The notes under the pieces were generated by a model that was given only the letters and a program-made list of their open reading frames with translations, was not told the DNA's origin and ran no database searches. From Candidatus Moraniibacteriota bacterium (GTDB taxonomy: Bacteria > Patescibacteriota > Minisyncoccia > Moranbacterales > UBA2206), in contig JAAXWW010000006.1 of the NCBI GenBank assembly GCA_013334765.1, forward strand, positions 1 to 53,326: a stretch of DNA of 53,326 nucleotides. Direction: 5' to 3'. Within the stretch, counting starts at the first letter, position 1, and each line of letters starts with the position of its first letter. Positions 1-53,326 of the stretch are shown piece after piece. The position numbers were made by a program, and so were the translations under genes.

Positions 1-1
1 G

Positions 2-616
2 ACGAGCACTGGGAGCAACGTGAGCGGGAGCGCGAGCAGCGGGGGAAGCACTTGCTGCAGATCATATGATTCATCGACAGGAAAATATACCTGCACCACC
101 AATCCGTCGGGAGGATGCAACGGGGAATCGAAGACTGGCGACTGTTCGCAGAACGCCTCTTTTTGCGAAGGGGCAACAAGCAGCTCGAGCAGCAGCTATT
201 CAACAGATCCTAATGCAGGAAAATGTCAAGAAGTAAAAAGCGGACCTTGCGAAGTCAATAATTTGAAACAGTATTTCGGAAATGGAGCGGCACAAGCTTC
301 AAGGATATGCAACAGGGAATCAGGGGGGAATCCTAATAATGCCAGCTCGACCGACAAGACAGCCGATGGCAAGACTTTTTCATGGGGACTCATGCAGATC
401 AATATTACTCAGCATAAAATCGGAGGATTAGACTGTCCAAGCGCATTCAATGGAAAAAACTATAAAGCTACTGTTATCAACCAGGGTCTTTATGACCAAT
501 GCGTAGCTGCCGCAAAGAATCCTACGACAAACCTGGAATACGCATCGAAACTTTCCAAAAACGGAACTGATTTCAGCCATTGGAAAGACAAGAATGGAAG
601 CACCTGCAGCAGTTAA
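2..616 (+). CDS. 5'-truncated Cys/Ser-rich protein with C-terminal soluble lytic transglycosylase (SLT) domain
   Basis: Frame is open from base 2; SLT motifs RESGGNP (catalytic Glu) and GLMQIN; Cys-rich segments and poly-Ser linkers upstream. Confidence 0.75.
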   Translation, partial: TSTGSNVSGSASSGGSTCCRSYDSSTGKYTCTTNPSGGCNGESKTGDCSQNASFCEGATSSSSSSYSTDPNAGKCQEVKSGPCEVNNLKQYFGNGAAQASRICNRESGGNPNNASSTDKTADGKTFSWGLMQINITQHKIGGLDCPSAFNGKNYKATVINQGLYDQCVAAAKNPTTNLEYASKLSKNGTDFSHWKDKNGSTCSS

Positions 617-631
617 TTTTATTTCATAACT

Positions 632-1204
632 ATGGAGAAAAAGAAAATCATCGCAGCTGTGTCATTATTAGTCACGCTTGTTATTCTCATTGTTATTGTT
701 TTGAGAAAACAACCATCTCAGACCGAAACAAGCACACCCAATACGCCTCGTTCCGCGTCATCTTCCTCTAGCAGCAAGACTGTCTCTTTCCCTATTTATA
801 ACTCCGAAAATCAAAAATATACGATATCGAAACTCCCGTCCAATCCTGACAAGTCATTAATAACAACTCCTCAGGGAAATCAAATAGAAATCAATAACCC
901 TAAAAAAATTGCGAAAGAAAAATTGGACGAGAAGGATTTAGTGCTAGAATCCAACGGCAATTATGATATCATGTATTTCAATTATTCCAAGGGTCCGTCA
1001 TTCCTAATAACCCTGTCCTCTCCGGATCTTGAATCTTCGAGAACAGCCGGAGAATCAAAACTTATCGACCTGCTCGGCATTTCAAAGGATCAAGCCTGCA
1101 AGCTCAATGTGTCGCTCACCGTTCCTCAGGATGTCAGCTCTCCGGCCGCGGGATATGACTATGGGCTCAGCTTCTGCCCGAATGGAAAACCTTTCCCCAA
1201 ATAG
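632..1204 (+). CDS. Hypothetical membrane-anchored protein
   Basis: 190 aa ORF; Lys-rich N-terminus, single hydrophobic helix, Ser/Thr linker, C-terminal Cys pair. Confidence 0.7.
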   Translation: MEKKKIIAAVSLLVTLVILIVIVLRKQPSQTETSTPNTPRSASSSSSSKTVSFPIYNSENQKYTISKLPSNPDKSLITTPQGNQIEINNPKKIAKEKLDEKDLVLESNGNYDIMYFNYSKGPSFLITLSSPDLESSRTAGESKLIDLLGISKDQACKLNVSLTVPQDVSSPAAGYDYGLSFCPNGKPFPK

Positions 1205-1268
1205 GATAGACAACCGGCACAAAGAAGGTTAGTATTATAAAAGAATCCTAACTTTCAAAAAACAAAAC

Positions 1269-2417
1269 ATGACTTGGATCAAAAAAACTTTCTATATCTC
1301 CCTCCTGGTTTTCGTTATCGCTCTTCTTTTTTGGGGAGTATACAACCTATCCTTCAAAAAAGCCTCCCCGCAACAGGAGACTGCCCGGGTTCCTGCGGGA
1401 AATCAGCAGCCCATAGCGCCGAAAAACAATACCGACGATCCTATCGCCGCCGTTTCGGATGAGGGAGTCATCGCTCCGACGCTCGTTCCTGCCGGAAATG
1501 CCATAAAGTATTATTCCGCTTCGACAGGGAAAGTTTTCCAGATAGACACCAACGGCAACAACAAGAAAGCCATCGCGGAAAAGGAGCTGATCGGCATTAT
1601 CGACGCCTTCTGGTCTCCGGACAAAACAAAGGTCATAACCAAATTCAAGGCTGCTGACGGCAACTTCAGATTCTATTTCTATGATTATGCCGCTGACAGG
1701 GCGACACCGCTCAAGGACAATATAGACCAGATCGCCTGGAACGGAAGCAGCAACAAGATCTTCTATAAATATTTCGACGCCAAGACCAAAAAAAGGACCC
1801 TCAGCATTTCCGAACCGGACGGAACAGGCTGGAGCGACCTGGCAGATATAGATTTCCGGGATATGTTCATTTCCCAGGTTCCCAGGAGCGGGCTGGTCTC
1901 ATTCTGGAACAAGCCGGATTCATATACCGCAACCAATCTCGATGTCATCGCGCTTGCCGGCGGCGATGTCAAAACCATCCTGAAAGATTTATATGGCGCC
2001 GACTATCTTTGGAACAACGAAGGGACCGACGCCTTGGTCAGTTATGTGACAGCAAAGGGCGGGAACAAGCTGCAGCTCGCGACCGTGAACTCAAGCGGGG
2101 GAGAGTTCATCAACCTCAACATCCCCACCTTCGCTTCCAAGTGCGTCTGGTCGAAGAATGACAAGGTCGTATATTATGCCTTGCCTGGGTCCATTCCTGA
2201 AAACGGCGTGATGCCGAATGATTATAACAGCGGCAAGTTCCAGACGACAGATACTTTCTGGAAAATAGACCTGACAACCGGAGAAAAAACCAGGATCGTC
2301 AGTCTCGACAAGATGGAAGGCGCCTATGACGCGACGGAAATGTTCCTCAATAACGATGAAAGCATCCTCTTTTTCGTGAATAAAACCGATGGGAAGCTGT
2401 ATCGTGTGCTGCTATAA
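1269..2417 (+). CDS. Membrane-anchored beta-propeller (TolB/WD40-like) protein
   Basis: N-terminal TM helix; recurring WSPD/WNG/WSK blade-like motifs. Confidence 0.65.
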   Translation: MTWIKKTFYISLLVFVIALLFWGVYNLSFKKASPQQETARVPAGNQQPIAPKNNTDDPIAAVSDEGVIAPTLVPAGNAIKYYSASTGKVFQIDTNGNNKKAIAEKELIGIIDAFWSPDKTKVITKFKAADGNFRFYFYDYAADRATPLKDNIDQIAWNGSSNKIFYKYFDAKTKKRTLSISEPDGTGWSDLADIDFRDMFISQVPRSGLVSFWNKPDSYTATNLDVIALAGGDVKTILKDLYGADYLWNNEGTDALVSYVTAKGGNKLQLATVNSSGGEFINLNIPTFASKCVWSKNDKVVYYALPGSIPENGVMPNDYNSGKFQTTDTFWKIDLTTGEKTRIVSLDKMEGAYDATEMFLNNDESILFFVNKTDGKLYRVLL

Positions 2418-2421
2418 GAAA

Positions 2422-3603
2422 TCAGACCGAAAATACGGCCAGCCAGAAAATGACCGCCAGGTCATTTTTCATATAGGTGTCCAAAAGTCCGACTAAAAGA
2501 ATATATGCCATTATTGCTAGGAAAGTCGCCACGGATTTATCCGTTTTTAAATCATTGAGAGCTTTTTTCGCCCAAAAAAAGACGATTCCCAAAAATCCGA
2601 CCAGTCCGATGACCCCGGCTGAAAGCCAAATGAAGAGAAAGAGATTGTGCGGATGAGGAACCGCCCATTCGAGATAGGGCGGGAAATATTTCTGATAAGC
2701 CAGATACTGCTCCTGGAAACTGTCCGGCCCAATGCCGAATGCCCATTTGTCATCAAGGATCCTGAAGGCCGCCTTCCAAATCATTATTCTCGAAGCCAGC
2801 GAAGAACGCCTGTCAAACTCGACAAGGCTTCTGAACTTATCCGCATTGGCTTGCAGCATGACAACGCCTGCAATGACAGCTATTCCTCCCGCCAGCCATT
2901 TTTTGGAATAATCTTTCTTTGTCCAAGCGACAACAGCCAGCAGGGGAACTGCTAGCGCCGCCCAGGAAGCATATGAAAAAGTCCTATAGATAACTGCGGC
3001 TATCATCAGGCAAGAGACCAGGAATATCGCTTTTTTAAAAAAAATCTTCTGGGCATTTTCCGGCGCGAAAATCTGCCTCGACATAAAAAATCCAATGATA
3101 ATTGCCGGAGATAGATACATCGCCAAATAATTAGGCGAATTGAAAATGGATTCCAATCTGCCGTCATATGTGACTCTTCCAGAAAAGAGATAGCCAAGCG
3201 AAATCGCGGCGACAAAGAAGGCTGACCAGTAGAGGCTCTCGAGCAGTTTGCCATACCCGTCCTTCCCTGTAACCGTTCTGGCTGCAAAAACGAAAGCGAA
3301 AGGAAGGATAAACCAGCCCTTGATTATTCCTAAATTGCCTCTAAGATCGGGATTTCCGATGGCTGCCAGAAAAAGACCGAGAAACATGAGGCCGGAAAAG
3401 AAAAGCAGCATCCTGTTCTCAAACATGAACGCTTCGGCCTTTTTCCGATTAGCTGCCGAAAAGAAAGATACTGCCAAAAAAACCAGCATGAGGCATTCGA
3501 GCACATTGGTCGGAATGCCGAAAACGCTCAGCCGCAGCAGATAACTCGGGAGAGCAAAAACGATAAGGATCGCCAGGCTTTCAAGATTGAGATATTTTTT
3601 CAT
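2422..3603 (-). CDS. O-antigen ligase/polymerase (Wzy_C) family membrane protein
   Basis: Polytopic; RL..F.SPNYLA, TFS, R..IW, GIG, HPHNLFL motifs. Confidence 0.85.
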   Translation of the reverse strand: MKKYLNLESLAILIVFALPSYLLRLSVFGIPTNVLECLMLVFLAVSFFSAANRKKAEAFMFENRMLLFFSGLMFLGLFLAAIGNPDLRGNLGIIKGWFILPFAFVFAARTVTGKDGYGKLLESLYWSAFFVAAISLGYLFSGRVTYDGRLESIFNSPNYLAMYLSPAIIIGFFMSRQIFAPENAQKIFFKKAIFLVSCLMIAAVIYRTFSYASWAALAVPLLAVVAWTKKDYSKKWLAGGIAVIAGVVMLQANADKFRSLVEFDRRSSLASRIMIWKAAFRILDDKWAFGIGPDSFQEQYLAYQKYFPPYLEWAVPHPHNLFLFIWLSAGVIGLVGFLGIVFFWAKKALNDLKTDKSVATFLAIMAYILLVGLLDTYMKNDLAVIFWLAVFSV

Positions 3604-4867
3604 TCTTTCTTAGGTTCGGATTATCGAAACTTGCTACGATCAGGAAAAGCGATAGCACGGCCGGCGAATAGATCGGCATCTCGACCAGGGAGTGCGTCGC
3701 AAAGATCAGGATGCTTATGAAGAAAAACAAATATATAGGCTCTTCCTTCGCTCTAAGCAAAAACGCATAGCCTAATGCTAATTCGAGCATTATCCAAATC
3801 AAAGAATTCAACACGCCTGTTTCAGTCGCGATATCCAGATATAGGCTGTGGGCATAAATCGGTTCCCGATAGCTGGCAGTCGGCTTTATTTCGAGCGGAT
3901 AGTTGCCTAAGCCGACACCGAAGAGCGGATGCTCGAGTATGACTTCGCCTGCCTCCTTCCATATTTTCAGCCTTCCCGCGTTCGATCCTTCATTTAGATC
4001 GAAACTCGAAATGAAGCGGCTCGATATCGGACCGGGTATTATCATGACCAGAAACAAGGCAACTGAAAGAAAGATCATCCCCAGCTTGTATCTCGAAGAT
4101 ATATTCCTCCAAAAAAGCGCTACAAGAGCGATTGCGGCAGCGACTAGGCCCAGATACCCTCCGCGAGAGAAAGTGAGCATGTCGGTCAAAATAAGAGCCG
4201 TGAGGATGATTGCATAGATTGTTTTCCTTGAATTCATGTATAATCCAAGCGCCATAGGAATCAGCATGCCCAAAAAGAAGGAAAACATGTGAGGATCAGG
4301 AAATGTCGCCGTTGCGCGAAGAAGCGTTTTCCCTGAAACATCGACCAGCCAGCTAGGATTCTGAAGCACCGCCTCGGAAAAAGCGCGCCCTAAGAAAAGC
4401 GGCGCCACGTTTTTCGCCCAGAATCCGTATACGCCATCGATTCCGATGACGAACTGCATGCTGAATTGGAAGATCCCCAGGATCGCAGCGAAGAATCCTC
4501 CCCAAACCAAGGCCTTGAGGATATTGTCCCGTCTTTCTTGACTTGTTATGATGTTTGTCGCTATAAAGTAAAGAGGAAAAACAGAAAAAAGAAAGAGTAG
4601 TTTCCTTGATGACCAATCAATGTTTCTCGCGAAAAACAGTGAGAAAGCATTGAGAAACAGAAAGCTCATTATGAGCAGCCCCGAAAGCGATCTGGGCAGA
4701 CGAATGTCCCTATTCCGAAGCCCCGCAATGATCCAAGCCGCAAAAAAGCCCAGGATAAGCACCCTGACAGAAGACAGGTCAACATCGTTCGCGGGACTGA
4801 GAGCGATTCCGAAAGGCAGATAGAAGCAGAATCCGACCAGTCCCAGAAAAAGGATCTTATTCTTCAT
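3581..4867 (-). CDS. O-antigen ligase/polymerase (Wzy_C) family membrane protein
   Basis: RATATFPDPH, TFSRGG, GRLKIW, HPLFGVGLGN, AHSLYL motifs. Confidence 0.88.
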   Translation of the reverse strand: MKNKILFLGLVGFCFYLPFGIALSPANDVDLSSVRVLILGFFAAWIIAGLRNRDIRLPRSLSGLLIMSFLFLNAFSLFFARNIDWSSRKLLFLFSVFPLYFIATNIITSQERRDNILKALVWGGFFAAILGIFQFSMQFVIGIDGVYGFWAKNVAPLFLGRAFSEAVLQNPSWLVDVSGKTLLRATATFPDPHMFSFFLGMLIPMALGLYMNSRKTIYAIILTALILTDMLTFSRGGYLGLVAAAIALVALFWRNISSRYKLGMIFLSVALFLVMIIPGPISSRFISSFDLNEGSNAGRLKIWKEAGEVILEHPLFGVGLGNYPLEIKPTASYREPIYAHSLYLDIATETGVLNSLIWIMLELALGYAFLLRAKEEPIYLFFFISILIFATHSLVEMPIYSPAVLSLFLIVASFDNPNLRKNEKISQS

Positions 4868-4928
4868 ATACTATATTTTCTAGCATTTATCGGATAAAAT
4901 AACAACATTCAGGCCTTTTATCAAAAAC

Positions 4929-5528
4929 ATGAAGAATATAAGCCAAGAGGAGATTATAGAAAAAATAAAATCGGGACAGATCGGCGTATTCCCGACTGAT
5001 ACCCTCTATGCCGTTTCCGGAAGCGCCTTCGCCAAGGAGGCTGTCCGAAAGATTTATGAAGTGAAAAAAAGGAGCCGGGTCAAATCTCTCATTATCCTTA
5101 TAGGCTCCATTAAGGATCTTGATCTTTTTAAGATTCATCCCTCCGAAAAAGAAAATGACATCTTGAAAAAAGTTTGGCCGGGAAAAGTCAGCGTTATCTT
5201 TTCCTTCAATGAGAAATCATATGATTATCTCCACTGTGGAACGGATTCTTTGGCTCTCCGGCTTCCTGATGATCCTTGGCTCAGATCTTTTCTCAAAAGA
5301 TCAGGTCCGATCGTTGCCCCAAGCGCTAATCTGGAAGGATTTCCTCCGGCTAAAACCATAGCGGAAGCGAGGGAGTATTTCAAAGAAAGCGTAGATTTTT
5401 ATTTCGATAAAGGGAAGCTGGACAGCAAGCCATCCACCATTATTTCGCTCAAAAACGACCGCGTAACGATATTAAGGGCGGGTGGAGAAGAAGAGGTGCG
5501 TCTTGCGAAAAGCCTTGAGCAATCCTGA
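4929..5528 (+). CDS. tsaC: L-threonylcarbamoyladenylate synthase (YrdC/Sua5 family)
   Basis: FPTDTLYA, IYEVKKR, WPG, ALRLP, APSAN, PSTII motifs. Confidence 0.92.
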   Translation: MKNISQEEIIEKIKSGQIGVFPTDTLYAVSGSAFAKEAVRKIYEVKKRSRVKSLIILIGSIKDLDLFKIHPSEKENDILKKVWPGKVSVIFSFNEKSYDYLHCGTDSLALRLPDDPWLRSFLKRSGPIVAPSANLEGFPPAKTIAEAREYFKESVDFYFDKGKLDSKPSTIISLKNDRVTILRAGGEEEVRLAKSLEQS

Positions 5529-6287
5529 TTCGACAGGATGCCGGTGCTTTTTGAAATAACGGTCTTGAGATCCATAGTAGTGCCTTTTCTGTGCCGATCC
5601 GGCTTCGTTTTCATAGCTTGCCCCGCCATGGTGAATGATTTCGAGTCCCGGATCGAAACGAACGGTCTTTCCGAAATCGCGCGCTCTTTTGCAGAGATCC
5701 GCGTCTTCGAAATACATGAAGAAATCCTCGTCGAATCCGCCTAATGATTCGAACAGGTTCTTTCGCATGATGAAAGCCGTTCCGGAAACCCACCCGACAG
5801 GAATCTTGCTTCCGCTCATCCAGATCTCTTTGTCCTTTATGAATCCGAGATTATTGGAAACGATCCGGCTGAAATTTATTTCGTCTCCAGCGCTCCATTC
5901 CTGAACCATGCCGTCCTTATTGAGAAGTTTTCCGCCCACTATGCCAAGCGACGGATCAGCGTGAAAATCATCCAATATCCCCCCTATATTTCCAGAAGAC
6001 ACCCGGGCGTCAGGATTAAGGAAAAATAGGAAATCGCCTTGCGAATTCCTTGCGCCCAGATTGCTTGCTGATCCGAAACCTTTGTTTTGTGATGATCTTA
6101 TTATCCTGATTGACGGAATGCTTTCTATAGTGCCGAGATTAGACTCCTGATCATTATCGACAATAACGATATCCGCGAGGATATCGTTATTTATTTTCTT
6201 CCGGACCGAGTCGACGCAATCGTGAAGATATTTCTCGCTCTTATAGTTGACGATGATAACCGAAAGAGTTTTTTTCAGAGTATTCAT
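5472..6287 (-). CDS. Glycosyltransferase family 2
   Basis: SVIIVNY, VDN, NKGFG, FLNPD, GGFDEDFFMYFEDADLC; 3' end overlaps tsaC by 57 bp. Confidence 0.9.
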   Translation of the reverse strand: MNTLKKTLSVIIVNYKSEKYLHDCVDSVRKKINNDILADIVIVDNDQESNLGTIESIPSIRIIRSSQNKGFGSASNLGARNSQGDFLFFLNPDARVSSGNIGGILDDFHADPSLGIVGGKLLNKDGMVQEWSAGDEINFSRIVSNNLGFIKDKEIWMSGSKIPVGWVSGTAFIMRKNLFESLGGFDEDFFMYFEDADLCKRARDFGKTVRFDPGLEIIHHGGASYENEAGSAQKRHYYGSQDRYFKKHRHPVESGLLKAFRKTHLFFSTRP

Positions 6288-6324
6288 GGGGATTATCGGA
6301 ACACAAGAATTTGAAAAGATTATA

Positions 6325-6478
6325 GGTTTTGCGTATTTGCATATTGAAACTAATCAATGGAGGCAAATCGACAAACTGTCGAACAGTAACAAGGCTTTAC
6401 CGCAAGTGGAGCCAGTCATACTGCCACTCCCAACTAACAGGCCGGAACATTAGTTTCAATATGCAAATACGCAAAACC
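6325..6478 (-). repeat. ~150 nt hairpin element, family A, copy 1
   Basis: Perfect 30 bp inverted arms 6325-6354/6449-6478; interior is the reverse complement of the interiors at 43862-44016 and 45440-45592. Confidence 0.9.
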
Positions 6479-6502
6479 GCCTTCGTATCAAAACCTAGGA
6501 TA

Positions 6503-7396
6503 CTAATTTGCCTTCTTCGCGCGAACATTGCTCTTGAAATCATCGTACGCTTTTTTGACAGAAAGGGATATGGCATCGCTTGCTTTTTTCCCGACATCCA
6601 TCCGGTTTTTCAGCTTGCGCATGATAGTATAGAAAAATATCCACGGGCGAAGATAGCATCTGGAATTCTTTTTGAAAAAGAAAAGCCCGGAAACGACCAG
6701 CCAATAGATCTTCGCTTCCAGGTTGTCTTCGCTTTTCTCGAAATGCCTGACTTTGGATAGAGGGGAAATAGCCAATTTGAATCCGGCCCGTTTTGCCCTC
6801 ACGCTGAAATCCACATCCTCCCAATAAAGGAAAAAGTCCTCATCCAGAAGTCCGGCTTTGGCGAAGACTTCGCGCCTAATGAGCATCGCGCAGCCGGAAA
6901 CGAAACCTGTTTCGAAAAACTCCTCCTTCAGCTTCTCCGGGGAAGCATCCTCATGCATCGTCCTCATCCGCATCCAATCTATTTTTCCTCCGGAAAACCA
7001 GACGTCGGAAGAATCGCCCCTAGTAATCACCGGGCTTATTATTCCTATGTCCTTGTGCTTCTCCATTATGCCGACAAGGACGGAAAGCATATTGCGTTCG
7101 ATTTCCGTATCGTTATTGAGAAGCAGGATATATTTAGCCTGTTTTTCCAAAGAATATTTGATTCCGACATTGTTTCCCGCTGAAAAACCTAGGTTGCCCT
7201 CGTTTTTGATGAAAGTGGCGCGAGCGAAATCGTTCTTGGCCTCTTCAAGCGATCCGTCTTTGGAATCGTTATCCACCACGACCGCCTCGAAATCAGGATA
7301 ATCCAGCCTGAAAAGGCTGGACAGGCATTTTTTCAAGACATCCTTGCCGTTATAGTTAAGGACTACGATATTTACCTTACATGATGGGTTCTTCAT
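6503..7396 (-). CDS. Glycosyltransferase family 2
   Basis: IVVLNYNG, VDNDSKDGS, NLGFSAGNN, LLNND, GLLDEDFFLYWEDVD. Confidence 0.9.
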   Translation of the reverse strand: MKNPSCKVNIVVLNYNGKDVLKKCLSSLFRLDYPDFEAVVVDNDSKDGSLEEAKNDFARATFIKNEGNLGFSAGNNVGIKYSLEKQAKYILLLNNDTEIERNMLSVLVGIMEKHKDIGIISPVITRGDSSDVWFSGGKIDWMRMRTMHEDASPEKLKEEFFETGFVSGCAMLIRREVFAKAGLLDEDFFLYWEDVDFSVRAKRAGFKLAISPLSKVRHFEKSEDNLEAKIYWLVVSGLFFFKKNSRCYLRPWIFFYTIMRKLKNRMDVGKKASDAISLSVKKAYDDFKSNVRAKKAN

Positions 7397-8822
7397 ATTC
7401 CTTGATGCCCTTTTTGGTGAATATGCTTGTTATTTCAGATGTTTCAACAGCCTTGGATATCCATATGGCGCCTGTATATACTGCCATGCCTATAAATCCG
7501 GCCACGAAGAAATTCATTCCTTTGAGCGCGAAAAGTGCCGCTCCCATAATAATACCCGAAAGGACTATCCTTGGAAACCTTTCCACATGCGGGCTGTATG
7601 CCAGGTATTTCGATGCCAAATACCAGCCCAGAAGGGAAACGAATGCCTCTGTCAGGAAAGATATCCAAGCGGCAGCATTATACGAATAGATCGGAATGAA
7701 GATAAGGTTGGAAGCCACGTTCAGCGCGGCGGCGGCGCCAAGGACATACATAAGCTTCTTCTGCATGTTTCCTGCGATCAGGACCGAGTTGAAGAAATTG
7801 GAGAAGAAGATCATCGATAGCGCGAGAACCAGGATCCTGAGCACATTGGCCGACTCGGCGAATCCTACGCCGCCGATAAGCCTTATGACGCCCTCCGAAA
7901 GGAACATCGTCCCGATGATAAGAGGAATGATCGCCAACACGAAAACCTTGAATGTCTTGTTGGAAATATCCTTGAATCTCTCTTTATTGGAGAAGACGTT
8001 CTGCGCCATTATAGGGAATATGAGGCCCATAATCATAGCCGGGAAAAAGGAGATGTTTTCCAATATCTTATATGCAGCATTATATATCCCGACCTCCACG
8101 TTGGTTTTGAGCATCGAGAGAAGGATGGTGTCCATCTTGAAATAAATGAAAACCACCACCGCGGCAATACCCACCGGATATGACGTCGCGAGGAACTTTT
8201 TCCAATAGGCGAAATCGAATCGGAAGCTCAGTTTCACGTATTTCCTTGACCACAGATATACTAAAACGAAATTCACCATTCCATTGAAGAGCAGCGAGGC
8301 GACGATCCATCCGAATCCGAGCGAAAACCTGACAGCTAGGATGACGACTAGCAGCTGAACCGCTTTCCCGACAAGCTCGGAGATAGCCACTTTGTCCATA
8401 ACCAGGTGTTTTTGGAAAACTCCGTTAAGGACCTGATAGCCGGAAGAGAACACGAATGACCCGGAAATGACGATTATTCCGAGCTTGACCGCGTCGGAAT
8501 ACGGGAAAAACAGTATCAGGATAGGGGAGAGAAGAAACACGACCAATGAGGAAAGCAGCCGGAGCGTGAAGATATTGCTCATTATCTCGCTTTCGTCCGC
8601 GCCTTCATGGGATATTTCCCTGGTCGAAAGCTGATTGAGACCGAGATCGGAAATGGCCGAGAATAAGGACAGGAAGGCAAGGACTGTCGCGTAGTCCCCG
8701 AATCCGTCCTTGCCAAGGCCTCTCGTTATGAATCCGACGGCCGCAAGCGCGAGGACAGTGGAAAGGACTTTCGAAACACTGCTGACAAGCACGTTATAGG
8801 CTATTTTTCTAGCAACGATCAT
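7377..8822 (-). CDS. Polysaccharide flippase (Wzx/MOP superfamily)
   Basis: 481 aa polytopic protein; R.LG..GFG.Y, DLGL, DTILLS, VGIYNAAYK motifs. Confidence 0.88.
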   Translation of the reverse strand: MIVARKIAYNVLVSSVSKVLSTVLALAAVGFITRGLGKDGFGDYATVLAFLSLFSAISDLGLNQLSTREISHEGADESEIMSNIFTLRLLSSLVVFLLSPILILFFPYSDAVKLGIIVISGSFVFSSGYQVLNGVFQKHLVMDKVAISELVGKAVQLLVVILAVRFSLGFGWIVASLLFNGMVNFVLVYLWSRKYVKLSFRFDFAYWKKFLATSYPVGIAAVVVFIYFKMDTILLSMLKTNVEVGIYNAAYKILENISFFPAMIMGLIFPIMAQNVFSNKERFKDISNKTFKVFVLAIIPLIIGTMFLSEGVIRLIGGVGFAESANVLRILVLALSMIFFSNFFNSVLIAGNMQKKLMYVLGAAAALNVASNLIFIPIYSYNAAAWISFLTEAFVSLLGWYLASKYLAYSPHVERFPRIVLSGIIMGAALFALKGMNFFVAGFIGMAVYTGAIWISKAVETSEITSIFTKKGIKEYEEPIM

Positions 8823-8892
8823 GGTTTTTGTGAATGCTGATTAGGAGGATAATCTTATGATATTATACGCCCTTAAGCAATATCTACCAAAT

Positions 8893-8920
8893 AAAAAATC
8901 CCAGGAATAACCCTGGGATT
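8893..8920 (-). terminator. Intrinsic terminator after jag
   Basis: AATCCCAGG/CCTGGGATT stem followed by a T-run on the minus strand. Confidence 0.65.
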
Positions 8921-8963
8921 GGCTATTGAAATTCGCCACACGACGATGAGCAGCTTCCTGACC

Positions 8964-9440
8964 CTATACCAGCTCGACAGGCTTTATGACTATCCGCCTG
9001 TCGTCTCCTTCTCCGATACTCTCCGTCTGGATCCTTTCATCCTTGGACATTTCCAGATGCACCACCCTTCTTTCATATGGAGTCATGGGACGCATCACGA
9101 CGGCCCTTTTCTCAGAAACAGCCTCATCTGCAAGATTCTTTGCCAGCTTGACTATCGACTCATTCTTTTCTTTCCGATAGGAATTGACGTCCAATATGAA
9201 GTTCACATTCTCATCGAAACGCTTCCTGACCATGACTCTTGCTATATGCTGTAGGGACTGCAGATTCACCCCGTATTGTCCGATAAGAAAGCTGGACTCT
9301 TCCGATCTTATATCGCAGATTACGGTCTCCTTTCCTTCCTCTTCAGATTCTTCGATTTCAACTTCCGAAGCAAAACCCATCCTTGAAAGAAGCCCTTCCA
9401 CTATTTCTTTTAATTCTTTGTTCCGTTCTTCTCTTTCCAT
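8964..9440 (-). CDS. jag: Jag/EloR RNA-binding protein (KH + R3H, lacking Jag_N)
   Basis: LIGQYG.NL..LQ KH motif; PMTPYERRVVH R3H motif; conserved position after yidC. Confidence 0.9.
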   Translation of the reverse strand: MEREERNKELKEIVEGLLSRMGFASEVEIEESEEEGKETVICDIRSEESSFLIGQYGVNLQSLQHIARVMVRKRFDENVNFILDVNSYRKEKNESIVKLAKNLADEAVSEKRAVVMRPMTPYERRVVHLEMSKDERIQTESIGEGDDRRIVIKPVELV

Positions 9441-9501
9441 TTGATTTACTTTGCGCTGATTTTCTGCTCGTTGGCAAAAAACGCGTTATATAAATAAATA
9501 A

Positions 9502-10284
9502 TTATCGGGAATCCTTCGCTTTCAGTTCTTCTCGTTGCAGGTATCCCTGCTGAACGATCATGAATAGGGTCGAAACCAGCCAATAAAGCGCCAGTCCGGA
9601 TGGGAACCTGAGACCGATAAGCAGTGTCATCACTGGCGCCAGATAAAGCATCTGCTGGGACATGGCCTGAGAAAAATCAGGATCTTTCTTGTCATTTTTG
9701 GCCTCTTTAGCCTCCTTGGCTTTCGTGCTTTTGGCCATAAGCATCTTAGTCTGAAAGAATTGCGCCGCTGCCGCGGCCACGACCAGTAACAGGCGAACAG
9801 CATTGGAAATGGAAAAATCATGGATATTTGCCGGCACTGACAGATCAAGAAATCCCAGGAACACATGCTTGACGACTCCCGGATTATAAATAAAGGGATA
9901 TATTCCTTCTGCAGCAGCCCCGTCTTTCGAAATATTGAACAGGACCCGATAGATAGCGATCAGGAAAACCAATTGCAGGATCATCGGCAGGCATCCTGAA
10001 AACGGATTGGCTTTGTTTTCCTTATAAAGCTCCATCATCGCCCGGCTTTGCTTTTCCTTGTCATTCTTGTATTTCTGCTGCACCTCCTTTATTTTCGGCT
10101 GCAGTTCCTGCATCTTCTTTTGGGATTCGATCTGTTTCCTGCTGAAAGGGATCAGAACGAATTTCACAAGAATCGTCACTATGATGATAGCTACGCCGAA
10201 ATCGTGCCCAGGAATGATGTTATAGATCAGGATGAGCAGGTTATAGATAGGTTGGTAGATAAGTTCGTTGAATAAGAAAGCCAT
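9502..10284 (-). CDS. yidC: Membrane protein insertase YidC/Oxa1
   Basis: G.AIII.TI, QPKIKE.Q.KYK, NPFSGCLP, PSGLALYW. Confidence 0.95.
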   Translation of the reverse strand: MAFLFNELIYQPIYNLLILIYNIIPGHDFGVAIIIVTILVKFVLIPFSRKQIESQKKMQELQPKIKEVQQKYKNDKEKQSRAMMELYKENKANPFSGCLPMILQLVFLIAIYRVLFNISKDGAAAEGIYPFIYNPGVVKHVFLGFLDLSVPANIHDFSISNAVRLLLVVAAAAAQFFQTKMLMAKSTKAKEAKEAKNDKKDPDFSQAMSQQMLYLAPVMTLLIGLRFPSGLALYWLVSTLFMIVQQGYLQREELKAKDSR

Positions 10285-10324
10285 TTTTTATTTTTTAATA
10301 TTTTGGGCGCGTGCTTTCGCCCTA

Positions 10325-10672
10325 TTATTGAATTAGTTTACCTTTTTTGAGAGCGCAAACGATCATTTCTTCCAATTCACCGCTTTCAAGCTTCTCCTTG
10401 CCGTCTTTCTTAATAAAGACTACCACATCGAGCCCTTTTTTCACACTATCGATATTTTTCCGAAAAATTTCCCTTATCTGACGCTTTATCCTGTTCCTAT
10501 TCACTGCAATTTTTGAAAACTTGATCCCGACCGAAACGCCTATCCGGGTCGCGCCGATAAGATTGTTTCTGGCCTTTATTCCTATAATACCACAAAAAAG
10601 AGGCCTTCCTTGACGATAAACCGCCTCAAAATCACCTCTTTTTATAAGTCTATTCTTATGGGACAACATCAA
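10325..10672 (-). CDS. rnpA: Ribonuclease P protein component
   Basis: RL....F..VY..G, RIGVSV, AVNRNRIKR; synteny with rpmH/yidC; start may be the ATG at 10669. Confidence 0.93.
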   Translation of the reverse strand: MMLSHKNRLIKRGDFEAVYRQGRPLFCGIIGIKARNNLIGATRIGVSVGIKFSKIAVNRNRIKRQIREIFRKNIDSVKKGLDVVVFIKKDGKEKLESGELEEMIVCALKKGKLIQ

Positions 10673-10711
10673 TGTTCTTTTTGATAACCGCCTGATACTT
10701 TAGGCGATTGT

Positions 10712-10849
10712 TTAGGCAGTAGTAAGCCTTTTTCTTCCCTTCTGTATCCTGCTTTTCAAGACATTTTGTCCTCCCTTCGTGCTCTTTCTTTCAAGAAAAC
10801 CATGCCTTCTTTTCCTTCGGAGGCTTTTTGGCTTATAGGTAACGCTCAT
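10712..10849 (-). CDS. rpmH: 50S ribosomal protein L34
   Basis: Below ORF-track cutoff; hand translation MSVTYKPKSLRRKRRHGFLERKSTKGGQNVLKSRIQKGRKRLTTA. Confidence 0.95.
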   Translation of the reverse strand: MSVTYKPKSLRRKRRHGFLERKSTKGGQNVLKSRIQKGRKRLTTA

Positions 10850-10927
10850 TGTCGTCTTACGCTTAACAAATTAGCATTTAGAAGTTTACCAATTAAAAAA
10901 ATAAAAGTCAATCTATCCGGCCTTTTT

Positions 10928-11077
10928 CAGGACTTGCGCATTTGCCTCAAAAACCTTTTAAATCGCGAGGCTGTGCGGAATCCGTCCTGGTTATATATAG
11001 TCCCATCCTGACTCTTAGGAAACTGCTTTCTGTTTCTGGCTAAGAAAAAGGTTTTTTCAGCAAACGCGCAAGTCCTG
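10928..11077. repeat. 150 nt inverted-repeat element in the rpmH-dnaA spacer
   Basis: Arms CAGGACTTGCGCATTTGC..AAAAACCTTTT / AAAAGGTTTTT..GCAAACGCGCAAGTCCTG; outer 14 nt shared with the element at 45440-45592. Confidence 0.75.
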
Positions 11078-11143
11078 TTTCCAATGTGTCGAATGTGCTT
11101 GTTTTTCCCTGACATCCGGCTGCTTTTCGGCTATAGGCACATG

Positions 11144-11164
11144 TTATCAACATGCTTATCCACA
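11144..11164 (+). promoter_or_regulatory. DnaA boxes upstream of dnaA
   Basis: TTATCAACA (11144-11152) and consensus TTATCCACA (11156-11164); extended -10 TGCTATACT at 11192-11200. Confidence 0.8.
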
Positions 11165-11276
11165 CATCCATTGTAATGTTCTTTTTTTTCATGCTATACT
11201 TTTTTTAAACAAATCCACGGGGGCCATAGAATTATCTATCGGGATATTTGTCTTTATAAAATAACCCTTTATTATT

Positions 11277-12650
11277 ATGGTTAACGAGGAACTTTGGCAG
11301 GCAGCCCTAGCTGAAATCGAGCTATCCATTTCCAAGGCGAATTTCATCACTTGGTTCAAAAACACTTCTATCATATCCAATGAGAACGGACATGTCGTCA
11401 TTGGAGTTCCGAACGGTTTTGCCAAAGAATGGCTTGAAAACAAGTATAATTTGTATATTTTAAGGGCTCTTGGCAATATCCAGCCTGAAATAAAGAGCGT
11501 TTCCTGTGTTATTTCCACACCTACTGAGACAAAAACAGTCAATGAGGCCCCGCAGATGGTCGACGCCATAATCGCGCCTAAAAAACCTTTCCCGCGGGAA
11601 ATAGCCGCTCCGATAAGCTTCGAAACCAACCTCAATCCGCGCTATGCTTTTGATAATTTCATTATCGGAGGCAATAATGAGCTTGCCCGGGCTGCTTGTT
11701 TCGCTGTTTCGCAGAATATCGGCCGGATATATAACCCGCTTTTCATTTATGGCGGAGTCGGGCTCGGCAAAACCCATCTGATCCAGTCCATCGGCAATGA
11801 AATCTTAAAGAATAATCCCCAAAGCAAGGTAAAATACATCACTTCGGAAAGATTCACTAGTGAACTGATCGATTCCATAAAAAACCAGAAAATCAATGAA
11901 TTCAAGGAATATTATCAGAAAATGGACCTTCTTATCATCGATGATATCCAGTTCATTTCAGGAAAAGAGAAGACTCAGGAGGAATTTTTCCATATTTTCA
12001 ATCATTTATACCAACTGAACAAGCAGATCGTCCTTAGCAGCGACCGCCCCCCGAAAGCCATCCAGATACTGGAAGAAAGGCTTAGATCAAGGTTTGAAGG
12101 CGGTATGATCGCCGATGTGACTCAACCGGATTTTGAAACAAGAATGGCTATTTTGGAAAAGAAGATCGTGGATGATAACATCCGCATCAGTCCCGAGGCT
12201 ATCAAGTTCATTGCCAGCAATATAAAGAACAATATCCGCGAACTGGAGGGAGCGCTTAACCGGGTAGTCGTTTCAGCTCAGCTGACCAATAAGGAAATTA
12301 CCGATGAATTCGTTGCTAATCAGCTCTCGGAAATAATTTCCAGTGGCAAAAAGAAAGGAATAACCCATAAGCATATATTGAAAGCTGTTTCTGAATTTTA
12401 TGATATCCATATTGATGATCTGGTAGCGAAAAATCGCAAACAGGACGTGGTTCGTCCGCGCCAAATCGCGATGTATCTCATGAGAAGCGAACTCCAGTTC
12501 TCATATCCGGGAATCGGTGAGAAATTAGGCGGAAGGGATCATACTACAGCGATCCATGCTTTTGAAAAGATTGCCAAAGCCTTATCATCTGATGAGAAAC
12601 TGATCAAAGAGATAGGCGAACTTCGCGAACAGCTCTACCAAATAAACTGA
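11277..12650 (+). CDS. dnaA: Chromosomal replication initiator DnaA
   Basis: YNPLFIYGGVGLGKTHL, LLIIDDIQF, RLRSRFEGG, GGRDHTT. Confidence 0.99.
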   Translation: MVNEELWQAALAEIELSISKANFITWFKNTSIISNENGHVVIGVPNGFAKEWLENKYNLYILRALGNIQPEIKSVSCVISTPTETKTVNEAPQMVDAIIAPKKPFPREIAAPISFETNLNPRYAFDNFIIGGNNELARAACFAVSQNIGRIYNPLFIYGGVGLGKTHLIQSIGNEILKNNPQSKVKYITSERFTSELIDSIKNQKINEFKEYYQKMDLLIIDDIQFISGKEKTQEEFFHIFNHLYQLNKQIVLSSDRPPKAIQILEERLRSRFEGGMIADVTQPDFETRMAILEKKIVDDNIRISPEAIKFIASNIKNNIRELEGALNRVVVSAQLTNKEITDEFVANQLSEIISSGKKKGITHKHILKAVSEFYDIHIDDLVAKNRKQDVVRPRQIAMYLMRSELQFSYPGIGEKLGGRDHTTAIHAFEKIAKALSSDEKLIKEIGELREQLYQIN

Positions 12651-12947
12651 AAGTACGAATAACCTGTGGATAACGTATTGATATCCTTAGCAAATACCGT
12701 CTAATAACCTCCTACTCCTGTTGTTATTATCCTGTAACGCTTGCCACCATTAATCATAACCGTCTTAGATATCAACACTACCAAAAACCCTCCTCCTCCA
12801 ATTTATCCCTCTATTATCCACAGATTTTTCAGCTTAAATAAGCCTATATAAATACTTATCCCCTCATAATAGAATCATAGTAATAATAGTAGTTAATTAA
12901 AATATATATAATATAACTATTAAATACATTAGGTATATCATAATCCT
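12651..12947. other. Replication origin oriC
   Basis: dnaA-dnaN spacer with perfect DnaA boxes TGTGGATAA (12665-12673) and TTATCCACA (12814-12822), trio-like TAGTAATAATAGTAG and a very AT-rich unwinding region ~12865-12940. Confidence 0.85.
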
Positions 12948-14108
12948 ATGAAACTTATCTGCACACAGGACAATCTTAAAAAAGCGATCTCTAGCTCTGA
13001 AAGGATGGTTTCCAAACAGAATACTTTGCCGATCCTGAATGCCATCCTTTTTGAAGCGGATAAAGGATCGCTCAGGCTTTCAGCGACTAATCTGGAAATG
13101 GGTATCCAGATAAAGATAGGGGCTAAAGTCGAAAAAGAAGGAAAAATAGCGGTTCCAGCCAAGCTTATTAGTAATTTTTCGGCTAATTTGCCTGAAGGCG
13201 AGAGTGTCAGTTTGGAACTGGATGAACAGAATCTTAAAATAAAAAGCGGCAGGACGCAGGCTACCATAAAAAGCTTCCTTGCAGGTGATTTTCCATTGAT
13301 TCCTAAAAAAACGACGGAAAGCCTTTTTGAGATAAATACTGATAATTTCAAGAAGATCATAAATAGGATAATCGTATCAGTGGCTCATGGCGAGGCAAGG
13401 CAGGAACTTAGTGGGGTCAATATAATTTTCAATAAGGAAGATATATGCTTTGCATCGACTGACAGTTTCCGTCTTACGGAATATTCATTCAAGCTTAGTG
13501 ATAAGAATAATATCAATAAGGATAGCTATAATGCTTTTATTGATAAGAATGTCAGTATTATTATTCCAGCCGCGACACTGATAGAAATGGGAAGGATTAT
13601 TTCCAATAATCTTTCGGATATCATAAAAGTCACTTTAGAAGAAGGACAGATATTTTTCGAAATAGGCGGAGCGAGAATAGTTTCCAGGCTTATCAATGGC
13701 AAGTATCCGGAATATAAGCATATTATGCCGACGAATTTCAAGACTACGATCATCGGCGATAAAGCTCAGATTCAGAATGCTATAAAGATGGCTAGTTTGT
13801 TTGCGCCTGGGAAATCTAGCGATATAACCTTGAAAATCAATCAGGAAACCGGGAATGTTTCCATAGGCGCTAGGAGTGCTGAGGCGGGGGAAAACGCCAC
13901 AGAGATTGATTTTGAGGCGCTAGGCGAGTCTCAGGAGATTATTTTCAACTCGAAATATCTTTTGGATGGCATAAATATGATTGAAAGTTCCAAGGTGGCT
14001 CTTTTGGCTAATTCTGAAACAGCCCCGGTTGCTATAAAGGAAGTCGATCAAAACACTAATAATATCCTAGAAGGCTATACTTATATAGTGATGCCGATAA
14101 AGAATTAA
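12948..14108 (+). CDS. dnaN: DNA polymerase III beta clamp
   Basis: TLPIL, ATNLE, STDSFRL, SRLI.GKYP.Y, C-terminal VMPIK. Confidence 0.98.
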   Translation: MKLICTQDNLKKAISSSERMVSKQNTLPILNAILFEADKGSLRLSATNLEMGIQIKIGAKVEKEGKIAVPAKLISNFSANLPEGESVSLELDEQNLKIKSGRTQATIKSFLAGDFPLIPKKTTESLFEINTDNFKKIINRIIVSVAHGEARQELSGVNIIFNKEDICFASTDSFRLTEYSFKLSDKNNINKDSYNAFIDKNVSIIIPAATLIEMGRIISNNLSDIIKVTLEEGQIFFEIGGARIVSRLINGKYPEYKHIMPTNFKTTIIGDKAQIQNAIKMASLFAPGKSSDITLKINQETGNVSIGARSAEAGENATEIDFEALGESQEIIFNSKYLLDGINMIESSKVALLANSETAPVAIKEVDQNTNNILEGYTYIVMPIKN

Positions 14109-14117
14109 TATATAAGC

Positions 14118-14402
14118 GTGAAGGCTCTTAGGTCTCTTCTTAATAATAAGAAATTCAGTTCGCCGACGGTTTTGGATGACAAGACCGTTTTTTATGTATT
14201 CAAGAAAGTGATCAAAGAGGATTTCGGGAATATCGGTATCGAGAAATTCGTGCCGGACTATTTCGCTAAGGGAATACTTTTCATAAAACCGGAAAGCTCC
14301 GCCTGGGCGGCGGAGCTTTGGATGAACAAGAAACGGATTATCAGAAAAATAAACGAAGAGATTGGTGAAGACGCGCTGAGCGATATCAAAGCGAAGCAAT
14401 AA
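14118..14402 (+). CDS. DUF721/DciA-like protein
   Basis: GILFI...SSAWAAEL......II.KIN pattern; located after dnaN. Confidence 0.7.
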   Translation: MKALRSLLNNKKFSSPTVLDDKTVFYVFKKVIKEDFGNIGIEKFVPDYFAKGILFIKPESSAWAAELWMNKKRIIRKINEEIGEDALSDIKAKQ

Positions 14403-14423
14403 ATATTTCCCAATCAATACTTG

Positions 14424-16949
14424 CTAATTGCTGACATCCGTATTGACGATTATCGAGTCGGAATCAGAATCCTCATTCACATCAGTGGCCTTCACTGATA
14501 TTTCCAATGAAGAATGCTTGTCACTGGAAGGGATTGTGTATGTGTATTCGAAAGATTTGTCTTGGCTTGATTTCAGTGTTAATCCGTTTATGCTGAGCGA
14601 TACTTTGGAGATATCATCTTTTGAAGATATGTCGGCCTTTATGTCGATCGAGCTTGAGGTTATGGTGTCCCCGTCTTCCGGGCTGTTTATCTGGACAGAC
14701 GGTTTTCCTTCATCATCAGAACTGCTTCCATCGCAGCTGTCAGGAGTGGAACTGGTCGAATAGCCGTTCGATTTCAGCCAATTCTTGACGGCACTGTCCC
14801 AGTTTTCGAATTGGGGATCGTCTTTTGGGTTTTTCGGCGCATCGCCGCGCGGATCATTCCTGTCGACATAATAAAGCAGGGAATGGGCATCGGTGAATTT
14901 CTTTTTCACCCGGTCTTTCCCATTGGGGCATGATCCGTCAGGAATGCAGTATTTCTTGCTGGAAATCTTGCAGACTTTGATTTCTTTCTTGACATTCAAT
15001 TTTCCGTCCAAGGCATCTTTGCCAGTGTTTTCGACTTCATATTTCGGGAAATCCTCGATAGGGGAATTCTGAAGGGCGGTATTCATGAACGCCCGCCAAA
15101 TCGGGGCGGCGACATATATTCCGTCTGAGCCGGCTTTCAATGCGGTGTTATTATTGTTTCCGGCCCATACGCCAGCCACTAGAGACGGCGTGTAGCCCAT
15201 TGTCCAACCATCCCGCCATTCATTAGTGGTTCCGGTTTTGGCGGCTACTGGGCGGTTAGGGAAACTCAAGGGGTTATTATCTCCGAAAACCGGAGCGCGC
15301 AGGCTGTTGGTTGAAAGGATATAGTCAAGCATCGAAACGTATTTCTCATCGATTACCCTGTTTCCGGGCTTGTCCTTGTATTGTTCTAGAACGGTTCCCT
15401 TGCTGTCTTCGACGCGAAGGATTGCGGTCTTGTCATGATGGACACCTCCGGTTGCGAATGTCCCATAGGCATTCACATGATCAAGCAGTTTGACCTCGCC
15501 TCCTCCGAGCACGAGGGATAACCCGTAGTCATCAGGTTTGTTCAGAGTAGTGATACCCATCTGGTGGGCGATATTGATCGAGTCTTTTATGCCTGCCAGA
15601 TAGAGGGTCTTGACTGCGGGGACATTGAGCGATCTTGCCAGCGTGTCTTTCATTTGCAGCAGTCCGCTGTTCTTGCCGTCATAATTCTTCGGATCATATG
15701 TTTTCCCGTCCTCAGTGCTGAAATTGGTGTCCACGTCCCAGATATTGGTTTCGGGAGTGTAGCCCTTGGAAAAAGCGGTCAGATAGACATAGGGCTTGAA
15801 GGATGATCCCGGTTGGCGGTCGCGGATAGCGACATTGACCTGCCCGTCGATGGATTTGTCGAAGTAGTCTTTTGAACCGACCATGGCGAGGATCTGTCCG
15901 GTTTTGGGATCCATGGCGACCAGAGCCGCATTGGAAGCGTTGTATTTGACGTTGTTAGCGGCGCCTTCTTTTACGGCTTTTTCCGCGGCCTGCTGCTTGT
16001 TCCAATCGAGGGTGGTATATGCTTTCAATCCTCCCTGTTCCACTGCCTGTTCGCCGTATCTGTTTTCCAGGTATTCTTTCACATACATGACGAAATGCGG
16101 CGCGGATATGTTTTCAGAGGGCGCTTTTATTTTCGAAAGGACGTCAACAGCCTTGGCTTCATCAGCTTGTTCCTGGGTGATATACCCAAGCTTCGCCATC
16201 TGGTTGAGCGCATATTGCTGGCGTCCGATGAGGGCATCGGTGTGGTTTCCGTAAGGGGAATAATAGGACGGAGCTTGCGGAAGGGACGCGAGGAGGGCTG
16301 ATTCGTCAAGGGACAATTCCTCGGCATGCTGTCCGAAAAACGTCTGGGCTGCTGCTTCGATGCCGTAGGCGTTGGATCCGTAGGGTATCTCATTGAGATA
16401 CATGCCGAGGATATCGTTTTTCGAGAATTTCTGTTCCAGCTCGATAGCCAGGATAACCTCTTTTATTTTCCTGATGAGTGTCCGCTCTGATGTCAGGATG
16501 GAATTCTTTATGAGCTGCTGGGTTATGGTAGACGCTCCCTGTTTGGCTCCGCGATGGAAAATATCGACGAGAGCCGAACGGAAAATGGAAGTTATCTTTA
16601 TCCCGTGATGCAGATAGAAGTCCTGGTCTTCCAGTGAGATGGTGGCGTATTTGACGGCTTCGGGCATCTGGGCGAAATCTATCTGGGTTCTTTTCTCTTC
16701 GCCATGGATGTCATAGAGCAGGTGCTGCCCGGTACGGTCATATATCTTAGTGGACTCGATGATTTTGCGACTGCTGACCGATCCGGGGCTGGGAAGGTCT
16801 TTCCATGCCCAGGCGAATACGCCGACGACGAAAACGAACCCGGCTATCGCCAGAATGCCGAGATATTTGAATATTTTCTTCCAATTCCAGTTAAAGCGGG
16901 ATCTTCTCGCGGGCCTCCGGAAGTCCCTAGGTGAGAATGCTTGCCACAT
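14424..16949 (-). CDS. Class A penicillin-binding protein (transglycosylase/transpeptidase) with C-terminal Ig-like domain
   Basis: EDQDFY.H.G, GASTITQQL, RKIKE; SSFK, SLN, KTGT motifs. Confidence 0.96.
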   Translation of the reverse strand: MWQAFSPRDFRRPARRSRFNWNWKKIFKYLGILAIAGFVFVVGVFAWAWKDLPSPGSVSSRKIIESTKIYDRTGQHLLYDIHGEEKRTQIDFAQMPEAVKYATISLEDQDFYLHHGIKITSIFRSALVDIFHRGAKQGASTITQQLIKNSILTSERTLIRKIKEVILAIELEQKFSKNDILGMYLNEIPYGSNAYGIEAAAQTFFGQHAEELSLDESALLASLPQAPSYYSPYGNHTDALIGRQQYALNQMAKLGYITQEQADEAKAVDVLSKIKAPSENISAPHFVMYVKEYLENRYGEQAVEQGGLKAYTTLDWNKQQAAEKAVKEGAANNVKYNASNAALVAMDPKTGQILAMVGSKDYFDKSIDGQVNVAIRDRQPGSSFKPYVYLTAFSKGYTPETNIWDVDTNFSTEDGKTYDPKNYDGKNSGLLQMKDTLARSLNVPAVKTLYLAGIKDSINIAHQMGITTLNKPDDYGLSLVLGGGEVKLLDHVNAYGTFATGGVHHDKTAILRVEDSKGTVLEQYKDKPGNRVIDEKYVSMLDYILSTNSLRAPVFGDNNPLSFPNRPVAAKTGTTNEWRDGWTMGYTPSLVAGVWAGNNNNTALKAGSDGIYVAAPIWRAFMNTALQNSPIEDFPKYEVENTGKDALDGKLNVKKEIKVCKISSKKYCIPDGSCPNGKDRVKKKFTDAHSLLYYVDRNDPRGDAPKNPKDDPQFENWDSAVKNWLKSNGYSTSSTPDSCDGSSSDDEGKPSVQINSPEDGDTITSSSIDIKADISSKDDISKVSLSINGLTLKSSQDKSFEYTYTIPSSDKHSSLEISVKATDVNEDSDSDSIIVNTDVSN

Positions 16950-17079
16950 AAAATAAAAGATATGTCAATTAAACAAATTTGTTCTAGTTTAACTGATTTT
17001 GGGGAAATGTTCAAGGATGTGACAAATGATGCCGAGCAGGTCATTTGTCGGCGATCCTATGCTTTTTCAATGCGCGTCT

Positions 17080-18282
17080 TTATTTTTTTTGCAGTTCCTC
17101 TTTGATAACAGATATATCTTTCTTTATCTGGTCTCCTATTATATAGAGAATCTCATCCTTTTTGAGCTTGCGGATTGATTTTCGGATAGCTGTCAGTTCG
17201 TCATTTATTATTCTGGCAACTGCGCCTTCTTTTTTCAATTCTTCCAGCATCATTTTTGCCACGCTTCCGGCTTTCTTGTCCCGAGTGAATATTTTTCTGA
17301 GAGACGGCCTGCTGATGGCCTTGTCATAAATTATATAAGAATCGAATAAGGGGGCTATCTTCCGGGTCAGGTCTCTTATGATGCCTTCTTTGCGGTAATA
17401 GGAAAGCCTTATGACGGCTTTCAGATGCCTCCCTTTGAATTTTAAGCGCAATGTCTTGGCGGCCTCGGAAATGCTTTTTATTTCATGAGCATAATCAAGC
17501 ACGACCGTATATCCGTTCTTGTCGAATAGATTGAATCTTCCCGGAACCGATAGCACTGACTTCTTTTTCAATATTTCCGGCCCTATCTTCAATGATTTCA
17601 ATATGCCGGTTATGGCTATAAGGTTCGATTCCGAAATTTCCGATCGGATTCCAGCAGGAAAGCTTGCTGAGGATATTTTCAGCAGCAAGGTGTCATTGAG
17701 GTAGATGCAATCGTTTTTCATGTAACACTTGCCTATCTGATCGGAGGAGCTATGAAACAGTCTTTTATTGTATGCGACTACGGACAAATCATTGCGATTT
17801 TTCCTCAATTTTGAAATCGCCTTATATGAAACGCTGTTTTTCTTATCGCCGGCATATATGAAGGCGGTCCCTCCTTTTTTGAGGTTTCCGATCAGCTTCA
17901 GCTTTCTTTCGAGCAGGTCTTTCTGATCCTTTATTCTTTCGCCGTCGATGTGGTCCCAATAGACATTGGTCAGTATGGCCAGATCGATATTGTTTTTAGC
18001 GAAAGACTCCCGGATGTTTTTCCCGGAACTGAAGCTGCTTTCCAATATGACATAGTCGAAACGGCGGGCTTCGTCGCTGCGTACCTCATTCAATGCGCAG
18101 ACATTAGCGGAAGTCTTGAATTTCTTCAGGAAGTATTCATTGTCCTTGATAATCTTCCCATTCTTAAATATGCCCTCGCTGCTTATGCAAAGCACTTTCT
18201 TTCCAATTGAGAGAAGCGCGTTATTGAGGGTTAACGAAAGGGTGGTTTTTCCTTTTGTGCCGGTGATAAGGATGACCTTCAT
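17080..18282 (-). CDS. Mur-ligase-fold protein resembling the cyanophycin synthetase C-terminal (M) domain
   Basis: ITGTKGKTT P-loop, VILESS, LTNV..DH, PGRFNLF, LDYAH. Confidence 0.8.
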   Translation of the reverse strand: MKVILITGTKGKTTLSLTLNNALLSIGKKVLCISSEGIFKNGKIIKDNEYFLKKFKTSANVCALNEVRSDEARRFDYVILESSFSSGKNIRESFAKNNIDLAILTNVYWDHIDGERIKDQKDLLERKLKLIGNLKKGGTAFIYAGDKKNSVSYKAISKLRKNRNDLSVVAYNKRLFHSSSDQIGKCYMKNDCIYLNDTLLLKISSASFPAGIRSEISESNLIAITGILKSLKIGPEILKKKSVLSVPGRFNLFDKNGYTVVLDYAHEIKSISEAAKTLRLKFKGRHLKAVIRLSYYRKEGIIRDLTRKIAPLFDSYIIYDKAISRPSLRKIFTRDKKAGSVAKMMLEELKKEGAVARIINDELTAIRKSIRKLKKDEILYIIGDQIKKDISVIKEELQKK

Positions 18283-18285
18283 CTT

Positions 18286-19239
18286 TTATTTATCGCTTAA
18301 TATCGTCAATGAATCCAAAAGTCCATCGATAAAGCTCTTATGATTTCTCATATCATCGCTCGGAAATCCTATCTGATCGTTGAGCTCGAATACGTAGGGA
18401 CCGTTTCTTGTCATTCCGAAGTCTATCGAATAAACCGGCTTTTGGAATTTTTCATCTACTATCGTTTTTATCTTTTCAGCCACATCCATGATTTCCTGCG
18501 GTATTTTTTCCAAAGGAACTTCTTTTATCGATCCGCCTTGGGAAGCGTTAGCAAGGTAGCTTCCTTCCCGGGGAGTCCTTATGTGGGACAGGACTGTTTT
18601 TCCATTGACTATCACGACCCTGAGATCATGCCTTCCATTGGAAAGACCCTCTATCCCGCATGATGTATCGATGAAATCCTGAATGACATATTCGTTGCCA
18701 GGGTCTAAGTTTGTTTTTCTCAATTCGGAAACTTTGTCTATGATGATCCCTTTACCTCCTAGCCCCTTGGCAGGCTTCAATACGGCAAGCTCGTCTTCCC
18801 TGAATCCATTCAGAACTTCTTGGAATTTATCGGTTTTTTTGAGTTCAAAGCTTTTCGGCATGAATTGCCCGAAATATTCATACATCTTGTTCTTGTCATT
18901 GCAAAGAATTTTGAAATCAGAACAGTTAAGGACCTTGCCGTCCATTTCTTTTGCGGGAAAACTGATCCCCCCGCTCCTGTCATATATAGCATCTGCGATT
19001 ATCGTTCCTTGCGTTTTCGCGAATTCATTTCCATTGAAAAAAGCAGGATCGTTAAAGGAGAGACCTCCTCGATAGGCTTCCGGCCCGCTTGCCAGATACA
19101 TATCGAAGCCAAGATCGCGCCCTTTCTCGAAAAAATAACGGTATACGTTTCTTTTTTTGCCGAACTTAAAAAAAGGGTCATTGCCGGGCCTTTCCTTCTT
19201 GAAATACATTACTATTTTTTTCCTTGGTGATATTCGCAT
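18286..19239 (-). CDS. ATP-grasp ligase (RimK/YheC-like)
   Basis: DK, VLKP..GLGGKGI, VIQDFI, DLRV, LANASQGG, SIDF, VFELN. Confidence 0.85.
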   Translation of the reverse strand: MRISPRKKIVMYFKKERPGNDPFFKFGKKRNVYRYFFEKGRDLGFDMYLASGPEAYRGGLSFNDPAFFNGNEFAKTQGTIIADAIYDRSGGISFPAKEMDGKVLNCSDFKILCNDKNKMYEYFGQFMPKSFELKKTDKFQEVLNGFREDELAVLKPAKGLGGKGIIIDKVSELRKTNLDPGNEYVIQDFIDTSCGIEGLSNGRHDLRVVIVNGKTVLSHIRTPREGSYLANASQGGSIKEVPLEKIPQEIMDVAEKIKTIVDEKFQKPVYSIDFGMTRNGPYVFELNDQIGFPSDDMRNHKSFIDGLLDSLTILSDK

Positions 19240-20129
19240 AGATAATCAGCTAAGACGCTTGTTTCATCGGATACCTTTTCATCATAAGTGAATGCGGGGG
19301 AGCGGTTGACTTCGAATATGAACGGATCGTTGTTTTTATCGACAACCACATCGACCCCGGCAACCTGTATGTTCGTAAGTTTCGCCGCAGCGACGGCTAC
19401 GCTTTTTATAAAAGGGGGAACCTTGGATAAATCCATAAATTCTTCGGAAGCGCCGAGATGCACGTTGTTCCTGAATTCTTCCTTCTTATCCGGCCTTTCT
19501 CTCTTTATGACGCAGGCCGCCTCATCGCCTAATACGAGGACTCGGTAATCGAAATCATTAGGGATGAATTCCTGCAGTATTATTTCCTCCTCGGGGTTTT
19601 TTCTTGTTATTTCCAGGGCCTCCTCCTTGTTCTTGGCCAGAAACACCCCTAGTCCTTTTCTGCTTTGTGAAAATTTGACAACCATGGGGAGTCCTAGGAA
19701 TTTTTCAGCGCGGTTCATGGAAAAGCTGTCGTATTGAGAAGAAAAATATGTTTTCGGAACGGGAATGCCGGCGCTTGAAAGAAAAAACATCTGGCTTAAT
19801 TTTCCAGGATCATTGCTATTTTCGTAAAGCTTGTCAATGAAAAGAATTCCGTTCTTCTTGGCGATATTGGATAATATCGAGGCCAAGCTCCGTTTCTTTC
19901 CTACCCGCCTGAAAAAAACGGCTTTGTATCGCGATAAAGGCTTCTTGTCTATGAAAGCCTCGCTAGCCTCATTGCTTATGAACAGCTCTATTTTTTCCAT
20001 GCTGGATATTTCCGTTTCTATGCCTTTTTCGGTCAGTTTCCGGATCAGCATGTCTATGCCCTTCTGCGTCTCCGGACTTGATTCCTGTTTGCTTTTCAAT
20101 ATGAGCAGCATATGTTTTGATTTTGACAA
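19212..20129 (-). CDS. RimK-family ATP-grasp ligase
   Basis: GIPVPKT, PMVVK...RKGLGV, LQEFI, DYRVLVLG, FRNNVHLG, AGVDV, FEVN.SP. Confidence 0.88.
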   Translation of the reverse strand: MSKSKHMLLILKSKQESSPETQKGIDMLIRKLTEKGIETEISSMEKIELFISNEASEAFIDKKPLSRYKAVFFRRVGKKRSLASILSNIAKKNGILFIDKLYENSNDPGKLSQMFFLSSAGIPVPKTYFSSQYDSFSMNRAEKFLGLPMVVKFSQSRKGLGVFLAKNKEEALEITRKNPEEEIILQEFIPNDFDYRVLVLGDEAACVIKRERPDKKEEFRNNVHLGASEEFMDLSKVPPFIKSVAVAAAKLTNIQVAGVDVVVDKNNDPFIFEVNRSPAFTYDEKVSDETSVLADYLCEYHQGKK

Positions 20130-20130
20130 A

Positions 20131-21093
20131 TTAGCAATCCACTTTTCTTTTCATGACCAAAATGAATTCGATGATATTCTTTATGACATTTCTTGTCTTG
20201 CCGTATGTCGGATTGTAATGAATATACAAATCCGGTTTGCCGTTTATTTCTATGATGCTGAAATGCTGACCCTCCGGCCTTTTCGTTATATCGTCGCACA
20301 TCAGGTCGATTCCGACGAGATAATTTTCTGTCAGTTTCCCGGCTTTTGCGCACAAAGAGGCTATGTTGTCATTTATGATGTCCGTCACGTCCCTTGTCTC
20401 TCCTCCTTCGGCTAGGCAAGAGTTGTTCTTGATGAATATCCGCGTTCCTTTTTCAGGTGTGCTTCCAAGCGATGAACCTTGTTTTGACAGGATGCTGTCG
20501 AGAACGTTATCCCGGACGGTTTCATTGCAGATATCTTTCTGTTTCCTGGCTATCAGTTCGTCAACTGTCGATTTGCCGTCTCCTAGGATGCTTGGCGGTA
20601 TCATTTCAAGCACGCCGATAGCCTTGTTTCTGAGCATCAGTACCCGGAACTCTTTTCCGAAAACCATTTCCTGTGCTATGAGGCGGGGAAAGATATTGAT
20701 TTTTTCTGTCAGTATTCTTTTCGCTTCGCTTATATCCGGGATATTTACGAAAACTCCGCGGCTATTCGATCCGTCAGAATCTTTTATGACGATCGGATAA
20801 CTGAGTTGGGACAGCTTTTCATCGGCAGGGTTCTTTTTGAAAGTCTTCTTATAGAAGCATACGGTTTTGGGCGTCGGGATGCCTTCTTTTTCAAGGATGA
20901 AATAAGTCAGATCTTTGAATGCCGTCAATTCTTTTCCGACAAGGGAGCTTCTCGTTATTTTGAATTTCCTCGAAACGAATATCTTTTCTCCATCTATCCT
21001 GATATAAAAGCATCCTCTTTCGGGGATTATCTTTTCTACGGAGCCGCCCATTTCTTCGACGACTTTCTTGATTAAGGCTGAATTTCTGATCAT
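20131..21093 (-). CDS. ATP-grasp ligase resembling the cyanophycin synthetase G domain / GshAB ATP-grasp
   Basis: YPIVIK.S.GS.SRGV, G.EFRVL, P..I.GDGKSTV.ELI, GG...DVTD, GIDL, IIEIN..P.L..H..P..GK.RNV. Confidence 0.82.
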   Translation of the reverse strand: MIRNSALIKKVVEEMGGSVEKIIPERGCFYIRIDGEKIFVSRKFKITRSSLVGKELTAFKDLTYFILEKEGIPTPKTVCFYKKTFKKNPADEKLSQLSYPIVIKDSDGSNSRGVFVNIPDISEAKRILTEKINIFPRLIAQEMVFGKEFRVLMLRNKAIGVLEMIPPSILGDGKSTVDELIARKQKDICNETVRDNVLDSILSKQGSSLGSTPEKGTRIFIKNNSCLAEGGETRDVTDIINDNIASLCAKAGKLTENYLVGIDLMCDDITKRPEGQHFSIIEINGKPDLYIHYNPTYGKTRNVIKNIIEFILVMKRKVDC

Positions 21094-21095
21094 TA

Positions 21096-22541
21096 TTATT
21101 TGCTTGTGTCTATTAGGAAATTCTTCAGATCCCTTCTTCCGATGAGCAAGGGATATTTCAGCCCATCGCGGTTGGCGATCGACATCTTGGAAGTCATGTT
21201 CATTTTGTCGATAATGATCGGAATCGATATCTCGGCCCTATAGGTGGCCCCATGAGAGGAGAATGTCTTAGCTACGCCTACGATATCCGGATGCTTTTCC
21301 AGTTCTTTCCATGTCTCGTTCTTGCTGAGCTCCCGTATTTCTTCTTCGCTGAGGACTTGATCGAGATGAAAATCTTCCCAGATTCTGACGGCCTCCCTGT
21401 ATCCCAGGCTTATGGCTAGGTTCTTATCTATAGCGGAAATGCCGGCTCCTGTATCTATGCGAGCCTCCACTTCGATTTCCTTTCCTTCTTTTCCGATGAG
21501 TTTCACTTTTTCCACTGTTCCAATGACTTTCTTTCCGGAAATCTCCTCCAGTTCCTCCTCGATTTCCCCTCCGAAAAGATCCATCCCGACGCGCACGCCG
21601 CGTTCGCGGGTCTTGATCTTGAGGCTTCTTATTTTTTCGAGCCTCTCCTTGAGTCCTGACAGGTTGGCTATCTGGATAGAAAGCCCCGGGCGGGCATTGA
21701 GCTCCAGGATGACTGGGCCTTTTTCCTTGTCGATCGCGATGTCGGCGCCCAGGAACCCGAGTCCCGAGACGCTTTGCGCGTCGACTGCGAGGCGCAGCAT
21801 GTCTTTCCAATAGGGAAGTTTCAGTCCTGAAAGCAGCAGCCTTGTCCCTGGAACGTATTCTATGAGCTTGCTTTTCCCGACAACGGCGCTGGTCGTGGTC
21901 CCGGTTGCCATGTCGATGCCGACCCCGACAGCTCCCTGCTGCAGGTTGGCTTTTCCGCTGGATTCCCTGGTCGGAAGGCGCAGCATCGCCATCACTGGGA
22001 TCTTGTTGAAGACGATGATGCGGATATCCGGAATCCCTTTATAGGCATAGGGTTTGAAAAGTTTCAGCAGCTGGAGCCTTTCTTCGAAAAAAGCCGTGTC
22101 ATGTATGCCGGAAAGGGAGAAGGATCCGTCGATGATGTTCCTGACATGATTTTTGAGATCGTCGATTGTCACTAGCGAGCGATCGGCTTTTATCCAGGCG
22201 TCGTCGCGTCCCTTCTTTTTGCCATATACGACGATGATCCCTTCACCGCCGAATCCTCGGTTCGGCTTCAGCACGAAGCTCGCGGGCAATTTTTGCCAAT
22301 CGAAATTATCCAGATCCTGATAGGAGCATATCTTGGCGATCAGTCCTGGAACGGAAATATTGTTTTTCTTGAGGATCCTTTTGCAAAGAAGCTTGTCGTC
22401 CGCGATGCGCTTGGCGCGCTTCCGGTTGAACGGCCGAATAAACTCAAGATTCCTTGAGTTCATGCCGAGTATTTTCCTGCTTTTCCTGAAAAAATCAAAC
22501 ACGCTTAGTATCCGGCAAAACATGCGATCAGTCTGTCGCAT
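21096..22541 (-). CDS. Alpha-L-glutamate ligase-like (RimK-related) ATP-grasp fused to a retropepsin-like aspartyl protease domain
   Basis: LGMN.RN, DDKL, VLKP..G.GG.GI, DIRII, AMLRLPT..S.GKANL.QG, LELNARPGL.IQIAN; C-terminal ARIDTGA ... YPLLIGR; start codon uncertain. Confidence 0.88.
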   Translation of the reverse strand: MRQTDRMFCRILSVFDFFRKSRKILGMNSRNLEFIRPFNRKRAKRIADDKLLCKRILKKNNISVPGLIAKICSYQDLDNFDWQKLPASFVLKPNRGFGGEGIIVVYGKKKGRDDAWIKADRSLVTIDDLKNHVRNIIDGSFSLSGIHDTAFFEERLQLLKLFKPYAYKGIPDIRIIVFNKIPVMAMLRLPTRESSGKANLQQGAVGVGIDMATGTTTSAVVGKSKLIEYVPGTRLLLSGLKLPYWKDMLRLAVDAQSVSGLGFLGADIAIDKEKGPVILELNARPGLSIQIANLSGLKERLEKIRSLKIKTRERGVRVGMDLFGGEIEEELEEISGKKVIGTVEKVKLIGKEGKEIEVEARIDTGAGISAIDKNLAISLGYREAVRIWEDFHLDQVLSEEEIRELSKNETWKELEKHPDIVGVAKTFSSHGATYRAEISIPIIIDKMNMTSKMSIANRDGLKYPLLIGRRDLKNFLIDTSK

Positions 22542-22553
22542 GCCAAGCGCTTG

Positions 22554-23213
22554 TTACATATTCTTTATTATTTCCCTGAATCTGACGTATTCCGTGATGC
22601 GAAGACCCGTCCATTTCCCGATCAGGAGATTCAGCGGGACAGTCAGGATGACTATCCAGGGATAGGTGATGATGAAATTGATAAGCAGCGGCCAACTGGC
22701 TATGTAGAAGCCGAGGATCGAAATGATGAGCGTTTCCGCTGCCAGCATGAAAGCGACGCGGTCTCCTTTTTCGATCTGCACGGTGATGAATTTCTCGACG
22801 AGAGTGATCATGATAAGGATAGGGAAAATGGAAACGGAAGCCAATCCTGTCCTTCTGAGTCCGCCACCGATAGTCAGCATGAAAAGGATCGCGATCGCGA
22901 CAATCGTGAGCATGATGGCGACGCGGGGAAGATAGAGCAGGCGGAGCGATTTAAGCAAGAGGCGCGAAAGCATTCCGACCAGAAGGATCGTCACAAAAAT
23001 GGCTATGCCGTATTTGACGCCGTTGGTGGCAAGGAAGGCGAAGGTGACTATGAGAGGAGTATATACTCCGAAAGCCTTGACTCCGACCACTTGGCGGAGA
23101 AGGGCGATGAAGGTTGCGATAATGGGGAGCATCAAGAGAAGCACAACGGTGTCGAAGGGAACCCCTTCCCGGAGAAAGAAATCGATAACGGGATTCAGGT
23201 GCTGTATGTTCAT
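22554..23213 (-). CDS. 7TM membrane protein (type found fused to inactive transglutaminases)
   Basis: LLMLP, RQVVG.KAFG.YTP, LPRVA, IFPI.I...VEKF, IGKWTGLR..EY.RF; start taken at ATG 23213 just after the ruvC stop. Confidence 0.8.
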   Translation of the reverse strand: MNIQHLNPVIDFFLREGVPFDTVVLLLMLPIIATFIALLRQVVGVKAFGVYTPLIVTFAFLATNGVKYGIAIFVTILLVGMLSRLLLKSLRLLYLPRVAIMLTIVAIAILFMLTIGGGLRRTGLASVSIFPILIMITLVEKFITVQIEKGDRVAFMLAAETLIISILGFYIASWPLLINFIITYPWIVILTVPLNLLIGKWTGLRITEYVRFREIIKNM

Positions 23214-23220
23214 GGTTTTT

Positions 23221-23715
23221 TCAAGTTGATTTAATGCTTGATAGTTTCCTGCTGTGGATGTGGCAGACCGCAATCGCAAGAGCATCTGCCGTATCATCGG
23301 GTTTCGGAACGGATTTGAGGCCGAGAATGTTCTTGGTCATCAGCTGGACTTGGGCTTTTTCCGCTTTGCCATAGCCGGTTATGGCCTGCTTCACTTGAAG
23401 CGGCGTGTAACTTGAAACCTTAACATTATTTCGTTCAAGTGTCAATAGGACAGTCCCGCGAGCCTGAGCTACCTGGATGACGGTTTTCTGGTTCTTGAAG
23501 AAGAAAAGGCTTTCCACGGCTGCTTCCTGCGGATGGTATTTTTCTATTATCTGAGCGATATCGTTCGATATTTCCAGGAGCCTGTCCTCATCGCGGCGGT
23601 CTTTTTCGGTACTGATGTGGCCGTATGCCAGGGCTTGGATTTTTCCTGAAGATTCTTCGATGACGGCCCATCCGGTGGTGGCTGTTCCTGGGTCGATGCC
23701 TAGCACTCGCAACAT
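23221..23715 (-). CDS. ruvC: Holliday junction resolvase RuvC
   Basis: RVLGIDPG, AVESLFF, QARG, VKQAITGYGKAEK, DDTADALA; ORF-track extension to 23757 is translated repeat. Confidence 0.96.
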   Translation of the reverse strand: MLRVLGIDPGTATTGWAVIEESSGKIQALAYGHISTEKDRRDEDRLLEISNDIAQIIEKYHPQEAAVESLFFFKNQKTVIQVAQARGTVLLTLERNNVKVSSYTPLQVKQAITGYGKAEKAQVQLMTKNILGLKSVPKPDDTADALAIAVCHIHSRKLSSIKST

Positions 23716-23820
23716 GGGGCATGAAACATGGGGCATGAAACATGGAACATGGAACACCGAGTTTGGAACATGAGCATGCTACGCGTCGGGAGTTCTATGC
23801 TATGTGTTTATGCTTCATGA
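23713..23820. repeat. CATGRRR heptamer array with degenerate inverted partner
   Basis: catgggg-catgaaa-catgggg-catgaaa-catggaa-catggaa (23713-23754); reverse-oriented units near 23795-23820. Confidence 0.8.
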
Positions 23821-24537
23821 CTAAAGATTATCGTATATCTCGTCCACGTCGTCGTGGTCGTCAAGCGTTTCAAGAAGTTTTTCATAATCGAGACGCGTGT
23901 CAGCGTCGATCTCGGCGATTGTCTTGGGCAGATAGCCGAGACTTGCTTCCAGCACCTTTATGCCATTGGCAACAACGTTTTCCCGAATGGAGTTGAGCTT
24001 GTCCGGTTCCGTGAAAATGAGAAGCGAACCGTCTTCGAGCTTGGTGTCTTTGGCTCCGGCATCGATTGCCACGAGCTCGATTTCATCAGGATCTTTTCCT
24101 TCCAAGTCGGCATAGATGATCCCGACGGAATCGAAATTCCACATGGAACTGCCCTTTTCTCCCATTTTGCCTCCGGATTTGGTGAGGAGTGTCTTTATTT
24201 CCGAAACGGCCCGATTGCGGTTGTCGGTCATGGATTTTATGATCATCATGACTCCGCCTGGACCCATTCCTTCATATACGAGCTCTTCTATTTCGGCGCC
24301 TTTGAGTTCGCCGGTCCCGCGCTTTATGGCGCGTTCGATGTTTTCCTTGGGCATATTGACTGAGCGCGCCCTCTCAATGGCAAGCCTCAGCTGAAAATTG
24401 GCATCCGGGTTCCCGCCTCCGCCGTCCCTGGCTGCTATGGTTATGAGTTTGCCGAATTTGGTGAAGACTTTTCCTCGTTTTGCGTCCTGAAGGCCTTTTT
24501 TATGCTTGATTCCTGCCCAATGCGAGTGTCCGGACAT
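23821..24537 (-). CDS. yebC: YebC/PmpR family protein
   Basis: MSGHSHWAGIKHKKG, NMPKENIERAI, YEG.GPGG, TDNRNR, DDVDEIYDN. Confidence 0.95.
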   Translation of the reverse strand: MSGHSHWAGIKHKKGLQDAKRGKVFTKFGKLITIAARDGGGGNPDANFQLRLAIERARSVNMPKENIERAIKRGTGELKGAEIEELVYEGMGPGGVMMIIKSMTDNRNRAVSEIKTLLTKSGGKMGEKGSSMWNFDSVGIIYADLEGKDPDEIELVAIDAGAKDTKLEDGSLLIFTEPDKLNSIRENVVANGIKVLEASLGYLPKTIAEIDADTRLDYEKLLETLDDHDDVDEIYDNL

Positions 24538-24660
24538 AGTTTTCTCTTACGGTTGGTTACAATACCACTCTAGCATTTTAGCAAGCTGATTTCAAGGAAA
24601 AACAAAACCATCCTGGAAAGGATGGCAAGCTGTTTGTGGGCTGTAATTGAACGGCGCGCC

Positions 24661-25248
24661 TCAGATCTTTTCATGATGAATTTTGCCTTGCAGCATTTTT
24701 CCGAATTGCGCCTCCTCGGTTTTCTCCTGTTTTTCTTGGAGATTCATGATAAGATCCTTGATCCTGTATGGATCCGGGACATTGTTGAAGATGAAACGTT
24801 CTTTTTCCGAAGCGGTCTGTATGTAGAGGTTTCCGAAGTTGAAGAAAGTGGGAATGATGCCGGAAACTTCAGTAGTGACATCCTGGATGTTTTCCAATTC
24901 CAATTCGCTTACTTGGCGGGAAAAAAGGGCCTTCTGTTCAATATTGACGACGCGCTCGTTGGTGATTATCCAAACATCGAAATAATAATCGATCCAGATA
25001 ATGAAGAATATGATCCATATGAAAAGCAGGAAGGTGTTTTCCAACAGGGCGAAGAAAGAGTTCCCGATGGCTTCGCCGAGGAAAGGGAACATGACTGGCA
25101 GATAGGCATAGCTGCCGACTAGCATGATGATGAGGACGAAAACGAAGAAGAACTGCGTCAATATGTCGAACCAATGGCGATGCGCTACTAGAAGGATCTT
25201 TTCTCCTTCTTTCTGTCCGGCGAAATGGTATCTGTTGAAATCTTGCAT
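24661..25248 (-). CDS. Membrane-flanked bacterial PH domain protein
   Basis: Two TM helices then ITNERV, IQDV, FG...IQTA, F.NVPDP. Confidence 0.8.
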   Translation of the reverse strand: MQDFNRYHFAGQKEGEKILLVAHRHWFDILTQFFFVFVLIIMLVGSYAYLPVMFPFLGEAIGNSFFALLENTFLLFIWIIFFIIWIDYYFDVWIITNERVVNIEQKALFSRQVSELELENIQDVTTEVSGIIPTFFNFGNLYIQTASEKERFIFNNVPDPYRIKDLIMNLQEKQEKTEEAQFGKMLQGKIHHEKI

Positions 25249-25257
25249 AGGGATTTG

Positions 25258-25491
25258 TTAAAAGCTGGTTAGATTGGCTATTTTGGCAAAAAGAGGCTGC
25301 CAGTTCACTGAAAAGAAGAGCGCCAGATTGGAAACGAAAAGCAAGGTCGCTACGATGACGAAGGTTGTGAGCATGATCTTGTTGAGCTCGGAATTCAGGG
25401 AATATTTTATGAGATGATAGGTGATGAAAAGGCAGAAGAAGATATATGAGAAGATGATCAGTCCGTAGAGTATGAAAACAAATAGCGCCAT
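25258..25491 (-). CDS. Small hypothetical membrane protein
   Basis: 77 aa, two hydrophobic helices, 9 bp from the next co-oriented gene. Confidence 0.65.
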   Translation of the reverse strand: MALFVFILYGLIIFSYIFFCLFITYHLIKYSLNSELNKIMLTTFVIVATLLFVSNLALFFSVNWQPLFAKIANLTSF

Positions 25492-25552
25492 AGGTTTGTT
25501 TTAGTTTGTTATGTTTTTGTGGCCGATATGATCAAAGTATTCTAAGACATGC

Positions 25553-25707
25553 AAGGAAGCACTTTAAAAAATAAAAGAACCAAACTCGAACGCTCTGTTT
25601 TCTTTTCAAAATATTCACGCCTCTGATTTGTTAGCGTTCCGCAGAATATTTTGAAGAAAACAGGCATTCTCAAACAGTGTTTCTTTTATTTTTTAAAGTG
25701 CTTCCTT
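25553..25707. repeat. 155 nt nested hairpin element, family B, copy 1
   Basis: Perfect 27 bp arms 25553-25579/25681-25707 and an inner stem CTGTTTTC..TTCAAAATATTC/GAATATTTTGAAGAAAACAG. Confidence 0.88.
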
Positions 25708-25734
25708 TGTGAATAACCTAAAAATCATACTGGA

Positions 25735-26733
25735 TCATATCAATTTTCCCGGGCATTTGATTCCGAGATGCTCGTAGGCAAGCTCGGTCACGACGCGGCC
25801 TCGGGGCGTCCTGGTGAGGAATCCTATTTGAATGAGGTATGGTTCGTATACGTCTTCGATGGTGTTTATCTCTTCGCTTGTGGCAGCGGCTATGGTGGAG
25901 AGGCCGACCGGACCGCCTGCGAATTTTTCGATGATAGTCGAAAGGATGTGTTTGTCAGCCGGTTCCAGCCCGATTGGATCGACGTCGATCATTTCAAGAG
26001 CCTGCCTTGCTATCACTCCGTCAACCATCGGATGATCTTTGATCTGGGCATAGTCCCTGACGCGTTTCAAGAGCCTGTTGGCGACACGCGGAGTCCTTCT
26101 GGAACAGAGCGCGATTTCTTGCAGGCCTGACTCATCCATTTTCACATCAAGGATGCGTCCTGAGCGCTCAATGATCTTTTTTATCTCGTCCGTTTCATAG
26201 AATTCCAATCGATGGATGGCTCCGAAGCGGTTCCGAAGCGGGTTGGTGAGTGAGCCGAGTTTGGTGGTCGCTCCGATGAGGGTGAATTTGGGGAGGTCAA
26301 GCTGGATGGTTCTGGCGGATGGTCCTTTGCCGATGATGATGTCGAGCTTGTAGTCCTCCATGGCGGGATAGAGCACTTCCTCGATCGATTTGTTGAGGCG
26401 GTGGATCTCGTCTATGAAAAGGACATCGCCGTCTTGGAGGTTGGTTAGGATGGAGCCGAAATCGCCCACCCGTTCGATGGCAGGGCCGGAGGTTATCTTG
26501 ATGCTGACGCCCATCTCTTTGGCGATGATGTTGGCAAGGGTGGTTTTCCCGAGGCCGGCTGGGCCATAAAGAAGGACATGCTCGATCTGCTCGCTTCTTT
26601 TTCTGGCAGCTTCTATGAGGATCTGGAGGTTTTTCTTGGCTTTTTCCTGTCCGACATATTCTGAAAAGCTCTGCGGTCGCAAAGTCACGTCGAGGTTTAG
26701 GTCGTCATTCTGTTCGTTGGCGCTTGTAATCAT
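25735..26733 (-). CDS. ruvB: Holliday junction branch migration helicase RuvB
   Basis: [49 protein letters not shown]...G...RTPRGR. Confidence 0.98.
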
Positions 26734-26735
26734 AT

Positions 26736-26793
26736 CATGGAATATGGAACATGGAACATACAGCAAAAATGCCTTTTTGTTCCATATTCCATG
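26736..26793. repeat. Inverted heptamer array upstream of ruvB
   Basis: CATGGAATATGGAACA (26736-26751) and its exact reverse complement (26778-26793). Confidence 0.8.
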
Positions 26794-26823
26794 GTCTATG
26801 TTCTGTAATCAGTCTAGCACCAT

Positions 26824-26852
26824 TTGACAAATTTTAGAAGCTGTGCTAAGAT
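26824..26852 (+). promoter_or_regulatory. Sigma70 promoter
   Basis: TTGACA-17 nt-TAAGAT with extended TG. Confidence 0.75.
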
Positions 26853-26858
26853 ACTAAG

Positions 26859-27133
26859 TCATTTGGAAAAGCAGCTTTGCTTGATAAATGGCTAGCAGTA
26901 AATTGCAGGCAATTGGTGGTTCCTATCTTTTGCCATCAATCAGGGAACTTTTTTATCCAGACATGGGTAGCTTGGTAGCCTTCCACACCAGTTCTGAATC
27001 CATTTTGAGAATTGATGTGGCGGGTCGCTGGGCTATTCCTCGATACTGTTCCTTTTCTTGGGCTCCTAGTCTGAGAGTTTGCCTGCAAATTATTGATTGG
27101 ATAAGAAATCTCGCTTTCGGGCGAGATTTTTTT
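26859..27133 (+). ncRNA. Candidate 6S-like rod-shaped ncRNA
   Basis: Between a strong promoter and a terminator; closing stem TTGCAGGCAA/TTGCCTGCAA, internal AGGGAAC/GTTCCTT stem, long G-U-rich apical hairpin, unpaired bubbles; ~190 nt core. Confidence 0.55.
27106..27133 (+). terminator. Intrinsic terminator
   Basis: AAATCTCGCT-TTCG-GGCGAGATTT running into a T7 tract. Confidence 0.8.
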
Positions 27134-27172
27134 GTATTCTTGCATAGCTAGCGGAGAAGGATTGAAAATAAA

Positions 27173-27286
27173 AAAAGAACCAAACTCGAACGCTCTGTTT
27201 TCTTTTCAAAATATTCACGCCTCTGATTCGTTAGTGCTCCACGGAACATTTTGAAGAAAACGGGCATTCTCAAACAGTGTTTCTTT
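27173..27286. repeat. Hairpin element family B, copy 2 (outer arms decayed)
   Basis: 114 nt direct copy of 25573-25686 (offset 1600) with a handful of substitutions. Confidence 0.88.
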
Positions 27287-27324
27287 CAAATATTTGTCCC
27301 TATTCTAATTTATTTTAATCGTGG

Positions 27325-27390
27325 TTCTATAAATCCGTAACTCTTTCCACTTCCGAAAGCGTCGTCTCTCCTTCGATGACGTGGAGGATG
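27325..27390 (-). repeat. Duplicated 3' end of pilB (att-like direct repeat)
   Basis: 62/66 identical to 29060-29125; encodes the same ILHVIEGETTLSEVERVTDL-stop. Confidence 0.92.
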
Positions 27391-27397
27391 GTTGTTG

Positions 27398-28150
27398 TTA
27401 TTTCGTATTGCCCCACATAGCTTCGAAAAAATATCGTTGGCTTTCGGAAACGTCATTATTTTTGATATTAAATGTGAGATGTGGGTCGCCATATATTTCG
27501 AAGTCGATAGTGTCGTTGTAAATGACGGTATTGACCAAGTTTTTCTCAAGTCCTTTCATTGTCCGGTATTCGATCAATCCGCGTTTTGCGACTGCAATAT
27601 CCATGGAAGTCTTCAGTGATTCGGGACCTATGATTCTGAATCTGATATTCTTTGATACTCTTATTCTGTCCCATTGGGTATGAACGAATTCTCCAGCTTG
27701 GTCGAAATAGCGTTGCCATTCTCCGCATATCATAAGGATGGTCGTATCTTTCGACATTCCTTTAATTGTATCAATAAGCCGGGCGCGGAATGCTTTATTG
27801 CCTTCGGTTATCGAGAATTCCTGGCCTGATTTCTGCTGCATCAGCATCATGAGCGCTTGAGAAGCCTGCATGGCTTTTTTTTCCTGATTCTCAGCTAATG
27901 TGATTAGTTTTCGTGGATTTTCAGCTCTCCAGCTTGATTTTTTGATGCCTACCCGACTCACCATTTCCTTGCTTTCAAGAGAGGAGAGGGCGTTATAGAT
28001 GAATTGGCGGTGAAGTCCGGTGAGTTTGCTTAATGTGATGGCACTCATTTCGCCATAGGAAAGAAGCCTGGCATAGACCAGCGTTTCTTTCTCGTTGAAG
28101 CCGAGGGACAGCAGGCTTTCTTCTGTGTTTCGGTCAATAATTCTTGACAT
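27398..28150 (-). CDS. TrmB-family transcriptional regulator
   Basis: L..LG.N.KE..VY..LL..G....LSK.TGL.R..IY..L..L..K wHTH; EG...; IYND.I C-terminal effector domain. Confidence 0.85.
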   Translation of the reverse strand: MSRIIDRNTEESLLSLGFNEKETLVYARLLSYGEMSAITLSKLTGLHRQFIYNALSSLESKEMVSRVGIKKSSWRAENPRKLITLAENQEKKAMQASQALMMLMQQKSGQEFSITEGNKAFRARLIDTIKGMSKDTTILMICGEWQRYFDQAGEFVHTQWDRIRVSKNIRFRIIGPESLKTSMDIAVAKRGLIEYRTMKGLEKNLVNTVIYNDTIDFEIYGDPHLTFNIKNNDVSESQRYFFEAMWGNTK

Positions 28151-28197
28151 GATTATATTATATACCTTTTTTAAAGCAAAATAAAGTCAATAAATAA

Positions 28198-28239
28198 TGT
28201 CAATGTATCATTGACAAGTATTCTTTTTTAGCATATGAT
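28198..28239 (+). promoter_or_regulatory. Promoter with overlapping palindromic operator
   Basis: TGTCAATG-N3-CATTGACA palindrome containing -35 TTGACA; 17 nt spacer; -10 TATGAT. Confidence 0.7.
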
Positions 28240-28300
28240 TTGCGGTTAAGATGAATTATCTTAACCAAATGAACATTAACAATCAAGCGAGGATAATACC

Positions 28301-28897
28301 ATGAAGATTCTTGTTGTTGATGACAGGCTAGCCAATCAGGAATCCGCGCGTAAGACGCTTTCTGGTCACGAGTTGATCATTGGAGGAACATATGCCAGTG
28401 GCTGGAGCCATTTTCGTCGCCGTTGCAATAAAAAATTTGACGCTGTTCTGACTGATCTTCTTCTTCCTGAAGACTTGCCATCTGATGAAATTTTTCCGTA
28501 TGGAATCCCACTAGCGCTCGAAGCACTCACTCTTGGGGTGCCGTTGATTGCGATTGTGACTTTCGGCGACCATCATACGGAAGATCCTCGGGTGGGTATG
28601 CTAAACGGTATGAAGAACGGAAAAATCGGAGAAAGCGTTTTTATGACATCGGTGGATAGCCCCCTGGCGGCTCTGGATGGTGAATGCGATGTCTGCAGGG
28701 GTAAAAGGCTTGTTGTCTGCAAAAATTGCAAAGGAACCGGAATGACAGATGCAGAACATGGAAGGTTCGCGCAATGTTCCTGCATCTATAACGAACCGGG
28801 GCGGGGGAGGTCTCATTGCCACTTCTGCGATTCAACAGGGCGGCTTCACGGCAAGGATTGGGGATGGGTTCTCGAGCGGCTCATTGAGATGTGCTGA
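28301..28897 (+). CDS. Response-regulator receiver-like protein with DnaJ-type Cys-rich zinc finger
   Basis: MKILVVDD, FDAVLTDLLLP, IAIVT; CDVCRG, CKNCKGTG, CSC, CHFCDSTG; RBS GAGG. Confidence 0.75.
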   Translation: MKILVVDDRLANQESARKTLSGHELIIGGTYASGWSHFRRRCNKKFDAVLTDLLLPEDLPSDEIFPYGIPLALEALTLGVPLIAIVTFGDHHTEDPRVGMLNGMKNGKIGESVFMTSVDSPLAALDGECDVCRGKRLVVCKNCKGTGMTDAEHGRFAQCSCIYNEPGRGRSHCHFCDSTGRLHGKDWGWVLERLIEMC

Positions 28898-29007
28898 CCA
28901 AAGATATCAGCGGGTCGATTATTATTCCGCAGTAATCTTAGTGTCTTCGTCTTCCTCCGGATGCATTAGCGTATTTTCGCTTCTGTATCCGGGGGATTTT
29001 TTATTCT

Positions 29008-29043
29008 AAAAAACACCCAGTATCTATAATGGATACTGGGTGT
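29008..29043 (-). terminator. Intrinsic terminator after pilB
   Basis: ACACCCAGTATC/GATACTGGGTGT 12 bp stem with T-run on the minus strand. Confidence 0.7.
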
Positions 29044-29061
29044 CTAAGTACCTCAGTTTTT

Positions 29062-32000
29062 CTATAAATCCGTCACTCTTTCCACTTCCGAAAGCGTCGT
29101 CTCGCCTTCGATGACATGCAGGATGCCGTCCTGGGTCATGGTGAGCATGCCGTTTTCGACAGCCTTGTCCTGGAGGTCATTGGTGAGGGCGCCTTGCGTG
29201 ATCATCTCCTGGATATCGCGAGTGAGCTGGAAGACCTCGGAAACCGTCATGCGGCCTTTGTATCCGAGATGGTTGCATTCGTCGCATCCGACAGTCGCGT
29301 ATATCTTTTTGAGTTCCGGAATGGCGATGCCTGATTTCGGGGAAATAGTCTTGATGACGGACTGGATTTTCTCGGCCTCTTCGGGAGTCGGATCGATTTC
29401 TTTCTTGCAATGCGGGCAGAGCCTTCGGACCAGGCGCTGCGCTATGAAGGCATTGACTGAGGTGGCGACGTCCTGCGGCGTGACGCCCATGTTGATCATA
29501 CGGGCGACGGCTCCCGCCGCGTTGTTGGTGTGAATGGTCGAGAGGACCAGATGTCCGGTGAGGGCGGCCTGCACTGCCACCTGCGCCGTTTCGTCATCGC
29601 GGATTTCACCGATCATCATGATGTCAGGATTCTGACGGAGAAGCTGGCGAAGAGCGGTCGCGAAAGTATATCCGCCGGCGTCATTGACCGGAGTCTGCAA
29701 TATCCCTTCCATGCGGTATTCGATCGGATCTTCCACGGTGATTATTTTCACTTCCGGCTTGTTGAGGTGCTGCAGGACGCTGTAGAGAGTGGTGGTCTTT
29801 CCGCTGCCGGTCGGACCGGTATTGAGGATCACCCCGTTCGGTTTCTCGATCTCAAGGAGGATCTTTTCGAGATTCTCTTTCCGGATGCCGAGCTTGGTAA
29901 GGTCGTATTCCAGATTGGCGCTCGAGAGGAGCCTCATAACGACAGTCTCGCCGTATCCGCCGAGGATTATGGAAACACGGACGTCGATCATCTGTTCGGC
30001 GACGTCTTTTATGTCATCATCGAACTTGATGCTGAAACGGCTATCGATCACTCCCTGTCTCACTTCCGTCTTCACTCCGGAGAGAAGCTTTATCTGTCCC
30101 AGGAAATTCGGATATTCGGTCATGGTGATCTTGACGACGGTCTGCAGGATGCCGTCGATCCGGAAGCGTATGTGGACGTCTTCCGAGCCCGGTTCGATGT
30201 GGATGTCTCCAGTGCCCAGGATTTCGGCTGCCGCGAATATTATCTTGGCTATATCGATAGTCTTGGCTTTGGAGACAGCCTCCTGGAGAAGGGAAAAGTC
30301 ATGGACATTCTCTTTCGCTATATCGAATGATTCCTTGTTGACCAGGACCTTCCTTCCAAGGGTCTGGGACATGAGGCGCTCATAGATGTTCTCCAGGAAT
30401 TCTCCTTCTCCGGTCACTCTTTTCACTTCGTCGATCGAAGTGATTCCGGCAATGGCTTTCAATATCCCGTCCTGAAGCATGGTTATCATGCCTGATTCAA
30501 GGGCTGTCATGGTGAGTTCGGTTTCTCCGGCCAGCTCGATGATCAGCTTCTCAAGATCTTCATTGATGGTGAGGATCTCGAATATCCCGCGTCGCCCTTT
30601 GTAGCCGACTCCGTTGCATTTGGGGCATCCTTTCGGGCGGTACAGCTTGGTGATCTCTTTGGGAATCTCGACTCTTGATCGGGGAGAGATGATGGATAGG
30701 ACCTTTTTGATCGAATCGATAGTTTCGGTTGCCGGGACATATTCCTCTTTGCAGAAATCGCAGAGTTTTCTGACTAGCCTCTGTCCGATGATGGCGTTTA
30801 TGGAAGGGCTTATGAGCGACGGCTTCACTCCGAGCTCGATGAGCCGGGGAATGGCTCCGATGGCGCTGTTGGTGTGGAGCGTCGAGAGCACGAGATGCCC
30901 GGTAAGGGATGAATTGACGGCGATGTCGGCAGTTTCGTCGTCTCGGATTTCACCGACCAGGATGACGTCCGGATCCTGACGGACTATGGCGCGCAGGCCG
31001 GAAGCGAAAGTGTATCCTCTGGCTTTTTCGATCTGGGTCTGTGAAATCCCTTCCAATTCGTATTCGATCGGGTCTTCAATGGTGATGATTTTCTTGTCGG
31101 GCGTGTTCAGTTTGTGGATGATGGCATAGAGGGTAGTGGTCTTTCCGCTGCCGGTCGGACCGGTATTGAGGATCATGCCATTAGGTTCATTGATCTGCTT
31201 CTGCAGCTCTTCCCCAGCCAGCCCGACGATTCCGAGCTGTTCCACCTCGACGCGGATGGATTCCGGATCGAGAAGCCTTATGACTATGGATTCGCCGAAG
31301 TTTCCTGGGATGACGGAAACGCGGGTGTCGATTTTCTTGCCGGAAAGATGGACTTCGAAAGTTCCGTCTTGAGCGATATCGCGTAGGTTTATCTTCATGC
31401 CGGACATGATCTTGATACGCGAAAGCACGCTTTTGAAAACGCTCAATGGGAACATAGCGACATCCTGGAGGATCCCGTCGATGCGGTATCTGAGGCGGAA
31501 TTCGTTTTCCTGAGGTTCGATATGGATATCGGAAGATTGGAGGGCATAGGCGCCCGCCATGATGACATTCAATATCTGAGTGACAGGCATCTCCTTGATT
31601 CTTTTCCTGAGGGATACCAGGTTCTTGATAGCCGTTTTGTATTCTTGGAGCTCGTCATCCCCGATACTGAGGCTCAGCTGGTCGATGACGTCGAGAAAGA
31701 CTATCTTTTTGTAGCGCTCCAGGATATTCTTGAAATTGGTGTTGGAAACGACGAAAAGCCTGATTTCCCATCCGTTTTCTTCCGATAGGTGCTTGGCGAA
31801 CTTGCTGGTCTCTTCAGCCGTGGGATTGGGTGAAACCATGCTCACGTTTTTCCCTGCTTTTTGGATGATGGCCATGTTGTATTTTATGGCTGATTCTTCA
31901 GGAAGAAGCCGGAGGTTGTCAGGGGAAACCGGGACGACGTTCGTGTCGATATATGGGAAATTTATGGAAGCGGCGAAAAACGAGGCCTGTTCTTCCTCGG

Positions 32001-32091
32001 AGCGATGGCGGAGTTTCGCGATGATGTCCTGGGTTTCCCGATCTTTTTTGGAATGGTCAAGGGGCGCCTGACCGCTTAATACTTTTATCAT
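29062..32091 (-). CDS. pilB: GspE/PilB-family secretion ATPase with two tandem ATPase modules
   Basis: Two each of DIHIEP, RIDG.LQ, GPTGSGKTTTLY, EDPIEY, RQ.PD...GEIRD, TGHLVLST.HTN, QRLVR.LC..C. Confidence 0.92.
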   Translation of the reverse strand: MIKVLSGQAPLDHSKKDRETQDIIAKLRHRSEEEQASFFAASINFPYIDTNVVPVSPDNLRLLPEESAIKYNMAIIQKAGKNVSMVSPNPTAEETSKFAKHLSEENGWEIRLFVVSNTNFKNILERYKKIVFLDVIDQLSLSIGDDELQEYKTAIKNLVSLRKRIKEMPVTQILNVIMAGAYALQSSDIHIEPQENEFRLRYRIDGILQDVAMFPLSVFKSVLSRIKIMSGMKINLRDIAQDGTFEVHLSGKKIDTRVSVIPGNFGESIVIRLLDPESIRVEVEQLGIVGLAGEELQKQINEPNGMILNTGPTGSGKTTTLYAIIHKLNTPDKKIITIEDPIEYELEGISQTQIEKARGYTFASGLRAIVRQDPDVILVGEIRDDETADIAVNSSLTGHLVLSTLHTNSAIGAIPRLIELGVKPSLISPSINAIIGQRLVRKLCDFCKEEYVPATETIDSIKKVLSIISPRSRVEIPKEITKLYRPKGCPKCNGVGYKGRRGIFEILTINEDLEKLIIELAGETELTMTALESGMITMLQDGILKAIAGITSIDEVKRVTGEGEFLENIYERLMSQTLGRKVLVNKESFDIAKENVHDFSLLQEAVSKAKTIDIAKIIFAAAEILGTGDIHIEPGSEDVHIRFRIDGILQTVVKITMTEYPNFLGQIKLLSGVKTEVRQGVIDSRFSIKFDDDIKDVAEQMIDVRVSIILGGYGETVVMRLLSSANLEYDLTKLGIRKENLEKILLEIEKPNGVILNTGPTGSGKTTTLYSVLQHLNKPEVKIITVEDPIEYRMEGILQTPVNDAGGYTFATALRQLLRQNPDIMMIGEIRDDETAQVAVQAALTGHLVLSTIHTNNAAGAVARMINMGVTPQDVATSVNAFIAQRLVRRLCPHCKKEIDPTPEEAEKIQSVIKTISPKSGIAIPELKKIYATVGCDECNHLGYKGRMTVSEVFQLTRDIQEMITQGALTNDLQDKAVENGMLTMTQDGILHVIEGETTLSEVERVTDL

Positions 32092-32166
32092 GGTTTTGTT
32101 TTAGGATCTTTAACGCCATTCTAGCATATCTGCTGCGTTATTGATAATAAATCAGCTTAATTAAAC

Positions 32167-32212
32167 GGGCTTGCCTATTTGCATATGACAACTAATATTC
32201 CGGCCTGTCAGT
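32167..32212 (+). repeat. Truncated family A element (left arm + start of interior)
   Basis: TTTGCATATGACAACTAAT(A)TTCCGGCCTGTCAGT nearly identical to the corresponding part of the 43862 copy. Confidence 0.8.
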
Positions 32213-32255
32213 AAAAAGACACCCGGCGCCTATTATGGACGCGGGTGTCTTTTTT
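32213..32255. terminator. Bidirectional-type intrinsic terminator
   Basis: AAAAAGACACCCG...CGGGTGTCTTTTTT. Confidence 0.7.
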
Positions 32256-32267
32256 GAGTCGTAAAAG

Positions 32268-33395
32268 CTATAAAGCGCTCTTGATTTTTTCGGCAATGAA
32301 TCTTCCGGCTGAATAGGTGTCGGGTATGTCCAGTTTTATTTCCAGGACTCCCTGGCTTGTTTTCCCGCCCAGAATCTGCTGCATCCCGCCGAGCTTGTCG
32401 GGTTCCGCCATTCTTACGACAGCCATGGTTTCTGACGGGCTGCTGCTGTATGTCACTATGAAAATCCTGCCTTCGCTATAGTTCTCTTTGAGCTTTTCAA
32501 GGATCAGCGGCAGCGTTTCCGGGTTCGAGCGGCTTTGGACGAAGTCTTCGATGGAAAGGGGAGCCCAGACGATCTTGGCTTCTTCTTCCCAGTTGATCTT
32601 TGACATCAGCCTTCCCATGAGTTTCAGGACGTGGAGAGGTTGGGTCTTATATAGCCAGCGGATGATTTCCTGCTGTTCGGCTCCTTTCTCCATGAGATCG
32701 GCTGCAGCCGAAAGGCACCGCGGAGTGGTGTTTTTCTTCTGGAAGCTGTCGGTGGCGCAGATGATTCCGGCCAGGAGGCAGGTGGCTATATTCTTATCCA
32801 ACATCTCCTTGCTGATCTCTTCCAATGCCCGTTTGATAATCTCGGAGCTTGAGCAGGCGGTCACATCGACCAGGTTGGTCTGTCCGAAACTTTCATTGTT
32901 GCTGTTGGAATCGATGTTGACGATCGGGATTTCGAAAAACAGATCGGGATTGTTGAGATAGATGGAGCCTAGCTTTTCCAGATCGGAACAGCCGATGGTT
33001 ATGATGAGGTCGTATTTGAATTTGGCAAGTATGAATGAGAAGTCTTTCGGATTGAGCGATCCTTTTTCCGGCGTGAGATAGATGTTCAGCGTGTCGCCGT
33101 TCTGCTCTTTCCTGATGCCGGTTATCTTGTTGTCTTTGGTGTTGAAAGAAAGGACGAAATCGCGCGAACCGGAAATATCATTGATGATATTCCGCGGACG
33201 GGGGAGGAAAGAGAACTTGTCAGAAATCTGGCCGGACGAAGCAATGGTCGGATCGATGCCGATGCGTTCCAGGAAGAAGAAGAGCCCAAAAGCGCTTCCG
33301 ACCGCGTCGCAGTCAGGGTTTTCCGGGATGAGAATCAGCACCTCTTTGGAATTTTCCAGGAATTTCTTGAATTGTTCTTGCGGCAAAAGGCTCAT
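32268..33395 (-). CDS. DHH/NrnA-like phosphoesterase-fold protein with degenerate active site
   Basis: NPDCDAVGS, IVNID, SSSEI, IATCLLAGII.AT.SF motifs; DHH replaced by DSN. Confidence 0.8.
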   Translation of the reverse strand: MSLLPQEQFKKFLENSKEVLILIPENPDCDAVGSAFGLFFFLERIGIDPTIASSGQISDKFSFLPRPRNIINDISGSRDFVLSFNTKDNKITGIRKEQNGDTLNIYLTPEKGSLNPKDFSFILAKFKYDLIITIGCSDLEKLGSIYLNNPDLFFEIPIVNIDSNSNNESFGQTNLVDVTACSSSEIIKRALEEISKEMLDKNIATCLLAGIICATDSFQKKNTTPRCLSAAADLMEKGAEQQEIIRWLYKTQPLHVLKLMGRLMSKINWEEEAKIVWAPLSIEDFVQSRSNPETLPLILEKLKENYSEGRIFIVTYSSSPSETMAVVRMAEPDKLGGMQQILGGKTSQGVLEIKLDIPDTYSAGRFIAEKIKSAL

Positions 33396-33459
33396 AATAG
33401 GGGCATCTTTAAGTTAGTAGTGTAGACTAGCAAGATTTTTTTGGAGTGTCAAACAGGAG

Positions 33460-33487
33460 CGTGGAGCATGAAACATGAAGCATGGGG
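33460..33487. repeat. CATGRRR heptamer array
   Basis: cgtggag-catgaaa-catgaag-catgggg. Confidence 0.65.
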
Positions 33488-33547
33488 CAGCAAAGCGCGG
33501 CCGGACGCAAGGCTTCCATTTTTCCGAAATACCGCTAAGATTGAGAT

Positions 33548-33985
33548 ATGGAAAAGGAATTCATCACCAAAAATCTGAAGGAAACCAAGAAGCTGGGGGA
33601 AATGCTGGCGGCGGAGCTTCGAGGAGGAGAAATCATCTGCCTTTCCGGAGAGCTGGGCGCCGGGAAAACCACTTTTTCTCAAGGGATCCTGGAGGGGCTT
33701 GGCGCGAAGGGACCATATACCAGCCCGACGTTCGTGGTCATGAAGCACTATGAGATCAAAACACCGAAAAACGGAAATATAAGAAACGCCTATCACGTCG
33801 ATGCATACCGGATCGGTTCGGATGACATGCTCAATCTCGGTTGGGAAGAAATAATTTCGAACAAGGAAAACGTGATCATTGTCGAATGGGCGGAAAGGCT
33901 GGAAAATATCATTCCGAAGTGCGCATTGCGCATCGATTTTTCCTGGGAAGGCGAGAATGAGAGGAAAATAAATTTCAAGAGCTAG
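33548..33985 (+). CDS. tsaE: tRNA threonylcarbamoyladenosine biosynthesis ATPase TsaE
   Basis: L.GELGAGKTTF, SPTFV, YH.DAYR, IVEWAE. Confidence 0.95.
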   Translation: MEKEFITKNLKETKKLGEMLAAELRGGEIICLSGELGAGKTTFSQGILEGLGAKGPYTSPTFVVMKHYEIKTPKNGNIRNAYHVDAYRIGSDDMLNLGWEEIISNKENVIIVEWAERLENIIPKCALRIDFSWEGENERKINFKS

Positions 33986-34002
33986 AAGTGATATAATCAG
34001 GC

Positions 34003-34081
34003 GCGCTTCCCTCGCAGGTATTATTTTACTTGCCTTACGCTTCGCACGGAAGCCGCAAAATAACACCTGCAAGAGAAGCGC
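34003..34081. other. Long hairpin in the polA leader
   Basis: 27 bp stem (complete with G-T pairs on the minus strand) just downstream of extended -10 TGATATAAT (33989-33997). Confidence 0.7.
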
Positions 34082-34099
34082 TAAGACGCATTAATCGAT

Positions 34100-36805
34100 A
34101 TGCCTAAAGAAAAGAAAAAACTCATCCTTATCGACGGCAATGCCATAATCCATCGGGCCTACCATGCTATGCCGCCTCTTGTCACGAAAAAAGGCGAACT
34201 GGTGAACGCGGTCTATGGATTTTCGTCTACCCTGCTGTCGGTTATCGACAAGTTCAAGCCGGAATATGTCCTAGCCACTTTCGATCTGGCCGGACCGACT
34301 TTCCGTCACGAGGAATATGAGGAATATAAAGCGACGCGCGTGAAAGCCGATCAGGAACTATATGACCAGATCCCGCGCGTCAAGGAAGTGGTGCGGGCTT
34401 TCGGTATCCCGATTTTCGAGGCGCAAGGGTTCGAAGCGGACGATGTCATCGGCACGCTGGTGGCGCAGTCGGAAAAAAAACATGAAGAGATTGAAAACAT
34501 AATCGTGACAGGAGACATGGACACGTTGCAATTGGTCAGCCCGAAAACGAAAGTATATACCATGCGGCGCGGGCTTACCGACTCGGTGCTCTATGGCGAG
34601 AAGGAAGTCTTTGCCAGGTATGGTCTCAAGCCCGAGCAGCTGGTTGATTTCAAGGGTCTTCGCGGTGATCCGTCCGACAATATCCCGGGAGTGAAAGGCA
34701 TCGGAGAAAAGACGGCCATAACGCTCCTTGAGCAATACAAGACCGTGGAGGGAGTCTACGAGCATATAGCTGAAATAAAAGGAACGGTTAAGGATAAGCT
34801 GGAGCGGGACAAGATGATGGCGTTCAAAAGCAAAAGCCTGGCGACGATTTCCAGGAAGGCTCCGGTTGTGCTCGCTATCGAAAAAGCGCTCACGCATGAT
34901 TTCGATCGCGAAGGGCTGGTCAGCATGTTCAAGGAACTCAATTTCTTCAGTCTGGTGAAGCGCATTCCTGGAGCTGAGAAGGATGATGCTTCGAAACCAG
35001 CCGCGGTCCCCGCCGGGGTGAAGGATTTCAAATTCGAAATCATCGAAAACGGCAAGGTCGGGGATTTCGTGAATACGCTCAAGGAGTGCGGCGAGATCTC
35101 GCTGTCTCTTAGGACGCACGGGGAAAAGGCCTGGAACGGCAAGATACTCGGCGTCGCTATCGGATACAAGACCGGAAGGGTCGGCTATGTCAGCTATTCT
35201 GAAGAGAATTTCGCTCTTCTTGGAAAGGTTTTTTCCGATCCTGATGTGAAAAAGATCGGCTATGATCTGAAAAGCGACCTAGAAATCTTGCGGGCTAACG
35301 GCATCGAGCTTGCGGGAGCATATTTCGACATCATGCTAAGCGCCTATCTTCTCAATTCCGGATCGAAAATAGAGCTTTCGACCTTGGTTCTGGAAGGCCT
35401 TGGGGAAGAGATGGAAGAAGAGAAAAAGCAGGGACAGCTAGGGCTGCAAATAGAGTCGGAAGAGGAAATCGCTAGCCGTTCCTGTCAGCGAGCCGACTAT
35501 ATTTTCAAATTGAAAGACATCCACGAGAAGAATATCGCGGATATTTCCAAAGAACAGGAAGCGGCTGGCAGCAATGGCAATACTCTTTGGAAAGTCTTTG
35601 AGGATGTGGAAATGCCGCTGGTTGAAATCCTGTCCGCGATGGAAATCAATGGTGTCAAATTCGACCCGGATGTCTTTCATGGCATTTCCGAGAAGATAGA
35701 GAAAAGGATCAAAACCTTGGAAGACGGGATATATGAAGCGGCTGGCGAGACTTTCAATATCAACTCTCCCAAACAGCTTTCGGAAATATTGTTCGTGAAG
35801 CTCAAGATCCCGACTGACAATCTCAAGAAAGGGAAAACCGGGACGATCTCGACGGCATCTTCCGAGCTCAAGAAAATCAAGGATCAGCACGATGTCATTG
35901 GAAAGATCGAGGAATACCGCGAGATTTTCAAATTGAAAACGACCTATCTCGACACCTTGCCGAGCTTGGTCGACAATAATTCAAGGATCCATACCTGTTT
36001 CAATCAGGCAGTGGCAGCGACAGGACGCCTTTCATCTTCCGATCCCAATCTTCAGAACATTCCGATTCGGACCGATCTAGGGCAGCTTTTGAGAGCCGCT
36101 TTCGTGGCAGATGAAGGTTGGAAATTGGTGAGTGCCGATTATTCGCAGATCGATCTCCGGGTGGTGGCGCATGTGAGCGAGGATAAGACCATGATCGAGC
36201 TTTTCTGGAAAGGCGAAGATATCCATCGGGCGACGGCGGCCGAGATAAACAAAGTGACGCCTAGCAAAGTGAGCGACAAGATGAGGAGCCGCGCCAAGGA
36301 GCTCAATTTCGGCGTCATATACGGCATGGGAGCCTTCGGGTTTTCCGCGCGCACCGGGATATCGAGAGAGGAAGCCAAGAAATTCATCGACGCCTATTTC
36401 GAAAGGTTCCAAGGAGTGGCCAGGTATATGAAATACATGAAGGAGTTCGCCAAGAAGAACGGCTATGTGGAAACCGAGATCGGAAGAAGGCGATATATCC
36501 CGGAAATAAACTCATCCAATTTCCAGGTAGCCAATTCCGCTGAAAGGATGGCGATCAACATGCCGATCCAAGGGCTCTCTGCCGATATCGTGAAGATCGC
36601 GATGATCAAGGTGTACGATGAATACAAGAATAATCCGGACGTGCGCATGATCCTCCAAGTGCATGATGAAATCATCTTGGAAGTGAAAGAGGATGCGGCT
36701 GAAGAAGTAGGGAAAAAGGTGAAAGAGATCATGGAAAGCGCATATAAGCTCAAAGTCCCGCTGTTAGTGGATGTTCACATGGGGGATAATTGGGGGGAGA
36801 TTTGA
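34100..36805 (+). CDS. polA: DNA polymerase I
   Basis: 5'-3' exonuclease motifs (LIDG, EADD, GD.SDNIPGV.GIG.KTA); polymerase motifs TGRLSS..PNLQNIP, ADYSQ, NFG..YG, QVHDE; 3'-5' exonuclease appears vestigial. Confidence 0.98.
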   Translation: MPKEKKKLILIDGNAIIHRAYHAMPPLVTKKGELVNAVYGFSSTLLSVIDKFKPEYVLATFDLAGPTFRHEEYEEYKATRVKADQELYDQIPRVKEVVRAFGIPIFEAQGFEADDVIGTLVAQSEKKHEEIENIIVTGDMDTLQLVSPKTKVYTMRRGLTDSVLYGEKEVFARYGLKPEQLVDFKGLRGDPSDNIPGVKGIGEKTAITLLEQYKTVEGVYEHIAEIKGTVKDKLERDKMMAFKSKSLATISRKAPVVLAIEKALTHDFDREGLVSMFKELNFFSLVKRIPGAEKDDASKPAAVPAGVKDFKFEIIENGKVGDFVNTLKECGEISLSLRTHGEKAWNGKILGVAIGYKTGRVGYVSYSEENFALLGKVFSDPDVKKIGYDLKSDLEILRANGIELAGAYFDIMLSAYLLNSGSKIELSTLVLEGLGEEMEEEKKQGQLGLQIESEEEIASRSCQRADYIFKLKDIHEKNIADISKEQEAAGSNGNTLWKVFEDVEMPLVEILSAMEINGVKFDPDVFHGISEKIEKRIKTLEDGIYEAAGETFNINSPKQLSEILFVKLKIPTDNLKKGKTGTISTASSELKKIKDQHDVIGKIEEYREIFKLKTTYLDTLPSLVDNNSRIHTCFNQAVAATGRLSSSDPNLQNIPIRTDLGQLLRAAFVADEGWKLVSADYSQIDLRVVAHVSEDKTMIELFWKGEDIHRATAAEINKVTPSKVSDKMRSRAKELNFGVIYGMGAFGFSARTGISREEAKKFIDAYFERFQGVARYMKYMKEFAKKNGYVETEIGRRRYIPEINSSNFQVANSAERMAINMPIQGLSADIVKIAMIKVYDEYKNNPDVRMILQVHDEIILEVKEDAAEEVGKKVKEIMESAYKLKVPLLVDVHMGDNWGEI

Positions 36806-36880
36806 AAATGAAATCAGAATGCAAGATTATAGGTAAGGATTGAAATTTTTTGGATATTAATCAAATACACATTGGCGCGT

Positions 36881-37654
36881 ATGAAAGAACTTTTTTCGAT
36901 GCCTGAGAAAAATAAAGAATCGACTATAACTCCCGATGATTTTGGTAGGAGATATTTTGTTAGGGAAACTCCTGAGGAATATGAGAATGCTATTGAACAT
37001 GCTGGGTTTGTCGAAATAAAAACTCCGTATGCGGAAGACCTTCTATTTGAATTGGATAGGGAAACATATGAAGGCAGGGATCTTTTATCTGAAAAAATAA
37101 AAGGGGAGGTGGTTCTTGATTTGGGATGTGGCGACGCGTCCCTCAATTATGAATATGCGGAAAAATTAGGGGCAAAACTATTTATCGGTATAGATTTCAG
37201 CCCAGCAATCTTTTTGCCCTCCGCAGTCAGTGAAAAGGAACCTCTGGATCTCTCTTTGGATTATAATCAAGAACCTGCAGTGATTGGAGGAGGCGTATCG
37301 GCCGAAATAGCAGAAAAGGATCACAATGAATCTGATCCTAAGCCTATATGCAAGAAAAAAAGCGTCTTGCTTTCTGGTGATATGCTGAGGGTGATTTCTC
37401 TGCTTCCTGATGAGTCGGTTTCTGTGATAATATCGTCAGGAATTGAAGGTAATCTCGTTAGCGAAAATACTAATAGTGAATATTTAAAATTTCTCGCTTC
37501 AGAGATAGTGAGAGTTCTTAAGAAAAAAGGTATTTTCATTAGATATATGAGCGATGTTTGTCCGGGGAAAGATTTGAAAGAAGTAGCTTCCATCGAGGCT
37601 GTCGATAGTGGTAGGAGTGGTATTTTTGAAAAAACAAGCGAGGATCAAAAATGA
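36881..37654 (+). CDS. Class I SAM-dependent methyltransferase-like protein
   Basis: VLDLGCG, IGIDFS, GDM, LPDESV, EIVRVLKKKG; AT-rich; start uncertain. Confidence 0.7.
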   Translation: MKELFSMPEKNKESTITPDDFGRRYFVRETPEEYENAIEHAGFVEIKTPYAEDLLFELDRETYEGRDLLSEKIKGEVVLDLGCGDASLNYEYAEKLGAKLFIGIDFSPAIFLPSAVSEKEPLDLSLDYNQEPAVIGGGVSAEIAEKDHNESDPKPICKKKSVLLSGDMLRVISLLPDESVSVIISSGIEGNLVSENTNSEYLKFLASEIVRVLKKKGIFIRYMSDVCPGKDLKEVASIEAVDSGRSGIFEKTSEDQK

Positions 37655-37699
37655 AATAAAAATAATCTTTGGATTCCTGTATCCGTAGGAATGACAAAT

Positions 37700-37735
37700 A
37701 AAAAGGCCGTCGGGAAGTTATCCTGGCGGCCTTTT
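37700..37735. terminator. Bidirectional intrinsic terminator
   Basis: AAAAGGCCGTCGGGA...TCCTGGCGGCCTTTT between convergent genes. Confidence 0.7.
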
Positions 37736-37795
37736 GGTTTGCTTGAGAAGGTTATTGCTAGCTCATCCTGCTTACAAACCGTCTTTTAGCGCAAA

Positions 37796-38239
37796 TTACA
37801 ATTGAATGAAAGGGTCCTGCTCGAGTGCGTACAAAATAGCTCGGATACGAGCCCTTTTACTTCTAGTATCCTTTAATCTTTGCCTTAAGGCGCCTTCTTT
37901 GTCGGAGAGACTGTATAACTCCATTTTTGATGATGTGATCATGCCTCTGTTGTGAATGAGTCTTTTTTCAAATTCGGAAAGCCTGGACAGAAATTCTGCG
38001 ATGTTCGAATTGGCAGTGAGTTTCGCCTTTTCGAGAAATTCGCCGACTGGCATTGACTTCAGGATATCGGGTTGCTTGTCAGTAGGAAGCTGCGCTTGAT
38101 TTTCCAGGAGTATGCCGTTGCATAATTCGATGCATTCAGGACATATGTAAACATCCCCCTGTCCTATGAGCCTGCTAACCTCATCCTGATTCTTTCTGCA
38201 GAAAGAGCAACACAGCGATCCTTCATTATTTCCGTTCAT
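37796..38239 (-). CDS. Stand-alone ClpX-type C4 zinc-finger protein with C-terminal coiled coil
   Basis: CSFCRK.Q.EV.RLI....VYIC.ECIELCN.IL; no AAA+ domain; RBS GGAGAGG before ATG 38239. Confidence 0.8.
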
Positions 38240-38285
38240 GGCAACCTCTCCCCTGGGTTTTGTTGTTGATTTTAATGTGTATAGA

Positions 38286-38600
38286 TTACGGCTTGATGTC
38301 CTCGACATCGACCATCATGGACAGCAGCCAGCCCATGACTCTCCATTTGTCTTCGGCTTTGAAATTGTAGTCTTCGGCGAGAGTCGTGAGATATTCCAAT
38401 TTCTGATCCGCTTCCTTCTGGCTGGCGGCACGTATTGGGAGATCGAATGACACCTCACCGCATTGAATTTTACGCGCCAGTTCGATAAAACGCGGATCAA
38501 CATCCTTGGGACATTTTTCCAGCAGCTCTTCCCTGTTGGGAACTGTGGAAAATGCTTTCGCTGCTGGGCTGAGTTCGAAAAAAGGAAATTCAAGCGTCAT
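38286..38600 (-). CDS. Hypothetical protein
   Basis: GGAGG upstream of ATG 38600; 104 aa, co-oriented with the Zn-finger gene. Confidence 0.6.
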
Positions 38601-38772
38601 ACCCGTATCCTCCATGGTTGTATCTTGATTGATAATGTGCTGTTGCCAGAATTCCATCCGACTGCGTATCATACACTAAGCATATATTATTGTCATATGA
38701 AATATGGTGATAGATATCAAGAATAAAAATACATAAAAATCCTTTAAAAATAGGAAAATAGGCATGTTGTGA

Positions 38773-38801
38773 TTGACTAATCATAATTATTATGATAATA
38801 T
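38773..38801 (+). promoter_or_regulatory. Promoter with 8-1-8 palindrome
   Basis: TTGACT-17-TAATAT; ATCATAAT-T-ATTATGAT at 38780-38796; ATG follows almost immediately (possibly leaderless). Confidence 0.55.
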
Positions 38802-38807
38802 TGCAAT

Positions 38808-39548
38808 ATGCAGAAGGAACTCCAGCTCATTGGAATGCACAAGAACGAGGCTAAGGTCTATGAAGCTTTGGTTAAGTTCGGGCCGTGCCGTGCGGGCGTT
38901 TTGATAAACAAATTGGATATTCATCGAAATCTGGTCTATCAATCCCTGGACAAGCTTATTTTGGGCGGATATGCCACAAAGGTTATCAAGAAAGGCGTGT
39001 GGACTTTCCAGATAACCGATCCCAACAGCCTACTGTCGAGCGTCAGGCAAAGGGAAACGGTGGTCGAGGGAATAATAAAAGAAATCCAGACCAATCAGCA
39101 CAAATCCTTCCAGCAGATCGTGGTCTATGAAGGGGTGGAAAGCTACCGGAATTATTGGCTTAGCTCCCTTGAGCGTTTTCCGGAAGGGACGGTCGATTAT
39201 ACTGTCGGCAGTCCTGCTATCAGTGACTGGATCGATATTATGGGTCCGGCGTATGAAAAATATAATAAATTAAGACTGAAGAAGAAAATAAAATGGAAAA
39301 CCATACTTTTCCAGGTTGCTGAAAGCGAAATGGAATCCCTGAAAAGGTTTCCGGATCTGATAGAATACAGGTTGTGGCCAAGAGAAGGAGAGTTGCTGGG
39401 CAATTTCAATGTAATTCACGATACGATAATACTTCACGTATTTACTTCTCCTGTGCGCATAATCGAAATCAGGGATCCGACCTTGGTGCTTGTATTTAAG
39501 AACTACTTTGATATGATGTGGGAAAAGGCCGAGCCTGTTAATCTTTAG
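38808..39548 (+). CDS. TrmB-family transcriptional regulator
   Basis: L..IG..KNEAKVY..L...G, IHRNLVY.SL..L, YEG, IHDTI, F...F..MW. Confidence 0.85.
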   Translation: MQKELQLIGMHKNEAKVYEALVKFGPCRAGVLINKLDIHRNLVYQSLDKLILGGYATKVIKKGVWTFQITDPNSLLSSVRQRETVVEGIIKEIQTNQHKSFQQIVVYEGVESYRNYWLSSLERFPEGTVDYTVGSPAISDWIDIMGPAYEKYNKLRLKKKIKWKTILFQVAESEMESLKRFPDLIEYRLWPREGELLGNFNVIHDTIILHVFTSPVRIIEIRDPTLVLVFKNYFDMMWEKAEPVNL

Positions 39549-39557
39549 CCATAATCT

Positions 39558-40406
39558 ATGCCGGAACTGCCAGAAGTCCAAACGGTCGTAAGCGACCTGA
39601 ATAGGAAGATAAAGGGTGATGTTATCACTGATTTTTGGAGCGAGTGGCCGAAAGCGATAAATGGGAAATCCCTTGATGCGTTCAAGAAGGAAATCAAAGG
39701 GAGGAAAGTGCTGGAGGCCAGGAGGATCGGGAAGAACATATTCATCGATCTGTCCGGAGGCAAGACCCTGTATATCCATCTCAAGATGACAGGCCATCTG
39801 CTGATAAAACAGAAAGCGGAATCGAACGGGTATTTTTCAGACAGGGTCAATCAATATATCCGGCACATATTCCATATCGGAAAAGACAAGACGATGGAAT
39901 TTTCGGATATGCGGAAATTCGGGAAGATCGTTTTGGATGATACGGAAAAGATAAGCGAATTGAAGGAAGTGAAGAAGCTGGGCATCGACGCGATGAGCGC
40001 GGAATTCACTTTCAGGAAATTCAACGAGATATTGGACAGGAAGCAGAAGGCCGTCATCGGCATCCTTCTCATGGATCAGGAAACGATTTCGGGAATCGGA
40101 AACATCTATCGGAGCGAAGTCTTGTATGACGCAGATATATCGCCCAAAAGGAAGGCTGCCGATCTGTCTTTGGATGATAGGAAAAGATTATATGATTCGA
40201 TAAGGAGGATATTGAAACTGGCCATAAAGCTGCGCGGAACATCGGACAGCGATTATCGCGACACGTCCGGAGCGCCAGGCGGATTCCAGAAGGTCATGAA
40301 AGTGTATAAGCAGCAAGGGAAAAAATGCGGGAAATGCGGCGGAACGATTGAGCGGGAAAAGATGGGGCAACGAAGTGTTTTTTTCTGCCCTGGCTGTCAG
40401 GCATAG
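39558..40406 (+). CDS. mutM: Formamidopyrimidine-DNA glycosylase
   Basis: MPELPEV, HLKMTG, D.RKFG, GIGNIY.SE, C-terminal C4 zinc finger. Confidence 0.98.
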   Translation: MPELPEVQTVVSDLNRKIKGDVITDFWSEWPKAINGKSLDAFKKEIKGRKVLEARRIGKNIFIDLSGGKTLYIHLKMTGHLLIKQKAESNGYFSDRVNQYIRHIFHIGKDKTMEFSDMRKFGKIVLDDTEKISELKEVKKLGIDAMSAEFTFRKFNEILDRKQKAVIGILLMDQETISGIGNIYRSEVLYDADISPKRKAADLSLDDRKRLYDSIRRILKLAIKLRGTSDSDYRDTSGAPGGFQKVMKVYKQQGKKCGKCGGTIEREKMGQRSVFFCPGCQA

Positions 40407-40595
40407 GCATGACGGGTAATAAGGAATGACAGTATGAGGATATGTTAGCAGAAAAAGGGGCTTCGGGGTTTGAATTCGGGCACGATAAGATATGTTTGAC
40501 AAAAACCTATTTTGGCGCATACTGACGTGTTACGTTCTGAGCGAGCGTAATCAGAGAGTTTCTGCTCTTTGAAAATCTATTAAGGGAGATTGAAC

Positions 40596-41270
40596 ATGAA
40601 AGACATGCTCGGTCGTGCAGTAAGGTTGCTTGTGGATGTCCCCGCAAGGATGCTGGGGTCTATCTGCGATCTCCTGGAAAAGGTTTCAGGAAAAGAAGGC
40701 GGCGAGGAATGGCTGGCGGAACTGAAGAAGTTCCTGCTGCGAAAACCTTGCTGGACTGGCGAAGTTGTCAAAACCATCCTCGAGTTCGTAGGCAACGTCA
40801 CGGTTACCCTGACGGCAGGCGAGTTCATTGCCAAGGACAATTTCGTCCTCAATACTGGCAAAAACGCCCGAGTGAAAATTTCTTACTTGGGGGATAACTT
40901 AAAGAAGTATTTCCTCGATAAGATTGAGAATTTCATCGGCGATGGCGATGTTTCTCTCGTCTACAACAAGCTCAAAGAAAGTTCTCGGGATATTCCGATC
41001 ATCTCCGAGCTTGGCGGCGAAGATCAGGCGGAGACCATGCTTGGCGTGATCTTTTCCCTGATGAGCAAGCAGCCCAATGGAGAAGATGGAGTTCTGCTCA
41101 GCAACGGCTACGCGAACATTTTCTACGTTCGCGACGATGTCCAGGTGCTCTGGGCTGTGGGCGTCGGCTGGGGTGGCGACGGTTGGCGCGTCAATGCCTA
41201 CTCCGTCGCTGGTACGAACGGGTGGGACGGTGCCTACCGGGTGTTCTCTCGCAATTCCTCAAACGCTTAA
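40596..41270 (+). CDS. Hypothetical protein with DGR-target-like (CLec-like) C-terminus
   Basis: Own promoter (TTGACA 40496, CATACT 40518) and RBS; ends WAVGVGWGGDGWRVNAYSV....W....RVFSRN. Confidence 0.7.
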   Translation: MKDMLGRAVRLLVDVPARMLGSICDLLEKVSGKEGGEEWLAELKKFLLRKPCWTGEVVKTILEFVGNVTVTLTAGEFIAKDNFVLNTGKNARVKISYLGDNLKKYFLDKIENFIGDGDVSLVYNKLKESSRDIPIISELGGEDQAETMLGVIFSLMSKQPNGEDGVLLSNGYANIFYVRDDVQVLWAVGVGWGGDGWRVNAYSVAGTNGWDGAYRVFSRNSSNA

Positions 41271-41299
41271 GCTCAGACCCTTTGATCCTTAGTACCTTT

Positions 41300-41349
41300 G
41301 ACCCTTTCGAATTCATGGACATCATTCATGATGACGGGAGGGTCTTTTT
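41300..41349 (+). terminator. Hairpin/terminator downstream of the DGR-like target
   Basis: GACCCTTTCG...CGGGAGGGTC followed by TTTTT. Confidence 0.6.
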
Positions 41350-41688
41350 ATTTACTTTAAATTTTGATATAGTGTTTTTGTATTCATGTGATACGCAACG
41401 GTTACGGCTTTTGCGTCATGGGTGCAGAAAATTTTTTGCGAGATTCGTGTCGGGTAAGCCTTGCACGAGAGTGCTGGAGATATTTCTTCAAAAAATACAG
41501 GAATTGGTGCAAGAAGCTGGCGGACTTTTGATGTCCCGAATAAGATTCAATCTGGAGAGTATTCGAAGGATGGTGGTGCAGATGGTATTCTGAGGAAAAA
41601 TACTGCATTTCAGTCAAAATAAAAGACGGCTGTTTGGAAATGCTGTTTTTGGTGTATAATGAATAGGTAATTTTTTTTAAACTTTTCA

Positions 41689-42813
41689 ATGGACAAGAAA
41701 AAGAAAATAATCATTGCTGTCGTTGCGATTGTCGTGATTGCGGTCGGGGGAATCCTTTTTTTCAGATCCCGCGGCAACAGCGGATCACGCCAGAAGATCG
41801 ACCTTAACAAGAAACAGGCAGAGACCGGTCCCAAGAACACCGGTCCGGTCAGCCCGATTTCCGGCATCTCATGCGACGACTGGAATCGCCGGCCGTTCGC
41901 CATTATGGAACCGTCGGACACCTCCGCCCGTCCCATTTCAGGAATCTCGGACGCGGATATGGTCATCGAGATGCCCGCCATTTATGGAAGCATCACCCGC
42001 TTGATGGGCGTCTATGTCTGCGGCAATCCGGAGAAGGTCGGTTCGATGAGGAGCTCCAGGCATGACTACATCCCCCTGGCGGCAGGACTCAATGCCATAT
42101 ATGTCCACTGGGGCGGTTCGCATTTCGCGCTCGACAAATTGAACGAGGGAATCATCGACAACATGAACTGCAACGGCGATGGAGGGAAATCGGCTGCGAA
42201 ATACTGCTATCGTGAGAGCATGGATTATCTGAATCAGGGGAAAGCTTTTCCGGATGTTCCGACCAAGAGCGATGACACTGGATATATGAAATTCGCCGAT
42301 CTGCTGCAGGGTGCCAAGGATTTCGGATATGACCTCACTGACAAATTCGTCGGCTATCCCCATCAGGATGAAGCGTCGGCCGATCAGCGCCCGGCAGGCG
42401 GGAAGCTGCGCGTCGGATATCCTGGTCCGTGGGTGGAAGAGTTCAGCTATAGCAAGGACAACAATTCGTATACCAGGGTCTGGGGCGGAGTTCTCGACAC
42501 GGATCGCAACAACGGCAAGAACATCACTCCGAAAAACATCGTGGTCATGATCGCGGATGGAGCTCAGATGGAAAGCCAATATGCCAACTTCCAAGTCGGG
42601 GATCCATGGTATGACGACAGCGATTCCGGCACCGCCTATTTCTATATGAACGGCCAGCAGATGCAGGGGACATGGAAGAAAGACAAGAGCAGACTGGACA
42701 GCAAGCTGATATTCTTCGATTCCGAAGAGAATGAAGTCAAATTCGTGCCAGGGCAGATCTGGGTCAATATCATCGATCCGGGCATCGGGTTCAAATGGAC
42801 GGCTGCTCAATAA
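41689..42813 (+). CDS. DUF3048 (YerB-like) membrane-anchored protein
   Basis: RP.AIM, ARP.SG...AD...E, ITRLM, GS.RS.R, HWGGS, GTWKK, PGQIWV. Confidence 0.85.
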   Translation: MDKKKKIIIAVVAIVVIAVGGILFFRSRGNSGSRQKIDLNKKQAETGPKNTGPVSPISGISCDDWNRRPFAIMEPSDTSARPISGISDADMVIEMPAIYGSITRLMGVYVCGNPEKVGSMRSSRHDYIPLAAGLNAIYVHWGGSHFALDKLNEGIIDNMNCNGDGGKSAAKYCYRESMDYLNQGKAFPDVPTKSDDTGYMKFADLLQGAKDFGYDLTDKFVGYPHQDEASADQRPAGGKLRVGYPGPWVEEFSYSKDNNSYTRVWGGVLDTDRNNGKNITPKNIVVMIADGAQMESQYANFQVGDPWYDDSDSGTAYFYMNGQQMQGTWKKDKSRLDSKLIFFDSEENEVKFVPGQIWVNIIDPGIGFKWTAAQ

Positions 42814-42888
42814 CAGCGACAGATAGAAAAACAAAAATAGCGAGAAATCTCCCTTTTCCAGGGAGATTTTTTGTGGTAAGATGGGCTC

Positions 42889-43860
42889 ATGATATTCTTC
42901 CTCTATGGCGAAGATTCCTTCAGGTCATACGAAAGGGTCTTGGAAATAAAAGACAGGTTCCAGCTGAGCGACAAGTCGAATTCCGGCTTGTCTTCTTTCG
43001 ATGCGGAAGAAAAAAAGAATGTCTTCGACGAGTTCAGGAAGACATACGAGATGCCGAGCCTCTTTTCGCCGAAACGGCTTCTGGTGGTCAAGAAGGCTAT
43101 TTCGGCGGCGAGTTCCGAAGAGCAGAAGAAGCTGTCGGATTTTCTCAAGGAGAACGCGGAGAGGATATTGAAAGACGAGGATTGGATCGTTGTTTTCTGG
43201 GAGGGAGATATGCCCAAGAAGAATAACGCGCTCTTCAAATTCCTGGAGCAGAATGCCAAGAAGCAGAATTTCGAGGGGCTGTCAGGATTGAAGCTGGAGC
43301 AGTGGGCGATGAAGAAATTGAAAAGCCTGAATGCCGAAGCGGCTATTTCCAAAGACGCGCTCCGGAAGCTCTTGGCCTATGCGGGAAACGATACGGCGGT
43401 GCTTTCGAATGAGATCGAAAAGCTGTTCAGCTATTCATACCCCGGCATGATCAGCGAGGAGATCGTGGATATGCTGGTGAAAGCCCGGATCGATAATAAT
43501 ATTTTCAACACTATCGACGCGATCGCGTCTGGGAACAAGAAAAAGGCGTTTGCCCTCCTTCATAAGCACCTGGAAAAGGATGAGGATCCGTTCTATCTTT
43601 TTTCCATGTTCGTCTATCAGTTCCGCAATCTTCTTAGGGTGAATGACGCGCTTGAAGCTAGGGTCATGCAGGAAGCGCAGATCGCCAAGATGACGCGCCT
43701 GCACCCCTATGTGGTCAAAAAAAGCCTTATGCAAGCCAGGAATTTCGGAAGTTTCCGCCTGAAATCGCTCTATCAGAAGCTCTCGGTTTTCGATCTGAAA
43801 ATAAAGACCGGGTCATTGGATATCAAGCTCGCGCTGGATAAATTCATCGCGGAAATATAG
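42889..43860 (+). CDS. holA: DNA polymerase III subunit delta
   Basis: FLYGED, SLF..KRL, L.NEIEKL, NIF, LHPYV..K, D..IKTG. Confidence 0.92.
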   Translation: MIFFLYGEDSFRSYERVLEIKDRFQLSDKSNSGLSSFDAEEKKNVFDEFRKTYEMPSLFSPKRLLVVKKAISAASSEEQKKLSDFLKENAERILKDEDWIVVFWEGDMPKKNNALFKFLEQNAKKQNFEGLSGLKLEQWAMKKLKSLNAEAAISKDALRKLLAYAGNDTAVLSNEIEKLFSYSYPGMISEEIVDMLVKARIDNNIFNTIDAIASGNKKKAFALLHKHLEKDEDPFYLFSMFVYQFRNLLRVNDALEARVMQEAQIAKMTRLHPYVVKKSLMQARNFGSFRLKSLYQKLSVFDLKIKTGSLDIKLALDKFIAEI

Positions 43861-43861
43861 A

Positions 43862-44016
43862 TGTGGTTTGTACATTTGCATATGACAACTAATGTTCCGG
43901 CCTGTCAGTTGGCAGCGGCAGCATAGTTGGCTCCACTTGCGGTAAAGCTTCTTCGCATTTTAAAGATTGTCAATTTGCCTCCATCGATTATTTGTAATAT
44001 GCACTTGCAAATCATG
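43862..44016 (+). repeat. ~150 nt hairpin element, family A, copy 2
   Basis: Interior GTTCCGGCCTGTCAGTTG...GGCTCCACTTGCGGTAAAGC...ATTTGCCTCCAT; imperfect arms pairing through G-T. Confidence 0.88.
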
Positions 44017-44032
44017 CTCTGCGCAAAGGCTT

Positions 44033-44899
44033 TCAGTTTTTCGAATTCAGGATCTTGTTTTTGAAATCTTCGAGGCTGTTCCTGTTGTCGATCCGGATCC
44101 TTTTCAGGTCGAAAAGATTGCCTTTGAAATCCGCGATTCCCGGTTCCGTGGTGAACGCGCCAGAGTATCCGTTTTCTTTGAGGTATCCTTGGATCTTTTC
44201 ATTGTAGTCGCCCGATGGATAAACGAAGAAGGGAACCTTGATGTCATAGTGATATTCCAAAAAATCGCGGCTGTCCTTGATTTCAGCCCGCAACCTTTCG
44301 TCGGTCGATTCTTTGAGGTTCGGGTGCGTCATGGAGTGCGACATGAGTTCTATGCCGTAGTCGGAAATCTCTTTCAGCTGCGTTCCCATCATGAATCCGG
44401 AGTGGTCGATCTTGTCTATGATGATCGCCTCTGAAGCGCGGAAACCGTTGCTTTTGAGGATCGGGAAAGCGGCGTCATAAAAATCGCTGTATCCGTCATC
44501 GAAAGTGAGGATGACTGATTTTTCGGGGACGTCTCCTTTGATAGCCATGCTTGGGGTGATGGCGCTGTAGCCGTTGTTCTTGAGCCATTCCATTTCCTGC
44601 TTGAAAAGTTCCGGGTCGGTCGAAAGGTTGTATCCGAGGAAGTCTTCATCCTTGTCGACTGAACGGATGTAGTGATACATGAGTACGGGGATGTTCCCGC
44701 TTGGAACCAGATTGCCGCTAGGCGCTTCGGGCTCTTTTTCTTCCTGCTGGACAGGCGCATCCGGCTCAGAATATTTCAAGTCAGCCGGATCTTTTCCCGA
44801 CACAGAACTGCTTTCGATAGTTTCGACTTGGACGGTTTCTTTCGCTTGGCATCCTGAAAGGAATAAAACAGCGATAAGGATAAGCAACATCTTTTTCAT
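44033..44899 (-). CDS. Polysaccharide deacetylase (CE4) lipoprotein
   Basis: Lipobox LSGC; IPVLMYH, LTFDDGY, SHSMTH, YPSG, RIRI. Confidence 0.9.
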   Translation of the reverse strand: MKKMLLILIAVLFLSGCQAKETVQVETIESSSVSGKDPADLKYSEPDAPVQQEEKEPEAPSGNLVPSGNIPVLMYHYIRSVDKDEDFLGYNLSTDPELFKQEMEWLKNNGYSAITPSMAIKGDVPEKSVILTFDDGYSDFYDAAFPILKSNGFRASEAIIIDKIDHSGFMMGTQLKEISDYGIELMSHSMTHPNLKESTDERLRAEIKDSRDFLEYHYDIKVPFFVYPSGDYNEKIQGYLKENGYSGAFTTEPGIADFKGNLFDLKRIRIDNRNSLEDFKNKILNSKN

Positions 44900-44926
44900 G
44901 ATTCCATTATAGCTTTTATGTCCGGA

Positions 44927-44966
44927 TAAAAAAACGCCCGGTCTTTCCAAATGGGACGGGGCGTTT
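44927..44966 (-). terminator. Intrinsic terminator after rpsT
   Basis: AAACGCCC...GGGCGTTT stem with long T-run on the minus strand. Confidence 0.65.
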
Positions 44967-44976
44967 CGCGTGCGGA

Positions 44977-45252
44977 CTATTTCTTTGTCAATGCGGCGCT
45001 TTTCACGAGGGCGTTCAGTCTGGATTTCTTTCTCGCGGCAGTGTTCTTGTGAAGGACTTTCTTCTGCGATGCCTTATCGATAGCCTTCAGCGTTTTCTTG
45101 AGATGCTCCTGGGCCTTCTCGATGTTCCCGCTAGCGAGAGCTTCCTTGGTGGCTTTCATGGCGCTTCGGAAAGCTCCTTTGATTTTGCGGTTCTTTTCGG
45201 TCTTGTGCTCGGTGACCCGCATGTATTTCTTGGCTGCTTTTATGATCGGCAT
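44977..45252 (-). CDS. rpsT: 30S ribosomal protein S20
   Basis: MPIIKAAKK, IDKA..K.V.HKNTAARKKSRL. Confidence 0.95.
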   Translation of the reverse strand: MPIIKAAKKYMRVTEHKTEKNRKIKGAFRSAMKATKEALASGNIEKAQEHLKKTLKAIDKASQKKVLHKNTAARKKSRLNALVKSAALTKK

Positions 45253-45439
45253 AGTTCTATCGCTCACGCACAATGCGCATTAATGAGATGCTGGATTGCT
45301 ATTCGGAGCTGTTTTAAGGGTTTAAAGATTCTGACTAAGAGCTTTGTCCATTGGGATAGACTTTATTATTTCTATCACAGGTTCCGTTTTTTGGCAAGAA
45401 TAGGGGGAAATGGTAGAATGGCCTCATGATGATGGGTGC

Positions 45440-45592
45440 GGACTTGCGCGTTTATATATGCCAACTAATGTTCCGGTCTGTCAGTTGAGAGCATTAGTAC
45501 AGTTGGCTCCACTCGCGGTAAGGCCTGTTCATGCTCGATAGCTTATCGATTTGCCTCCATTGATTAGTCGGCATATATAAACGCGCAAGTCC
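45440..45592 (+). repeat. ~150 nt hairpin element, family A, copy 3
   Basis: 30 bp arms with one mismatch (GGACTTGCGCGTTTATATATGCCAACTAAT / ATTAGTCGGCATATATAAACGCGCAAGTCC); same interior as copies 1 and 2. Confidence 0.9.
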
Positions 45593-45613
45593 TAAAAATA
45601 TTGAACATTTGCA

Positions 45614-46186
45614 ATGATAGCTAAATTGAAAGGAAAAATCGAATACATGAAAGACGGGTTCGCGGTGGTGGATGTGAACGGCGTTGGGTATAAGGTGCAT
45701 CTGACAGCATATGCTTTCGGGCGCATCGCGGGAGCCGGTTCGGTCGATCTTTTCATCCATACGCACGTCAAGGAGGACGCGATCGACCTATACGGTTTCA
45801 TCACCATGGAAGAGTTGGAAATGTTCGAGCTGCTGATTTCCATTTCGGGAGTCGGTCCGAAATCAGGACTGGGAATCCTGACCGTCGCAACGCCTGTGAC
45901 CATAAAAACGGCTATCTTGAACGAAGATTCATCCATCCTCACTAAAGTGTCCGGGGTCGGGAAAAAGACGGCTGAAAGGGTCATTCTGGAGCTCAAGAAC
46001 AAAGTGGGCGCTATTTCGGCTGGCGATCAGGCGGAAGCGGTCATTGACAGCGACGCGATCGAGGCGCTGGTCACGATGGGATATAGTGTCAGCGACGCGC
46101 GCGACGCCCTGAAGCTGGTTCCGGCCGACATCAAAGAGGTCGGTCAGCGGATAACCTTAGCGCTTAGGAATTTGGGGAAAAAATAA
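45614..46186 (+). CDS. ruvA: Holliday junction branch migration protein RuvA
   Basis: MIA.L.G, V.GVGY, LYGF, SGVGPK, GVGKKTAER..LELK, AL..MGY. Confidence 0.97.
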   Translation: MIAKLKGKIEYMKDGFAVVDVNGVGYKVHLTAYAFGRIAGAGSVDLFIHTHVKEDAIDLYGFITMEELEMFELLISISGVGPKSGLGILTVATPVTIKTAILNEDSSILTKVSGVGKKTAERVILELKNKVGAISAGDQAEAVIDSDAIEALVTMGYSVSDARDALKLVPADIKEVGQRITLALRNLGKK

Positions 46187-46194
46187 AAAAACAA

Positions 46195-46265
46195 GCGGGA
46201 TTAGTACAGTGGCAGTACGCTAGCTTCCCAAGCTATAGACGCGAGTTCGATTCTCGTATCCCGCT
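46195..46265 (+). tRNA. tRNA-Gly(CCC)
   Basis: Acceptor GCGGGAT/ATCCCGC, D arm GTAC/GTAC, anticodon loop TTCCCAA, T loop TTCGATT; CCA not encoded. Confidence 0.95.
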
Positions 46266-46422
46266 CAGATGAAAAAAATGCTTAAAAATTCCTTATTGCT
46301 GGCTATGCTTTTTTCTAGGCTGCTTTAAGAATAAGCATCATTAAATTCACAACTTTACGATCCGATGGCAGTCATGCGTTTTTTATTAACAGAGGTTGTG
46401 GTTATTGCGGGGCTGACAGGTG

Positions 46423-46507
46423 TATAATAGGTATATAATCGGTATACAGTATACCTATTGACAATAGGTATATAATAGGTATATAATCGGTATACAGTAT
46501 ACCTATT
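46423..46507. repeat. 37 bp direct repeat with internal palindromes over the fic promoter
   Basis: TATAATAGGTATATAATCGGTATACAGTATACCTATT at 46423-46459 and 46471-46507; TTGACA (46458)-18-TATAAT (46482). Confidence 0.88.
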
Positions 46508-46521
46508 AATTAAAAAACGGA

Positions 46522-47871
46522 ATGCTTTATAAATTAGAAAAACCTGATTTGTCCAAGATTAAACCCGAGGAAGCTGTTAATTTGTTATTCAAGGCTTATT
46601 CGGCAGGGGATGAAGGAATAACTAGTCTTTTTCAAAAGACATCCAATCCGCGTTATTTGTATTGGGATAGAATGAAATACAAGCCATTGCCAAAAGGCGT
46701 ACCTTCTGCCGAAATGCTATGGCTCATAGTTAAATTCCTAAGGAAAGGTCAACAGATAAATACGGTTGTGACCACTGAAACAGGGGAGGTTTTTGCCTGG
46801 GTCAAACTTCCGGAACTTGAAGAATTTTTTCATAAACTGGATTTGCATACCGGCGGTCATTTGAAGCTTTTTGATAGTGACATAGATGAACATAAGAGGC
46901 AGCAGTTTATCGTAAGCGGGATTATGGAAGAAGCTATCGCGTCGTCTCAATTGGAAGGAGCCAATACCACAAGGAAGCTGGCAAAAGAATTCCTGCGAGC
47001 AGGGAGGAAGCCGTTGAACAAGGCCGAACAGATGATATTGAATAATTATGAAATGATGAAGGCCATAGACGGAGAATATAAAAGTCAGAAACTGACCAAG
47101 GATATGCTCTTGGAAATGCACAGGATGATAACTAACAATACTATTGATGCGCAAGACGTGGGTTGTTTTAGAAAGGATGAGGATGGGATTATCGTTGGCG
47201 ATGCGTATAACAAAATTTATCATGTCCCGCCGAAAATGAAATTCGTTCAACAAGAGCTTGATAAGTTTATCGATTTTGCCAATGATGATTTGAAGGAGAA
47301 TGTTTTTTATCATCCTATAATCAAGGCGACAATCATACATTTCTGGATTGGCTATCTTCATCCGTTTGTTGATGGAAACGGAAGACTGGCAAGAGACTTG
47401 TTTTATTGGTATCTTTTGAGAAAAGGGTACTGGGCCTTCGCCTATCTTCCCATATCGACCATAATAAAGAAATCACCCGAGCAATATAAGATGGCTTTTG
47501 TATACAGCGAACAGGATGATAGGGATATGACTTATTTCATAGATTATTCCGTTAGGAAAATCAAGCTGGCGCTAGGGGGATTTGAAGAGTATGTCAAGAA
47601 CAAAGAAGCGGAAAATCGCGCACTTAACGACGTCATTAGGAACAGTTACAGTCTCAATGAGAGACAGATAAAACTTCTTCAGTACTACTATAAAAATCCG
47701 AAAGGAAAAACATTTCCCAAAATGCATTCCAATATATATCAAGTGTCGAAGTTAACGGCGCTTAAGGATCTTAACGGTTTGGAATCGCAAGGATTCGTAG
47801 TTGCCAAAAAGGAAGGAAGGAATACATTTTATTATCCTACTTTGAAAATAAAGGACATTATTAAAAATTAG
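46522..47871 (+). CDS. Fic-family protein with C-terminal winged HTH
   Basis: HPFVDGNGRLAR catalytic motif; SSQLEG inhibitory motif; LNERQ...VSK.TA.KDL..L...G. Confidence 0.93.
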   Translation: MLYKLEKPDLSKIKPEEAVNLLFKAYSAGDEGITSLFQKTSNPRYLYWDRMKYKPLPKGVPSAEMLWLIVKFLRKGQQINTVVTTETGEVFAWVKLPELEEFFHKLDLHTGGHLKLFDSDIDEHKRQQFIVSGIMEEAIASSQLEGANTTRKLAKEFLRAGRKPLNKAEQMILNNYEMMKAIDGEYKSQKLTKDMLLEMHRMITNNTIDAQDVGCFRKDEDGIIVGDAYNKIYHVPPKMKFVQQELDKFIDFANDDLKENVFYHPIIKATIIHFWIGYLHPFVDGNGRLARDLFYWYLLRKGYWAFAYLPISTIIKKSPEQYKMAFVYSEQDDRDMTYFIDYSVRKIKLALGGFEEYVKNKEAENRALNDVIRNSYSLNERQIKLLQYYYKNPKGKTFPKMHSNIYQVSKLTALKDLNGLESQGFVVAKKEGRNTFYYPTLKIKDIIKN

Positions 47872-48022
47872 CATCAGTGCAGCGTCTGCATTAGCTGAGA
47901 TTTCAAGATTCTGAACGGGGGTTCGTTTTTGTTTCAAACTGGTGCGTTAGTAATCCAGTTTTTTGATTTTTTTAAATCGTGCCGCGATCAAGTCTTAGCC
48001 GTTTTACAGGAGGATATCTTGT

Positions 48023-49165
48023 ATGAAAAAAATAGTCAAGCTTTTTCATGCTAAAATGAAAGATATGGCAAAAACAGAAGACAACGGATTCGTTCAATCC
48101 AATTCTCCAAATGGGGGATTCTTGGCATCCAGCGCTTGGAGGGCATTCCAGGAAGCGGCAGGGAGGAATGTTTTCCATCTTGAAGAGGAGGGTTTTTCGG
48201 CAAGCATTATCGAACACCGGCTTCCCTTGGTTGGGAAGTATTTCTATGTTCCGAGAGGCCCGATCATTTCACGGGACATGGAGCATGGAGCATGGAGCAT
48301 GGAACATGGAGTAGGGAACGGTGCTCGTAGTCGGGAGTATTTTTCGAAACTCATTGAACTGGCGGAAAAGAACGGGGCTGGGTGGATCAGGGTCGATCCG
48401 GCGAGCGATAAAGCGCTTGAAATCATGAGAAAAAGCATTGATTTTCCCATCCAAAAGGCACCTCATGATATGCAGCCGAAAGAGATTTTCCTTGTCGATA
48501 TTTCGAAATCCGAAGAGGATATCCTGACGGGAATGAAGCCGAAAACCAGATACAATATCCGTTTGGCTGAAAAGAAAAACGTGAAAATATGCTATGTCGA
48601 CAAACGGTCAGCGGACGCGGAAAAATATCTTAGGGAGTTCTTGCGGCTGGTGGCAGTCACTGCCAAGCGTGACGGGATCGTCTCTCACCCGGGCGGATAT
48701 TATCGGAAGATGTTCGCGGCTGTTCCGTCTGAAAACATGAGATTGTATGTCGCCCGATATGGCGAAAAGGTGATCGCTGCCAACCTGGTCGTCCTTTTCG
48801 GGGACACGGCGACATATCTTCATGGCGCGTCAGACAACGAAAACCGCAACCTCATGGCACCGTATCTCCTGCAATGGCAGCAAATGAAGGACGCTAAGGC
48901 GGCTGGATGTTCGAAATATGACTTCGGCGGGGTTTCTATAGCTCGCGAGCCTGGCATGGCTGGTCAAGATGCTGAAAAAAAGGGGAATATGAGCCTGGGC
49001 AGCTGGGCTGGAATCACTAAGTTTAAGATCGGTTTTTCGCCTAAGGCGGACGCGACCGTTTTCCCTGGGAGCTACGACATTGTTGTCGACAAGAAGAGGT
49101 ATTCGGCATACCGTATCCTTTCATCCGTTATGCCTATCCTGAAGCGTATCAAAAAAAGTACATAA
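48023..49165 (+). CDS. FemABX-family peptidoglycan bridge peptidyltransferase
   Basis: FL.S..W..F, Y.PRGP, MKPKTRYNIRLA.KK, YLHGAS, APYLLQW, YDFGG, GITKFK.GF; start uncertain (possibly 48065). Confidence 0.9.
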   Translation: MKKIVKLFHAKMKDMAKTEDNGFVQSNSPNGGFLASSAWRAFQEAAGRNVFHLEEEGFSASIIEHRLPLVGKYFYVPRGPIISRDMEHGAWSMEHGVGNGARSREYFSKLIELAEKNGAGWIRVDPASDKALEIMRKSIDFPIQKAPHDMQPKEIFLVDISKSEEDILTGMKPKTRYNIRLAEKKNVKICYVDKRSADAEKYLREFLRLVAVTAKRDGIVSHPGGYYRKMFAAVPSENMRLYVARYGEKVIAANLVVLFGDTATYLHGASDNENRNLMAPYLLQWQQMKDAKAAGCSKYDFGGVSIAREPGMAGQDAEKKGNMSLGSWAGITKFKIGFSPKADATVFPGSYDIVVDKKRYSAYRILSSVMPILKRIKKST

Positions 49166-49258
49166 CGGTTTTTTATCAGAGAATTTCGGGTGGGGAATGT
49201 TGACATCTTCAAACAGGAAAAATCGGATTAAAAATCCGGTTTTTTCTTTTTTCCAACC

Positions 49259-49311
49259 TGTGGATAACTTTCGGAAAAAGTGTTGTTGACACTCGAAAAT
49301 AATGTTATAAT
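49259..49311 (+). promoter_or_regulatory. DnaA box upstream of an extended -10 promoter
   Basis: TGTGGATAA at 49259-49267; TGTTATAAT at 49303-49311. Confidence 0.55.
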
Positions 49312-49463
49312 TTCAACAGGAATTTTATCGGATTTTCAAATGAACGCGCGAAAAAAACTCTGGCAGGAAAGTTCTAGAGAGAGTTTCCGTTCTGAAGGGA
49401 AACGCGCGGCACAAAACGGACATCGTTCGGGGGTTTGTGTTGAGGCAAAACAAAAAAATAACA

Positions 49464-50171
49464 ATGGGAATATTTGATTTTTCAAAGAAAGGTACTGGAT
49501 TCAAGGGACAGGTCGTCCTTGTCGTTTTCATGTTTATCTCAGCCATTTTAAGCGCTTCGATACTGCGTTTCGGACTGCAGAAATACAGCTATTTTTCCCC
49601 GATGATCCAGACAGCCTTGAACCAGGATGTCGCCATTGCCGAGAACCGGATAGTGAACGAAAACACTGTTCCCGCCGAGGTTGCGATCGGGCAGGTCAAG
49701 GGAGAAACCGATACGCTCAGCGCTGGAATATCCGGCAGCGAAAACTTCGAGGCGACGCAAGTCAATATCGGAAGCAATCTCATCCTGTCGGATGATGGCA
49801 GCAATCTGCAATTGTCGATCTATGACATCAAGAGCGAATCGTTCATTTCCGCCGACAAGGGAGATTCGAAAATACTGATTTCCTGGAAGACCAACAAGCC
49901 GGCTGTTTCCGATTTGGAATACGGCAAGAACGGACAGAAGAATCTTGCTAGCATGAAAGAGGATTCATACGGGTTCATCCATAGCGCGGTCCTTAGCGAT
50001 CTGGAACAGAAGAACGCCTATACATACCGCATCACTAGCAAAGACAGATTCGGGAATTCCGAGGAAAGCGACTATTTCGGGATATATACTGCTGCAAAAC
50101 CGGTTTCGGTTTTCGATATGATTTCCAAATCGCTCAACGACATATTCGGTTGGGCAGTCAAGAAGGGTTAA
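49464..50171 (+). CDS. Membrane-anchored protein with fibronectin type III-like domain
   Basis: N-terminal TM helix; ISWKTNKP...EYG...H...L.DL....Y.YRI.S.D..GN. Confidence 0.75.
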   Translation: MGIFDFSKKGTGFKGQVVLVVFMFISAILSASILRFGLQKYSYFSPMIQTALNQDVAIAENRIVNENTVPAEVAIGQVKGETDTLSAGISGSENFEATQVNIGSNLILSDDGSNLQLSIYDIKSESFISADKGDSKILISWKTNKPAVSDLEYGKNGQKNLASMKEDSYGFIHSAVLSDLEQKNAYTYRITSKDRFGNSEESDYFGIYTAAKPVSVFDMISKSLNDIFGWAVKKG

Positions 50172-50195
50172 AAGGCTGAATTCTTAAGGACAGCG

Positions 50196-50287
50196 CCCGC
50201 CTACGCTAAGGCTTGCATAAGACACGACCCGCCTACGCTAAGGCTCGCATAAGACACGACCCGCCTACGCTAAGGCTTCGGCGGGCG
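50196..50287. repeat. 32 bp tandem repeat ending in a REP-like palindrome
   Basis: CCCGCCTACGCTAAGGCTYGCATAAGACACGA at 50196 and 50228, third unit at 50260 completes CCCGCC-TACGCTAAGGCTTC-GGCGGG. Confidence 0.85.
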
Positions 50288-50294
50288 AAGCAAA

Positions 50295-53200
50295 ATGAAA
50301 ACAAATTTGAAAAACAAAATCATTTCCGTTATCCTGGTGGCTGTTTCGGCCTTCGCTTTGACGTGGCGTGGGACATCCGCTGAAGTGGCGAAGACGATCG
50401 ACGTGACTGCATATATCGCCAACAAGGCTGACAAGGAAATGGCGAATGGGGAATACGATGTCCGCTTCGCGCTTTATTCGGCTGACCGCACGACTCCTGA
50501 CGCTTACCCTTCCACGAGCGATCCTAGGATATGGGAAGAGACTCAGAAAATCCAAGTGCGAGACGGGATACTTCATGCCGAGCTTGGATCGGCTAACCCT
50601 ATTCCGGATAATGTCGATTTCAATTCCCAGGATTACTATCTGGGAATCCGTATCGCGACCGATAGCGAGATGGTTCCGCGAAGGAAGCTCGGCGCTGTTC
50701 CGAGAGCCTTGAGCGCTCTCAATTCGACGAACGCTGACACCGCAACGAACGCGCTCAGCCTTCAAGGGGCGAATGTCGGAACCAAATCGGGAGATATTCC
50801 GCGATTGGGATCCGGCGGGAAAATCGCGTCCAGCATGCTGCCGAGCTTTACGAAACTCGGGACCATAACAGCCGGCGTATGGCAGGGGACGGCTATCGCG
50901 AATAATTATATAGCCAAGTCCCTCACGGGGAAGACATATAACGGGCTTTCGCTGACTGTTTCAGGCGGGGACTTCTCGATTGCGGGAGGCAGCAGCAAGC
51001 TGACCGTGTCAGGCCAGGTGAGCGTCAATCAGAATCTGACTACGTCTTCCACGCCGACATTCGCGGGACTCAAGCTTACTTCCGGCCTTGATCTGGGAAC
51101 CGGCGATATAACGCTCAGCACGGTCAACGGGAATTTCATTGCCGGCGGGAATATCATTCCCGATACGGACGATGCATACAACCTGGGGTCTTCCACGAAA
51201 AGATGGAAGAACGTCTATTTTTCAGGAAGCATCTCCAGCACCTCTTTCAATGGAAACACGATCGTGCCAGGTTCCGGGAAGATAGATCTGAATTCGCATA
51301 CTTTGACGCTGACTGCCGATTCGCATATCAATCAGGATCTCCTGACTACATCCGATCCGACTTTCGCCGGCATGACTATCGGCAGCCTTTCGGGTGTGCT
51401 CAAGGCTGCTGGCGGGACGATAAGCGGCAGCGCTACTACGTCGGATCTGCCCGAAGGGTCGAATCTTTATTATACGAACACGAGGTTCGATAACCGCTTG
51501 GCGGCTAAAACGACAGCTGATCTCACGGAAGGCGCGAACCTGTATTATACCGATGCCCGCTTCGATAACCGCTTGGCGATAAAGACAACCGATAACCTGT
51601 CGGAAGGAAGCTCTAATCTGTATTACACGACCGGCAGATTCGACACGCGTTTCGCGGCAAAAACTACAAGCGACCTGACTGAAGGAAGCAATCTGTATTT
51701 CACTGACTTGCGCGCCAGGGCGTCTCTGACTTCAAGCGCGACAGGACTGACATACAGCAATACCAGCGGCATTTTCACGATTACCAGCGGATATGTCATC
51801 CCGACGACGACCCAGGAATCGCAATGGGGAACGGCGTATGCATATCGCGTCGAAAGCGCGGCAGGGACTGCTCCGCTCAATCTTGCTCTTTCAGGGAATG
51901 CCCTCACGGGATCGATCGATGACGCGACCTTGACAGCCAAGGGCGTGGCATCCTTCAATTCGACGAACTTTTCTGTTGCTAGCGGAGCGGTCAATACCAT
52001 CCAGGATATCGCGACGGCTTCCACCCCGAGCTTCTCCGGCTTGAATCTCACCAACGCTCTCACCGCCGGAAACGGAGGAACCGGATTTGCCAGCTATGCG
52101 GCCGGAGACATGCTGTACGCGGCTTCCTCCTCGGCTTTCTCGAAGCTGCCGATAGGAACTAATGGGCAAGTCCTGGTGATTTCTTCGGGAGTTCCGGCTT
52201 GGGTGGACAGCGCGACCGGAACATCGCATGACCTGCTTTCCGCGTCGCATAGCGATACGACTCCTGGTTCTGTTGAACGCGGAGCTATCATAACCGGACA
52301 GGGAACGACTCCGAAATGGGCGAAACTGACAGCCGGGCTGAGCGGACAGGCGCTTATTATCGATGCGAACGGCGACCCGGTCTGGACAACCGTAACGGTC
52401 GGAGGAGACGGGCAAGGGGTGTCCGCCGATTCATTGGATTTCACTGAATTCAAGGACGCGATGGCGCTTGATGCCAACCTTTCTATCTCTGCGAGCGCCA
52501 ACAATTATTCCATGGATTTCGATTCGGGGACTTTGTTCATTGATACGGCAAACAATTATGTCGGAATAGGAACTACCGCGCCGGGAACTAAGCTGGATGT
52601 GGCGGGAGCGATCACCGCAACCGGAGGGACAAGCACCAATTGGAACAGCGCGTATGCCTATCGGATAGAAAGCGCTTCTGGAACGCTGCCGCTGACGCTC
52701 ACGCTTTCCGGCAACGGACTGACCGGTTCGATCGCGGACGCGACGACGGGATCGAAAGGCGTCGCTTCTTTCAACGGATCCAACTTCACAGTGACAAACG
52801 GATCGGTCAATACCATCCAGAACATATCAGTAACAGCTACTCCGACATTCGCAGGACTCACTCTCGATACCATGAACGGAGTGTTGAAAGCATCATCGGG
52901 AATCGTTTCGGGATCAGCGACGACAACCGACCTCACCGAAGGGACGAATCTTTATTATACGGATGTCCGTGCCAGAATATCTATCTCTTCTACTGCGACA
53001 GGCCTGACATACAACAACACTAACGGAATCTTCACTCTGACCAGCAACTATGTCATCCCGACGACGACGGAAGAATCGCATTGGGAAACGGCATATGGCA
53101 ATAGGGTTGACACCTGGAACGCGCCGCTGGCGTTTTCAAGCAACATCGCCAGCCTCAGCTATATCTCGACTAATCTTCGGATCAATGGGACATCCCTGGA

Positions 53201-53326
53201 TACCATCCAGGATATCGCGACGGCTTCCACCCCGAGCTTCTCCGGCTTGAATCTCACCAACGCTCTCACCGCCGGAAACGGAGGAACCGGATTTGCCAGC
53301 TATGCGGCCGGAGACATGCTGTACGC
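50295..53326 (+). CDS. Giant repetitive surface protein with phage tail-fibre-like repeats (3'-truncated, >1010 aa)
   Basis: Absent from ORF track because no stop in window; MKTNLKNKIISVILVAV signal; YLGIRI..D.EM.PR; NIIPDTDDAYNLGSSTKRW; multiple TxDLxEGxNLYYT repeats; VGIGTTAP..KLDV. Confidence 0.88.
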   Translation, partial: MKTNLKNKIISVILVAVSAFALTWRGTSAEVAKTIDVTAYIANKADKEMANGEYDVRFALYSADRTTPDAYPSTSDPRIWEETQKIQVRDGILHAELGSANPIPDNVDFNSQDYYLGIRIATDSEMVPRRKLGAVPRALSALNSTNADTATNALSLQGANVGTKSGDIPRLGSGGKIASSMLPSFTKLGTITAGVWQGTAIANNYIAKSLTGKTYNGLSLTVSGGDFSIAGGSSKLTVSGQVSVNQNLTTSSTPTFAGLKLTSGLDLGTGDITLSTVNGNFIAGGNIIPDTDDAYNLGSSTKRWKNVYFSGSISSTSFNGNTIVPGSGKIDLNSHTLTLTADSHINQDLLTTSDPTFAGMTIGSLSGVLKAAGGTISGSATTSDLPEGSNLYYTNTRFDNRLAAKTTADLTEGANLYYTDARFDNRLAIKTTDNLSEGSSNLYYTTGRFDTRFAAKTTSDLTEGSNLYFTDLRARASLTSSATGLTYSNTSGIFTITSGYVIPTTTQESQWGTAYAYRVESAAGTAPLNLALSGNALTGSIDDATLTAKGVASFNSTNFSVASGAVNTIQDIATASTPSFSGLNLTNALTAGNGGTGFASYAAGDMLYAASSSAFSKLPIGTNGQVLVISSGVPAWVDSATGTSHDLLSASHSDTTPGSVERGAIITGQGTTPKWAKLTAGLSGQALIIDANGDPVWTTVTVGGDGQGVSADSLDFTEFKDAMALDANLSISASANNYSMDFDSGTLFIDTANNYVGIGTTAPGTKLDVAGAITATGGTSTNWNSAYAYRIESASGTLPLTLTLSGNGLTGSIADATTGSKGVASFNGSNFTVTNGSVNTIQNISVTATPTFAGLTLDTMNGVLKASSGIVSGSATTTDLTEGTNLYYTDVRARISISSTATGLTYNNTNGIFTLTSNYVIPTTTEESHWETAYGNRVDTWNAPLAFSSNIASLSYISTNLRINGTSLDTIQDIATASTPSFSGLNLTNALTAGNGGTGFASYAAGDMLY
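51994..53326 (+). repeat. Exact intragenic repeat (51994-52120 = 53200-53326)
   Basis: 127 nt identical at offset 1206 nt (402 codons), running off the window end. Confidence 0.9.

Follow-up and report, generated by a model that had tools for sequence, protein, structure and literature searches.

Dispersed foldback elements with variable but complementary arms in a relative of Candidatus Moranbacteria

REPINs commonly carry compensatory changes across their hairpin, and a single-stranded DNA intermediate has been proposed for them (PMC3116915, in part). Integron attC sites are recombination sites defined by the structure of a folded single strand and not by its sequence (PMC3458562, in part), IS200/IS605 elements are biased toward the lagging-strand template (PMC5027513, in part), and template switching can convert an imperfect inverted repeat to a perfect one (PMC5941160 and PMC7202029, both in part). 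Here we describe a repeat family, family A, from a 53,326-base stretch of DNA (the window) of a Candidatus Moranbacteria relative in the candidate phyla radiation (CPR); a DnaA search of this host recovered a relative with a 95%-identical DnaA. Like MITEs, the family A elements are shorter than ~300 bp, noncoding, bounded by terminal inverted repeats, and dispersed in several copies (three full copies and one fragment in 53.3 kb). Like REPINs, they consist of two inverted repeats and a spacer that together form one hairpin with compensatory changes.

The full copies measure 153–155 nt. Two of them are intact: A1 (6325–6478, minus strand), in which 30-nt arms form a 100% complementary inverted repeat around a 94-nt interior (fold z = −9.3), and A3 (45440–45592, plus strand), in which 30-nt arms flank a 93-nt interior (z = −7.7). 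The third, A2 (43862–44016, plus strand), is decayed; it retains the interior blocks, but its arms pair only partly, its small hairpin is broken, and it folds no better than shuffled sequences (z = −1.1). The 46-nt fragment A4 (32167–32212, plus strand) comprises the 5′ arm and the adjoining 16 nt of interior sequence. The first-pass annotation had described these as homologous copies, and the alignment itself displays their homology. An nhmmer profile built from the full copies themselves returned them with E = 3e-53, 3.8e-53, and 1.6e-51, and A4, which was left out of the building, was still recovered (E = 1.3e-11). A covariance model made from the same three copies that it scored gave 155.6–183.7 bits, on the sense strand. 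Neither the profile nor the covariance model detected additional family A copies in the 53,326 bases. One covariance-model match of 23 bits, at 34004–34080, was rejected as a different hairpin with 25-nt arms and without the terminal motif described below.

The whole covariation argument rests on the two intact copies, A1 and A3, between which the 5′ arm differs at 9 of 30 positions and the 3′ arm at 10 of 30. Ten arm pairs are changed; nine of these are compensated on both sides and one is broken. Four of the nine compensated pairs, as read from the aligned letters, are transversion double changes, and a rough calculation puts the probability of nine compensated double changes arising by chance at ~3e-9. 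Variation is limited to arm columns 3–4, 10–11, 15–16, and 21–23, the same four short clusters at all ends. There are no G–U pairs among the 59 arm pairs of A1 and A3, an outcome expected with a probability of 0.002–0.05 if 5–10% G–U is typical, and, read on the opposite (antisense) strand, the sole mismatch of the intact arms becomes a wobble. These results support active maintenance of arm pairing. The annotation's wording that the arms are complementary within each copy holds for A1 (30/30 paired) and A3 (29/30) but not for A2, whose 28 cells comprise 21 Watson–Crick pairs, 1 G–U pair, and 6 mismatches.

The two strands of the element fold about equally, at −68.8 and −66.4 kcal/mol, as do the two strands of the consensus (−56.3 vs −54.6), and the centroid calculated with DNA parameters retains exactly the arms and the small hairpin. 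The first interpretation is supported in part: arm pairing is maintained, but a strand-specific RNA is not supported, since the strands fold about equally and the intact arms lack G–U pairs. No Rfam family matches the element: at the gathering threshold the only match in the window is a tRNA at 46195–46265, and in E-value mode nothing meaningful was obtained for A1 and A3. Family A is most likely not a new RNA gene.

Conserved interior blocks, also part of the first description, were confirmed. Three blocks are 86–100% identical, compared with 44–67% in the segments between them (Fisher p = 7e-6 to 9e-5, with the blocks defined from the same data), and in A2, though it is decayed, the blocks are still 91–94% identical. 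This comparison of aligned copies supports the view that the blocks are slower-evolving than their surroundings. The small hairpin (alignment columns 97–111) contains one compensated pair between A1 and A3, in agreement with the compensatory change noted there previously, and is broken at two of six pairs in A2. A further stem (columns 41–48 with 61–68), said to close only with G–U pairs on one strand, does pair in all 24 cells on the sense strand only. However, its five variable pairs all show one-sided changes with no double change, and neither the MFE folds nor the RNAalifold consensus contain the stem. Each change, as read from the aligned letters, is a transition opposite G or U, so that pairing is kept automatically. 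Coding potential was rejected because no frame is open across the copies, every frame having stops in at least one of them. An antisense open reading of A1, compared with 1.84 billion protein representatives, gave three matches to repetitive, unrelated proteins at 25–39% identity.

The outer 16 nt of the arms conform to a conserved terminal motif, GGNNTTGCGNNTTTRY, which is present at seven element ends: both ends of A1, A3, and a further element, C, and the left end of A4. The window holds 8 matches to this motif vs 1.03 expected, a count reached in 0 of 100 shuffles; the eighth match, at 3757, is a stray with one mismatch inside a gene. Element C (10928–11077, no strand assigned), located in the rnpA–dnaA intergenic (origin) region, has 32-nt arms that are 88% complementary around an 86-nt interior. 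Its outer 14 nt are identical to those of A3, although the two interiors align no better than shuffles. The contrast originally drawn with MITEs of conserved ends is therefore not sustained.

Another element, B1 (25553–25707, no strand assigned; fold z = −10.5/−9.1), lies 28 nt past the ruvB stop and has 30-nt arms (97% complementary) around a 95-nt interior that is a long hairpin in its own right; this interior is unrelated to family A, and the arm sequence is different. A second copy of the B interior, B2 (27156–27286, no strand assigned), is 90% identical, and its flanking arms, as read from the sequence, pair partly. The interiors of families A, B, and C were judged unrelated to one another. 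The four strongest short-range inverted repeats of the window all have 30–32-nt arms and 86–95-nt spacers, and there are at least three element families of one build: 30–32-nt inverted arms around an 86–95-nt core, ~150 nt in total. Short "empty" palindromes bearing the arm motif, potential targets for core insertion, are absent from the window.

The dispersed copies occupy unrelated intergenic settings, with holA, ruvA, glycosyltransferase genes, and a PilB-like ATPase gene as neighbors of the elements. A1 lies between two codirectional glycosyltransferase genes (6503–7396 and 5472–6287, both on the minus strand). A2 starts 2 nt past the holA stop (43860), between convergent genes. A3 ends 22 nt upstream of the ruvA start (45614) and begins 21 nt past a promoter-like site (45391–45419, plus strand; TTGGCA-17-TAGAAT, 10/12 with a TG), which is a consensus match only and, if used, would place A3 in the ruvA 5′ leader. 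A terminator-like hairpin (32217–32250) directly follows A4, whose flanking genes are both on the minus strand, so that the fragment is antisense to both. Each of the three full copies reads in the same sense as a gene next to it. All four copies share the same replication polarity, with the sense strand on the lagging-strand template relative to an origin at ~11–13 kb, an observation with n = 4 that is confounded with gene direction for three of the four. No promoter-like site was found inside the scanned copies, and the only terminator-like consensus match (45436–45449) straddles the 5′ end of A3. The anti-Shine–Dalgarno idea raised earlier is weak because the host hardly uses Shine–Dalgarno sites; a loose motif of this kind precedes 6 of 45 ORF starts.

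Direct target duplications, anticipated for an ordinary MITE, were not seen beside A1 or A3; the TTT on both sides of element C is uninformative as a duplication. The scanned ORFs of the window include no transposase, recombinase, HUH protein, RAYT, or integrase. A blastn comparison of A1 with plasmids and phages gave no match. A scan with the best-conserved interior block, run on a collection of genome contigs that excluded the window's own genome, gave 22 single matches in unrelated phyla; none of these matches any other part of the element, and we attribute them all to chance.

The reading we favor, with roughly even confidence, is that family A is a foldback mobile element resembling MITEs and REPINs, with matching at the DNA level that preserves the complementarity of its arms. 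Family A would be a noncoding, nonautonomous mobile element, and its arms would hold a terminal recognition motif in which conserved bases are interspersed with positions free to vary. DNA-level matching of the two arms, either by passage of the element through a folded single-strand stage or by replication template switching between the arms that corrects mismatches, would keep these free positions Watson–Crick complementary. Copies that are no longer matched would decay, as A2 may have done, and a co-transcribed element would form a long hairpin in a UTR, as with other bacterial MITEs. We favor this reading because dispersed copies, including truncated and decayed ones, occupy unrelated intergenic sites, because the four strongest inverted repeats share one build, and because the terminal motif is enriched and the ends of A3 and C are alike despite unrelated interiors. 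It is further suggested by the confinement of arm variation to the same four clusters with 9 of 10 changes compensated, by the absence of G–U pairs, the similar folding of both strands, and the retention of the arms in the DNA-parameter centroid, and by the lack of an open frame or Rfam match. Published precedents, namely REPIN compensatory changes and the perfection of inverted repeats by template switching, point in the same direction, as does the uniform lagging-strand-template polarity, which resembles the IS200/IS605 bias (with the n = 4 and three confounded copies noted above). Several observations argue against this reading: the missing target duplications at A1 and A3, the absence of a transposase, recombinase, or HUH protein among the scanned ORFs of the window, the sense orientation of all three full copies to a neighboring gene, and the greater conservation of interior blocks than of arms, even in A2, which fits in-place sequence selection better than a purely selfish repeat.

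It is doubtful that family A is instead a cis-acting structured RNA of UTRs and intercistronic regions, with its stem kept by transcript-level selection at each locus, for example as a signal for RNase III-type processing or for stability, made of a long double-stranded stretch and conserved single-stranded blocks. The sense orientation of the three full copies (in the putative ruvA leader, between glycosyltransferase genes, and after holA) would suit such an RNA, as would the block conservation retained in A2, the compensated changes of the arms and of the small hairpin, and the pairing of columns 41–48 with 61–68 on the sense strand only; in Neisseria, RNase III binding and altered expression of neighboring genes are described for Correia elements (PMC2649163, in part). 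Transcript-level selection is, however, difficult to reconcile with arms free of G–U pairs whose lone mismatch is a wobble on the antisense strand only, with roughly equal folding of the antisense and sense strands, and with the absence of double changes in that stem, which is also missing from the MFE and consensus folds. The scanned copies lack a promoter-like site and the sole terminator-like match straddles the A3 5′ end, A4 is antisense to both neighbors, the arm ends recur in an element with an unrelated interior (C), and Rfam has no match.

Shared ends would also be expected of an ordinary cut-and-paste MITE derived from an IS elsewhere in the genome, with the apparent covariation reflecting subfamilies from IS variants with different inverted repeats and no folded intermediate. 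The terminal motif is conserved and common to families with different cores, and the size, AT-rich intergenic sites, and stable hairpin fit a published MITE description (PMC10969869, in part). We nevertheless consider this origin quite unlikely: target duplications are missing at A1 and A3, the interior blocks are better conserved than the ends, and the free end positions match within a copy (9/9) yet vary between copies, a match for which separate transposase binding has no need. Perfect 30-nt inverted repeats bracketing a short stretch of DNA ahead of genes, a polysaccharide locus among them, also recall an inverton, in which a site-specific recombinase flips the core between the arms and recombination keeps the arms identical. 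This is very improbable, as the scanned copies contain no promoter-like site, no recombinase gene is present in the window, one copy is situated where two genes converge and has nothing there to switch, and inversion would have to act across a very short spacer of 94 bp.

Within the favored interpretation as a foldback mobile element, mobilization as single-stranded DNA is possible. A more specific proposal, which we regard as unlikely, is that the elements represent an undescribed class of single-strand-mobilized CPR elements, each presenting a conserved ~94-nt core in a hairpin whose stem would be recognized in part through its shape and in part through conserved bases set at intervals. Common stem ends and one putative HUH-type or recombinase enzyme would serve several unrelated cores, and insertion polarity would be fixed on the lagging-strand template. 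CPR genomes are small and tightly packed, yet ~1.8% of the window consists of ~150-nt foldback elements (three families, seven elements, ~940 nt), and the literature searched contains no description of such repeats in CPR bacteria. If mobile, the elements would offer a first means of approaching transposition in this lineage and a natural case of inheritance of hairpin shape in addition to end sequence; if their action is at the RNA level, they would mark a regulatory layer common to genes of DNA repair and the cell envelope.

Comparison with known systems places family A near several of them. Quasipalindrome correction operates at the DNA level and would yield compensated, purely Watson–Crick arm changes such as those of family A, but it accounts only for arm matching and not for a repeat family, shared termini, or a conserved core. 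Integron attC sites flank cassettes in arrays beside an integrase, whereas family A elements stand singly between housekeeping genes, in a window with no cassette-array context and no integrase; attC sites have a variable center, and the center of family A is a conserved core. Correia, ERIC, RUP, and QMITE elements are, like family A, ~100–200 nt long and intergenic, with inverted repeats around a conserved core. Correia elements have a TA duplication, and in Correia and other MITEs target-site duplications are accompanied by ends conserved between copies, whereas in family A no duplication was seen, and the ends, although matched within a copy, differ between copies at set positions. Correia and other MITEs are co-transcribed and form a stable transcript hairpin (PMC2649163 and PMC10969869, both in part), as family A elements would if co-transcribed. 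REPINs likewise combine two inverted arms and a spacer into one long hairpin and are noncoding, intergenic, and multicopy. They are mobilized by RAYT/TnpA-REP, and no RAYT gene was seen in the window; the 30-nt arms and 94-nt core of family A compare with a REP-to-REP distance of 71 bp for REPINs of the GI type (PMC3116915, in part). In REPINs the ends are most conserved and the spacer is variable, whereas in family A identity between A1 and A3 is higher in the interior blocks (89–100%) than in the arms (67–70%).

The dispersed foldback repeat family A is real, and a chance match is excluded. Three full copies of ~154 nt are present in the window, all of them intergenic: A1 (6325-6478, minus strand) is flanked by two co-directional glycosyltransferase genes, A2 (43862-44016, plus strand) begins 2 nt past the holA stop with convergent genes on either side, and A3 (45440-45592, plus strand) ends 22 nt upstream of the ruvA start and closely follows a promoter-like site (45391-45419, 10/12 consensus matches). 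The 46-nt fragment A4 (32167-32212), between two minus-strand genes, abuts a terminator-like hairpin. A profile HMM made from the full copies recovered them at E = 3e-53 to 1.6e-51, as it must by construction, and matched A4, left out of model building, at E = 1.3e-11. This search of the window found no further copy, and an unfiltered covariance-model search agrees. An imperfect hairpin just upstream of polA (34004-34080; 25-nt arms, 27-nt loop) was rejected as a relative: it bears no relation to the arm motif, and the covariance model matched its stem architecture only.

The first-pass annotation held that the arms vary from copy to copy yet stay complementary within each copy, which proved correct for A1 and A3 and incorrect for A2. 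Pairing extends over 30/30 arm positions in A1 and 29/30 in A3. Between these copies 10 arm pairs differ, nine being altered on both sides and still paired and one broken; a rough calculation puts the chance of such compensation at ~3e-9. The arms of A2 give 21 Watson-Crick pairs, one G-U pair, and six mismatches over 28 cells, and the copy folds no better than shuffled sequence (z = -1.1). The covariation argument is carried by the two intact copies. Their arms contain no G-U pair (0/59), and the sole mismatch reads A-C on the strand used in the first-pass annotation and would be a wobble only on the opposite strand. Reading the arm alignment, we found that 4/9 compensated changes are transversion double changes, for which there is no route via a wobble intermediate.

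Sense and antisense strands of family A fold about equally well, and with DNA parameters the centroid retains just the arms and a small hairpin. The interior stem described as closing only through G-U pairs is paired in 24/24 cells; its changes are one-sided, with no compensated pair, and it is missing from the predicted folds. By reading, these changes are all transitions, so pairing is kept automatically. An Rfam search of the element, suggested in the first-pass annotation, returned no match. Taken together, the absence of G-U pairs from intact arms, the transversion double changes, the equal folding of the two strands, the uncompensated interior stem, and the Rfam result favor arm matching at the DNA level. 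Two published processes would produce such matching. In one, proposed for REPINs, the element passes through a folded, single-stranded form; compensatory changes across REPIN hairpins are reportedly frequent (PMC3116915). In the other, template switching between inverted repeats makes them perfect (PMC5941160).

The family A ends are not free to vary, contrary to a proposed contrast with MITEs that have conserved ends. In an alignment of all nine arm ends, variation is limited to columns 3-4, 10-11, 15-16, and 21-23, and the intervening stretches are conserved. The motif GGNNTTGCGNNTTTRY has eight matches in the window versus 1.03 expected, and seven are element ends. Two of these seven belong to element C (10928-11077), a 150-nt foldback with 32-nt arms and an 86-nt interior in the rnpA-dnaA spacer, the presumed origin region. 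C and A3 share the same outermost 14 nt, yet the C interior aligns to family A no better than shuffles. A further family of the same build with other arms comprises B1 (25553-25707), a ~150-nt hairpin, nearly full-length, downstream of ruvB, and B2 (27156-27286), an interior repeat 1.6 kb away that is 90% identical and whose arms pair only in part. The window's four strongest short-range inverted repeats all have arms of 30-32 nt and spacers of 86-95 nt. Common architecture and termini around unrelated cores point to shared end-recognizing machinery, which indicates mobile elements rather than one RNA gene family.

Other repeats were also observed. Runs of 7-nt units resembling CATGGAA occur at 23699-23770, 26731-26805 (forming a 33-nt inverted pair), 33460-33500, and 48270-48324, and some of these runs shortly precede ruvC and ruvB. 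A slippage tract or a repeated array for protein binding might account for them. A 66-nt repeat (94% identity) occupies 27325-27390 and 29060-29125, the latter overlapping the 3' end of a double T2SSE/PilB-like ATPase gene (29062-32091); the former, just past the stop of a TrmB-like gene, resembles a stray copy of the ATPase gene end. The spacer separating a tRNA gene (46195-46265) from a Fic-domain gene (46522-47871) contains AT-rich direct repeats of ~42 nt (46418-46507). Three 32-nt tandem units (50189-50284) just precede a large ORF (50295-53324) of >1000 aa, which has no Pfam or NCBIfam match and carries long internal repeats at 51663-51853/52920-53110 and 51994-52120/53200-53326, the latter pair 100% identical.

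Interior divergence is uneven: three blocks are 86-100% identical and the segments between them 44-67% (p = 7e-6 to 9e-5, for blocks defined from the same data). A2 retains these blocks despite its decayed arms and hairpin, and 3/3 full copies lie in the sense orientation of a neighboring gene. Block conservation and orientation keep alive the reading, which we consider unlikely, that family A is a cis-acting RNA functioning in place. An anti-Shine-Dalgarno role for the CCTCC motif, which the first-pass annotation called anti-Shine-Dalgarno-like, is itself unlikely because just 6/45 ORF starts in the window carry even a loose Shine-Dalgarno-like motif ≤18 nt upstream; translation start in this organism seems largely to proceed without such pairing. 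The best reading, to which we give roughly an even chance, is a MITE/REPIN-like mobile foldback element with DNA-level arm matching. Mobility is inferred rather than shown: the A1 and A3 flanks carry no target duplication, no empty site was seen, and the window's scanned ORFs include no transposase, recombinase, or HUH protein. Beyond the window, blastn of A1 against plasmids and phages gave no match, a protein-space search found no spurious ORFs over other copies, and a genome-contig scan with the best-conserved interior block yielded chance matches only. None of the literature searched describes repeats of this kind in these bacteria. Family A is a real, modestly unusual foldback repeat.

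The replication origin lies inside the window, where rnpA, dnaA, and dnaN are present and the cumulative GC skew turns at ~11-12 kb. DnaA (11277-12650) shows 73-78% identity to proteins named Candidatus Moranbacteria or Parcubacteria by NCBI, and its closest match is 95% identical. These matches place the host among the uncultured bacteria of the candidate phyla radiation. [quoted passage not shown] In this orientation the four copies resemble IS200/IS605 elements, for which PMC5027513 describes a lagging-strand-template bias.

Follow-up and report, generated by a model that had tools for sequence, protein, structure and literature searches.

The six co-directional genes described here, from a very small bacterium of symbiotic type, appear to be a single allele of a bipartite locus, widely distributed in this lineage of the candidate phyla radiation, in which a core resembling the Rlo and RimK-RimB systems is combined with tailoring ligases; we give this reading a probability of about 0.5. 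The first two genes, encoding a 7TM protein and a ligase-protease fusion, are fixed, whereas the remaining four belong to a cassette that varies from strain to strain and is seen here in one of its versions. Gene content, catalytic motifs, conservation pattern, and cassette boundaries are all matters of observation. The window, the whole stretch of 53,326 nt that was analyzed (Candidatus Moraniibacteriota contig JAAXWW010000006.1), has the following features:

22554..23213, minus strand: 7TM gene (219 aa; longest open reading frame, 22554-23297)
21096..22541, minus strand: ligase-protease fusion gene
About 21618-22481, minus strand: RloC-like ATP-grasp domain of the fusion protein (ATPgrasp_ST, PF14397, 228.8 bits)
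About 21111-21539, minus strand: RloA/RimB-like retropepsin domain of the fusion protein (PF05618, Zn_protease, 31.6 bits; RloA3 model, 36.6 bits)
20131..21093, minus strand: G-like ATP-grasp gene
19212..20129, minus strand: RimK-like ATP-grasp gene
18286..19239, minus strand: third ATP-grasp gene (AG3)
17080..18282, minus strand: Mur-like ligase gene
17015..21445: variable cassette; one end lies within the protease-coding part of the fusion gene, the other a short way upstream of the PBP gene
14424..16949, minus strand: class A PBP gene (TIGR02074, 519.9 bits), the downstream flank conserved within the order
23221..24537, minus strand: ruvC (23221-23757) and yebC (23821-24537), the conserved, co-directional upstream flank
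14293..14319, minus strand: terminator-like hairpin after the PBP gene (consensus scan)
24607-24626: second terminator-like hairpin (consensus scan)
24567-24595: promoter-like site before yebC (consensus scan)

The preliminary description had recognized a block in which a protease and a membrane protein stand together with several amide-forming ligases, and this holds: six minus-strand open reading frames occupy 17080-23213, the gaps from the 7TM gene to the Mur-like gene are 12, 2, 1, -28 (an overlap), and 3 nt, with 130 nt more to the PBP gene, and a consensus scan places strong minus-strand terminator-like sites only outside the block. We favor the 7TM start at 23213 because orthologs in the order are 214 to 238 aa long. 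The arrangement is not a chance one, since the order of the flanking genes is repeated in all 40 other fetched genomes of the order. The reported lack of a cyanophycinase is also correct, as a profile search of the 969-kb genome (rated 100% complete) finds no Peptidase_S51 match.

The core is constant. The fusion gene is present in 41/41 genomes of the order and 98/301 genomes of a phylum sample, with the 7TM gene directly upstream in 40/40 fetched loci of the order and in eight of nine phylum loci examined, the ninth (L222) beginning at a contig end; the locus reads ruvC, 7TM gene, fusion gene, and cassette, with the class A PBP gene next within the order. The 7TM protein matches 7TM_transglut (PF14402, 108.9 bits) and covers positions 313-508 of the 508 in the RloB model NF052267, and by these matches it is RloB-like but without the extracytoplasmic (inactive transglutaminase) domain, at whose place the 7TM proteins of other phylum members have a PKD domain. 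Its C-terminal tail is conserved (LGKWTGLRxxEYxRF), its AF2 model has a pLDDT of 90.5, and no solved transporter resembling it was found. The fusion protein scores 296.3 bits against TIGR02291 (rimK_rel_E_lig), just under the cut-off of 314.2, and 42.7 bits against TIGR00768, the model for RimK proper (cut-off, 143.4); its C-terminal domain matches PDB 9g58 and 9g59, and an alignment of 70 sequences shows no variation at K92, E280, N282, or D363-T364-G365.

To delimit the cassette, the window was compared by blastn with L080 and L081, the loci closest to it. Identity is 82 to 84% in the flanks and 66 to 70% in the interior, where some stretches have no match, the break points (21445 and 17015/17017) are common to both comparisons, and the GC content drops by 7 to 10 points (0.42 to 0.44, versus 0.50 to 0.53 in the flanks). 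The exchanged cassette takes in the protease domain itself: the fusion protein and its L080 counterpart are 95% identical in the ATP-grasp domain and 44% in the protease domain, a decoupling seen in 10 of the 33 pairs whose ATP-grasp domains share 85% identity or more. By hand tally, 38 of the 39 order loci with cassette sequence have at least one further ATP-grasp, with Mur-like genes in 4, GT4 in 7, MATCAP-like in 5, GNAT in 3, and YdjC in 3, and metagenome loci are similarly varied. The GT4 and YdjC genes of other cassettes hint at a sugar-containing acceptor, which lies beyond our model. The Mur-like gene is of a rare type (1/401 class genomes) and is absent from L080, the closest relative (flanking proteins 91 to 93% identical), where a GNAT fused to AG3 takes its position. 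All four ligase types occur together in only one other locus (L131, another order), whose Mur-like protein is 28% identical to that of the window. The earlier notion of a fixed six-gene system is thus not sustained.

Loci for surface polysaccharides (O antigen, capsule) have fixed flanks, sharp break points, lower GC, and enzymes swapped between strains. The locus here shares the conserved flanks, common break points, low GC, and enzyme replacement, although this lineage exchanges mainly amide ligases and peptidases rather than glycosyltransferases, and the likeness is one of genetic pattern alone, the surface location of the product being only putative.

Co-folding of the fusion and 7TM proteins gave a score of 0.63 (runs of 0.64, 0.63, and 0.63; best of three controls, 0.00), which expresses the model's confidence and is not a measurement; among solved complexes 58 of 80 score that high, as do 2 of 110 mismatched pairs (rough counts, own alignments used). 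The runs share at least 81% of contacts, with partner pLDDT of at least 75, and the result is not memory of a solved complex, because the 7TM profile finds no PDB chain at E≤1. The predicted interface brings 7TM residues 199-216, including five of that protein's nine invariant residues, against fusion residues 17-33 and 287-296, beside the Mg-binding E280 and N282. The ligase would therefore, in this model, dock on the 7TM protein at its conserved C-terminal tail in the cytoplasm, with the last residues of the tail (218-219) placed against the ligase loop that follows the Mg-binding motif.

The position of those last residues invites the suggestion that the ligases add, and the proteases remove, C-terminal amino acid tails as a regulatory mark, in the manner of RimK and RimB on S6, the target perhaps being the 7TM protein itself or a protein bound to it. 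RimK-like and LysX/RimK-fold enzymes are of classes acting on protein C termini, MATCAP/QEGLA-type carboxypeptidases recur in cassettes and in G142 are fused to the core protein, and the 7TM ortholog of L224 ends in an encoded Glu run. We nonetheless find such tagging distinctly unlikely: the terminal 7TM residues vary, and in 59 of 60 sequences they are mostly basic rather than acidic; a regulatory tag would not usually show strain-to-strain exchange or low GC; and GT4, YdjC, and GNAT genes are ill-suited to a protein tail.

The same three protein families adjoin in rloABC of Pseudomonas aeruginosa, encoding a retropepsin (RloA), a 7TM/inactive transglutaminase protein (RloB), and an ATP-grasp (RloC); genetics ties the three to one process, and a triple rloA protease mutant is rescued by deletion of rloB or rloC (PMC12239564). 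RloB is stated to be 96% proteobacterial, and the part of that paper drawn on here makes no mention of the window's lineage (PMC12239564). The 7TM match extends to the very end of the RloB model, and the top match of the fusion's ATP-grasp is the RloC-type TIGR02291. Unlike in rloABC, the 7TM protein has no extracytoplasmic domain, a variable cassette of further ligases follows, and the protease is fused to the ligase C terminus, hence without a signal peptide. Because the Pseudomonas RloA proteases are secreted and the protease domain here sits on a cytoplasmic ligase, the Rlo analogy is incomplete and RimK/RimB fits better. RimB, which shortens poly-Glu, also stimulates RimK, and a natural RimB-RimK hybrid (RimBK) exists (PMC11957791). 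In both cases an ATP-grasp relative of alpha-L-glutamate ligases is paired with a retropepsin-like endopeptidase, and natural fusions are known, although the protease comes first in RimBK and the ligase first in the window. The window ligase also differs in belonging to the RloC-type family, not RimK proper, and in having a membrane partner, and nothing points to ribosomal protein S6 as its target.

Catalytic motifs are kept in all proteins of the block, and its ligases differ from ordinary Ddl and Mur enzymes, the housekeeping MurC, MurL-MurD, MurE, MurF, Ddl, and MurG being encoded elsewhere in the genome. The outer two ligases had been called CphA-like, and profile and PDB comparisons agree. 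The G-like protein is an ATP-grasp that stands alone and has the CphA1 G domain as its closest relative: it scores 164 bits against the cyanophycin synthetase model TIGR02068 (cut-off, 850) over positions 202-471, with no CphA1 N domain, its best PDB match is CphA1 (7wac, 111.7 bits), and all 37 sequences compared keep K104, E282, and N284. The Mur-like protein, closest to the CphA1 M domain, consists of middle and C-terminal domains only (Mur_ligase_M, PF08245, from residue 6, plus Mur_ligase_C), without the UDP-binding N-terminal domain; its 109 bits against TIGR02068 (positions 481-860; cut-off, 850) exceed its 70.5 bits against the MurE model (cut-off, 257.3), its nearest solved relative is CphA1 (36 bits; PDB 7wac, 7lg5, and 7lgn are named for CphA1), and its P-loop GTKGKT and NxxxDHxD motif are invariant. 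An exhaustive search among 1.84 billion found 39 representatives of its family at E≤1e-30, the next relatives being C-terminal parts of 845- to 909-aa proteins. Between these two lie the RimK-like protein (PF08443, 96.3 bits; TIGR00768, 106.6 bits, cut-off 143.4; best PDB match RimK 7qys, 75.9 bits) and AG3, which has only weak Pfam ATP-grasp matches and no close solved relative by sequence (19.9 bits at best). The AF2 model of AG3 (pLDDT, 94.0) resembles LysX 5k2m, RimK 5zk6, and GshB 1gsa (Foldseek, E about 1e-14), which predicts a LysX/RimK/GshB-like fold, and K155, D273, E285, and N287 are invariant in 25 sequences.

With CphA1 as nearest solved relative of both outer ligases, these could be the G and M halves of a split cyanophycin synthetase that, with helpers, makes a cyanophycin-like storage polymer; the long relatives of the Mur-like family agree with this, as do near-full-length CphA1-like genes directly after the fusion gene in two phylum genomes (G066 and G278; 722 and 772 bits on TIGR02068, cut-off 850) and one Mur-like and one G-like ortholog that, from matching size, apparently share a 9411-nt contig. 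The two genes are, however, non-adjacent here and seldom paired. Of 36 metagenome loci in which the interval is complete, 3 have a Mur-like neighbor beside the G-like gene, which does not support halves that need each other; three of the four order loci with a Mur-like gene have no G-like gene (L185, L196, and L201), and in the fourth (L209) none is seen in the partial cassette before the contig end. The closest relative has no Mur-like gene at all, the N domain is missing, the scores are far under the family cut-off, and no cyanophycinase was found in five other genomes with CphA-like genes either. Nor is recent fission indicated, since the G-like and Mur-like proteins are only 24 to 29% identical to the fused forms. 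We rate a split synthetase the least probable of the readings weighed here, and a storage purpose is less likely because the core has proteases and a membrane protein as partners where storage would call for a cyanophycinase.

Of 62 informative metagenome loci, 46 have a G-like gene adjoining the fusion gene, and ∼50%-identical G-like genes stand alone in unrelated contexts in 16 loci, so a soluble substrate is possible. The G-like protein also scores 79 bits against N-acetylglutaminylglutamine synthetase, in the ATP-grasp part of that enzyme, and Rlo has been linked to osmotic tolerance (PMC12239564). With the GNAT-AG3 fusion of L080, these points suggest cytoplasmic synthesis of short N-capped peptides (N-acetylglutaminylglutamine-type compatible solutes) or of a peptide antibiotic, in which the GNAT of sister cassettes would take part and the 7TM protein would be a sensor or exporter. 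A solute pathway, though, needs neither two kinds of peptidase nor a docking membrane protein, and replacing the ligase set between strains is unexpected for a housekeeping osmolyte; the prospect seems slim.

In 36 of 40 order loci the gene after the cassette is a co-directional class A PBP gene (the remaining four have a contig end or no match), an adjacency that may be plain synteny, being found in one of nine phylum loci outside the order (G142) and gone in eight. It would also suit peptidoglycan tailoring, in which the cassette ligases, working on precursors that are cytoplasmic or lipid-linked, add amino acids to free carboxylates or amines of stem peptides or make an interpeptide bridge, and the neighboring PBP then cross-links these precursors; cassette variety would then be peptidoglycan chemotype variety. 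Stem peptides are built by ATP-grasp and Mur-type ligase classes, the enterococcal D-aspartate ligase is an ATP-grasp enzyme, and a glycan-linked acceptor would suit GT4 and YdjC. Shape and ampicillin phenotypes of Pseudomonas rlo mutants point the same way (PMC12239564). Set against these are the missing UDP-binding domain of the Mur-like protein, the complete housekeeping set elsewhere, and no obvious role for a poly-Glu-type ligase-retropepsin fusion or MATCAP-like carboxypeptidases, and on balance we consider peptidoglycan tailoring unlikely.

The best reading is that a membrane-docked core makes and trims a peptide or poly-amino acid, which strain-specific ligases tailor. Of the assembly line first proposed, this retains the multi-ligase, protease, and membrane block and drops the fixed six genes and the obligate split synthetase. 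What the enzymes make, in which order they act, and where the product goes are our inference. By analogy with RimK/RimB, the RloC-like ligase, predicted to sit on the conserved cytoplasmic tail of the 7TM protein, would build an alpha-linked acidic peptide or poly-amino acid, and the fusion's own protease domain would trim it. The tailoring enzymes probably arrive as a cassette swapped by horizontal exchange, and the four ligases of this version may add amino acids to backbone or side-chain carboxylates. The outcome would be a strain-specific, possibly branched, ribosome-independent peptide, which the 7TM partner would then hold or hand toward the envelope side, export being a guess.

Six open reading frames, all on the minus strand, lie between positions 17080 and 23297 of the window, separated by gaps of 12, 2, 1, and 3 nt and by one 28-nt overlap, with ruvC and yebC upstream of the block and a class A PBP gene downstream after 130 nt. 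The first of the six encodes a 7TM protein, and because its orthologs in the window's order are 214 to 238 aa long, the start at 23213 assigned in the preliminary description is likely correct. Strong minus-strand terminator-like hairpins occur at only two positions according to consensus scans, and the genes from yebC through the PBP gene may form a single transcription unit. Ten contigs totaling 969 kb make up the genome, which is rated 100% complete.

Sites identified by consensus scan
14293-14319, minus strand: strong terminator-like hairpin, 3' of the PBP gene
24567-24595: promoter-like site
24607-24626, minus strand: strong terminator-like hairpin, before yebC

Two of the six genes form a constant core. 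The second gene, which joins a ligase to a protease and is referred to here as the fusion gene, occurs in all 41 order genomes (54 to 74% identity) and in 98 of the 301 genomes sampled across the phylum (E ≤ 1e-15). In the regions fetched from all 40 other genomes of the order, the 7TM gene is directly upstream of the fusion gene at every locus, and RuvC is upstream in 36. This recurring arrangement rules out that the six genes are unrelated neighbors. The core design is kept outside the order, where some 7TM proteins are longer and carry an N-terminal PKD domain, and where the fusion protein in some cases (as in G142, 800 aa) has an added QEGLA/MATCAP-type peptidase.

Domain content of the six proteins, in gene order (all minus strand)
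Protein 1, 7TM protein: 7TM half of the 7TM_transglut/RloB family (PF14402, 108.9 bits)
Protein 2, fusion protein: RloC-type ATP-grasp joined to an RloA/RimB-type retropepsin
Protein 3, G-like protein: closest to the cyanophycin synthetase G domain (TIGR02068, 164 bits; PDB 7wac, 111.7 bits)
Protein 4, RimK-like protein (19212-20129): best PDB match RimK 7qys, 75.9 bits
Protein 5, third ATP-grasp (AG3): no close solved relative by sequence; LysX/RimK/glutathione-synthetase-like ATP-grasp fold in the model (pLDDT 94.0)
Protein 6, Mur-like protein: middle and C-terminal Mur ligase domains only

The three families of the Rlo system stand side by side here too, with the 7TM and fusion genes adjacent in 40/40 order loci, but in altered form. 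RloB combines an inactive transglutaminase domain with seven transmembrane helices, whereas the window protein is the 7TM half only: it matches the RloB model solely from position 313 to the last position, 508 (95.2 bits, where the cut-off is 900), and the extracytoplasmic (inactive transglutaminase) domain is missing. RloA is a secreted retropepsin-like protease with a signal peptide, whereas the retropepsin domain here is fused behind a cytoplasmic ATP-grasp, and therefore has no N-terminal signal peptide. The best match of the fusion protein is TIGR02291 (alpha-L-glutamate ligase-like protein), covering model positions 9 to 294 of 317 at 296.3 bits, below the curated cut-off of 314.2, and its C-terminal domain matches PDB 9g58/9g59. 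The RimK-like protein scores 106.6 bits with TIGR00768 (cut-off, 143.4) and 96.3 bits with the Pfam RimK domain (cut-off, 21). The preliminary description had five of the six proteins as predicted amide-forming enzymes, and the catalytic residues are kept: the ATP-binding Lys and the Mg-binding E-x-N are invariant in the family alignments of the G-like, AG3, and fusion proteins, as are the DTG of the protease domain and the P-loop and NxxxDHxD of the Mur-like family. For the RimK-like protein, an EVN stretch is aligned in a pairwise, rather than family, alignment to RimK 7qys.

The ligases also differ from ordinary Ddl and Mur enzymes. MurC to MurF have three domains, including an N-terminal UDP-binding domain, whereas the Mur-like protein opens with its P-loop (PF08245 begins at residue 6); its MurE score of 70.5 bits falls short of the family cut-off (257.3) and is lower than its score with the cyanophycin synthetase model (109 bits, positions 481 to 860). 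Housekeeping genes are located on other contigs, including MurC (447.9 bits), MurE (401.4 bits), a MurL-MurD fusion, MurG, MurF (286.8 bits, at the cut-off of 288.6), and, adjacent to Ddl (355 bits), another MurF-like gene; with true MurC, MurD, MurE, MurF, and Ddl encoded elsewhere, the cassette ligases are not the housekeeping genes. The fusion on contig C9 of the same genome (L234:1853-4366) is an 837-aa protein joining a MurL-like UDP-MurNAc-L-Ala-L-Glu epimerase (339.8 bits; cut-off, 700) to MurD (263.6 bits), which suggests that stem-peptide D-Glu is made via the MurD2/MurL route. The class A PBP gene is downstream of the core in 36 of the 40 order loci (the remaining four have a contig end or no match), but adjacent to it in only one of nine loci outside the order. 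Peptidoglycan tailoring is one reading of a locus so placed, and we regard it as unlikely.

The genes that separate the fusion gene from the PBP gene, which we refer to as the cassette, vary from genome to genome, and the interval ranges from 1.1 to 7.9 kb within the order. Contents were tallied by hand over the 39 order loci holding cassette sequence.

Cassette genes in 39 loci of the order
At least one further ATP-grasp: 38/39 (the exception, L189, has a weak ATP-grasp_3 match only)
GT4 glycosyltransferase: 7/39
G-like, at least 50% identity: 5/39
MATCAP-like peptidase: 5/39
Mur-like: 4/39 (L185, L196, L201, L209)
GNAT: 3/39
YdjC: 3/39
Methyltransferase: 1/39

RimK-DUF3541 fusions and several families without a Pfam match are also present. 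One of the latter, a soluble family of ∼570 to 650 aa whose members are 27 to 43% identical to each other, recurs in cassettes (L173:4073-6028, L176:5517-7337, L187:7048-8910, L147:11466-13364, L203:8241-10100, L206:4403-6121, and L115:6929-8284, the last a 451-aa ORF); a second unassigned family, of ∼260 aa, occurs at L108, L112, and L189. A search with the G-like family yielded 80 metagenome loci of comparable variety, with the fusion gene near the G-like gene in 46. Among these 46, the G-like gene begins no more than 41 nt after the fusion gene in 39, is 1.6 to 1.9 kb downstream in five, and is inverted between the fusion and PBP genes in two (L126 and L159). At 16 of the 80 loci there is at least 1.5 kb of sequence upstream of the G-like gene without a fusion gene, and 18 are too short to tell. 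Stand-alone G-like genes, ∼45 to 53% identical to that of the window, are found without core genes at L118-L120, L129, L139-L141, L143-L145, L148-L150, L153, L156, and L157; the contexts inspected have no common theme and include AcrB-type transporters, so these genes are probably in other phyla.

Of the six genes, the Mur-like one is the rarest. Fourteen orthologs (45 to 68% identity) were found among 5.8 billion clustered proteins, and an exhaustive search of 1.84 billion gave 39 representatives at E ≤ 1e-30; in that search, the stand-alone family of ∼420 aa has as its next relatives the C-terminal parts of 845- to 909-aa proteins, which fits the likeness to the M domain. Of the 401 class genomes searched, only the window's own has a match at E ≤ 1e-20, and a search of 300 other phylum genomes found no relative above 31% identity. 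A profile scan of genome contigs with the Mur-like alignment gave, among the matches listed, at most 32% identity for partial matches and 27% over the full length; a scan of metagenome contigs with this alignment found no ortholog among the contigs covered, even though the orthologs of JGI origin fit its patterns. The Mur-like gene is present in three (L089, L093, L131) of the 36 metagenome loci with a complete G-like-to-PBP interval; the Pfam scan of these intervals covered 44 of 53 ORFs, leaving out those of the near-duplicates L082, L106, and L107, the frameshifted ORFs of L100, and a single ORF of 72 aa. Two overlapping ORFs (155 and 174 aa) take the place of an intact AG3 ortholog at L100:9535-10478, through either a frameshift or an assembly error.

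These distributions bear on the proposal that the locus carries the CphA-like domains of cyanophycin synthetase on separate genes. The likeness of the two proteins to the G and M domains stands, but an obligate pairing is not supported. CphA1, which makes a beta-Asp-Arg polymer, unites its N, G, and M domains in a single chain, whereas here the G-like and Mur-like proteins reach 164 and 109 bits against the TIGR02068 cut-off of 850, and the N region (model positions 1 to 201) has no match at the window locus. CphA1 holds G and M together, whereas three of the four order loci with a Mur-like gene have no G-like gene. One Mur-like and one G-like ortholog come from contigs of equal length (9411 nt) and so probably share a contig. 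At two other loci in the phylum, in genomes G066 (L221:7482-10040) and G278 (L222:960-3635), a cyanophycin-synthetase-like gene directly follows the fusion gene; the products are 852 or 891 aa long and score 722 and 772 bits over nearly the full-length model, below the cut-off. Shorter forms carrying the G part (543 to 564 aa) occur in G174 and G207. CphA-family ligases are therefore regular partners of the core. Identity to the fused forms is just 24 to 29% for both the G-like and the Mur-like protein of the window, and nothing in the sequences indicates a recent fission of CphA. The reported absence of a cyanophycinase is confirmed, with no Peptidase_S51 found in the 969-kb genome; nor is there a match in five genomes with such CphA-like genes, including G066 and G278 (the latter only 76% complete). 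A split cyanophycin synthetase serving storage is, of the readings considered, the one to which we give least credence.

Comparison with the closest locus (L080) suggests that the cassette is exchanged as a unit. YebC, RuvC, the 7TM protein, and PBP are 91 to 93% identical between the two, and nucleotide identity changes abruptly at the cassette.

Nucleotide identity of the window to L080
27143-21445: 83.6%
21143-18303: 70.2%
18303-17015 (Mur-like gene): no match
17015-11138: 82.1%

L080 carries a GNAT domain fused to AG3 in place of the Mur-like gene, the second closest locus (L081) has both break points as in L080, and the GC content of the four cassette genes is 0.42 to 0.44 versus 0.50 to 0.53 in the flanks. 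The left break point falls at the DTG motif of the fusion gene, such that the ATP-grasp part of the fusion protein is 94.5% identical to that of L080 and the protease part 44.3%; protease parts 75 to 78% identical to the window's are found in more distant loci. Protease domains fall at 60% identity into clusters of 32, 12, 10, and 4, and among 33 pairs whose ligase domains are at least 85% identical, 10 show a protease domain decoupled from the ligase domain. The protease domain therefore behaves as part of the exchangeable unit.

Co-folding supports binding of the fusion protein to the 7TM protein. Using our own alignments (70 and 60 sequences), three runs scored 0.64, 0.63, and 0.63, versus 0.00 for the best of three controls, with at least 81% contact agreement and partner pLDDT of at least 75; of 80 solved complexes 58 attain that mark, as do 2 of 110 mismatched pairs, counts that are rough because own alignments were used. 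The 7TM profile has no match at E ≤ 1 among PDB chains, so the result does not simply reproduce a solved complex. In the predicted interface, 7TM residues 199-216 and 218-219 contact residues 17-33 and 287-296 of the ligase, and the second of these ligase stretches follows the Mg-binding E280/N282. The 7TM residues involved are those of the conserved tail, LGKWTGLRxxEYxRF, which holds five of the nine invariant residues of the protein. One ortholog of 60 (L224:3708-4391, in G207) ends, after the tail motif, in an encoded glutamate run (…SEEEEEEEREEE), which curiously recalls the poly-Glu on which RimK and RimB act. Foldseek gave no match to the 7TM model at E ≤ 0.001, and relatives suggested by VIA, the best being Cas10d (Z 8.6, 109 residues, rmsd 2.9) and others being Rnf/Nqr subunits (Z 7 to 8.5), are within the noise stated for helical proteins.

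What might such a locus make? The retropepsin-like endopeptidase RimB both shortens poly-Glu and stimulates RimK, and the two are also known as a natural hybrid, RimB-RimK (PMC11957791). The core looks like a membrane-docked version of such a ligase-protease pair, and the cassette like a set of tailoring ligases giving a strain-specific product. Tagging of protein tails, as in the RimK/RimB pair it resembles, seems to us quite unlikely. In Pseudomonas, the Rlo trio affects osmotic tolerance and sensitivity to antibiotics, along with biofilm and cell shape. A P. aeruginosa triple rloA protease mutant is rescued by loss of rloB or rloC; the ligase and membrane protein therefore make or place something that the proteases must remove (PMC12239564). 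We infer that the product is delivered to the envelope, because the core has a membrane partner, because of how cassettes are exchanged, and because sister cassettes carry GT4, YdjC, and GNAT genes; a small soluble peptide is a reading that we hold to be very improbable. A bolder and tentative reading is that the locus makes an envelope polymer built of peptide and differing between strains, comparable in function to teichoic acids or O-antigens, which the docked ligase-protease core would build, the amide ligases and acetyl-, methyl-, and glycosyltransferases of the cassette would decorate, and lateral exchange of cassettes under pressure from phages or host cells would diversify. We put this joint proposal at roughly one chance in five.

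The trio of families, RimK/RimB, and CphA1 are already known. The defining paper of these Pfam families is reportedly that of Iyer et al. in 2009, which may treat related neighborhoods. In the literature searched, we found no paper tying these families to this phylum, and neither a lineage-wide conserved ligase-protease fusion of this type, a regular partnership of such a core with CphA-family ligases, an exchangeable cassette that includes a protease domain, nor a predicted 7TM tail-docking interface. The Rlo core is tied here, across the phylum, to cyanophycin-synthetase-like and RimK-like ligases and has a specific predicted docking site, which together provide testable ideas on Rlo product and mechanism; if the envelope-polymer reading is true, the CphA-like association would point to a poly-amino acid as the Rlo product in Pseudomonas and Vibrio. 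The cassettes are also a source of uncharacterized amide ligases for unusual peptides or poly-amino acids. Present in every genome of an order with genomes of ∼1 Mb, and with a freely exchanged enzyme cassette, the locus is a candidate basis for differences in surface or envelope between strains of the candidate phyla radiation.

What the first reader, a model, noticed from the sequence alone, without database searches (positions are those of the whole stretch)
27325..29125. Integrase-less mini-island bounded by a recoded duplicate of the pilB 3' end
Seen: 27325-27390 repeats 29060-29125 (last 20 codons plus stop of pilB); all four differences are synonymous (CTG/CTC, CAT/CAC, GGC/GGA, GTG/GTT). 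Between them lie only a TrmB regulator, a divergent receiver/Zn-finger gene and a terminator. Established: elements integrating into a gene's 3' end restore it with their own allele and displace the original. Inference: both tails were once functional pilB alleles, so the cassette came from a related strain via a circle or homology-driven insertion, using the pilus ATPase gene as a landing pad with no recombinase on board.
Basis: partly seen in the sequence, partly recalled or inferred. Interest (0 to 1): 0.7.

Follow-up and report, generated by a model that had tools for sequence, protein, structure and literature searches.

The report
Gene cassette displacing pilB's original end
A two-gene regulatory cassette was spliced into the last 66 bases of a pilus-motor gene of an ultra-small (Moranbacteria-type) bacterium, bringing its own copy of the gene's end and stranding the old end downstream; it is a clear but not unprecedented scar of gene gain without a mobile-element enzyme.

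Summary
27325-27390 and 29060-29125 are a 62/66 direct repeat, the only two copies in the 969-kb genome. Both encode the same last 20 codons plus stop of a fused double pilB. All four differences are synonymous.

Between the copies lie a TrmB-family regulator, a divergent receiver-like/Cys-rich gene, their promoter-operator region and a strong terminator that now serves pilB.

- Two metagenome relatives (pilB 95% identical in protein) show the exact empty site.
- The displaced copy sits where their single pilB end sits.
- An independent assembly of the probable source run bridges both junctions without a difference.
- No recombinase lies in the window.

Best reading (about 0.55): the host's own recombination imported the cassette from a closely related lineage, with pilB as the homologous anchor and one illegitimate join. 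This resembles the 3'-end displacement described for Rhs and T6SS loci.

"Landing pad" is not supported. None of 26 other pilB loci has a second tail, although the pilB-ruvB gap is a variable slot. The donor was not found.

The same genome holds two further repeat-flanked cassettes, at typA and at the prepilin peptidase gene. This scan has reported the same kind of scar before in other genomes (gap, topA, gyrA, groEL2, gatD, rlmD). Verdict: a new member of a known kind.

The parts
29062..32091 (-). pilB: 1009-aa fused double type II/IV secretion ATPase, the interrupted host gene, intact
   Evidence: Pfam T2SSE, 771 bits, two stretches. Full length in one frame in 34 of 40 relatives.
29060..29125 (-). 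Repeat copy now used by pilB (last 20 codons, stop, 2 nt). Read as the imported allele.
   Evidence: At two of three informative variable sites it differs from both relatives where the other copy agrees with at least one.
27325..27390 (-). Displaced original pilB end, non-coding relic, still an open 20-codon reading
   Evidence: Its downstream flank 27285-27324 aligns with the pilB downstream flank of L099.
27391..29059 (.). Inserted DNA (1669 nt; 1735 nt with one repeat copy), absent from close relatives
   Evidence: The window aligns to L099 as 23821-27389 = 429-3958 and 29060-32212 = 3894-7047. GC 43.6% against 52.4% in pilB and 52.1% in ruvB; no other copy in the genome.
27398..28150 (-). 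TrmB-family winged-helix transcription regulator (250 aa)
   Evidence: Pfam PF01978, 45.7 bits, residues 15-76. NCBIfam TrmB equivalogs lie far below their cut-offs. Orthologues at 61-62% in G043 and G095.
28198..28216 (.). Palindrome TGTCAATGTATCATTGACA between the divergent genes. Candidate TrmB operator, overlapping the -35 of the promoter-like site of the receiver-like gene.
   Evidence: The palindrome is conserved upstream of the three TrmB orthologues. Binding is inferred, not tested.
28301..28897 (+). Receiver-like protein with a Cys-rich (four CxxC) insert, 198 aa
   Evidence: Pfam Response_reg, 19.2 bits, below its cut-off of 30.2. D7, D8, D52, H91, H92, K185 and W187 are invariant in 9 homologues. 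In the model, residues 1-100 have pLDDT 78-95, and the best fold hit is receiver domain 3jte, E 3.3e-4. The Cys-rich part is modelled at pLDDT below 50.
29013..29043 (-). Cassette-borne hairpin followed by six U on the minus strand: the terminator now serving pilB
   Evidence: RNA fold -21.9 kcal/mol, z -4.69, 0 of 200 shuffles as stable. Inverted self-match 29013-29043.
27166..27286 (+). About 120-nt hairpin repeat (8 copies in the genome) 38 nt below the displaced tail. Part of the native context, not of the insertion.
   Evidence: Present at this place in L099, absent in L097. Depth 270 against 24-28 in X1.
26858..27100 (+). Conserved structured RNA candidate between pilB and ruvB (native context)
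   Evidence: Promoter-like site 26824-26852 and terminator 27103-27132. In 19 sequences, 54 predicted pairs, 24 with compensatory changes. No Rfam family reaches its threshold.
25735..26766 (-). ruvB, the conserved gene on the far side of the variable slot
   Evidence: Pfam RuvB_N, AAA_lid_4 and RuvB_C. The order DHH-pilB-ruvB is kept in 18 of 20 relatives' loci.

Best explanation
The 1.7-kb segment is not a self-mobile island. It is a scar of recombination-driven gene gain. DNA from a closely related lineage carried the 3' part of that lineage's pilB followed by a terminator, the receiver-like gene and the TrmB gene. It entered the cell, plausibly by natural transformation. It paired with the resident pilB as a homologous anchor, and its far end was joined illegitimately 66 nt before the resident stop codon. 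pilB therefore now ends in the donor's last 20 codons and uses the donor's terminator. The resident last 20 codons were pushed 1735 nt downstream, where they still sit in front of the native downstream sequence. Selection kept this event because pilB stayed whole. The cargo is a self-contained regulatory pair: a TrmB-type repressor or activator with its own palindromic operator, and a divergent receiver-like/zinc-finger protein. Shown: the repeat, the insertion relative to empty sites, the native position of the relic, the absence of a recombinase, the intact genes and the terminator. Inferred: the donor, the route of entry, which end was illegitimate, and the cargo's function.
For: (1) Empty sites. 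L099 and L097 (pilB 95-96% identical in protein, DNA 83-86%) have a single tail, and the window aligns to them on both sides of the insertion. A contig of run X4 joins 27115 to 29060 through the same 34 letters as L097. Run X3 carries the L099-like form.
(2) The relic is continuous with sequence homologous to the native pilB downstream flank.
(3) All 4 differences are synonymous, p 0.0035 or 0.023 under the two null models. The two window copies differ at 4 sites, whereas each differs from L097 or L099 at 7-9 sites (my count on the alignment). The donor was therefore a closer relative than those two.
(4) Recombination among diverged lineages is active at this locus. L097 and L099 are 96-97% identical in the DHH gene but 73-86% identical in parts of pilB (150-nt windows).
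(5) No recombinase lies in the window. The genome's two tyrosine recombinases score best with Xer models. Of 26 other pilB loci, 21 were searched for a second tail and none was found. In the other 5 I saw one tail each.
(6) ComEC, DprA and RecA are encoded. Natural competence has been reported for other Patescibacteria (PMC10187176 and PMC10633639, search listing and abstract starts only).
(7) The same mechanism was proposed for orphaned 3' regions at Rhs and T6SS loci (PMC5361080, passages read). MGE-free hot spots flanked by recombining core genes are described in PMC5635113 (passages read).
Against: No donor or other copy of the cassette was found, so the claim that the cassette stood behind pilB in the donor is untested. 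The receiver-like gene has no homologue above 35% identity. The segment 28898-29059 matches nothing in any fetched locus. No change point in divergence is visible in the 3' part of pilB. With relatives 14-17% diverged, that test has little power. The junction shows at most 1 nt of microhomology that can be judged. At variable site A (27339/29074) the used copy, not the relic, agrees with both relatives. The structure is formally identical to the product of a single crossover with a 1735-bp circle. Contigs cannot exclude an excised form or an empty-site minority in the source sample.
Confidence: 0.55

Rival explanations
1. Campbell-type insertion. A small circular DNA of about 1.7 kb carried the cassette plus a 66-nt pilB end. 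It could have been excised from another cell's identical structure by recombination between the repeats. It then integrated by one RecA-dependent crossover inside the 66 nt.
For: The product is exactly what a single crossover with a circle gives: the homologous segment duplicated around the insert. In E. coli, 56 of 60 recombinants in an experiment designed to detect homology-facilitated illegitimate recombination were such duplications of 109-950 bp (PMC3240628, passages read). The mixed pattern at the four variable sites would fit a crossover inside the repeat.
Against: The longest perfect match between the copies is 29 nt, which is very short for RecA. DNA taken up by transformation is linear and single-stranded (established knowledge, recalled). 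No circle junction or plasmid copy was seen in the contigs. There is no other copy in the genome. The origin of the first circle carrying exactly a pilB tail still needs the best explanation or something like it.
Confidence: 0.15
2. Non-autonomous integrative element. The 66-nt repeats are attL and attR of an element that targets the pilB 3' end and is moved in trans by a recombinase encoded elsewhere. Candidates are one of the two Xer-like tyrosine recombinases or the 600-aa serine recombinase.
For: Direct repeats that restore the 3' end of the target gene are the classic signature of integrase-borne islands (established knowledge, recalled). Recombinases exist on contigs C2, C8 and C1. A 16-mer GAAGTGGAnAGnGTGA occurs only twice in the genome, in the used tails of pilB and typA, the two genes with displaced 3' pieces.
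Against: There is no integrase on board or in the window. Among the 26 other pilB loci no second tail was found in the 21 searched, and one tail was seen in each of the other 5. No close homologue of the cargo turned up in 201 genomes of the order, in the 5.8-billion-protein collection or in viral contigs, so nothing suggests an element that spreads. The 16-mer simply encodes E-V-E/D-R-V and is also present in pilB of island-free relatives L045, L048 and L099. The three repeat pairs in the genome share no other motif.
Confidence: 0.12
3. In-situ event. The cassette was inserted by a process that duplicated 66 nt of the target (staggered breaks or template switching during repair). The two initially identical copies then diverged by 6%.
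For: The genome holds a 78-nt repeat pair, 77/78 identical, around a DUF4143 ATPase gene at the start of the prepilin peptidase gene. That pair looks like a fresh duplication. The two pilB copies are closer to each other than to any relative.
Against: Four of four synonymous differences has p = 0.023 if the relic drifted freely. After 6% divergence the relic has no indel, stop or amino-acid change. At two variable sites (27369/29104 and 27384/29119) it is the used copy that departs from the relatives, although that copy is the one under selection.
Confidence: 0.1
4. Assembly artefact that joins two strains.
For: The genome is a metagenome bin. Hairpin repeats break contigs next to the site.
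Against: An independent assembler gives one contig across both junctions with 0 differences and even depth. The copies share no exact word longer than 29 nt, and the junctions lie outside shared sequence.
Confidence: 0.03

Closest known systems
3'-end ('C-terminal') displacement at Rhs, CDI and Vibrio T6SS effector-immunity loci, attributed to homology-facilitated illegitimate recombination (PMC5361080, passages read; Jackson 2009, Prudhomme 2002, de Vries and Wackernagel 2002 seen only in its reference list)
   Same: A conserved upstream part of the gene serves as anchor. A new 3' end plus new downstream genes arrives. The old 3' end is pushed downstream and kept as an orphan. No integrase is involved.
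   Different: There the new tip encodes a different toxin domain and the orphan keeps an immunity gene of selective value. Here the new and old ends encode the identical 20 residues of a housekeeping-type pilus ATPase. The cargo is regulatory, the relic has no evident use, and there is one event, not an array.
Genomic islands and prophages integrated by tyrosine integrases into the 3' end of tRNA, tmRNA or protein genes (recalled, no paper read)
   Same: Imperfect direct repeats; the target gene is regenerated by element-borne sequence; the original end is displaced.
   Different: No integrase gene, no recurrence at the same site in relatives, a size of only 1.7 kb, no excision product seen.
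[quoted passage not shown] 2017, PMC5635113, abstract and passages read)
   Same: A variable slot between two conserved core genes (pilB and ruvB) with different small cargo in different genera. No mobility genes. Recombination mosaic in the flanking gene. [quoted passage not shown]
   Different: Double homologous recombination leaves no duplicated gene end. The displaced tail here shows that at least one join was not homologous or that a circle was involved.
Insertion-duplication by single crossover with a circular molecule (PMC3240628, passages read)
   Same: A duplicated stretch of the homologous locus flanks the inserted DNA.
   Different: The laboratory duplications were 109-950 bp of identical sequence from a plasmid. 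Here there are 66 nt with four mismatches and no known circular donor.

Membership tests
Integrase-mediated integrative island (att-flanked) | Site-specific recombinase gene on the element | tested here: not met
   Only two ORFs of 198 aa or more lie between the repeats, TrmB and the receiver-like gene. The genome's Phage_integrase and Resolvase matches lie on C2, C8 and C1.
Integrase-mediated integrative island (att-flanked) | Direct repeats at both ends that regenerate the target gene | tested here: met
   66-nt pair, 62/66; pilB is intact at 1009 aa.
Integrase-mediated integrative island (att-flanked) | Same attachment site used again in related genomes | tested here: not met
   0 of 18 and 0 of 3 loci have a second tail. 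One tail was seen in each of 5 metagenome loci.
Integrase-mediated integrative island (att-flanked) | Excised circle and restored empty site in the same population | not testable with these tools
   Only contigs of the runs could be laid, and they drop rare variants.
3'-end displacement / homology-facilitated illegitimate recombination scar | Displaced copy lies at the native position, in front of the native downstream sequence | tested here: met
   27285-27390 aligns with the L099 pilB end and its flank.
3'-end displacement / homology-facilitated illegitimate recombination scar | The two ends are alleles that diverged under selection in separate lineages | tested here: met
   4 of 4 differences synonymous, p 0.0035 or 0.023.
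3'-end displacement / homology-facilitated illegitimate recombination scar | Insertion absent from close relatives | tested here: met
   L097 and L099; the joint in run X4.
3'-end displacement / homology-facilitated illegitimate recombination scar | Donor-derived tract in the anchor gene, with microhomology at the illegitimate junction | tested here: inconclusive
   No change point in 150-nt identity windows along pilB. The donor side of the junction is unknown.
Diversity-generating retroelement (template/variable repeat at a gene's 3' end) | Differences confined to adenines of the template copy, with a reverse transcriptase nearby | tested here: not met
   Only 1 of the 4 differing sites is an A in either copy on the coding strand (sequences). 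No third gene lies between the repeats. A reverse-transcriptase family search was not run.
TrmB family transcription regulators (PF01978) | N-terminal winged-helix TrmB domain above the Pfam cut-off | tested here: met
   45.7 bits against 25.6, residues 15-76.
TrmB family transcription regulators (PF01978) | Sugar-sensing C-terminal domain of archaeal TrmB/TrmBL1 | tested here: not met
   NCBIfam equivalogs score 26.9 and 19.5 bits against cut-offs of 600 and 650, and only the N-terminus matches.
Response-regulator receiver domain (PF00072) | Sequence match above the curated cut-off | tested here: not met
   19.2 bits against 30.2, residues 3-57 only.
Response-regulator receiver domain (PF00072) | Receiver fold with the acidic pocket and the phospho-acceptor Asp | tested here: inconclusive
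   Best fold hits are receiver domains 3jte (E 3.3e-4, TM 0.53 on the target) and 3crn. D7, D8 and D52 are invariant in 9 homologues. The whole model has mean pLDDT 65.7, and a cognate kinase was not sought.

The most novel reading that the evidence does not exclude
Ultra-small Patescibacteria may have a regular, still unnamed way of adding one- or two-gene cassettes at the very ends of conserved genes. It would duplicate or bring along 40-80 nt of the gene end so that the gene survives. It could run on the competence and recombination machinery, or on a Xer-like enzyme acting in trans. This genome alone shows three such repeat-flanked cassettes in 0.97 Mb: at pilB, at typA (with an AbiE pair) and at the prepilin peptidase gene (with a DUF4143 ATPase). 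The scan has met the same scar at gap, topA and other genes elsewhere. The 16-mer shared only by the used pilB and typA tails would then be a recognition core and not a coincidence.
Probability: 0.12. Interest if true: 0.75.

Novelty: new member of a known kind. Interest (0 to 1): 0.38.

Why it matters
These bacteria have tiny genomes, few recognisable mobile elements and no cultured representatives in this lineage, so how they gain genes is mostly inferred. Here the before and after states are both readable. The empty site survives in close relatives, and the original gene end is preserved as a relic. Synonymous-only differences show that the replacement end came from another working pilB. 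That makes this a clean, datable example of gene gain by the host's own recombination at a variable slot next to ruvB. It also offers a concrete template, one-sided homology plus cargo, for testing such insertion in the Patescibacteria that can now be transformed. By itself it does not reveal a new mechanism, and its cargo, a TrmB-type regulator with a receiver-like zinc-finger partner, remains functionally untested.

Tried and rejected
- **Diversity-generating retroelement.** Rejected: the differences are not adenine-specific and no third gene is present.
- **Phage origin of the cargo.** The viral-contig scans gave one 57-residue, 39% match for the receiver-like protein and nothing for TrmB.
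- **Defence-system membership.** PADLOC gave only weak HTH-type and marginal hits, E 2e-4 to 4e-3.
- **Donor search.**
  - TrmB matches 141 of 201 genomes of the order, but only two at 61-62% identity and in other contexts.
  - The receiver-like gene matches 14 of 201 genomes, all weakly. In the large protein collection, 5 proteins reach E<=0.001 and the best non-self hit is 35% identical.
  - Only proteins of 108-347 aa were candidates in that search, and longer or shorter forms were not searched.
- **Recombination breakpoint in pilB.** No change point was visible.
- **Empty-site or circle forms in the source run.** None appeared among contigs, and contigs cannot show minorities.
- **Run X2.** It holds two 151-nt contigs identical to 27811-27961 and 28107-28257 at depth 2 and nothing of the flanks. 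That is too little to conclude anything.
- **Empty site for the typA cassette.** The typA downstream region is not syntenic in 12 of 12 relatives, so no comparison was possible.
- **Prepilin-peptidase repeat.** Relatives' proteins align only from residue 8-24 of the ORF as I called it. Most of the '57 coding nt' of that repeat may therefore be 5' leader. Not pursued.
- **Rfam for the conserved RNA and the hairpin repeat.** Nothing reaches a gathering score.
- **Second pilB-tail copies in other genomes via the genome-contig scan.** 8 loci were returned with one match each, and 5 of them were genomes already examined.

Full report
**What is there.** The window is contig C3 of a 968,888-base, 10-contig genome. 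Relatives fetched from the public genome collection are titled Candidatus Moranbacteria / Moraniibacteriota or Patescibacteria group.

On the minus strand lie, in order:
- a DHH-family gene;
- a 1009-aa pilB made of two fused T2SSE ATPase units (Pfam 771 bits, two stretches);
- ruvB;
- two small membrane/PH-domain genes;
- yebC.

The repeat finder reports 27325-27390 and 29060-29125 as a 66-nt direct pair, 62/66 identical. The genome holds no third copy, and the self-BLAST E-value is 8.5e-21. Both copies read ILHVIEGETTLSEVERVTDL-stop.

Between the copies lie:
- a TrmB-family gene at 27398-28150, minus strand, Pfam 45.7 bits;
- a divergent 198-aa gene at 28301-28897;
- a 150-nt promoter region with the palindrome 28198-28216;
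- a 13-bp hairpin followed by six U on the minus strand, 16 nt after the pilB stop (-21.9 kcal/mol, z -4.69).

**Is it an insertion?** Yes.
- The order DHH-pilB-ruvB is kept in 18 of 20 loci from family and order relatives. Neither cassette gene is found there in any of the 20 (tblastn E<=1e-5).
- Those relatives are only 57-73% identical in PilB. A degenerate pattern for the C-terminal peptide was therefore scanned over metagenome contigs.
- Two of the five loci returned, L097 and L099, have PilB 95-96% identical and DNA 83-86% identical to the window.
- The window aligns to L099 as 23821-27389 = 429-3958 and 29060-32212 = 3894-7047. L099 thus has one tail where the window has two, and nothing in between.
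- The 40 nt below the window's displaced copy align with the 40 nt below the L099 tail. The displaced copy is therefore the original end in its original place.
- L097 is also empty and in addition lacks the ~120-nt hairpin repeat (27166-27286 in the window) that L099 and the window share.
- Independent runs agree. A contig in X4 joins 27115 to 29060 through the 34 letters seen in L097, and X3 carries the L099-like form.
- In X1, probably the source sample, one 2572-nt Logan contig covers 27250-29600 without a difference, at depth 24.1 against 28.1 next door. The structure is therefore not an artefact of the original assembler.

**What the repeat says.**
- 46 of the 189 possible single-base changes in these codons are synonymous. 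Four of four then has p = 0.0035 for random change. It has p = 0.023 if the relic drifted while the used copy was constrained.
- The simplest reading is that the two ends diverged while both were parts of working pilB genes in separate lineages.
- They share the lineage-specific residues H, I and S, which the 20 more distant relatives do not show together.
- They differ from each other at 4 sites but from L097 or L099 at 7-9 sites (my count). The donor was thus a closer relative than those two.
- At two variable sites (27369/29104 and 27384/29119) the relic agrees with a relative and the used copy is unique. At one site (27339/29074) the reverse holds, and one site is polymorphic. This weakly favours the relic as resident allele and the used tail as import.

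**Mechanism.**
- No recombinase lies in the window. The genome has two tyrosine recombinases that score best with Xer models, and one 600-aa serine recombinase, all on other contigs.
- No second pilB tail was found in 18 relatives or in 3 further genomes. In the 5 metagenome loci I saw one tail each. pilB's end is therefore not a recurrent attachment site.
- The pilB-ruvB spacer is a variable slot. It measures 358-2461 nt in 18 relatives, and 9 of them carry unrelated ORFs there. From sequence motifs that I recall, these look like a peptidase, small nucleases and a nucleotidyltransferase pair; that was not tested.
- L097 and L099 are 96-97% identical in the DHH gene but only 73-86% identical in parts of pilB. 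Recombination between diverged lineages is thus frequent at this locus.
- ComEC, DprA and RecA are encoded.
- I therefore favour an import by the host's own recombination: pilB as homologous anchor, and an illegitimate join 66 nt before the resident stop. This is the mechanism proposed for orphaned 3' regions at Rhs and T6SS loci (PMC5361080).
- It fits the picture of MGE-free hot spots (PMC5635113).
- A single crossover with a 1.7-kb circle gives the same product (PMC3240628) and cannot be excluded.
- A trans-acting site-specific recombinase and an in-situ 66-nt duplication are less likely, for the reasons given under the rival explanations.

**The cargo.**
- The TrmB gene has orthologues at 61-62% identity in two genomes (G043, G095), in other contexts. 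All other matches are 34% or less.
- The palindrome and promoter upstream of TrmB are conserved among the three orthologues. This suggests autoregulation and control of the divergent gene, but that is inference.
- The 198-aa protein belongs to a small, fast-evolving family with invariant D7, D8, D52, H91, H92, K185 and W187.
- Its first ~100 residues are modelled with pLDDT 78-95 and resemble receiver domains (3jte, E 3.3e-4).
- The four-CxxC insert is modelled poorly. By recollection it resembles DnaJ-type zinc fingers; this was not tested.
- A TrmB paralogue sits next to a receiver-like gene in 2 of 13 other loci, so the pairing recurs but is not fixed.
- The island's GC is 43.6% against 52% in pilB and ruvB.

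**Other displaced ends in the genome.** A self-BLAST for local direct repeats found two more cases.
- A 41-nt piece of the near-3' coding sequence of typA/bipA (C4 24474-24514) recurs, 38/41 identical, at 22956-22996. An AbiEii gene (Pfam 89 bits) and an upstream partner gene lie between.
- A 78-nt pair, 77/78 identical, at C7 11662-11739 and 12992-13069 covers the start region of the prepilin peptidase gene and flanks a DUF4143 AAA ATPase gene.
- The typA surroundings are not syntenic in 12 relatives, so no empty site could be shown.
- The 16-mer GAAGTGGAnAGnGTGA occurs only in the used pilB and typA tails. It encodes E-V-E/D-R-V and is also present in island-free relatives' pilB. I treat it as coincidence but list it as unexplained.

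**Comparison and verdict.** The feature has the architecture of an integrase-borne island, but it fails two of that family's defining tests: there is no recombinase and no recurrent site. It meets the testable features of a 3'-end displacement scar.

This scan has already reported the same kind of scar in other genomes: e1-2046354 gap, e1-2177721 topA, e1-4742883 gyrA, e1-4373402 groEL2, e1-4636717 gatD and e1-726742 rlmD. Those are unchecked AI notes and are not used as evidence.

My literature searches turned up no paper describing such scars at housekeeping genes of Patescibacteria. They were few and keyword-bound. I rate the finding a new member of a known kind, well resolved and moderately interesting.

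Noticed in passing
window 26824-27132 (+): Strongly conserved structured RNA candidate of about 240 nt between pilB and ruvB. It has its own promoter-like site and terminator. In 19 sequences of the order there are 54 predicted pairs, 24 with compensatory changes. No Rfam family reaches its threshold. Its translation gives the spurious 'MASSKLQA...' ORF seen in many relatives.
   Followed up: partly
G000 contig C4 22956-24514 (locus L102 2956-4514): A second displaced gene-end piece. 41 nt of typA/bipA near-3' coding sequence are repeated, 38/41 identical, 1518 nt downstream, with an AbiEii toxin-antitoxin pair in between. No empty site could be shown.
   Followed up: partly
G000 contig C7 11662-13069 (locus L103 2662-4069): A 78-nt direct repeat, 77/78 identical, covers the start region of the prepilin peptidase gene and flanks a DUF4143 AAA ATPase gene. 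Relatives' peptidases align only from residue 8-24, so the repeat may be mostly leader.
   Followed up: partly
window 25566-25686 and 27166-27286; also C8 (3 copies), C1 (2 copies), C5 (1 copy): About 120-nt hairpin-forming intergenic repeat, 8 copies in the genome at 82-93% identity. Depth about ten-fold in the source run. Present or absent next to pilB between L099 and L097. Earlier notes of the scan describe related hairpin families in this genome (e1-1275490, e1-1275489).
   Followed up: partly
window 29073-29088 and G000 C4 24470-24485: The 16-mer GAAGTGGAnAGnGTGA occurs only twice in the genome, in the used tails of pilB and typA. Probably a coincidence of the peptide E-V-E/D-R-V and codon use, since island-free relatives' pilB has it too.
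   Followed up: partly
window 29062-32091 (-): pilB is a tandem fusion of two complete T2SSE ATPase units. It is conserved full length in 34 of 40 relatives. Already noted by the scan in another genome (e1-1290973).
   Followed up: no
loci L097 and L099, pilB region: The two metagenome relatives are 96-97% identical in the DHH gene but fall to 73-86% in stretches of pilB. This is a recombination mosaic at the locus.
   Followed up: no
G000 contig C1 55523-57325 (locus L130 1523-3325): A 600-aa large serine recombinase (XisF/Ccr-like, below curated cut-offs) with an 80%-identical 102-nt direct repeat nearby at C1 59309-59410 and 61213-61313. Possibly a real integrative element. Not examined.
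   Followed up: no
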